The translations under genes and the position numbers were made by a program. Below, one piece after another: positions 1 to 29,902 of a stretch of 29,902 nucleotides of DNA. The notes beneath the pieces are model-generated. The model was given only the letters and a program-made list of their open reading frames with translations. It was not told where the DNA came from and did not search any database. Every line of letters begins with the position of its first letter. Position 1 is the stretch's first letter. The stretch is from a virus (Duplodnaviria; Caudoviricetes): positions 1-29,902 of the IMG/VR virus record IMGVR_UViG_3300050033_000510. One strand, written 5' to 3'.

Positions 1-70
1 GTTGATTGAAGTTATCGATTACTGGTTTCCACTTATCTAATAGAGATTCCAATATAGGTTTCTTATCCAT
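1..70 (-). CDS. Partial ORF (runs off left edge) with gp23 major-capsid-like N-terminus
   Basis: Not in ORF track. ATG at 70 gives MDKKPILESLLDKWKPVIDNFNQ..., 1 nt after the stop of 72..812. LLDKWKPVI resembles the T4 gp23 N-terminal LLNKWKPLL. Confidence 0.6.
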   Translation of the reverse strand, partial: MDKKPILESLLDKWKPVIDNFNQ

Positions 71-71
71 A

Positions 72-812
72 TTAGTCAACTGTGAATCTGAATACGAATG
101 GTAGATTTGGTTCACCTGTAAGTTCTAGGATCTTAGCTTTGAGTAATTTCCTAGAGTATACATGGTGTAGTTTACCATTTCCGGTTCTAGTATTAGATAC
201 GATACAATCGAAGAAATCTTCTTTGGTGATAGGTTCGGCCACTGGTTCTCCAATAACGAGGTCTATGAACTCTTCAGTTGTTAGTGTTTCTTTGATGTCT
301 AGTTTTTCTTCTAGCGGCTTTAGGAGATTGATTACGATCTTATCTTGTGGATTATGATCTCCAAATAAATCGAAATCATTAAAAGTAACTAATGGGGCTA
401 TTGGCAATATTAAAGAACCTGACTTAGACAGCTTGAAATAAGTCTCTTCGACTTCATATTGAATAGCTTCCATTAAGCACGTAATATGATCAGTACCCAT
501 TACGCATCTTAAATCATTAAAAAGTTGCATATCATATGGTAGAGTTACTTTTTCGTATTCTACTTTACCTGCTTGAATATCATTAAGTGTTCCATTCACT
601 AATAACTTACTGATAGCTCTACCCGCAACAGGGAGTATTAATGAAGAGAATGCTTCTCTATAGTTATTTTCTCCTATACTCTTCGTAAAGAGAGATTGTT
701 CTTCTAGAAAGACTGCTAGGATGTCGTCGCGCCTCGGTGGATACTTTGACATCATGTCAGAATCTAGTACAGCTTTCCATTTCTTGATCAGCGCATCAGT
801 GTTATGTTTCAT
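72..812 (-). CDS. Short degenerate major capsid protein (gp23-like) paralog
   Basis: LIKKWKAVLD..RRDDILAVFLEEQ, LILPVAGRAISKLL and FNDLRCVMGTDHITCLMEAIQYEVEE resemble gp23 motifs (KWxPVL..AxLLENQ; VLIxLVRRAxPxL; QDLKAxHGLDAExEL..I..EI). Only 246 aa. Confidence 0.6.
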   Translation of the reverse strand: MKHNTDALIKKWKAVLDSDMMSKYPPRRDDILAVFLEEQSLFTKSIGENNYREAFSSLILPVAGRAISKLLVNGTLNDIQAGKVEYEKVTLPYDMQLFNDLRCVMGTDHITCLMEAIQYEVEETYFKLSKSGSLILPIAPLVTFNDFDLFGDHNPQDKIVINLLKPLEEKLDIKETLTTEEFIDLVIGEPVAEPITKEDFFDCIVSNTRTGNGKLHHVYSRKLLKAKILELTGEPNLPFVFRFTVD

Positions 813-913
813 GAAAGTATTGTAGCAGCTGCCCTGGCTGGGGTGCTATCTTTTTCTGTTCTAGCTAATTGTTCTGCATTAAAGTCTATCAGCGCATCAG
901 TGTTATGTTTCAT
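809..913 (-). CDS. 34-aa upstream ORF created by the duplication
   Basis: MKHNTDALIDFNAEQLARTEKDSTPARAAATILS*. Its TGA overlaps the ATG of 72..812 (ATGA). Confidence 0.4.
   Translation of the reverse strand: MKHNTDALIDFNAEQLARTEKDSTPARAAATILS
819..827 (-). promoter_or_regulatory. Extended -10 promoter TGCTACAAT (copy 1)
   Basis: TGnTACAAT, 6 nt before ATG 812, no SD. Confidence 0.7.
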
Positions 914-919
914 GAAAGT

Positions 920-928
920 ATTGTAGCA
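920..928 (-). promoter_or_regulatory. Extended -10 promoter TGCTACAAT (copy 2)
   Basis: Second repeat copy, 6 nt before ATG 913. Confidence 0.65.
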
Positions 929-946
929 GCTGCCCTGGCTGGGGTG

Positions 947-953
947 CTAAATA
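947..953 (+). promoter_or_regulatory. T4-like late promoter CTAAATA
   Basis: 6 nt before ATG 960. The same motif precedes the neck and sheath genes. Confidence 0.8.
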
Positions 954-959
954 TGAAAT

Positions 960-3200
960 ATGAAAGTTTTGTATAAAGGTCAGATATATGAAGTATCTAA
1001 TGTTATTTTAGAAGCATACACCAAGGAAGACATCAATAGAATTTACGGATCAGCTATTGAAGAATATGTTAAGAAACATAACTTAGCTAGTAGTAATAAT
1101 AGTGATACTGCCGAAGATTCTTTAGTTAGGCTTGCTCAAGCTAAGCAATATACTATCAATGAAATTGTTGATGTAGATCCTTCGGCTGATAAAAAATACT
1201 TAGGTTCTATTACTAAATGGGTGTTAGAAAAACGTCCAGAGGATTTAAATGCTCAGATTAAAGAATATTTGAAAAAGTTTAAGAGACTATTAGATATTTA
1301 CCCTGGCGGCGACGTAGGTAATCTTTCTAAGGTTTTAGCTAAAGGTAAAATTGGATTCGATGATTTTAAGAATAAGGTTATTGAATTAACTAAGAAATTT
1401 TCAACAAATTTAGATAATCCAGATATTAAAGCAAATGACGCAAATAGTAATTACCATATAGTAAATCAGAATGATAAATATGTATGTTTTGAAATTGATC
1501 GTTGGATTGGAACTGACGACTCAAATGATGGTGATGACAATAAGCATATCTGTTTTAGGGGAGATGTCGATTGGTGTGTAAAGTACCGGGACTATTTTGA
1601 TAGATATAAGCCCCCTTATTATTATTTTATGGAAAAAGCTACAGGCAAAGAATACGCTTTGATGCATATTGGTAGTTCACAGTTAAAGAATATAAGAGAC
1701 ACTCCTCTACAAGAATATGAAGCTGAACCAATTAAAGATCTAATTTATCCTATATTGGAGAAGTATGTAGGTGAAGGTAATGACTTAACCTTTGGTGAAG
1801 ATTTTGATATTTTAATGCCGCTATATGGAGAAGATAAAACTAAGTTTGAAGCGCTGAAGATGTATATTACTTCATGGTTTTCGTACATATCAAATGGAAT
1901 GATTGAACAAATGGATGATTTGATTAAAACGTATAACTTTGATGTTGATGTTAGAGATTCTATCAATAACACCGGGTTAATATTCAACTCAACAATGGAA
2001 AACAATAATAGAGGGAATATTCACAGTACTCCAGAAGTTGCTGATTTTTTACTAAAATCCGGAGCCAATATTAATTTGGTGAACAATCATAAGAAATCGG
2101 CACTATATTATTCGGTCGAACAGCATGATACTGAATTAATACATTTTCTAATAAGTCACGGCGCTAATCCAAATGTAAAGAGTGCGTCTGGAGATTGGAT
2201 GATTGAATATACCCTCAGTAATAATTATGGACTTTTAGAATTACTATTAAAACATGGAGTTGATCCGAACATAGGATATAAAGAAGGAGATAAAGTTGCT
2301 GGTAACTACCCATTAAATGTGGCAATACGAAGAGGCGCTTATGATGCTGTTAAGTTATTATTAGAGGCTGGAGCTAATCCAAATTTGAGATTAGCTGCTA
2401 ACGGGCAAAATAGTTATGATATTGCTTTAAGATTATATTCAAATGGACCTATTACAGAAATAGTTAAAAAATATATGAAGCCCGAGAATATACTAAGTGA
2501 ATCTAAAGTTTTGTATAAGGGTCAAATATATGAAGCTCGTAATTTAAATAGGGTTTCGAGTTATTTGAGTGGTGGTGTTAAGAAGACAATATCTACGGAA
2601 TCTCCACTAAAAGATAATCATGTGGTTACGGTTTATCATGGTATTGCGTATTTGCATGATGTATTAAAGACGTTGACTAATGGAATTGATGGTACTGTAC
2701 CTGTTCAGCGTAAGGATGATTACGAAAATATAGATAATCCTAAGGGTTTATTTGTTACGCCTTCACTAAAGACTGCAGAGTATTTTGCTAATTCTGGTTA
2801 TATTATTGAATTCAATTGTAAGGTTTCTGATTTAGAGGCTCCACTGTGGAGTGTTGAAGGTCATAATGTCCAGAGTAATAGAGAAGGTGTTAGGTCTAAG
2901 TTAAGACAGAAGCATTCAGGATCTACTCATCCATTCATTAGTGGCGCAGACAGGCCCGAATTAGCCGAGATCTTTTCAAAGGGTGTAGAGCCACAGGCTT
3001 TGTTCATTGGACGCCTACAACCTAACCAGATCAAGGCCATATGGTATAATTCGAACAACGACCTCAGCACTAATGAAAGAGACGCTTCAACTGATTCTTG
3101 GAATAGAATTAGTCGAAATGATGCTATTAAGCAAGTAAAGAAAGTATCTGATAAGGATCTACAGGAAATTAAGGATATAGATTTACATACTGGAGTTTAA
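960..3200 (+). CDS. Tagged multidomain protein: unknown N-terminal domain, ankyrin repeats, second tag, ADP-ribosyltransferase-like domain
   Basis: N-terminal MKVLYKGQIYEV. Ankyrin repeats (FLLKSGANIN, LLLKHGVDPN, PLNVAIRRG..VKLLLEAGANPN). Internal KVLYKGQIYEA, then TVYHG...GLFVTPSLKTAEYFA...EPQALF (ART-like). Confidence 0.75.
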   Translation: MKVLYKGQIYEVSNVILEAYTKEDINRIYGSAIEEYVKKHNLASSNNSDTAEDSLVRLAQAKQYTINEIVDVDPSADKKYLGSITKWVLEKRPEDLNAQIKEYLKKFKRLLDIYPGGDVGNLSKVLAKGKIGFDDFKNKVIELTKKFSTNLDNPDIKANDANSNYHIVNQNDKYVCFEIDRWIGTDDSNDGDDNKHICFRGDVDWCVKYRDYFDRYKPPYYYFMEKATGKEYALMHIGSSQLKNIRDTPLQEYEAEPIKDLIYPILEKYVGEGNDLTFGEDFDILMPLYGEDKTKFEALKMYITSWFSYISNGMIEQMDDLIKTYNFDVDVRDSINNTGLIFNSTMENNNRGNIHSTPEVADFLLKSGANINLVNNHKKSALYYSVEQHDTELIHFLISHGANPNVKSASGDWMIEYTLSNNYGLLELLLKHGVDPNIGYKEGDKVAGNYPLNVAIRRGAYDAVKLLLEAGANPNLRLAANGQNSYDIALRLYSNGPITEIVKKYMKPENILSESKVLYKGQIYEARNLNRVSSYLSGGVKKTISTESPLKDNHVVTVYHGIAYLHDVLKTLTNGIDGTVPVQRKDDYENIDNPKGLFVTPSLKTAEYFANSGYIIEFNCKVSDLEAPLWSVEGHNVQSNREGVRSKLRQKHSGSTHPFISGADRPELAEIFSKGVEPQALFIGRLQPNQIKAIWYNSNNDLSTNERDASTDSWNRISRNDAIKQVKKVSDKDLQEIKDIDLHTGV

Positions 3201-3311
3201 TTAGCCTTCGCTATTTGTTTTCCTGTATTCATCCCAATCAATATCACATAACCAATAAACACCATACATTATTAGTGCGACCAATATTATACCTAGAAGG
3301 TCAAGTAGCAT
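3201..3311 (-). CDS. 36-aa single-TM protein
   Basis: Not in ORF track. MLLDLLGIILVALIMYGVYWLCDIDWDEYRKTNSEG*, SD AAGGA, TATAAT at 3335-3340; fills the gap exactly. Confidence 0.7.
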   Translation of the reverse strand: MLLDLLGIILVALIMYGVYWLCDIDWDEYRKTNSEG

Positions 3312-3345
3312 ATGTAAGTTCCTTGTCTACGAGTATTATAGCTGA

Positions 3346-3352
3346 CTAAATA
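3346..3352 (+). promoter_or_regulatory. Late promoter CTAAATA
   Basis: 5 nt before ATG 3358. Confidence 0.8.
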
Positions 3353-3357
3353 GAAAG

Positions 3358-4278
3358 ATGAAGATTTTGTATAGAGGATATTTGTATGAAGCTGTTGAGA
3401 ATCTAGCAGCTTTCCAAAATTCTCTCAGGGTTAAGTATGGTATTGATCTCGATTTATTGGCTGACAATAAGGGTGGGATTGTAATTAGTAAGATTGTAGT
3501 ACCTAAAGAGTCTAGAGGTTCTGGAGTTGGAAGTAATGTTATGCATGAGATTGTTCAGCACGCTGATACTCTGGGGGTTCCTCTATATTTGAGTCCAGCC
3601 GATAAGAAAGATGGCTGGGGTACTACATCAAAGGATAGACTAATTCAATTCTATAAGCAATTTGGATTTGTTGAAAATAAGGGTCGTAATAGAGATTTCA
3701 GATTTAGTTACAGTATGTATAGGCTTCCGAAAAAATCGACATTAATGGAAATGCCTAATAGAATCAATTCACTTGAAGACGATGATGATTACCGTTTGAA
3801 GGAAATCGAGAAGATGGCTGACGCCACAGAAGAGGTAGATTCTCAGTACTACCAGGGAACTGATTGGAGTATTCGAGAATATAAGAGCGAGCCCACCCGA
3901 GGAATGCTTTACATTACAGATAAAGATCAGCCTGTTGGGTATGTGAAATTCAATAAGTTTCATAGTATACCTAATGCAATATGGATTCAATTCACATATC
4001 TAATTGAGAATAGTCGAGGTGAAGGATTAATGTCTAAAGGGTATGAATACCTATTGAATTATTTCGGCGCTTTAGTGTCTGACACTGACATCACTGATGA
4101 TAGTGCAAACTTATATTACAAGTTATCTCAGAAATATAAGAGTGGAATATTCAACAATAGGACTAAAGAATTCAAGGAAATGAAATTCGATAGTCCTGAA
4201 TATTTACAAATAGAAAAGGAGGCTCACATTGCTGGAACCTCCAAAGATATACTATGGGTTATTATTAAGAATCCCTAG
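3358..4278 (+). CDS. Tagged tandem GNAT acetyltransferase
   Basis: MKILYRGYLYEA tag. Two acetyl-CoA motifs: VVPKESRGSGVGS...FYKQFGF and YLIENSRGEGLMS...NLYYKL. Confidence 0.8.
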   Translation: MKILYRGYLYEAVENLAAFQNSLRVKYGIDLDLLADNKGGIVISKIVVPKESRGSGVGSNVMHEIVQHADTLGVPLYLSPADKKDGWGTTSKDRLIQFYKQFGFVENKGRNRDFRFSYSMYRLPKKSTLMEMPNRINSLEDDDDYRLKEIEKMADATEEVDSQYYQGTDWSIREYKSEPTRGMLYITDKDQPVGYVKFNKFHSIPNAIWIQFTYLIENSRGEGLMSKGYEYLLNYFGALVSDTDITDDSANLYYKLSQKYKSGIFNNRTKEFKEMKFDSPEYLQIEKEAHIAGTSKDILWVIIKNP

Positions 4279-4606
4279 GCTTTAGCTTCCATGTACGCAT
4301 CACGAGATTACCAAGATAATTCCAGAATCGTATATTCTTTATTTTGATGTAACTGTATATATTTGTTTCATAGTATTTTTCATATACGAAACAAACAAAT
4401 CGTACAATTGAAATTGTAAAAGCCAATACGAATACAATTAGCGACCAACACAATCCGAAGAATCCAGACCAGAACATAATTTCAACATCATAATACGAGA
4501 ATGAGGTCATGCCGAATATCTTATCGATTGCGGGTGCTATGATAAAACCATTAAGCAACCCTGCCCCGAAATAGCAGAGTATCAAAATAAGAAATCCGTA
4601 TATCAT
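4265..4606 (-). CDS. Small membrane protein
   Basis: Two hydrophobic segments; overlaps the upstream ORF by 4 nt. Confidence 0.7.
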   Translation of the reverse strand: MIYGFLILILCYFGAGLLNGFIIAPAIDKIFGMTSFSYYDVEIMFWSGFFGLCWSLIVFVLAFTISIVRFVCFVYEKYYETNIYSYIKIKNIRFWNYLGNLVMRTWKLKPRDS

Positions 4607-4830
4607 CGCTTAACCTTTTTCTTATTCTTTGAAGATTCAATTGCCAATTGGTTTAGATAATAAATCATAAATCCTAATGTGAAGAATGGTGCCAACAATA
4701 TAGCGCCAATGAAAAACAAAGTTCCATCGTCAGAGTTTAAGCTGTCAAACATTTCACTATTACACATATATAATATGTTGATTAGTAAACAGGTTACTCC
4801 AATTACAAGTAATACAATTCCAATTGTCAT
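4603..4830 (-). CDS. Small two-TM protein
   Basis: Two TMs and a basic tail; ATGA coupling. Confidence 0.7.
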   Translation of the reverse strand: MTIGIVLLVIGVTCLLINILYMCNSEMFDSLNSDDGTLFFIGAILLAPFFTLGFMIYYLNQLAIESSKNKKKVKR

Positions 4831-5054
4831 TTCTTACCTTTCTTTTTCATGTTACCGTATGATTTCTCTAGAGTGCCTATGATAATAGCAGTAGCCATTG
4901 CGGGTGCTGCAATTATTGCAACGAGGTACATTTCATCCGAATATGCAAACCTCTTATTACTTTTTCTTTGTAAGTAGATGTATATGCATGAAACTATCGC
5001 AGAGGTCAGCCAGACTACAGCTAATATAGCTCCATTACGCATGAGTTCTCCCAT
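4827..5054 (-). CDS. Small two-TM protein (start possibly 5042)
   Basis: Two TMs and a basic tail, same architecture as 4603..4830. GGAG precedes ATG 5042. Confidence 0.7.
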   Translation of the reverse strand: MGELMRNGAILAVVWLTSAIVSCIYIYLQRKSNKRFAYSDEMYLVAIIAAPAMATAIIIGTLEKSYGNMKKKGKK

Positions 5055-5064
5055 TCATAGGTTC

Positions 5065-5093
5065 AAGATACTATACGCCCAATGCACTGTCAC
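5065..5093 (-). promoter_or_regulatory. Sigma70-type promoter GTGACA-N17-TATCTT
   Basis: 17-nt spacer; same TAGTATCTT box as at 12080 and 12140. Confidence 0.6.
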
Positions 5094-5104
5094 CTACTTT
5101 ATAA

Positions 5105-5111
5105 CTAAATA
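5105..5111 (+). promoter_or_regulatory. Late promoter CTAAATA
   Basis: 6 nt before ATG 5118. Confidence 0.8.
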
Positions 5112-5117
5112 TCCGGT

Positions 5118-5750
5118 ATGAAACTCGCTTATAGAAATTTCCTATATGAGGCTATAGATTTAGAGAATATTGTAGTGGATGGGACACCTAGACAAAATAA
5201 GAATTCCCTCGGTGAATATATAGCAGCGTCTAAAGAGTCTATTGAGAATTTTTGGAAATGGTTTGGAAATTCACAGACGGTTGATGAGCAGGGGCGACCT
5301 GTAGTTTTCTATCATGGGTCATATCAGGAATTTGATGAATTCGAGCATCCTTGGGACCGAGAAGAAACTGAAGATTATTCTGAGGGGTACAATGGGGGTA
5401 ATCTAGGTGTTGGTTTCTATTTTACCAAGAATCATGAATACGCTTCTAGATTTGGTAAGCCTGGAAAATACTACTTAAGAATAACTAACCTTTACGATTT
5501 GGCGAATGAAACCAATATTAGTGAATTGAATTCTAGATTTGAAGAAGAAAAAGACGATCTAATGTATGGCGCGATTGGTGAAGTTATTGATGACGTAATG
5601 AATGAAAAGCATTATGATGGAGCGTATGCTCAGGGTGCGGGTGGGCTTTCATATGGGGCCGACGAATGGAAGGTCATTAAGGGTTCTCAGGTGAAATCAG
5701 TAAATAACAGTGGCTCATTCTCAAATGGTAATAAGTTTGCAAAGGAATAA
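5118..5750 (+). CDS. Tagged ADP-ribosyltransferase-like protein (ART-PolyVal type)
   Basis: MKLAYRNFLYEA; NFWKWFGNSQTVDEQGRPVVFYHGS, LGVGFYFT, YYLRITN, YDG, DEWKV..SQVKS. Confidence 0.75.
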   Translation: MKLAYRNFLYEAIDLENIVVDGTPRQNKNSLGEYIAASKESIENFWKWFGNSQTVDEQGRPVVFYHGSYQEFDEFEHPWDREETEDYSEGYNGGNLGVGFYFTKNHEYASRFGKPGKYYLRITNLYDLANETNISELNSRFEEEKDDLMYGAIGEVIDDVMNEKHYDGAYAQGAGGLSYGADEWKVIKGSQVKSVNNSGSFSNGNKFAKE

Positions 5751-5751
5751 A

Positions 5752-6687
5752 ATGAAGTTACTATATCGAAATTACCTATACGAAGCGGTTTCATATGAAC
5801 AGACTCCGGCCTTCAAGGCTTGGTTTGGTGATTCCAAGGTCAAGGATGACGAAGGCCAGCCATTGAATGTATACCATGGAAGTACGCACGATTTTGATAC
5901 TTTCGATTTGAAAAAGACTTATGTTGAGGCTTATGTTGGGGGTGGATTCTATTTCACTGCTAATCCGTATGATGCAAGCGAAAACTATGCAGGTAAAGGC
6001 CCGGATGCCGAGAATAAGATTTCCCAGATTGTAGATAATGTGAATTCATACTATGATACTGATATTGCTGAGATGCTAGGAATAACTGATGAAGAATTAG
6101 ACTCAGCTAGAGAAGATGACACTCTAGACGGATTGATAAAGAATTACGCAGAGAAGAAGATAATGGGTGAAAATCCAGTTCCTAATATAATGCCTGTTTA
6201 TCTGAGAATGGTTAATCCTTTCTACATTGGAGATAATTTCAAGCAGTATTTTGAATATTACATACCATTCGATGAAGAAACTGGAGTTGAAGGTGAACCT
6301 GAAGGCGATGGGGTTTGTCTAATAACTAATCTAACCGATGATATTAATGAATTGGATTTACGAGATAATGCTGCAACATTAGCTAAGCTAATGGAAGAAC
6401 TAGAACCAATAGATGGATTTAACTCAACTCAGTTCTTTAATGCTATAAAGGATTGTGAAGCATTAATAGACGCGACAGATGACAATGGAGATAGGATAGG
6501 TCCTGGTAATTTCTTTAAGGACATAATTCTAAAATGCGGATTTGATGGTGTTATTATGGATTCTTCTATATTCCGTAATATGCCAGGAGCTGCGAATAAT
6601 CTTCACTATATTGTATATAGTCCAAATCAGGTCAAGTCGATATTCAATAAGAATCCGACTAATGACCCGAGCGTGACTAAAGAATAA
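5752..6687 (+). CDS. Tagged ADP-ribosyltransferase-like protein (ART-PolyVal type)
   Basis: Start reassigned from 5710 to ATG 5752 (SD AAGGA, tag MKLLYRNYLYEA). FKAWFGDSKVKDDEGQPLNVYHGS, GGGFYFT, MPVYLRMVNP, GFDGVI, YIVYSPNQVKS. Confidence 0.78.
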   Translation: MKLLYRNYLYEAVSYEQTPAFKAWFGDSKVKDDEGQPLNVYHGSTHDFDTFDLKKTYVEAYVGGGFYFTANPYDASENYAGKGPDAENKISQIVDNVNSYYDTDIAEMLGITDEELDSAREDDTLDGLIKNYAEKKIMGENPVPNIMPVYLRMVNPFYIGDNFKQYFEYYIPFDEETGVEGEPEGDGVCLITNLTDDINELDLRDNAATLAKLMEELEPIDGFNSTQFFNAIKDCEALIDATDDNGDRIGPGNFFKDIILKCGFDGVIMDSSIFRNMPGAANNLHYIVYSPNQVKSIFNKNPTNDPSVTKE

Positions 6688-7800
6688 TTACTTACCGTGT
6701 AGGAAAAAGTATAATAGTTCTGAGTCTTTTTCACTCACAACATTATGGTCTTCAGCTTTCTCAAGTGAAGCAACAAATAAAGAAGTCAATTTGAGTTCAT
6801 CTTTATAGTTGTAGAACAGATCTAGTTTCGTTTCTAAAGGCTTAATTCCAATATGTACCTTGCTAGGCGACACGAACTTGAAGGCTGATATTACTCCAAC
6901 TATTTTAGTTAAGTCCATATAATGTTCGAAATTAGTCAAAGACTCATTCAATGGAACGTATCCTTGGCCATCTAATACTTTTTCGGTGAGCCACTTCAAT
7001 ATCTGATTAATATGATACTGAGTATACTTGACATTATTAGCATTGATTTCATCTGGCACTATACCGCATTCAAACCATGCAAGACCATCGTCGTGAATAT
7101 CGGAATCCTTATGAGCTACTTCTTCAAAAGTATCAACTCCGATTGGTAATTCTTTTTCTTGCGCTTCGTTATTCATCTCTACTATCCTCCGGGGGTCTAA
7201 TTTTATTAGATAAGCATTTTTATCCAAGTTAAAAGCCCAAACTAATCTATTGCTAGTAGATCCATCTTTTTCATACATGAAATGGAAAGGCTGATTGAAA
7301 GATCTTTCGCTTCCACTAAACATAATCATTTCATCTATATTCAAATATTCACACACTATAAAATCTAAGAATTTATTTACGTGTAATCCTTTGAAATTGT
7401 TTTTATTTTCAGCTCTATTATCTATAGCGAATGGTAATTTTATCAGCTTATCATATATTTCCTTAGATATGTAAACAACCTTACCGGCTGAATGTCTACT
7501 ATCAATTCTCATTCTGTTAGATATTCTAAGTATATCGTTAAATGTATCTGCTATATTTTGGTCACATTTGATCTCGAATACGTTTTTCAACGCCTTCAAT
7601 TCATTTATTATCAAAGTGAACAAATAGGAATCAATGTCTTTTATGTTTTCGGCAATTTTCGTTTTAACTTCTACTTTACGCACCATTAAGTGGGTGCTTA
7701 GCATATTATCTTCATCCTGTTTAAGTACATATTCAGAAAACCAACCGATTCGATCTGGGTTAGTTAGTACTTCGTAAATTTTTAATAGTTTAGGTCCCAT
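6688..7800 (-). CDS. Degenerate gp23 capsid-core-like domain fused to degenerate gp21 prohead-protease-like domain
   Basis: ILRISNRMRIDSRHSAGKVVYISKEIYDKL ~ gp23 IExEANxIAxxTRRGxGNFIIxSxxVASAL. PDEINANNVKYT...MDLTKIVGVI...IKPLETK ~ gp21 DxxNxNGRxY...INLxxVSHxI...ILxTP. Confidence 0.5.
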   Translation of the reverse strand: MGPKLLKIYEVLTNPDRIGWFSEYVLKQDEDNMLSTHLMVRKVEVKTKIAENIKDIDSYLFTLIINELKALKNVFEIKCDQNIADTFNDILRISNRMRIDSRHSAGKVVYISKEIYDKLIKLPFAIDNRAENKNNFKGLHVNKFLDFIVCEYLNIDEMIMFSGSERSFNQPFHFMYEKDGSTSNRLVWAFNLDKNAYLIKLDPRRIVEMNNEAQEKELPIGVDTFEEVAHKDSDIHDDGLAWFECGIVPDEINANNVKYTQYHINQILKWLTEKVLDGQGYVPLNESLTNFEHYMDLTKIVGVISAFKFVSPSKVHIGIKPLETKLDLFYNYKDELKLTSLFVASLEKAEDHNVVSEKDSELLYFFLHGK

Positions 7801-7801
7801 G

Positions 7802-7999
7802 CTAGTCTACTCCATATCCAATTTCGACCCAGCCTTCAACTGCAGGGCATCCTGGTCTAACGCGAAAGCGCCTATATTCTTCGACAATCTTAGCTCTTTC
7901 AAGCCATCGAGTGTCACCCTTGAAAGCACGAGGAAGTAGTAGAAACTTAATTTTAACTCTAGTGTTGCCTATTTCTGGGCAATTAGATTTCCATTTCAT
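7802..7999 (-). CDS. Small basic hypothetical protein
   Basis: SD GAGGT; tight operon spacing. Confidence 0.7.
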   Translation of the reverse strand: MKWKSNCPEIGNTRVKIKFLLLPRAFKGDTRWLERAKIVEEYRRFRVRPGCPAVEGWVEIGYGVD

Positions 8000-8018
8000 C
8001 TCTACTACCTCACCTTTT

Positions 8019-8252
8019 TTACTTATGCTTCTTCTTGGAAACCTTAGTCTTGGTGGTATCTACCTTCTTAGCAGTATCAACCTTGACAGTGTCCTTCTTG
8101 GTGGTGTCTACCTTGACGGTATCCTTCTTGAGGGTATCAACCACTGCAGTGGTGTCACCCTTGCTAGCAGGTCCACTATCCTTACAGGAGAGGACTGTTC
8201 CTCCGAGAGCTAGACAACCAACCAAAAGCAATGCCAAATGCGACTTCTTCAT
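8019..8252 (-). CDS. Small lipoprotein with DT-rich repeats
   Basis: MKK + hydrophobic core + VLS-C lipobox; KKDTVKVDT repeats; SD AAAGGT. Confidence 0.8.
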   Translation of the reverse strand: MKKSHLALLLVGCLALGGTVLSCKDSGPASKGDTTAVVDTLKKDTVKVDTTKKDTVKVDTAKKVDTTKTKVSKKKHK

Positions 8253-8294
8253 CTTTTTACCTTTCTATTTGAGCCCTATGCGACTCTACTTGGC

Positions 8295-8303
8295 ATTGTA
8301 GCA
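8295..8303 (-). promoter_or_regulatory. Extended -10 promoter TGCTACAAT
   Basis: Heads the 8252-6688 operon. Confidence 0.7.
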
Positions 8304-8313
8304 GCCCTTCAGC

Positions 8314-8320
8314 CTAAATA
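8314..8320 (+). promoter_or_regulatory. Late promoter CTAAATA
   Basis: CTAAATATCCAC-ATG, 5-nt spacer. Confidence 0.8.
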
Positions 8321-8325
8321 TCCAC

Positions 8326-8691
8326 ATGAAAATAATATGGAATGGCATATTGTACGAGGCAAAAGAGAAGTTTGAATTGAATGGCTTGAAGGGGAAAATC
8401 AAAACTGATATTCCACCTGAGAAGAGAAGTTTAAAGAATAGGCCAAAATATGCAACTGGTAAATCTAAAATTAGATTCCAAGACTGGCTTGATATTAAGA
8501 CTATAGATAACTGTTATGGTAAAGGTAGCGATGGTAAATGGTATGGGTGGAGTCATCGAGCGGTGTATGGATTTGGTATTGGTGACACTGTGAAGAAGGG
8601 TGATGTTGCCTATAAAGGACATGAATACACTATCAAGACTGAGGAGCAGGCTAGGGAAACAGCTAAAGCATTTGCGGATGGAGTGTCGTAA
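8326..8691 (+). CDS. Tagged hypothetical protein
   Basis: MKIIWNGILYEA; contains KWYGWSHRAVYGFGIGD. Confidence 0.75.
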   Translation: MKIIWNGILYEAKEKFELNGLKGKIKTDIPPEKRSLKNRPKYATGKSKIRFQDWLDIKTIDNCYGKGSDGKWYGWSHRAVYGFGIGDTVKKGDVAYKGHEYTIKTEEQARETAKAFADGVS

Positions 8692-9995
8692 TGAAATATT
8701 TCTACAAAGGCCATATCTATGAAATGCAAGACTATAATGATGATACTGAATATGATAAGAATAGTGTTAATTTGATTAACCTTGGTTTGATATTCGGTCA
8801 TCCTGTCACTAATGGTAAAGGAATTGAGGTTGAATACAAGAATAGAAAGATAATAATAACACCTTCAGTTATAAGAAAGATTAGAAAACCATTACCTAGA
8901 TACAAAAAAGACATTAAGTATGATGAAATACCTGCATATGCGATAACTGATGGTCGTTCAGGTGGATCCGTTCCGAAAGATAAAGCCAGGGAATTCTTAA
9001 AGTCTATTAAAGCTAAAATTGATGGTAAAGCTCCGTTAGAAGAAGTCTATAGTAATTCTAATAGTTCATTACTTGGATATGTTAAAGACGATGACATTGA
9101 TATTGGAGAATACCCATATTCTGAATTCTTCCATGATTGGATGTTTGACCATGATGAAGAAGCATTGCGAAGATTTGAGGATGAACATTCATGGGATGAT
9201 ATTCACGAAATACTTAAGGCTTTCCCAAATGAAGTAAAAGAATTTACCGAAGATGTCAGGTCTGGAAAATATAATAATGAACCCGATATGAATGGTAAGA
9301 CAAAAGTACATATGTCATTAGAGAATAAGAAATTAATACCTAGAACTACTTGGTTGGTACATTTTTCTGAGAATGCAGGTCAAATAGTAACTAATGGATT
9401 CACTCAAGGTGCCGAAGATATGACTGACTTGGCGTTAACAAAAAATAGAGGAGGTAAGAAATATCCTGGTTATAATTTCGCTTTTATCGCTGATTCAAAA
9501 TATGCTAATAGAGCTGCAGCAAATCCATACTCTGGAAGAAATAGTGATGCCGGGAAATATGGTAAAGATGCTGTAATGTTCATGAACTCAGGGGTTCACT
9601 TCTATCATTATGGCGACGAAGAAGATCAAATAGTATTCTATGGACCTGAAGTTAATGATTTTATTCTACTCGATTATGTTGACGGTAAATATGTGGTTCA
9701 TGGAAACAACAAATATAAAGGCCATGATTACTTGTTTGTTCCAAAAGAAGATACAAATTCATTTGATCAGTGTGTTGAATGGGTTAAAACTAATTGGAAA
9801 CAATATAGTAAAGTATTGTTATTTCATGTAAATACAAAGAGAACTCCAATTTCAGAAGGGTTCTTTTCATCTTTGGCTTCGGCTGCAGGTGATGGTGTTT
9901 TGAAGGGAATGGGTTTTGGTGAAGTACCTGGGCGAACTAAAGAAGCCGTAACTTTACCCAAGGAAAAGGATCATAAAAATGCCAGTAGAAAATAA
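8691..9995 (+). CDS. Tagged multidomain protein, possible divergent ART-like domain
   Basis: MKYFYKGHIYEM; WLVHFS..IVTNGF...GYNFAF...DEEDQIVF pattern. Domain call tentative. Confidence 0.6.
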   Translation: MKYFYKGHIYEMQDYNDDTEYDKNSVNLINLGLIFGHPVTNGKGIEVEYKNRKIIITPSVIRKIRKPLPRYKKDIKYDEIPAYAITDGRSGGSVPKDKAREFLKSIKAKIDGKAPLEEVYSNSNSSLLGYVKDDDIDIGEYPYSEFFHDWMFDHDEEALRRFEDEHSWDDIHEILKAFPNEVKEFTEDVRSGKYNNEPDMNGKTKVHMSLENKKLIPRTTWLVHFSENAGQIVTNGFTQGAEDMTDLALTKNRGGKKYPGYNFAFIADSKYANRAAANPYSGRNSDAGKYGKDAVMFMNSGVHFYHYGDEEDQIVFYGPEVNDFILLDYVDGKYVVHGNNKYKGHDYLFVPKEDTNSFDQCVEWVKTNWKQYSKVLLFHVNTKRTPISEGFFSSLASAAGDGVLKGMGFGEVPGRTKEAVTLPKEKDHKNASRK

Positions 9996-10668
9996 AGGGG
10001 ATGGTTGTTATCACGTACACAACACGACTACTAAGAAATGTTTATCTAAGAAGAAGGCTAATAAGCAATTAGCTGCTATTGAAATAGCTAAACACATGCA
10101 TGAAGCTATTATGGAAATGTTTGAACCAAATAGATCTCCGATTCAGAATAGTTCATATATGAGTACCACCGAAGATCAACATGGAGATGATTCTGAATAT
10201 GAATCTGAATTCGACGTTAGAGATAACGACGTACCTGAAGGTTCTCCTTATTGGGGTAGAAAAGCGGCTGGTTGTTTATTCTATGCACTGTCTACTGGTA
10301 ATGTTCTATTTGCCTTGCGTTCAGATAAGGTGATGGAGCCAAATACTTGGGCTGGTTTCGGTGGAAAAGTTGATGGAGCTGAAACTCCAATTGAGGCGCT
10401 TGAGCGAGAACTAGACGAAGAAGCTGGTTTCGTTGATATGGCTGATTATATCGGAGTCAGTGTTTTCGAAGACCCCGAACATGATTTTGAATACTATAAT
10501 TATCTAGTTTTGGTTAAAGAAGAATTTAACCCAACACTAAATCAAGAAACTTCCGGGTTTAAGTGGACTAGAATTGAGACTCCACCTACACCTTTACACC
10601 CTGGTTTGACTGAAGCTATGCCATATTACGTAGCTGCAGTGAGAAAGATTCAAAATGAAAAGGCATAA
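9979..10668 (+). CDS. Nudix hydrolase
   Basis: GGKVDGAETPIEALERELDEEAG matches GX5EX7REUXEEXG; C-terminal PLHPG. Confidence 0.92.
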   Translation: MPVENKGDGCYHVHNTTTKKCLSKKKANKQLAAIEIAKHMHEAIMEMFEPNRSPIQNSSYMSTTEDQHGDDSEYESEFDVRDNDVPEGSPYWGRKAAGCLFYALSTGNVLFALRSDKVMEPNTWAGFGGKVDGAETPIEALERELDEEAGFVDMADYIGVSVFEDPEHDFEYYNYLVLVKEEFNPTLNQETSGFKWTRIETPPTPLHPGLTEAMPYYVAAVRKIQNEKA

Positions 10669-10990
10669 GATCGCTGATCTGAAGAGGAGCATACTCGAAT
10701 CTAGTGTAACTAGGGAAAATATACTCTGTCTATTAGAATCTCAGTTACCACCTGAACCATATGTAACTGGTTATTGGAAAGGCACTTCAATAGATCTACC
10801 TGATGGAGTAGAATTGAAGACTGCTTTAGGTATGAAAATGATGGGTAAGGGTCTACCTGTTAAAGTATACAATAAAGATGGGGAGTATACTGCTTTTCAA
10901 GTTACAGCCAGCGGAGAATATCCAATTCAACTGACTTATGTGCTAAATGAGAGCATTGAGAGAGTTACCGATATTGTAGTTTTCGACTAG
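10655..10990 (+). CDS. Hypothetical protein
   Basis: Overlapping operon member with ILES, LLES and LNES motifs. Confidence 0.65.
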   Translation: MKRHKIADLKRSILESSVTRENILCLLESQLPPEPYVTGYWKGTSIDLPDGVELKTALGMKMMGKGLPVKVYNKDGEYTAFQVTASGEYPIQLTYVLNESIERVTDIVVFD

Positions 10991-10991
10991 A

Positions 10992-11000
10992 TGCTACAAT
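10992..11000 (+). promoter_or_regulatory. Extended -10 promoter TGCTACAAT
   Basis: Exact motif upstream of SD AAGGAG (11019-11024). Confidence 0.65.
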
Positions 11001-11030
11001 ATATTTGAAAGCCTGACTAAGGAGTAATGG

Positions 11031-11192
11031 ATGATGAAGGGTTTAGTAGCTGCAATTTTGATATATTTCATAATTTGGTACGGTCTTATTCGACCTGATC
11101 AGTTTGCTAGTTTGTTGGAGACTGTCACATATTGGGGAGATTTGATTCTAGATCAGCTCTCGACACATGTTCTACGATTGGGATCCGATTAA
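11031..11192 (+). CDS. 53-aa single-TM protein
   Basis: Not in ORF track. MMKGLVAAILIYFIIWYGLIRPDQF...; own promoter and SD; 68-nt convergent overlap with 11125..11679. Confidence 0.6.
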   Translation: MMKGLVAAILIYFIIWYGLIRPDQFASLLETVTYWGDLILDQLSTHVLRLGSD

Positions 11193-11679
11193 TACTTGAT
11201 TCCCAAAACGGGCTTCTTATATTAATCACAGGTATGTTGCGAGCCGTAGCTATTCGAACGGCTTGACCTGTGCCTCCTTGAACTTCTCCATTTTTTACGT
11301 CAGCGCAACAAACAACGAAATCAACTCCAGGTAAATGATCAACTCCATTTACTTGGAAATAATTTCGACTCATCAATTTCTTAGCAGCCTCTGACAGCCG
11401 ATTAGGTGCTGGATGATATTCAAATATAGAATCAATTGATTCTTTACTATGGCATACAACTTTATGTATTTGGTGTTCTAGATGATAATTAAAACCAACC
11501 CATGGTCTAAAACTAACACCGTGCCCTTCGCACGATAATTCGAATGTTTGATCCGAACCTTCAGCTCCACCTGAGTATAGAACATATCCCTTAGCTAATA
11601 GAATCTTAGCTATTTTGTGTAGTAGTGTTTCCTCTTTTTTGCTTATGTGCCTAGAGCCTATTCCGGCATATGAATGCAT
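11125..11679 (-). CDS. SLOG/DprA(Smf)-like nucleotide-binding protein
   Basis: YAGIGSR, LYSGGAEGSDQTFE, GGTGQAVRIA..NIPVINI. Confidence 0.85.
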   Translation of the reverse strand: MHSYAGIGSRHISKKEETLLHKIAKILLAKGYVLYSGGAEGSDQTFELSCEGHGVSFRPWVGFNYHLEHQIHKVVCHSKESIDSIFEYHPAPNRLSEAAKKLMSRNYFQVNGVDHLPGVDFVVCCADVKNGEVQGGTGQAVRIATARNIPVINIRSPFWESSINRIPIVEHVSRADLESNLPNM

Positions 11680-11867
11680 CTAAGTAAACTCCTAAACGAC
11701 TTAGGCTTGAAGATTAGAGACATGATAAAGTAGTAAAAACAACACAGAATAACACCAACGATAACTTTAGGGATTATATCCCAAGATGTTATTAGTACTG
11801 TTAGGTTTGAGAACATTCCACATAGAATAGCAATTACTATTTTGCTGATCTTTTTTGTATCTTCCAT
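11658..11867 (-). CDS. Small two-TM protein
   Basis: Two hydrophobic helices; in operon. Confidence 0.6.
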   Translation of the reverse strand: MEDTKKISKIVIAILCGMFSNLTVLITSWDIIPKVIVGVILCCFYYFIMSLIFKPKSFRSLLRCIHMPE

Positions 11868-12073
11868 TTATAAACCCCGTGTAGGTTAATTATTGTAAAG
11901 ACTATATACATGAAAACCTGAGGGTAATTAACTTGAATCACTAATCCATAATACACCCATAATACGTTGGCGACCATATAAAAAAACATGCCGTAGAAAT
12001 TTTTGTAATTTATGAGTAAACTACCACATACTGCAATCACAGCTGTAATCCAGCCGAGTACTTGTTGATTCAT
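11837..12073 (-). CDS. 3-TM PnuC/SemiSWEET-like half transporter
   Basis: Three TMs; ANVLW and INLHGVYKW motifs resemble the PnuC C-terminal repeat. Confidence 0.6.
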   Translation of the reverse strand: MNQQVLGWITAVIAVCGSLLINYKNFYGMFFYMVANVLWVYYGLVIQVNYPQVFMYIVFTIINLHGVYKWKIQKRSAK

Positions 12074-12079
12074 GTGAAG

Positions 12080-12108
12080 AAGATACTATATAATGTGGCA
12101 TGGGTCAA
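12080..12108 (-). promoter_or_regulatory. Sigma70 promoter TTGACC-N17-TATCTT, leaderless
   Basis: 6 nt before ATG 12073. Confidence 0.75.
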
Positions 12109-12116
12109 CTTTTTTG

Positions 12117-12145
12117 TTGATATTTTAGGAAGTCTCTAGTATCTT
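12117..12145 (+). promoter_or_regulatory. Sigma70 promoter TTGATA-N17-TATCTT, leaderless
   Basis: 6 nt before ATG 12152. Confidence 0.75.
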
Positions 12146-12151
12146 AGCCAT

Positions 12152-12562
12152 ATGAATACAAAACTAATACTTGTCAGAGGTGCTTCAGGGTCAGGTAAGT
12201 CAACCTATGCACGTAAGCTCGCTGAGGAAATTGGCGCTGAGGTGTATGAGGCGGATTATTACTTCCTTGTGAACGGAGAATACGTCTTCGATCCGAAGAA
12301 GCTCGGATGGGCTCACAAGTCGAACCAGGATAGAACTCGCAAGAGTCTCGAAGAAGGTAAGACTGTGATTGTGGCAAACACCCTCACGACTTCTCGCGAA
12401 ATTCGAGACTATACTTCAATCGCCGAATCGCTTGGTATTCCGGTTGAAGTGTATCGCTCGAACGCAACATTCGGCAACGTACACGGGGTGCCTGATGAGA
12501 AGGTTGCGCAGATGAGAGCTAGAATGGTTGATTACCCTGGGGAAGTCATCATCAACTCTTAA
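12152..12562 (+). CDS. P-loop kinase (AAA_33 / polynucleotide-kinase-like)
   Basis: LILVRGASGSGKST, EADYYF, VIVANT, NVHGVP. Confidence 0.88.
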   Translation: MNTKLILVRGASGSGKSTYARKLAEEIGAEVYEADYYFLVNGEYVFDPKKLGWAHKSNQDRTRKSLEEGKTVIVANTLTTSREIRDYTSIAESLGIPVEVYRSNATFGNVHGVPDEKVAQMRARMVDYPGEVIINS

Positions 12563-12858
12563 TCGCAGTTAGACAACCACGAAATGATACGCAGATACTT
12601 CTCATAGTATCTGCGTTTTTCGTTTATGCATGATGCCTTCAATATGTACGCCCACTTCGCACCGTTTTCTACCTTAGCTCTACAAAGTAGACATACTGGT
12701 AATTGCTTACATTCTACTTCAATCTTATGATAGAAATCTATTTTGTTATTACACAAGCAACATTCGTCGCCAAATAGCTTCTTCATTCTTACTAGGTTTT
12801 TATCCACGGGGTTTAGCAACTTATCAACGAGATCCTGCAAGTGAGAGAAAAACCCCAT
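12559..12858 (-). CDS. Small Zn-ribbon-like protein
   Basis: CCLC...CLLC. Start reassigned to MGFF (12858, purine-rich SD), which avoids overlap with the upstream gene. Confidence 0.55.
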   Translation of the reverse strand: MGFFSHLQDLVDKLLNPVDKNLVRMKKLFGDECCLCNNKIDFYHKIEVECKQLPVCLLCRAKVENGAKWAYILKASCINEKRRYYEKYLRIISWLSNCD

Positions 12859-12895
12859 GATGAACCCCTTTTTTATTCGCTCATATTGCTGATAT

Positions 12896-13639
12896 TTATT
12901 TAATTGTAGACATATTTGTATTTTTAATTTTCTTCCAAATCGAATATAGTGTAGTTGATATTTGCTGCCTTGCGTCGTCCGTGAGCACATCGTTATAGTA
13001 TGTGTGGAAATCTTTTTCTGGGATCTTCCCTATTTTTTCAAACATTTCTTCCATGAAAGGTCCGAAGTCGTAGCCTGATACTTCATTAGCGAAAGTAGTA
13101 TTTTCCTTTAAGTAAATTAACACTTCATGTAAAAAAGAATTTATTTCAAGTGTATTATTTGAATACCCGAAGTTATATCCTTCTATATTATGGTCTGGAT
13201 TATTTGGTTGTATCCCGTATCCGTCTTTTTTAAATTCACCATTTATGTCTTGATAGAAGTGATTTAATTCATGTGCGATTCCGGTGTAGTCTCTACCATA
13301 TAGTGTTCCAGTCTTTCTAATTCTATCTGGTATTTGAATTAATGGGTATTTGAGTCCAGACCTATCAGTTACATGGTAATAGAAATCATTGCTATTGACA
13401 TATCCAATTCTCAAATCTTTCAACTCAGCCGGGGTTTCCATGTTGAGTTTAGATAGAACATCGCCTAACTTGAAAATATCACCGTCTGCTATTTTAGTTC
13501 CGCTATTGTATGCTGAAATTATTGCATTCAGTATTAGTTTAGAATTGACTTGTAGTTTATCCGCATACTTTTCATTCAATACTCCAGTATTGGATTTACT
13601 CTCAGATTCATAAACAATTCCACGGTATATCAATTTCAT
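12896..13639 (-). CDS. Tagged zincin-like metallopeptidase
   Basis: MKLIYRGIVYES; IAHELNHFYQ (HExxH) plus downstream EINSF. Confidence 0.72.
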   Translation of the reverse strand: MKLIYRGIVYESESKSNTGVLNEKYADKLQVNSKLILNAIISAYNSGTKIADGDIFKLGDVLSKLNMETPAELKDLRIGYVNSNDFYYHVTDRSGLKYPLIQIPDRIRKTGTLYGRDYTGIAHELNHFYQDINGEFKKDGYGIQPNNPDHNIEGYNFGYSNNTLEINSFLHEVLIYLKENTTFANEVSGYDFGPFMEEMFEKIGKIPEKDFHTYYNDVLTDDARQQISTTLYSIWKKIKNTNMSTIK

Positions 13640-13644
13640 GTGGA

Positions 13645-13651
13645 TATTTAG
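13645..13651 (-). promoter_or_regulatory. Late promoter CTAAATA
   Basis: CTAAATATCCAC-ATG, identical to 8314-8328. Confidence 0.8.
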
Positions 13652-13683
13652 TGTTTACCTTATGCTAATCGGCTAACGTACCT

Positions 13684-13690
13684 CTAAATA
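13684..13690 (+). promoter_or_regulatory. Late promoter CTAAATA
   Basis: Followed by SD GAGGT and ATG 13707. Confidence 0.75.
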
Positions 13691-13706
13691 TACTAACGAG
13701 GTAATC

Positions 13707-14354
13707 ATGGCGATCATAACTTTAGGTGGAGTTGAATACATAACAGAAGCGATAGAAGATGAATCTATACCAGCTCATGATTATGATAGTGTGATAAATG
13801 TGTCTGAAGCGCAAGATCCAGATGAATGGTTTGGGCGCGTACAATCTGAATGGCCTAATCTGCCAGATGAGATTAAGCATAAGGTTATTGATAGCACTGG
13901 CGCATATGTCGGACAGTTGAATAGTCAAGTAAATGCACCAGCTCCTGCCGCACCTCCAGCACCTGGAACAACGCCGAGTCTAGAATCAGACCCTAATGAC
14001 GTACAGAATGATCCAAATGCAACAGTTACAGAAGCTCCATTAGATGAAGCGGTAAAGGATTCTGCGGGTAATGAAGTATATGATTTCACCGAAGGTAAGC
14101 AGCACGCCAAAGCCCTTGACAATGCAGCACTAGAGCATGTAAGAAAAGATCTTATTGATGTCATTAAGATTCAAGAAAAGTCTCACAGTGCAGGTCACAA
14201 TACACCAAAGCTCGGATATTATTGGGACGAATACTGGACTGTTATTGATGAAATTGCCCGTAGAATGAAGGCTGGTCAGCAATTCAATCTAGAGCCATGG
14301 TCGCTAGATGGTGGTAGACAGGTTGATGATAAGATACAGGAACTAGGAGAATAA
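13707..14354 (+). CDS. Late acidic protein, probable internal head protein
   Basis: ITEA, VSEA, VTEA and LDEA candidate protease sites; Pro/Ala linker. Confidence 0.65.
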   Translation: MAIITLGGVEYITEAIEDESIPAHDYDSVINVSEAQDPDEWFGRVQSEWPNLPDEIKHKVIDSTGAYVGQLNSQVNAPAPAAPPAPGTTPSLESDPNDVQNDPNATVTEAPLDEAVKDSAGNEVYDFTEGKQHAKALDNAALEHVRKDLIDVIKIQEKSHSAGHNTPKLGYYWDEYWTVIDEIARRMKAGQQFNLEPWSLDGGRQVDDKIQELGE

Positions 14355-14383
14355 AAAGAAAAGACCTCGAAAGAGGTCTTTTT
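14352..14383. terminator. Bidirectional intrinsic terminator
   Basis: AAGACCTC-GAAA-GAGGTCTT flanked by A and T runs, between convergent genes. Confidence 0.9.
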
Positions 14384-14384
14384 G

Positions 14385-15044
14385 TTAGCTCAAATCTCTT
14401 ATGTCTTTTTCTGTTGCTAGGAACTCTCGCTTAAAAACAGTAGGTCCTAATTGTTCTAGCATACACTTAGCCCATTCAACATCTCGACCTTGTACATCTT
14501 TCCAAGTCACTACCTGCCTTGGTAGACGTAATCCAATTTCATTTTCTAGGTCGAAAATGTGAACAATTGGTTTTTCTGGTAAATTAACCGCTATCTCAAT
14601 ATCGTGAGGTAGTCTCATTTCATAGTTATAGAAAATGTAGTCGTATTCTGTATGTGCTCTTATTTTATTAGAAATTAGTATTGAGCTACCGTTAATACAT
14701 TGGCATAGTATAGTGTCACTTTGTTTAAAGAATTTAAACTCATATGGTATTAGGTTTTTAATTTTTGCTATTATCTCATATAGTTCATTTTGATGATGTC
14801 TAATATGCTCAAACTTAGTTCCTATTAGTATTTTAGTCCCTGGGTAAAATATTGCTTTCCATATTGAACTTGCATATATTGAATAATTTTTACCAGTCTG
14901 TCTAGCCCATGTGTGAATATAATGCTCGTCTAATAGAGCTAAGGATTTTATTTGATAATCCCTAAGTTGAACACCTAATACTTCACGGATAAACTTTACC
15001 GGATTCTTTCGGTATATTCGAAAAGTCTGATCATCCATTTGCAT
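14385..15044 (-). CDS. Truncated degenerate terminase-ATPase paralog
   Basis: Aligns by eye to TerL in this window: KNPVKFI/KDPIYFI, LRDYQI/LRPYQI, WARQTGK/WGRQSGK, WKAIFYP/WKIIFNP, WKDVQGRDVEW/WNDVPGRDDDW, LGPTVFKREF/LGEVAFKQEY. No Walker B DE and no nuclease domain. Confidence 0.88.
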   Translation of the reverse strand: MQMDDQTFRIYRKNPVKFIREVLGVQLRDYQIKSLALLDEHYIHTWARQTGKNYSIYASSIWKAIFYPGTKILIGTKFEHIRHHQNELYEIIAKIKNLIPYEFKFFKQSDTILCQCINGSSILISNKIRAHTEYDYIFYNYEMRLPHDIEIAVNLPEKPIVHIFDLENEIGLRLPRQVVTWKDVQGRDVEWAKCMLEQLGPTVFKREFLATEKDIRDLS

Positions 15045-15441
15045 TAGTTTCCTCTACATTTGGTTTCCTAGTGTAGACTGACACTTCAACATCCTTGATT
15101 TCAGCTTCGAACTCAAATTCTTCGTATATTTTTTTCAATTTATTCATAGAGATGTCACTAGCTGGAATCTCTGAAGTTTCTGTGGCGAGTGGTATTAGCT
15201 GTAAGGTGTCTCCGTTCATATCGGCTGAACGAGAAATCAAACTCAATAGTTGACTAAAGTAGCCTTTATTCCGATACTCTGGATAAATTGCAATTAGGTT
15301 AATGAAAACTAAATGCTCGTCATAGTATTCTACTTGTATTCGACCTATGACATTACCTTCAGCGTCATATATCAATCTATGGTTAATCCAAATGCCTTCA
15401 AGCGAGGCCATGTTAATCAATACATCAAGGAATTTCTTCAT
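15031..15441 (-). CDS. GNAT acetyltransferase
   Basis: IAIYPEYRNKGYFS...LKKIYEEFEF. Confidence 0.8.
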   Translation of the reverse strand: MKKFLDVLINMASLEGIWINHRLIYDAEGNVIGRIQVEYYDEHLVFINLIAIYPEYRNKGYFSQLLSLISRSADMNGDTLQLIPLATETSEIPASDISMNKLKKIYEEFEFEAEIKDVEVSVYTRKPNVEETNANG

Positions 15442-15476
15442 TGTGTTCTCTCGATAGAGGAGTCGTGTCTACTGTA

Positions 15477-15485
15477 ATTGTAGCA
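15477..15485 (-). promoter_or_regulatory. Extended -10 promoter TGCTACAAT
   Basis: Heads the GNAT/mini-terminase operon. Confidence 0.7.
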
Positions 15486-15513
15486 AGCTGAGCCAGCATT
15501 TATCGGCCTTTTT

Positions 15514-15520
15514 CTAAATA
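15514..15520 (+). promoter_or_regulatory. Late promoter CTAAATA
   Basis: Followed by SD AAGGAG and ATG 15543. Confidence 0.75.
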
Positions 15521-15542
15521 GAAATGCTAAAGGAGCACGATA

Positions 15543-16331
15543 ATGGCTAAAAAGAAAATTGAAATAAGTAAGAGAAAAATTAAGAAATATGGTTGGAAAG
15601 TTGGTTTGCCTGATCATAGAGATCTATTATTTCAGGTGCCTCATATTGTTCCTGGTAGTTTACCTGCAGTTGTTGATTTGCGACCACATTGCCCTCCTGT
15701 ATTAGATCAGGGTGAATTAGGTAGCTGCACTGCAAATTCGATTGCTAATGCTTACTACTTCGATGAACTCAAGCAAAAAGAAGCATCTGCGTTTGCACCT
15801 TCTAGATTATTCATTTATTACAATGAAAGAGTAATTGAAGGGGATGTTAAGTACGATAATGGAGCCCAGATCAGAGATGGATTTAAGACCATTGCTTCTC
15901 AAGGTGTAGCACCTGAAACTCTATGGCCTTATAACATTGCAAAGTTTGCGAAGAAGCCATCTACTTCAGTGTATTCTGCGGCGTTGAAGCATAAGGCTAT
16001 TTCCTATCAGTCATTAACCCAGGACCTAAACAGTCTTAAGGGTTGTTTGGCTTCAGGTGTTCCTTTCGTATTCGGTTTCACTGTATATGAAAGTTTCGAA
16101 TCTGACGCAGTGGCTAAAACTGGAATAGTGCCAATGCCCGCTAAGACTGAAAAGGTTTTGGGTGGTCACGCTGTTCTATGTGTTGGCTATGACGATGCAA
16201 CTCAGAGATTCCTAGTTATGAATTCATGGGGTACTTCATGGGGTCAGGCTGGATTCTTCACGATACCGTATGCATATCTGACTAATACGTCACTAGCTAG
16301 TGACTTCTGGGTGGTAAAAACAGTGTCATAA
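15543..16331 (+). CDS. Papain-family (C1A) cysteine peptidase
   Basis: DQGELGSCTANS, GGHAVLCVGYDD, NSWGTSWG; catalytic Q/C/H/N intact. Confidence 0.95.
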   Translation: MAKKKIEISKRKIKKYGWKVGLPDHRDLLFQVPHIVPGSLPAVVDLRPHCPPVLDQGELGSCTANSIANAYYFDELKQKEASAFAPSRLFIYYNERVIEGDVKYDNGAQIRDGFKTIASQGVAPETLWPYNIAKFAKKPSTSVYSAALKHKAISYQSLTQDLNSLKGCLASGVPFVFGFTVYESFESDAVAKTGIVPMPAKTEKVLGGHAVLCVGYDDATQRFLVMNSWGTSWGQAGFFTIPYAYLTNTSLASDFWVVKTVS

Positions 16332-16332
16332 T

Positions 16333-16359
16333 AAAAAAGGGGGTCTTAGACCCCCTTTT
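16333..16359. terminator. Bidirectional intrinsic terminator
   Basis: AAAAGGGGGTC-TTA-GACCCCCTTTT. Confidence 0.9.
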
Positions 16360-16361
16360 CA

Positions 16362-17078
16362 TTACCTCGCTGCTACTCTTCCGTATCTTCGATCTTTAGA
16401 TGCTAAATCATTAAGCTGATTCTGCAAACCCTTGAATAGTGGTCCATATTTACTATCAATGGTATCCTTCAATTCAATATAGTCTTCTGCATCATTTGGA
16501 TTCTTTTCGATTTGCTCTTCAACAATAGAAACTAATGCAAATGCAATCTCAATGAATATCTGAGCTTCTTTAGAATACTCGCCTCTAGCAGCCTTCAATA
16601 GATTGTTATACTGCTGTTCTAGTGTTGCTCTAATTGCAGAATGAGGTGAAGATGTAATCATATCTTCAACACTCTCCATTAATGCATATTCATCAATATC
16701 AATTAGATCGTTTGCAACTCTCATCCACTGGCTAGCTTCTTCATAAGTCTTATTCATTGAAGATTCTAATTTACCTAAAGTCCAATCATATAGCAATTCT
16801 AGTGCGGTATATAGATCTGCAGGTTGTGGATTCTGATGGAAAATAGCTAAGAAAATTTCTCTAAACTTCTCAATATAAGGAGCCATCTTTTCACGACGAC
16901 CTCTCAATTTATCATTAGCTGCGATGTTTTCTTGCTTTTCTTTTTCGAATTGAATATCTTTAACCGACCCCTTAGGGAGCTGCTGACCATTCTTATCCAT
17001 AATAGGCTTACCGAAATCGTCGTACTCGGCACTGAACTCGTCTTCGTCTTCACCTGGGTCAAAAATATCTAAATCCAT
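16362..17078 (-). CDS. Late hypothetical helical acidic protein
   Basis: ORF with its own late promoter. Confidence 0.7.
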   Translation of the reverse strand: MDLDIFDPGEDEDEFSAEYDDFGKPIMDKNGQQLPKGSVKDIQFEKEKQENIAANDKLRGRREKMAPYIEKFREIFLAIFHQNPQPADLYTALELLYDWTLGKLESSMNKTYEEASQWMRVANDLIDIDEYALMESVEDMITSSPHSAIRATLEQQYNNLLKAARGEYSKEAQIFIEIAFALVSIVEEQIEKNPNDAEDYIELKDTIDSKYGPLFKGLQNQLNDLASKDRRYGRVAAR

Positions 17079-17084
17079 ACGACT

Positions 17085-17110
17085 TATTTAGAACGGCATC
17101 CAACTAAATA
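17085..17110. promoter_or_regulatory. Back-to-back late promoters CTAAATA (17085-17091 minus, 17104-17110 plus)
   Basis: Each is 6 nt from its ATG. Confidence 0.8.
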
Positions 17111-17116
17111 TCTAAT

Positions 17117-18076
17117 ATGAAAATTCTAATAGGGGACTATATCTACGAGAGTCAGGGGATTCCGTTTACGAATGAAGATGTTATCGAATTACTAGAATCA
17201 CATAATGTCAATTCATTAGATAAGTTGAATTCCCTATTGGAAGCAATTCAGAATAAAAATGAATTAGAAGATAATACTGAAGAAGAGGATATTACTCCTG
17301 ATTTGGAAGCTACTCCTGAGGAAGAGGAAGTAGAAAACAAAATGGCTGCAGATCAGCAAGGGAAATCGAAACCTGAAGCTACTCCAGAAACTGCACCATC
17401 TGAAACCCCTCTAGAGGAGCCTACTGAAGAGCCTATTGAACCTGCGAAGGAAGAACCTACTCCTGAAGCTAAACCTAGCCAGAAGACCGCTAAGGAGCCT
17501 ACCAAACCATTAACTCCACCTAAGGATCCACCTGCTATTGAGCCGAAGGAATCTTTACCACCTAGCGTTGAAAAGAACCCAATCGATTGGTTACCTAGTA
17601 AGAAACTAAGTACACTATATAACAATTTCATAGATTTCTTCGACGGTGAGAAGTCTTTAAGGTCGGCGGGAACTGTTATTGGACTTGAAGCTCCAGGTCT
17701 TAAACAAGATTCGAAGTATCTCCAGTGTGATATTACAGCATTCGTCCAGGGTACTGAATCAGATCCGTATTCTACCTGGATTAAGTTGAGAAGACAAAGA
17801 AATACTCAGAACTGGTCATTCAATAATCCTTGTGAAGTTAGATGTAATTGCAAAAGTTTCATTTACTATGTCAGTAATGCGAATGTCCGCAACAAAAGTT
17901 TAGCAGGGACTCCAATAACCGGAAAAAAATATATAGACGATAAAGGAATTACTCGCACTATTAATTTTATGTTACCTGCGCCAAAAAATAATCCAGCTGC
18001 AATACCAGCATTATGTAAGCACTTAGCATTGGTATCTAAAAAATTATTAGATGAAGGTATGATAACCGAAGACTAG
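17117..18076 (+). CDS. Tagged protein with Glu/Pro linker and C-terminal SWIM Zn finger
   Basis: MKILIGDYIYES; VRCNCKSF...LCKHL (CxC..CxH). Confidence 0.75.
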   Translation: MKILIGDYIYESQGIPFTNEDVIELLESHNVNSLDKLNSLLEAIQNKNELEDNTEEEDITPDLEATPEEEEVENKMAADQQGKSKPEATPETAPSETPLEEPTEEPIEPAKEEPTPEAKPSQKTAKEPTKPLTPPKDPPAIEPKESLPPSVEKNPIDWLPSKKLSTLYNNFIDFFDGEKSLRSAGTVIGLEAPGLKQDSKYLQCDITAFVQGTESDPYSTWIKLRRQRNTQNWSFNNPCEVRCNCKSFIYYVSNANVRNKSLAGTPITGKKYIDDKGITRTINFMLPAPKNNPAAIPALCKHLALVSKKLLDEGMITED

Positions 18077-19014
18077 TTATTACATGAGATATAATTATCT
18101 AAAATTTCATCAATTTTAGATAATTCATTATATTTTATTGTTAGCATTGGTATATTATTGTTAAAGCAATATTCTTTTTTGATTCTATCATTCTCATTAT
18201 ATCTTTTTAATCTAGACAACCCTCCAAAATATTTAACTTCTTTATAGTGTTGAATTCCATTAAATTCGACAATTAAAATTTTATTTTCTATTATTATTGC
18301 GAAGTCAAAATATAATCTACCATAATTTCTACATTCCTGTTTCGAGTATTGTGGGATGAATTTAATATTATTATTTGTTAAATAATTACGAATAGCAACT
18401 TCGCCTTTAGATTCTTTACACCGGGGGCATCCGACTCCTCGAATGTGATGACTTGGTAACTGATAGAAAAAATCATTATGTTTTTTACATAAAATTTTAA
18501 CTCTTACGTGACAGCCAATATATTCAACTTCAGAATAATCATACTTACCCCCATGTACCAACTCTGATTTACTTACAAAATCAATTAACGACATTCTATA
18601 CTTAATTGAATGCTCTTCTTTTACACACGAGGGGCATTTAGTTTTTAAAATACTTTGAGGTAGAATAGTGAAGTCTCCATGCTTATTACATGTTATTGTT
18701 ATTAGCTCTCTACATCCAATATAATTTACCTTACTGTATTCATATGCGTCTCCGTGTTTAGTTTTTAATAGCTCTACAAATTCTTCGTTATTGTATTTTT
18801 TGCTTTCTGATGTTTTTATTATTCCGCATTTTTTACATCCTTTACCATTCAAATGATCATATGGAGCCATTTGAAAAATATTATTATGGGTCAAGCATTT
18901 AATTTTCACTTTTTCTGTTGCTTTTATGTAACTAGTTTCTGTATAATCATACAGCTCGCCGTGTATATTCTTAGCTTTTTTTATGAACTCTTCTGTTGTT
19001 TTTCTCTTACTCAT
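18073..19014 (-). mobile_element. Free-standing homing endonuclease (DUF723-like Zn repeats + Vsr/PD-(D/E)XK-like nuclease)
   Basis: Three HG.xYDYS...I.C..H..F....H..G.GC..C repeats; FDFAI..VEFNGIQHY..NDRIK. Very AT-rich; ATAAATA 5 nt before ATG. Confidence 0.85.
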
Positions 19015-19043
19015 GTGTTTATTTATGCTCTTTGATAACTACA

Positions 19044-19097
19044 CTGCAAATGTTTTTCAGATGGATGATCGATAATGGAATGATCACTGAAGATTAA
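19044..19097 (+). pseudogene. Displaced alternative 3' end of the SWIM gene
   Basis: Encodes LQMFFRWMIDNGMITED*, versus the current end LALVSKKLLDEGMITED* (18023-18076). Confidence 0.75.
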
Positions 19098-19106
19098 GTT
19101 TTCATA

Positions 19107-19135
19107 TTGAAACACAATATTGTTGTTTCTATATT
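19107..19135 (+). promoter_or_regulatory. Sigma70 promoter TTGAAA-N17-TATATT
   Basis: Upstream of the small heat shock gene; SD AAGGAG follows. Confidence 0.6.
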
Positions 19136-19192
19136 CCATATTAATTGGCACGATGTTTGTTAAAATAACATTATCGAAAGGAGACATTAACC

Positions 19193-19534
19193 ATGTCTAG
19201 ACTATTAAAGGCAAGTGCAACGGAAACTAAAGAAGGGACTATTCTCGAAGTAGAAATCCCTGGATACTCTAAAGAAGATGTTAGTGTTGAAGTTCAACCA
19301 TATAAGTATTCTATTTTAGATCTATATGGTTTTGCTGGGATCGGTGATATTATAAAGAAGAGATTATCTATTGTTGCTAAGAATGATAGTCGTGGTGTTA
19401 GTTCATTAAATCTAGATCTCGTTGAAGATTTTATTGATTTGGATGAAATTGAGGCTTCTGTTTCAAATGGAATTTTAACGGTTATCATTCCATTTAAGAA
19501 GAAACATAAGGCTAGAATTATTCCAGTCAGCTAA
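19193..19534 (+). CDS. Small heat shock protein (Hsp20/alpha-crystallin)
   Basis: LEVEIPGYSKEDVSVEV...IEASVSNGILTVIIP...IIPV. Confidence 0.88.
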   Translation: MSRLLKASATETKEGTILEVEIPGYSKEDVSVEVQPYKYSILDLYGFAGIGDIIKKRLSIVAKNDSRGVSSLNLDLVEDFIDLDEIEASVSNGILTVIIPFKKKHKARIIPVS

Positions 19535-20393
19535 CATTTGTGACGTAGTGTGGTTCGAATGCTGCGTAGTATTCGTATGGGAAATTCTTCGCAGCGCTCC
19601 TACCATATAATTCCATTCTAGCTCGATCATATGATTTAGCTGCTATCAACGGGTCGGAGAATCTTCCGACCTTTTTGCATCTACCATTTACATATACATT
19701 TGCGACATACTTCTTATTCCCTATTTCATTTGGTAGATATAGAACGCCGTAATATCCAGTTGACGGCTTTTTTCTATTTCTAGTCTGCGAAACTTTGGTG
19801 AAGAATATATTACTCCTCATGTAATTATATGGGTTTCCGTCTCTGAAGTTCATAAATCCGAATTTCTTTTTATCAAATAATAATTCGACTAATGTAGTAT
19901 GGTTAACTGCATTGTTCCTGTAATAAACTAATGGCAATGCACCTCTATGTATTTTGATTCTATAACAATCATATTTATTTTTTAATAACTCGAATACTTT
20001 ATCTTTATTATCTTTATCTATAATACAAACCCGAGCTTGATTCTTTTTATACCTAACAAGGAAACAAACCTTTGAATCTGTTTCAGATATTATTCTAGTT
20101 TCGAATCTTGTCTTTCTTTTAATTCTGCCAATCTTTGCATCATTTACATGATCTCTAGCTCTGTCTCTGAATTCGTCGTTTTCAAAAATATCTTCCATAT
20201 ATCCAGGAAAACCCTTAGCTCCATGTAATAGATTCAACCTCGGGAAATACTTAATATTCTTTTCACAGTATTTTTGGGCTGAATCCAGCTCAGTATCTTC
20301 AAATACTAATAAATCCTCTTCAGTTCTAGGCAATAATGCGAACACTCTATACTTCACTCTGATATTTATTTTTGAATAGTCATAAATATCCAC
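19527..20393 (-). CDS. Degenerate HNH + AP2 DNA-binding protein
   Basis: STGYYGV..YVANVYVNG..VGRF..AAKSYDRA...KNFP (AP2). HNH region reads MNFRDGNPYNYMRSNI. GTG start uncertain. Confidence 0.75.
   Translation of the reverse strand: MDIYDYSKINIRVKYRVFALLPRTEEDLLVFEDTELDSAQKYCEKNIKYFPRLNLLHGAKGFPGYMEDIFENDEFRDRARDHVNDAKIGRIKRKTRFETRIISETDSKVCFLVRYKKNQARVCIIDKDNKDKVFELLKNKYDCYRIKIHRGALPLVYYRNNAVNHTTLVELLFDKKKFGFMNFRDGNPYNYMRSNIFFTKVSQTRNRKKPSTGYYGVLYLPNEIGNKKYVANVYVNGRCKKVGRFSDPLIAAKSYDRARMELYGRSAAKNFPYEYYAAFEPHYVTNVS
20382..20388 (+). promoter_or_regulatory. Late promoter ATAAATA
   Basis: TAAATATCCAC-ATG, the third copy of this 14-mer. Confidence 0.75.
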
Positions 20394-21554
20394 ATGCTAC
20401 CTAAGAGAATATTACTAGAAGGCAAAAGTTATTTGATGCTTGAGGAGAATTTGGGTCGTCTCAATTACAACCCTTTCCAGCAGGGATCGATCAATTCCAA
20501 GCACTATTCCGATCACGAACCAATCGTCGCTGTGGGTATCGCTCCCGTTGATACCGTTACTAGAAAGACTATTGATAAGAAGAAGGTTGAAGTCCAAGAC
20601 TTGAAGTTTGCTATTAAGTTCAAGTGGGATGTCGATGTTCTAGCTTCTAATCCTGATCTATTTCTTAGGTATTACAATTACTTTGAAGCCGCTCCTCAGA
20701 CTAAGGACGGGAAAAAGGCTGGAGTTGCAAGTTCAACAGTAACAGATTTCATGCCTTTCTTGAATGACCCTGTTTATTCTAAGACCTTCAATCAGATTCT
20801 AGCTGGAGGCGGCGACGAGGATCTTGATGCTGATGAAGGTGGTTTCTTAGCTGAAGCAACTGGTAAGGTCAATCCAAATGAAAAACAGGATCTAGAAAAT
20901 AATCTCAATTCCTTTGAAGATGGTTTTTCTGACCCTGAAGCCACTGATGAGTTCGGTGGAGATGAAGCCACTGCAGACGAATCTAATATTCTTGCAGGTG
21001 GAAAGAACGACATCACTAGGAAGAAGGGTCCTGAATTCTTCTTCTACTTGGTTTTCAAGTATGACGAACTATATGATAATGTAGCTAAGTTGCAGAGTGG
21101 ATCATTTGGCGACGGATCTAACATTGAAATAATCAAATTGGTATCTGAAGGCCACACTGATGACGCTAACGTAGCGATCACTGGAAGAGTTCTAGAAAAG
21201 AAGGCTCTTGGATTCTATAGAGAACTACTCGGTATTCTAAATGCTAACCATAAGACAATAGTTCAGGTTGTGAATACAGAAGCAGAGGAACTTGGATTGG
21301 ATCTTACTGAGATCCCAGCTCAAGATGCAGAATTAGATTTCGATCCAACTTCAGCTAATCCAGTAGAAGAGCCACTAGCTAATGGCGAATTGGACGATAA
21401 TGCTCCTACCGAGACATTAGAACCAAGCTATCAGACTGTAGAAGATGCTAATGCTAATCTCAGAAGAGATCAAATAGCTACAGCGCCTTCATCCGATCCT
21501 GAATTCGAAAGCGATAAGGCTCTTAATAGATTCAAAATGTCTAGCGGAGGTTAA
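20394..21554 (+). CDS. Late acidic hypothetical (probable virion) protein
   Basis: Late promoter; tag-like KRILLEGKSYLMLEE; upstream of gp15. Confidence 0.7.
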   Translation: MLPKRILLEGKSYLMLEENLGRLNYNPFQQGSINSKHYSDHEPIVAVGIAPVDTVTRKTIDKKKVEVQDLKFAIKFKWDVDVLASNPDLFLRYYNYFEAAPQTKDGKKAGVASSTVTDFMPFLNDPVYSKTFNQILAGGGDEDLDADEGGFLAEATGKVNPNEKQDLENNLNSFEDGFSDPEATDEFGGDEATADESNILAGGKNDITRKKGPEFFFYLVFKYDELYDNVAKLQSGSFGDGSNIEIIKLVSEGHTDDANVAITGRVLEKKALGFYRELLGILNANHKTIVQVVNTEAEELGLDLTEIPAQDAELDFDPTSANPVEEPLANGELDDNAPTETLEPSYQTVEDANANLRRDQIATAPSSDPEFESDKALNRFKMSSGG

Positions 21555-21562
21555 TAAACCTC

Positions 21563-22660
21563 ATGGTACCTTATTACCACCCTAGAGTATTTGAACGAGT
21601 AAACATTGCTTTACTAGATCTATTTGATCGAGTTGAGATCAATAGGTATAATGCAGATGGAACTATTAGAAAGAAGATTAGAGTTCCTTTAACAATACAC
21701 TACTCAAAGAACTTTGCTGATTTTATATTGAGTACGCAAGATCATCCAGAATCTAAACATACTACTCCAATTCTAGGACTTAGAATGGGTGGACTTGAAC
21801 GCAATGCTTCAGGTACAACTTCAAGAGTTTTCACTCGTGAAATATATGACGTTGAAACAAAGCAAATTATACAAGATATGCGTCCATGTCCATGGATTCA
21901 AACATATACGTTAACATCATACACCGAATTAATACAAGATCACTTCCAGATAATGGAACAGATTATACCTTATTTCAATCCAACCTTCAATACCGCAATA
22001 AAGGAATTTGAATTTTCTAATTTAAAGCGAGATGTTATTGTTGAATTGGTTTCTGTTAGCCCTCAATATAATGATGAAGTAGACAGGTCAAAGGCTAGAT
22101 CTTATCTTTGTGATTATACGTTCAGGGTTAAATTTGATATGTATGCCCCTTTCTATTTGGGTACTTTGATCCAGCAGATCAATAATAGAATAAGTGTCAG
22201 CGGTCAACCTATTGAAATTATTGAGAGTGTTGGTATCGATAATATGACCGTTGAGGAGTATGATAGAAAGGTTAATGAAGTTGTAAGTGCAGGTAAGCAA
22301 TTAGATTCAATTGTAGTTTCTAGTATAAAACAATCAACTTCTAACGATTTCATTAAATTTGTTGACATTGGAGCAGATGCTCAGATTCCTTTTGTAGTGA
22401 TACCTGCAGGTAAATCAGTGTCTTATGGGTCTATTGCCGTTACAACGGCATATAACAACAATGGAGCTAATGTTTCCATAGGAACGATAGCTAATCCAAA
22501 TCTGATAATGGCTCCATCAGATTCTAATCTATCATTAGCTAGTAAGTTTTCTGTTGAATTGACTACCCCTAAGTTTGCAGTAGACACTCAATTGTATATC
22601 TTCTACAATAGAAGCTCAGCTACTGAAGGTAATTTTGAAGCCGAGGTTCGCTGGGTTTAA
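21563..22660 (+). CDS. gp15: Tail sheath stabilizer/terminator (T4 gp15-like) with C-terminal extension
   Basis: LFDRVEINR..IRVPL, PCPW, FQIMEQIIPYFNP, RDVIVEL. Confidence 0.88.
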   Translation: MVPYYHPRVFERVNIALLDLFDRVEINRYNADGTIRKKIRVPLTIHYSKNFADFILSTQDHPESKHTTPILGLRMGGLERNASGTTSRVFTREIYDVETKQIIQDMRPCPWIQTYTLTSYTELIQDHFQIMEQIIPYFNPTFNTAIKEFEFSNLKRDVIVELVSVSPQYNDEVDRSKARSYLCDYTFRVKFDMYAPFYLGTLIQQINNRISVSGQPIEIIESVGIDNMTVEEYDRKVNEVVSAGKQLDSIVVSSIKQSTSNDFIKFVDIGADAQIPFVVIPAGKSVSYGSIAVTTAYNNNGANVSIGTIANPNLIMAPSDSNLSLASKFSVELTTPKFAVDTQLYIFYNRSSATEGNFEAEVRWV

Positions 22661-24414
22661 TAGCCGTCTCGGTTGTACCAGAAGCTATTACCATTGGCGT
22701 TAGGATTGAACATCGGGTTATTAGCCCGATTAGGAACATTATCCTCTTTCCACTTACTAGCGTCATCGAATACTACCTTAGAACTACTCTGCAATATAAT
22801 CGCAGTGTTAGCGTATCCACTACCACCCTTAGCTTCATCGTCAGCTCTCATTCGAGCCAATGCCTCTTGTATTAATGGATCTTCTGAATCATCTAGTTCA
22901 TCAGCCTTAACTGTACTAGGCTTTCTATGTATTGAAACCTCATCCATATTACCGTAGAAGTAGTTACTATTCACATAATTAAGCATTGCAAGTGTAGACA
23001 TGACGCAGTCGTCATGATTATCTCCAATTGCTTTATATGTGTTATTCTTCTTACCGAACATTTCAATTTCACCATATGTTATTTCGTCTCTTAATTTAAG
23101 AACCTGCTTTTCACAATAGACCTGTAATAGCGTACATGCTTTAATCTTGACAATATGATCCATTCTGAATCCAATGCCTTCTTTCTGCATGTTAATTACA
23201 TTGTAGTAGTCATTGTCGTGTACCAATCTACTTATTATTATTCCACCTGCAGGTTCCATTGTCTCAATTATGACATATGGATTATGATACATCTTACATA
23301 GTGCAAGTATCTTCGAAACAAATTTATCTGGAGGTACATCGTTAGATTGATAAATTGCAACCTGTTCAATGTCAGTATTAGATTTTATCAACCAAACATT
23401 AGCGACGGTAAAGTCTTGACCTGTTCCCATTGCAGGGTCTACTGTTATTAGGTATTCGTAGTTATTTGCTTCAATCTCTTTTTTATGTATAGGCCATGAG
23501 TAGATTCTTAACTTCTTTTCGTCAAGTATATTAGTTGGATCTCTCATGAAGAGTTCTTTCATGGCTTTGATATAGTCAGCGTGTACCAATGTAGCCAAAG
23601 AGCCTTCGAATTCACAGTCGTATTCTTGCTTAAAAGCGACTTCGCCGAGCTTTTCTATTTCACCCTTACGCCAATCGTCATCTCTACCAGGAACGTCATT
23701 CCATCTAATTCTAAATGTAATGAAGTCATCTGGACCTGAAAGTCCCTGCTTAGCCTTCCTAGTATTCTTCTCCCACATCCGATAGAAATTGTTCTTACCT
23801 CTAGGAGTACTAGTGATTGCAATTTTAGCGTTAGGGTCTGAAGATACTGTAGGGAACACAGAATTCATGAAATCCTGTGCGATGTTATCATCTACAAGTG
23901 CAAATTCGTCAAGGTATAGGAAATTAACGGTATAACCGGAAGCGGCCTTTGCGTGTGTTGCAGCTGCTCTTACTTCTGAGTCGTTTGAGAATATGATTCT
24001 TTTTTCAGCCCATTTACGAACACCCATTTGCATCCATAATGGTATGTTCTGAATCATTTCCTTGATTCTCTTTAATTGTTCCAGCGCCTTGTCTTGCTGG
24101 TCCGCTAATAGAAGAACCTTAACATTAGGATTGAATATGATCTTCCAGGCGATATATGCAGCAGTAGATACTGATTTACCGCTCTGTCTACCCCACATAC
24201 ACATAACATTTGAATTATTGTGTATTAAATTCAAATACTCAATCTGATAAGGTCTTAAAGTGAACAACATTTTCTTTTGTTCACTTGTGATTTGAACGTA
24301 GTGCTCGATGAAATATATAGGATCTTTCATACACTTGACTAGCTCGCTAGCCATTTCTTCGGTATATTCGAATTCGTCGTAATCGCCTCTTAACAAGGCG
24401 TTGTTCATGTACAC
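22657..24414 (-). CDS. terL: Terminase large subunit (T4 gp17-like)
   Basis: LRPYQ, GRQSGKS, LYLDEFA, ITSTPRG, VDPAMGTGQD, HDDCVM. Confidence 0.97.
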   Translation of the reverse strand: MYMNNALLRGDYDEFEYTEEMASELVKCMKDPIYFIEHYVQITSEQKKMLFTLRPYQIEYLNLIHNNSNVMCMWGRQSGKSVSTAAYIAWKIIFNPNVKVLLLADQQDKALEQLKRIKEMIQNIPLWMQMGVRKWAEKRIIFSNDSEVRAAATHAKAASGYTVNFLYLDEFALVDDNIAQDFMNSVFPTVSSDPNAKIAITSTPRGKNNFYRMWEKNTRKAKQGLSGPDDFITFRIRWNDVPGRDDDWRKGEIEKLGEVAFKQEYDCEFEGSLATLVHADYIKAMKELFMRDPTNILDEKKLRIYSWPIHKKEIEANNYEYLITVDPAMGTGQDFTVANVWLIKSNTDIEQVAIYQSNDVPPDKFVSKILALCKMYHNPYVIIETMEPAGGIIISRLVHDNDYYNVINMQKEGIGFRMDHIVKIKACTLLQVYCEKQVLKLRDEITYGEIEMFGKKNNTYKAIGDNHDDCVMSTLAMLNYVNSNYFYGNMDEVSIHRKPSTVKADELDDSEDPLIQEALARMRADDEAKGGSGYANTAIILQSSSKVVFDDASKWKEDNVPNRANNPMFNPNANGNSFWYNRDGY

Positions 24415-24420
24415 GGTATA

Positions 24421-26373
24421 TTAGCCTTTATTGATGTTTTCTAGTAGGGCCTTTAGACTATAACTAGTCTTAGAAACTCTAACTTCCATTACAGGTGCAA
24501 GCCCTAGAGCCTTATCCAAATCAGCCCTTTTCATGCCTCTAGCTACTAAATTATCCAATTCTTCTGAGGTGAAATTATGACCTAATTCAGCTAGCTTCTT
24601 GATTCTAGGTAATGCTGAAGGGGCTAACTTAGTATTCTTTCCTTCAGGTCCGAATAGAAAGTTAAAGGCTTCACCCTTTTCTATTTCCTCAGGTGACTTT
24701 TCGACCTTAGCTCCATATTTCTTATCCAAGTTAGATGCGATGCTATCGGCGCTGATAGATCTACCTGTTTCTTTCTTAATAGCAGATCTGATCAAATTGA
24801 CAGCCTTCTGTCTAGTTAATGAACCATTTCCAAACTGCTCGCCGTATTCCTTGAATATCCTAGCTCCTGATTTAGCAGGAACCTCTTCTGTTGGCTTAGG
24901 TTCAGGTGCTTTTGCGGGTTCAGTCTTAGGTTCTGCTTTAGGTGCAACTACAGGCTTAGCCTTAGGTTGAGTTACAGGTTTAGGAGCCTTAGCAGTAGCT
25001 GCGTCAACCTTTGGGGTTTCTTGAGCAACTGCAGGTATTTCCTTTTGCTCCTTTAACAACACACCGTATATTTCATATGGGAGTTGGAAGATTAATTCAT
25101 TTCCGCCAGTTCTCTTGACGCTATTATCGGTGTTTACCTTCTTATATGGTACTGCAGCTTTACCGGATACATTTCCGATATGTTCTTTCTTACCTATTTT
25201 ACCCTTTAGCTTATTGATCTGATCTGGATTCTGATTCACGATATAGACAGGAATGACTTCGTCTCCAGCCTGTCCCTTATATCCAGTGACATATCCCACA
25301 AATATCTCTTCACCCTTGTTACCGAAAGTTTCAGTGTGGGTCTTATCGCCTTCTTGGCTATAACCTAACACTATATCATAATTACCTGCTGTTAGGGTAT
25401 TCTGAATCTGTGCGACCTTAGTGCTATTTTCTCCAAAATGAATACCGCTCTTTTCGAGAGCTGAAACTCCAGCTGCGATCTTGTCGAAGAACTTATCGTT
25501 GGTGTCTCTAAGATCTTTAGGCATCTTAAAGTATTGGAGTAGCGGTAAGAGTTCCTTTATTTCATCGGATGATAGGAATACATTACCGTCTTCTGGAATC
25601 TTACTCTTAAATGTTGTCAACAATCCGCGAACATCGCTCTTCATGGTGCCGTTATTAGCCTTAGGATCACTAACATCTGGGAAATCTTCAGGGTTAGCTG
25701 AATATATTTCCTTTAGTAATTCAAGCGCAGCCGGTCTTTGAGACTCTATTTCCTCATCGATATATTTCATGTCTGGGTCTAAATTCAAGAATCTAGGCTT
25801 GATGTCAAGTTGAACGGCATTTCCGTTGCTAACTACAGCCAGTGCATTTTCGTTATTGATGTATCCGTATAGTAGAGAAGCTCTATAGAACTTTGTATTG
25901 CTGTCTACTTTCCTCTTATCCACAAACAAGGGAGTCTGATTGATATTACCACTCAATCCAATTTCACCCTTCATGTTATTCATGATGGATGGACACTGTT
26001 CAATGAAATTCCATTCAGAATCGACATCTTCGTCGGTTCCTTCAAATTCTCTAGGTATTCTAGGTACTAGAATGTCTTCATATGTCACGTCAGAGAATGC
26101 TCTCATACCAGCTCTAGTTAATATGCTATTGACGCAGCTGTTACAAACGTCGATATGTGAGCTGAAATTGCCACGTCCATTATCTCTAGACTTAGCCTTT
26201 TCTCCTTTACCTGCATTATTTCCTTCATGTGTGAAGTCTTCATTAATACCAGTAGTTAGGTAATCAATGAATCTGATAACCTTTAGGTTTCCAGGTATGG
26301 TGACTGTATCCAAATCCAATGGTACGTTGGCAACTGCTTCTGTTATGAATGTTGAAAGATCAAAGAATCTCAT
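24421..26373 (-). CDS. Large late hypothetical protein, probable internal head protein
   Basis: N-terminal FITEA site; Pro/Ala/Lys linker; lies in the operon ahead of terL. Confidence 0.7.
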   Translation of the reverse strand: MRFFDLSTFITEAVANVPLDLDTVTIPGNLKVIRFIDYLTTGINEDFTHEGNNAGKGEKAKSRDNGRGNFSSHIDVCNSCVNSILTRAGMRAFSDVTYEDILVPRIPREFEGTDEDVDSEWNFIEQCPSIMNNMKGEIGLSGNINQTPLFVDKRKVDSNTKFYRASLLYGYINNENALAVVSNGNAVQLDIKPRFLNLDPDMKYIDEEIESQRPAALELLKEIYSANPEDFPDVSDPKANNGTMKSDVRGLLTTFKSKIPEDGNVFLSSDEIKELLPLLQYFKMPKDLRDTNDKFFDKIAAGVSALEKSGIHFGENSTKVAQIQNTLTAGNYDIVLGYSQEGDKTHTETFGNKGEEIFVGYVTGYKGQAGDEVIPVYIVNQNPDQINKLKGKIGKKEHIGNVSGKAAVPYKKVNTDNSVKRTGGNELIFQLPYEIYGVLLKEQKEIPAVAQETPKVDAATAKAPKPVTQPKAKPVVAPKAEPKTEPAKAPEPKPTEEVPAKSGARIFKEYGEQFGNGSLTRQKAVNLIRSAIKKETGRSISADSIASNLDKKYGAKVEKSPEEIEKGEAFNFLFGPEGKNTKLAPSALPRIKKLAELGHNFTSEELDNLVARGMKRADLDKALGLAPVMEVRVSKTSYSLKALLENINKG

Positions 26374-28316
26374 TTATCCTCCGGATTTACTTTAGCTGTA
26401 GACGCAGTACCTATTATTTGCTGGAATCTACTTAGACCTTTTGAAGTCTTTGAATTACTAACTGCATTTGTAACTGAACTTGGTATTTCAGCCTTTTTTG
26501 TTACGGCGTTAGCCAACAATGAAGATTTTGGTTTTGGCGCAGCAGGCTTTGTTGGCTGTTTAGGTGCTGGTGCTGGCTTTGCCGCAGGTGCAGGTGCCGA
26601 CGTAGGCTCTGGCTGAGGCTCAGCTTGAGGTGCTTGTGCTGGAGGCTCAGGTGCAGTCTCCTGGGGCTTGGCCTCTGGTGCCACTTCTTCCTTCGCTTCA
26701 CCGAGGCAATTATCTACAACCTTGTTTATGGTATTTTCAGATATTTCGTTCTTATCTAAAATTCCAACGTATAGTAAATTTAGGAAATTACCTAATATGG
26801 TTTTATACTGATCTCTATTATCAGATTCTTTTAATTTAATCAGAGATTCAACTCTCTTCTGTAGTATCTTTAAGTCACCTGAACCGATTTCAGGAACGGA
26901 CTTTATTATTTCTATCAAGTCGTTATTGATGCGATTCAAATCCAGGCATGAATCTGATTGTAAATCAGCATCTATAGTTTTTGCGAATTCTTCAATTCTA
27001 TCGGTGATATTTTCAGCCGCAACATTTGTGATAGTTTCGACAGACTTATCAACCTGACTAGAATCGCCGCCATTTGTATTATGCATCATCGATGTTAGCT
27101 GCTTAAGTAGATTATCAAATAACCCCTTCATTAGCTTTCTGAATTCATCCGACGACATTCCATTAACAATCTTTTGACTTGCATTAGCAACTGAATTCTT
27201 ATCCAATTGAGTAGAAGCCATATTCTTGATCAAACCCTGAACCTCAGGTTTGATCTTCTGAGCTAGATTAATCTTAGCCGAATCGTTTGCCTTCTTACCT
27301 TTTTTGAGTTCAGCCTGTCTGATAATCTCAGGTCCGATTTTCCAGAGTTCTTCCTGTGGTACCAAAACACCGGCACGATTCACTCCCATTGCTTCGTTCA
27401 GGATGCCACTTAGATCTTCATTTACAAATTCATCTTTCTTTATTTTACCAGAACTATAGTATCCATCTGATTCTAGAGTATGATATATTCCACCCTTGAC
27501 TATTATTTGATTCTTAGAATAATCCTTAAGCAAAATAGCTTTTAGCGTTTCGATTGAAATATTTGGATTATCTCTAATATCTAAAATCCCACCTACGTAG
27601 ATTGGACTATCGACGGCGACATCCTTTAGATCGCAGCCTCTGAAACTCACATTACCTTTGATTGGGGTCTTAGACTTCCAACCCTTTAGTGAATTTAGCT
27701 TAGTGAATTTTAGGTCGATTGAGTAGTTGGCGTCATTCTTTCCAGTTGTTTCTGGTAGACCTTCAAGGGTTTCAATTTGATTCTTACCCTTGACGAACTC
27801 TAAAGACTTAACCTTCTTTGGGAAATACCTAAAGGAAACGAAAGAAGAGTAACTACACTTAACATCACCTTTAACTTCCACAATGGAAATATCAGGGAAT
27901 GCAGTGGCACCCGAATTGGCTAAGTCAACATTCTTGTTAATGACGATACCAGCGCCGTCTTCTTCTGTTTTTGCTGGTAGTAGCGTCTTATCTTTGAAAG
28001 CCCTAGCCAATGAAACATCAATATTTGAATTTTCATCTGAGAAAACACTTGAATCTCCAGATATTATCCGAAGTAGTAATTTTCTTTCGTCTTCATCTAA
28101 GTGTTTCCATTCGTTGCTAATTTTACTTTTCAAATCAGCACTTAGTAAATTGGAAACTCTATTAATTCCATTACGGAGAATACTTTCCGTAACTGGTTCT
28201 AAATCATATGAGGATAAGTCTAATGCGCTTTCATAATTAGGCTTCTTTGGCAGTTCAGTTGAATTAGATTCAACAGCATTCATCAATTTATCAAATTCAT
28301 CGAGATCCTGGTACAT
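26370..28316 (-). CDS. Large late protein with LRR-like segment, helical domain and Pro/Ala tail
   Basis: VKGDVKCS, QIETLEGLP, KLNSLKG, VGGILDIRDNP; VTES and LNEA sites. Confidence 0.68.
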   Translation of the reverse strand: MYQDLDEFDKLMNAVESNSTELPKKPNYESALDLSSYDLEPVTESILRNGINRVSNLLSADLKSKISNEWKHLDEDERKLLLRIISGDSSVFSDENSNIDVSLARAFKDKTLLPAKTEEDGAGIVINKNVDLANSGATAFPDISIVEVKGDVKCSYSSFVSFRYFPKKVKSLEFVKGKNQIETLEGLPETTGKNDANYSIDLKFTKLNSLKGWKSKTPIKGNVSFRGCDLKDVAVDSPIYVGGILDIRDNPNISIETLKAILLKDYSKNQIIVKGGIYHTLESDGYYSSGKIKKDEFVNEDLSGILNEAMGVNRAGVLVPQEELWKIGPEIIRQAELKKGKKANDSAKINLAQKIKPEVQGLIKNMASTQLDKNSVANASQKIVNGMSSDEFRKLMKGLFDNLLKQLTSMMHNTNGGDSSQVDKSVETITNVAAENITDRIEEFAKTIDADLQSDSCLDLNRINNDLIEIIKSVPEIGSGDLKILQKRVESLIKLKESDNRDQYKTILGNFLNLLYVGILDKNEISENTINKVVDNCLGEAKEEVAPEAKPQETAPEPPAQAPQAEPQPEPTSAPAPAAKPAPAPKQPTKPAAPKPKSSLLANAVTKKAEIPSSVTNAVSNSKTSKGLSRFQQIIGTASTAKVNPEDK

Positions 28317-28331
28317 TTTTACCTCGGCTAA

Positions 28332-28338
28332 TATTTAG
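28332..28338 (-). promoter_or_regulatory. Late promoter CTAAATA
   Basis: Followed by SD GAGGT and ATG 28316. Confidence 0.75.
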
Positions 28339-28359
28339 GCGTAAATGGTATTTAATTTA

Positions 28360-29307
28360 TTATGCTCGTCCAAATGGAGGAGGTCTAAAGCGAGGAGAGT
28401 CACTTATATTAGGTGTTCCAGGTGCGACGGTATCAGGTCTATAGGTAATAGAATCCTTCTTAGATATGCTTCCTTCATGAGTTCCATATGGGTGATTTGG
28501 ATTACCCCAATATCTTTCATGGTCGTCATCACTTACTGGTATTGGCTGGTTTTCAATATTAGGTCCGACGTTAAGATCTGTGTATCTGTCGAACTTGTCT
28601 TCAATGTACCCTTCAGTATTAAATCCATTGTTCTGGACTTCAGCTGTAACGTCACGGTGATCGTCACGGTACTGTCTAAGTGTTATTCCAAAGAAGTATT
28701 TTCTCTGTAGAAATGTCTGATCTGGGATTTCAACTCTCAAATCAGTTATTTCATACATTAAATTATTCCATTCAGGTTTAATTAAATCACTAGCTTTAGG
28801 GAATATTTGAGCTTTTGAATACCCTTTATAATTAAATTGAGCTTCTCCTCTTTCAGATATAATTGGATTATGATCAATTGGATCTAATGCTGGAGCAACT
28901 CCATATCTCTGTAAACTAGCATAATTCATTTCGAAGAATGTCATTCTATGTAGAAATACATTTATTTCATCCATTCCCTCAAATACAAATCTACCGAATT
29001 TAACCTTATCTGCTGCAATTGTTTCGTCTCCCACCATTTTAATGTGGAAGACTCTATTCATTGTTTGGGTTGGGTCTTCGTGATATATTGGATCCCTAAC
29101 AGTATCTAATGTAGAAACGTAATATGTGCATTGCACTCCATTAACGTCAGTATATTCACCTGCTAAATTATCGTGGGTGACTTGATCTGCGAATCTATTA
29201 TGCATTTGATTATAAGGATTAAATGCATCTCTTACATTAATACCCATTTCAGCTAACTGTTCAGCAGACCAATTACCCTTAAAATACAAAGACATATTAG
29301 CATTCAT
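28360..29307 (-). CDS. gp14: Neck protein (T4 gp14-like)
   Basis: GVQCTYY..DPIYHED..KFG..DEI...PKASDLI...MYEIT. Confidence 0.78.
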   Translation of the reverse strand: MNANMSLYFKGNWSAEQLAEMGINVRDAFNPYNQMHNRFADQVTHDNLAGEYTDVNGVQCTYYVSTLDTVRDPIYHEDPTQTMNRVFHIKMVGDETIAADKVKFGRFVFEGMDEINVFLHRMTFFEMNYASLQRYGVAPALDPIDHNPIISERGEAQFNYKGYSKAQIFPKASDLIKPEWNNLMYEITDLRVEIPDQTFLQRKYFFGITLRQYRDDHRDVTAEVQNNGFNTEGYIEDKFDRYTDLNVGPNIENQPIPVSDDDHERYWGNPNHPYGTHEGSISKKDSITYRPDTVAPGTPNISDSPRFRPPPFGRA

Positions 29308-29313
29308 CTAGAA

Positions 29314-29362
29314 TATTTAGGATCACTGAAAAAATCAATGTTTATCTTAATCAACCTAAATA
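29314..29362. promoter_or_regulatory. Divergent late promoters CTAAATA (29314-29320 minus, 29356-29362 plus)
   Basis: Precede gp14 (leaderless, 6 nt) and the sheath gene (SD AGGAG). Confidence 0.8.
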
Positions 29363-29385
29363 TTACCAAAACTAGGAGTTTCTTC

Positions 29386-29902
29386 ATGGTAAAAAATCAA
29401 CTAAAGGGAGCGGCTGGAGTCCAGATTAATATCACGGATATATCTGGTCGCCCTAATACTACTGCAGTTCCATATCGTATTGGCTTAGTTGGATGGACCC
29501 CTAAGGGACCTTCTAATACTCCAGTTGTAATCACAAATGAAAATGATCTATATTCTATCTTCGGAACCCCTGCAGGCTATAAGCCATATCAGGTCTATTT
29601 GCTACACAATGCAAAGATTCTACTAAATGCTGGAGCGCAGGTTGTAATTGTTCGTACAGTTGATGGAACCATCGGATCTACAACCGCAACCGAAGTCTTG
29701 AATTTTGGAGTGTATCACATTCCAACCTCTGGAGCCCCTACGATAAGTCAGGTAGATGCTTCGTTGGCTCTTAAGGCTATTTCTAACAACATTGATGTTG
29801 CGATAGCTACCAAGAAGAAGCAGGTTTTGGCTGCATCTGCAGATACTAATTCCCCTTTCAGCATCTTCCTACAGTATCCTGGATTTGATGGATACTACGT
29901 CA
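29386..29902 (+). CDS. gp18: Tail sheath protein (gp18-like), runs off right edge
   Basis: Not in ORF track. MVKNQLKGAAGVQINITDISG..IGLVGWTPKGPSNTPVVITNENDLYSIFGTP..VVIVRTV. Confidence 0.88.
   Translation, partial: MVKNQLKGAAGVQINITDISGRPNTTAVPYRIGLVGWTPKGPSNTPVVITNENDLYSIFGTPAGYKPYQVYLLHNAKILLNAGAQVVIVRTVDGTIGSTTATEVLNFGVYHIPTSGAPTISQVDASLALKAISNNIDVAIATKKKQVLAASADTNSPFSIFLQYPGFDGYYV

Follow-up and report, generated by a model that had tools for sequence, protein, structure and literature searches.

The window, by which we mean the whole stretch of 29,902 nucleotides analysed here, comes from a T4-like jumbo phage of peat. A host search with its papain-like gene gave matches of only 26–45%, mostly to Bacteroidota, which assigns no host. 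The capsid, head-protease, and DNA-packaging genes of this phage are present as its own shortened copies that lack key catalytic residues. An earlier reading of the letters (hereafter the sequence-only reading) had claimed degenerate copies of gp23, gp21, and gp17 in open reading frames of the minus strand, and 72–812 (246 amino acids), 6688–7800 (370 amino acids), and 14385–15044 (219 amino acids) are indeed open there. Its homology claim stands for a gp17-like 14385–15044, a gp21-like C-terminal half of 6688–7800, and a gp23-like 72–812, all of which are degenerate, as it held, and lack catalytic or assembly parts of their parents; for the N-terminal half of 6688–7800 a capsid origin is only probable, and for the frame at 1–70 it is suggestive. 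Searches of Pfam, PHROGs, NCBIfam, and PDB sequences return nothing for 72–812 or the whole of 6688–7800, and the ESM Atlas has no usable match for either; its models for the question of a gp23-like fold have pTM values of 0.23–0.25.

The frame at 14385–15044 (minus strand) encodes a large-terminase ATPase domain only (mini-TerL, 219 residues). Its parent, the true large terminase gp17, lies at 22657–24414 (minus strand), has intact motifs, and is 79–83% identical to its counterparts in relatives. Mini-TerL matches this protein with 31% identity over 98 residues and 43% over 42 residues and hits a PHROG terminase family (E = 3e-6), sequence matches that confirm it as a gp17-like copy. The adenine-binding LRxYQ motif and the Walker A motif RQ[TS]GK are kept in three of three orthologs (the window and two relatives, G001 and G002), with Asn, Asn, or Asp (Asn in the window) instead of Ser after the Walker A lysine. 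The Walker B DE and motif III are absent from all three. Mini-TerL has no C-terminal RNase H-fold nuclease domain, the frame stopping at TerL residue ∼270. It is preceded by a GNAT acetyltransferase (15031–15441), the lead gene of its operon, and by a promoter box at 15477–15485 (operon head 15031–15485, minus strand), an order kept in G001 and G002. A wider scan with mini-TerL gave 75 loci, 72 of them weak matches that by length are mostly ordinary terminases of other phages, with nine short frames among them.

The C-terminal half of 6688–7800 (6688–7176, minus strand) is predicted to adopt the gp21 prohead-protease fold. Its AF2 model (pLDDT 73.7) matches T4 gp21 (PDB code 5JBL) in the Foldseek comparison that the sequence-only reading had proposed (E = 3.7e-7, TM 0.61) and superposes with a Z-score of 14.5 and an rmsd of 2.5 over 147 residues (VIA). 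Predicted fold and profile comparison (hhalign P = 1e-5) thus confirm the assignment, whereas pairwise BLAST of 6688–7800 to the true gp23 and gp21 finds nothing. The catalytic His is replaced by Glu, the Ser column holds Thr, and the Arg is Leu. This dead gp21 belongs to a family of 11 members with a strongly conserved set of residues. In its profile alignment, His occurs at the position of T4 His-85 in 3 of 11 (the window's copy not among them), Ser at the column of Ser-140 in none, with a Ser or Thr one column later in all 11, and the Arg of the S.RG motif in none. Other differences from T4 gp21 are the missing C-terminal extension, the non-late promoter, and, in the window, the fusion to a probable capsid remnant.

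This remnant, the N-terminal half of the frame (7177–7800, minus strand), is fused in frame and probably derives from the spine and A-domain of gp23. Its profile comparison with gp23 gives a hhalign P of 0.018, and 2 of 1000 shuffles reach its gp23 score; its single-sequence AF2 model has a pLDDT of 33, and a profile to which the gp23-like frame of G001 was added does not lift it (E = 1.9). The N-terminal half is missing from all three standalone dead-gp21 orthologs fetched as DNA, and no ortholog of it was found in the relatives searched. Faulty assembly does not account for the fusion, because contigs of three other runs span 6688–7800 with 0–1 differences. The operon head (7802–8303, minus strand) comprises a box at 8295–8303, a lipoprotein-like frame (8019–8252), and a small frame (7802–7999), and the order of box, lipoprotein-like gene, and dead gp21 is kept in three relatives (G001, L133, and L135). 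A Tad6-domain gene (PF25188, E = 1.5e-16) adjoins this operon.

The frame at 72–812 (minus strand) is confirmed as a gp23 copy by profile and colinear alignment. It scores E = 2e-5 against a profile of 23 full gp23 sequences, a score equalled by 0 of 1000 shuffles, and a comparison with all 1418 frames of G001 ranks the true gp23 first (E = 2e-4); its best scores are to gp23 of its own clade. The alignment shows an N-terminal segment (residues 5–73), a spine region (residues 79–126), and a probable A-domain remnant. In contrast to the T4-type gp23 (PF07068) with which it is colinear, the copy has about half the length, no late promoter, and neither the E-loop/insertion region (about gp23 residues 85–185) nor the last ∼50 residues; it is thus not a complete HK97 fold with an E-loop able to assemble. 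It is also unlike the vertex paralogs of the gp24 type, which are near full length. No ortholog of 72–812 was found in the relatives searched, G001 included. A 98% identical allele has four residue differences, and contigs differ at six bases over 1–816. The likely leaderless start codon lies 6 nucleotides past the box, within a 62-bp direct repeat (787–848 and 888–949) that holds the box and the first nine codons; the upstream unit opens a 34-codon frame whose stop overlaps the ATG of 72–812. The second gene of the operon is cut by the window end, leaving its first 23 codons (1–70, minus strand). These resemble the N-terminal KW.PV segment of gp23 and reach 4.9 bits on the gp23 profile, a level attained by 0 of 1000 shuffles, over 23 residues only, a suggestive likeness too short for certainty. 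A search of viral contigs found none that extends the frame.

The box that heads these operons, TGCTACAAT, occurs five times in the window, where 0.33 copies are expected and 0 of 100 shuffles reach five, at the positions given by the sequence-only reading (819/920, 8295, 15477, and 10992). These amount to four independent sites, because the copies at 819–827 and 920–928 (minus strand) are the two units of the direct repeat. The box is of the extended −10 type and has no conserved −35. The fifth copy precedes a 53-residue membrane protein (10992–11192, plus strand) that has no structural-gene similarity; box and frame are kept in G001, G002, and L133. Late boxes (CTAAATA) number 12, and none precedes a paralog on its own strand, as had been claimed; the one at 947 faces away from 72–812.

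The idea of a special regulon, marked by the box and enriched for structural paralogs, did not survive a promoter census in G001, a complete relative of 306 kb. There, TGCTACAAT precedes primase, UvsX/helicase, dUTPase/clamp loader, and GroES, and only 2 of 19 TGCTAYAAT sites head paralogs, others heading replication genes. The box is therefore a promoter in general use across the clade, its replication-gene promoter and likely a middle promoter, and a generic box is one of the outcomes that the sequence-only reading had named as refuting its proposal. Three phage sigma factors are candidates for its recognition. There is no single dedicated regulon; each paralog was recruited separately, and the lead genes of the paralog operons are the GNAT and lipoprotein-like genes, not paralogs. 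An early promoter was considered for the box and rejected: a separate class, TTGAC-N16–19-TATCTT, has 82 sites in G001, 70 of them on the minus strand beyond 150 kb. In the window, GTATCTT boxes of this early class form a divergent pair (12080–12145; 12086, minus strand, with TTGAC upstream, and 12139, plus strand), and a third lies at 5071 (minus strand); the paralogs do not use them. From the common promoter class, the paralogs are predicted to be switched on together with the DNA-replication genes. In one metatranscriptome run, eight short contigs fall at five places, four of them inside operons that start with the box and make up 29% of the stretch. This is a weak hint only, because such contigs show presence but cannot rank genes, and DNA may be present.

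For the terminase and protease copies, orthologs exist in syntenic positions; these copies are under purifying selection and evolve ∼3–6 times faster than their parents. Paralog orthologs remain open at 30–58% identity with synonymous sites saturated (pS 0.66–0.88); their dN is 0.36–0.76 versus 0.06–0.15 for the parents, and the 3 of 10 paralog pairs for which dS is finite have a dN/dS of 0.26–0.43. Third positions change most in both mini-TerL (three genomes) and dead gp21 (11 sequences), and the promoters are kept. Across the clade, the parents share 86–95% (gp23), 81–85% (gp21), and 79–83% (TerL) identity. Relaxed constraint and an arms race would explain the fast divergence equally well; the saturated synonymous sites preclude a test for positive selection.

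Copying of head genes is not confined to the window. Two relatives (G006 and G007) carry another mini-gp23, an A-domain that passes the Pfam cut-off (Gp23, E = 4e-8), directly behind TGCTACAAT; both score best against gp23 of their own clade. Mini-capsids differ in place and extent between genomes and arose repeatedly and independently within the clade. In a survey of the clade's 105 ortholog families, the short matches of non-members to structural genes are to gp23, TerL, and a portal fragment, the last being a 75-residue frame of G001 and G006 that copies the portal segment TGNMPP.KA. A G001 frame that looked gp23-like by eye (156172–156822) was dropped after its score was matched in 109 of 1000 shuffles.

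The explanation that we tentatively prefer is that the paralogs are binding-only baits, which would occupy bacterial sensors of late head proteins before the real proteins appear. This is our best guess because the retained domains are those sensed by Avs2/Upx, Avs7/8/10, and CBASS. The TerL ATPase domain is sensed by Avs2 and Upx (PMC13601566), the A-domain of capsid monomers by Avs7/8/10 (PMC13581612), and the prohead protease by CBASS, which in that study is not activated by a dead gp21 (10.64898/2026.03.04.709575). These parts are kept, whereas the nuclease and Walker B, the protease His/Ser/Arg, and the E-loop region are lost. Also in favour are the selection on the terminase and protease copies, the mini-gp23 copies of relatives behind the box, the neighbouring Tad6-domain gene, and the precedents given below; the generic box and the lead genes that are not paralogs count against it. 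The genes are duplicates of the phage's own gp23, gp21, and gp17 that lack catalytic or assembly parts and lie behind the replication-gene box, from which they would be expressed in the middle period. The products would be monomeric and outside the virion; the mini-TerL ATPase would bind sensors of the Avs/Upx type, the capsid A-domain copy those of the Avs7/8/10 type, and the dead protease the CBASS cyclase or another sensor. That they bind without triggering is the weakest step: isolated terminase ATPase domains and T4 vs.8 activate Avs2 without blocking it, and Walker-B mutants trigger Upx (PMC13601566). SeAvs3, which also binds the native nuclease domain, would be the likeliest sensor to be inhibited by an ATPase-only copy. 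These data weigh against the simplest form of a decoy, and a shrunken core seems as likely to trigger as to block. A broader proposal, possible but doubtful, is that the clade repeatedly copies sensed proteins (the A-domain of the capsid, the ATPase of the terminase, the prohead protease, and perhaps the portal), cuts them down to the core that sensors read, inactivates them, and brings them under a middle promoter, in one case even by fusion, as renewable, multi-target, self-derived baits that do not trigger.

That the copies are functionless, decaying duplicates is the least probable account. The missing orthologs of 72–812 and of the N-terminal half of 6688–7800 suit it, as do the allele and contig differences of 72–812, very few in number, which give no indication of constraint. 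Decay is refuted, however, for mini-TerL and dead gp21, whose frames remain open and syntenic although synonymous sites have become saturated, and whose promoters are kept; dead gp21 is also still predicted to fold, and the dN/dS comparison across relatives proposed in the sequence-only reading likewise argues against neutral decay. It is quite unlikely that the copies serve head assembly itself, early dead subunits binding their parents (gp21 oligomer, gp23 monomer, and gp17/portal) and delaying premature cleavage, shell formation, and packaging, while immunity would be affected only indirectly, for instance if CBASS met less free protease. Every copy derives from a head or packaging gene, the mini-capsids are nearest to the phage's own gp23, a portal segment is among the copies, and dead gp21 retains the full fold and its strongly conserved residues over 11 members; yet partners of near-invariant parents should be conserved, and instead these copies diverge several-fold faster and the mini-capsids vary from genome to genome. 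A predicted complex of three true gp21 and one dead gp21 scored 0.09 (mark 0.32), which counts neither for nor against.

Dead subunits are natural dominant negatives, and fast divergence from the parent could spare the phage itself if they poisoned assembly in related phages that infect the same cell, or in satellites dependent on borrowed head and packaging machinery. We consider this very unlikely, as the clade has no known satellite or competitor and the mini-capsids are nearest to its own gp23. Unrelated jobs for each copy, with a promoter common through timing only (an example would be an ATP-binding inhibitor that acts on some other defence or on a host enzyme, a role proposed for vs.8 and Ksap1/2), would accord with the generic box, the unrelated operon partners (GNAT and lipoprotein-like), and the adenine-binding and P-loop residues kept in all three mini-TerL orthologs. 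The authors of PMC13601566 also suggest that look-alikes of terminase may serve in anti-defence and that Avs2 came to recognise them. This account is nevertheless unlikely, as it leaves unexplained why sensed head proteins were repeatedly duplicated and trimmed to the sensed domain, and why a capsid-like and a protease-like part were fused in frame.

If the copies are indeed baits, large phages would have in them a general means of countering sensors of conserved folds, which a phage cannot escape by mutation, and they would exemplify a trigger turned inhibitor; if not, they still represent conserved middle genes of a class that lacks annotation and is missed by gene-family searches. The role of terminase look-alike phage proteins is called an open question in a 2026 paper (PMC13601566). 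A single genome here holds look-alikes of three kinds, along with their parents and orthologs, and their deletions are defined; a role as bait, trigger, or assembly regulator is therefore directly testable by co-expression. Searches of the openly accessible literature for such paralogs as decoys found only precedents of the vs.8/Ksap and DSAD1 types. DSAD1 of SPbeta competes with the tail tube, a structural trigger, for its site on the sensor DSR2 and does not activate the sensor (PMC11087589), which is how the window copies are proposed to act; for DSAD1 this was established by structure and biochemistry, whereas sensor binding by the window copies is a proposal and concerns three head proteins, and the passages of PMC11087589 consulted do not describe DSAD1 as a duplicate of the tube gene. 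Ksap1 and Ksap2 are likewise small phage proteins of terminase-ATPase-like structure that bind Avs2; they are, however, triggers without clear sequence homology to terminase, whereas mini-TerL is a recognisable duplicate (PMC11564622 and PMC13601566). T4 vs.8 is a stand-alone, ATPase-only terminase paralog outside the late module that equals mini-TerL in length (219 residues) and shares its RQSGK-type Walker A (PMC13601566). The two are not orthologs (1.4 bits on the mini-TerL profile; hhalign P = 0.1). Whereas vs.8 has Walker A and B and activates EcAvs2 (same source), mini-TerL lacks the Walker B DE and retains the C-terminal lid motif of T4-like TerL. The vs.8 promoter was used to express vs.3–vs.8 (PMC13243611), and vs.3 is the anti-Thoeris sponge TadIV-1 (PMC13728456).

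The record (29.9 kb) derives from an uncultured T4-like jumbo phage that carries terminase, gp15, a gp14-type neck protein, and tail sheath. The closest isolate matches to its large terminase (TerL) are cyanophage terminases, at just 30–34%. At least half of the sampled words from positions 1–8400 are present in four runs, all peat metagenomes; one of the four is marked as possibly the source. We compared the window with G001, a complete 306-kb relative (TerL 79% identical), and with fragments of others (G002–G008, L133, and L135).

The sequence-only reading had placed shortened head-gene copies at 1–70, 72–812, 6688–7800, and 14385–15044, in operons headed by the box TGCTACAAT. These ORFs and the five boxes (819, 920, 8295, 10992, and 15477; 0.33 expected) were recovered. 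Because the boxes at 819 and 920 are parts of a single 62-bp direct repeat, four independent sites remain rather than five, and ORF 1–70 is a 23-codon stretch truncated by the window end. None of the 12 copies of the late box CTAAATA lies upstream of the candidates on their strand, as had been noted.

ORF 14385–15044 indeed resembles gp17, matching the N-terminal ATPase (31% over 98 residues) and the lid segment (43% over 42 residues) of the window TerL. Syntenic orthologs of this mini-TerL lie downstream of a GNAT gene in G002 (41% identical) and G001 (30%); TerL itself is 83 and 79% identical, respectively. All three orthologs retain LRxYQ and RQ[TS]GK, with N, N, or D in place of the Ser that follows the Walker A lysine; the Walker B DE, motif III, and the nuclease domain are absent from each. 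T4 vs.8 is also ATPase-only and not an ortholog of mini-TerL; therefore, ATPase-only terminase copies arose at least twice. The terminase gene of G003 (L172:7532–11030) is found in three matching pieces separated by insertions.

ORF 6688–7800 had been read as gp23 plus gp21. The gp21 part (6688–7176) is borne out by a four-sequence AF2 model (pLDDT 73.7), for which T4 gp21 is by far the top match (Foldseek E 3.7e-7, TM 0.61; VIA Z 14.5, runner-up 5.5). In three relatives this dead gp21 stands alone (162–191 residues) after the box and a lipoprotein-like ORF, and a database search added seven more proteins. Active-site columns were read from a profile alignment of 11 members to 17 true gp21 proteins (P 1e-5). 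The catalytic His column holds His in three members (Glu in the window), the Arg column holds Arg in 0/11, and the catalytic Ser column holds Ser in 0/11, with S/T one column further in all 11, as placed by profile alignment. In the window, dead gp21 is joined in frame to a 207-residue N-half, and in three other runs contigs that cover the whole ORF show 0–1 differences. The N-half matches the gp23 spine and A-domain weakly by profile alignment (P 0.018; 2 of 1000 shuffles reach the score), so that this part of the claim stands only as a probable gp23 remnant.

For ORF 72–812, likewise claimed as gp23-like, true gp23 is the top match among 1418 G001 ORFs (E 2e-4); on a profile of 23 full-length gp23 proteins it scores 20.4 bits, and 0 of 1000 shuffles exceed 3.0. 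It is colinear with gp23 and lacks the final 50 residues and residues ∼85–185, which we take from T4 anatomy to be the E-loop and insertion region. Searches for an ortholog of 72–812 found none. G006 and G007 carry other mini-gp23 copies (186 and 214 residues; Pfam Gp23 above cut-off), inserted close to the capsid gene and each immediately after TGCTAYAAT, the form of the box in relatives. A weaker candidate, G001 154826–155614 (hhalign P 1e-4; 11/1000 shuffles on the plain gp23 profile, 0/1000 with the two minis included), lies in an operon headed by TGCTACCAT. ORF 72–812 and the G006 and G007 copies each score best with the gp23 of their own clade; mini-gp23 proteins that differ between relatives in this way indicate repeated origin from the phage's own gene. 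A possible mini-portal of 75 residues (G001 34662–34889, that is L007:15662–15889, minus strand; ortholog L167:7394–7615), in an operon beginning at a late box, carries in its middle a copy of the TGNMPP.KA region of the portal (profile E 0.0098; 45–50% over 20 residues).

The co-regulation proposed for the copies holds as to timing, since all confirmed copies share a non-late box; the idea of a dedicated regulon fails, since only 2 of 19 TGCTAYAAT sites in G001 head operons with copies. Genes found after other sites are those for GroES, dUTPase and clamp loader, primase, and UvsX and helicase, and in G005 and G006 the box also stands ahead of DNA polymerase. A second element, T[TA]GAC-N16–19-TATCTT, is likely an early promoter class, judging from its 82 sites in G001, of which 70 lie among small genes past 150 kb on the minus strand; it occurs in the window too. 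Because the box heads replication genes and this separate class exists, it is best read, by analogy with T4-like gene classes, as a replication-gene or middle promoter. That the copies seem box-enriched in the window comes solely from its location in the late region. No conserved −35 was found across 33 box copies. The box would be read by a host sigma factor or one of three phage sigma factors; G001 has three sigma-70-like genes (30826–31551, 82982–84211, and 171319–172053), a number matching the three promoter classes. Gene starts often lie 5–6 nt past their box, which suggests that these mRNAs may be leaderless. The middle box is frequently back to back with CTAAATA on the opposite strand (window 928/947, 8303/8314, and 15485/15514; G006 26788/26794; G001 147983/147973). 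The direct repeat (787–949), whose unitigs are present also in run X4, doubles the box and the first 9 codons of 72–812, creating a 34-codon ORF that lies upstream of 72–812 and ends in a stop overlapping its start.

The copies are real and recurrent, and none of the ORFs is a functional member of its parent family. They diverge faster than their parents: dN is 0.57–0.69 for mini-TerL vs 0.12–0.15 for TerL, 0.76 for the G006–G007 mini-gp23 pair vs 0.11 for their gp23, and 0.36–0.60 for dead gp21 vs 0.10–0.14 for gp21, the gp21 values coming from genome pairs other than those of dead gp21. Synonymous sites are saturated (pS 0.66–0.88 in pairs of copies). Decay, which the earlier reading had set against its own proposal, is the least probable explanation: dS is finite for 3 of 10 pairs of copies, where dN/dS is 0.26–0.43, and third codon positions vary most, so that the copies compared are not in neutral decay. 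The divergence may reflect positive selection or relaxed constraint, which are indistinguishable in these pairs.

We tentatively favor the copies as baits for bacterial immune sensors; each would bind its sensor yet not trigger it. By analogy, the parts kept are the parts sensed by bacterial defenses. According to published work, Avs7, 8, and 10 bind the major capsid A-domain of monomers (PMC13581612), Avs2 and Upx recognize the ATPase of TerL (PMC13601566), and cleavage by gp21 activates CBASS cyclases, which dead gp21 fails to do (10.64898/2026.03.04.709575). A precedent is DSAD1, a phage protein that blocks a sensor by taking up its trigger site (PMC11087589). The vs.8 promoter of T4 has been used to express vs.3–vs.8, a set including an anti-Thoeris sponge (PMC13243611, PMC13728456). 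Against baits, the study of Avs2 and Upx reports that the isolated TerL ATPase domain activates EcAvs2 and Upx, that most catalytic mutants still activate Upx, and that vs.8 with EcAvs2 is toxic; its authors leave the role of vs.8 open and suggest anti-defense against another target (PMC13601566). That each copy has acquired a separate new function is somewhat unlikely, regulation of the phage's own head assembly is unlikely, and poisoning of competitors is quite improbable. Of the systems already described, vs.8, Ksap1/2 (PMC11564622), and DSAD1 come closest; in the accessible portions of the literature, including PMC7824862 and 10.1101/2025.06.06.658234, we found nothing on dead gp21, mini-gp23, or the three copies together. 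The function of the copies is cheap to test.

The N-terminal tag MK..Y.G..YE recurs among genes of the late region (window ORF starts 960, 3358, 5118, 5752, 8326, 8691, and 12896) and resembles a capsid-targeting sequence that includes a site for protease cleavage. Among the tagged products are ankyrin, GNAT, two ART-PolyVal ADP-ribosyltransferases, and a Tad6-domain protein, and these are probably packaged, injected counter-defense proteins. In other runs the tagged-gene cluster at ∼2500–6050 is a divergent allele (302 differences in 3547 bases), unlike the nearly invariant 6054–8400, which suggests a hot spot of recombination or selection. A papain-family cysteine protease follows a late box at 15543–16331; it is missing at the corresponding place in G001 and G002, and its distant relatives are mostly in Bacteroidota genomes. 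Downstream of divergent early-class boxes, window 11125–12562 holds a DprA/SLOG-like gene, a pair of small membrane ORFs, and an AAA_33 kinase; kept in three relatives, this cluster is by eye possibly a nucleotide-related counter-defense.
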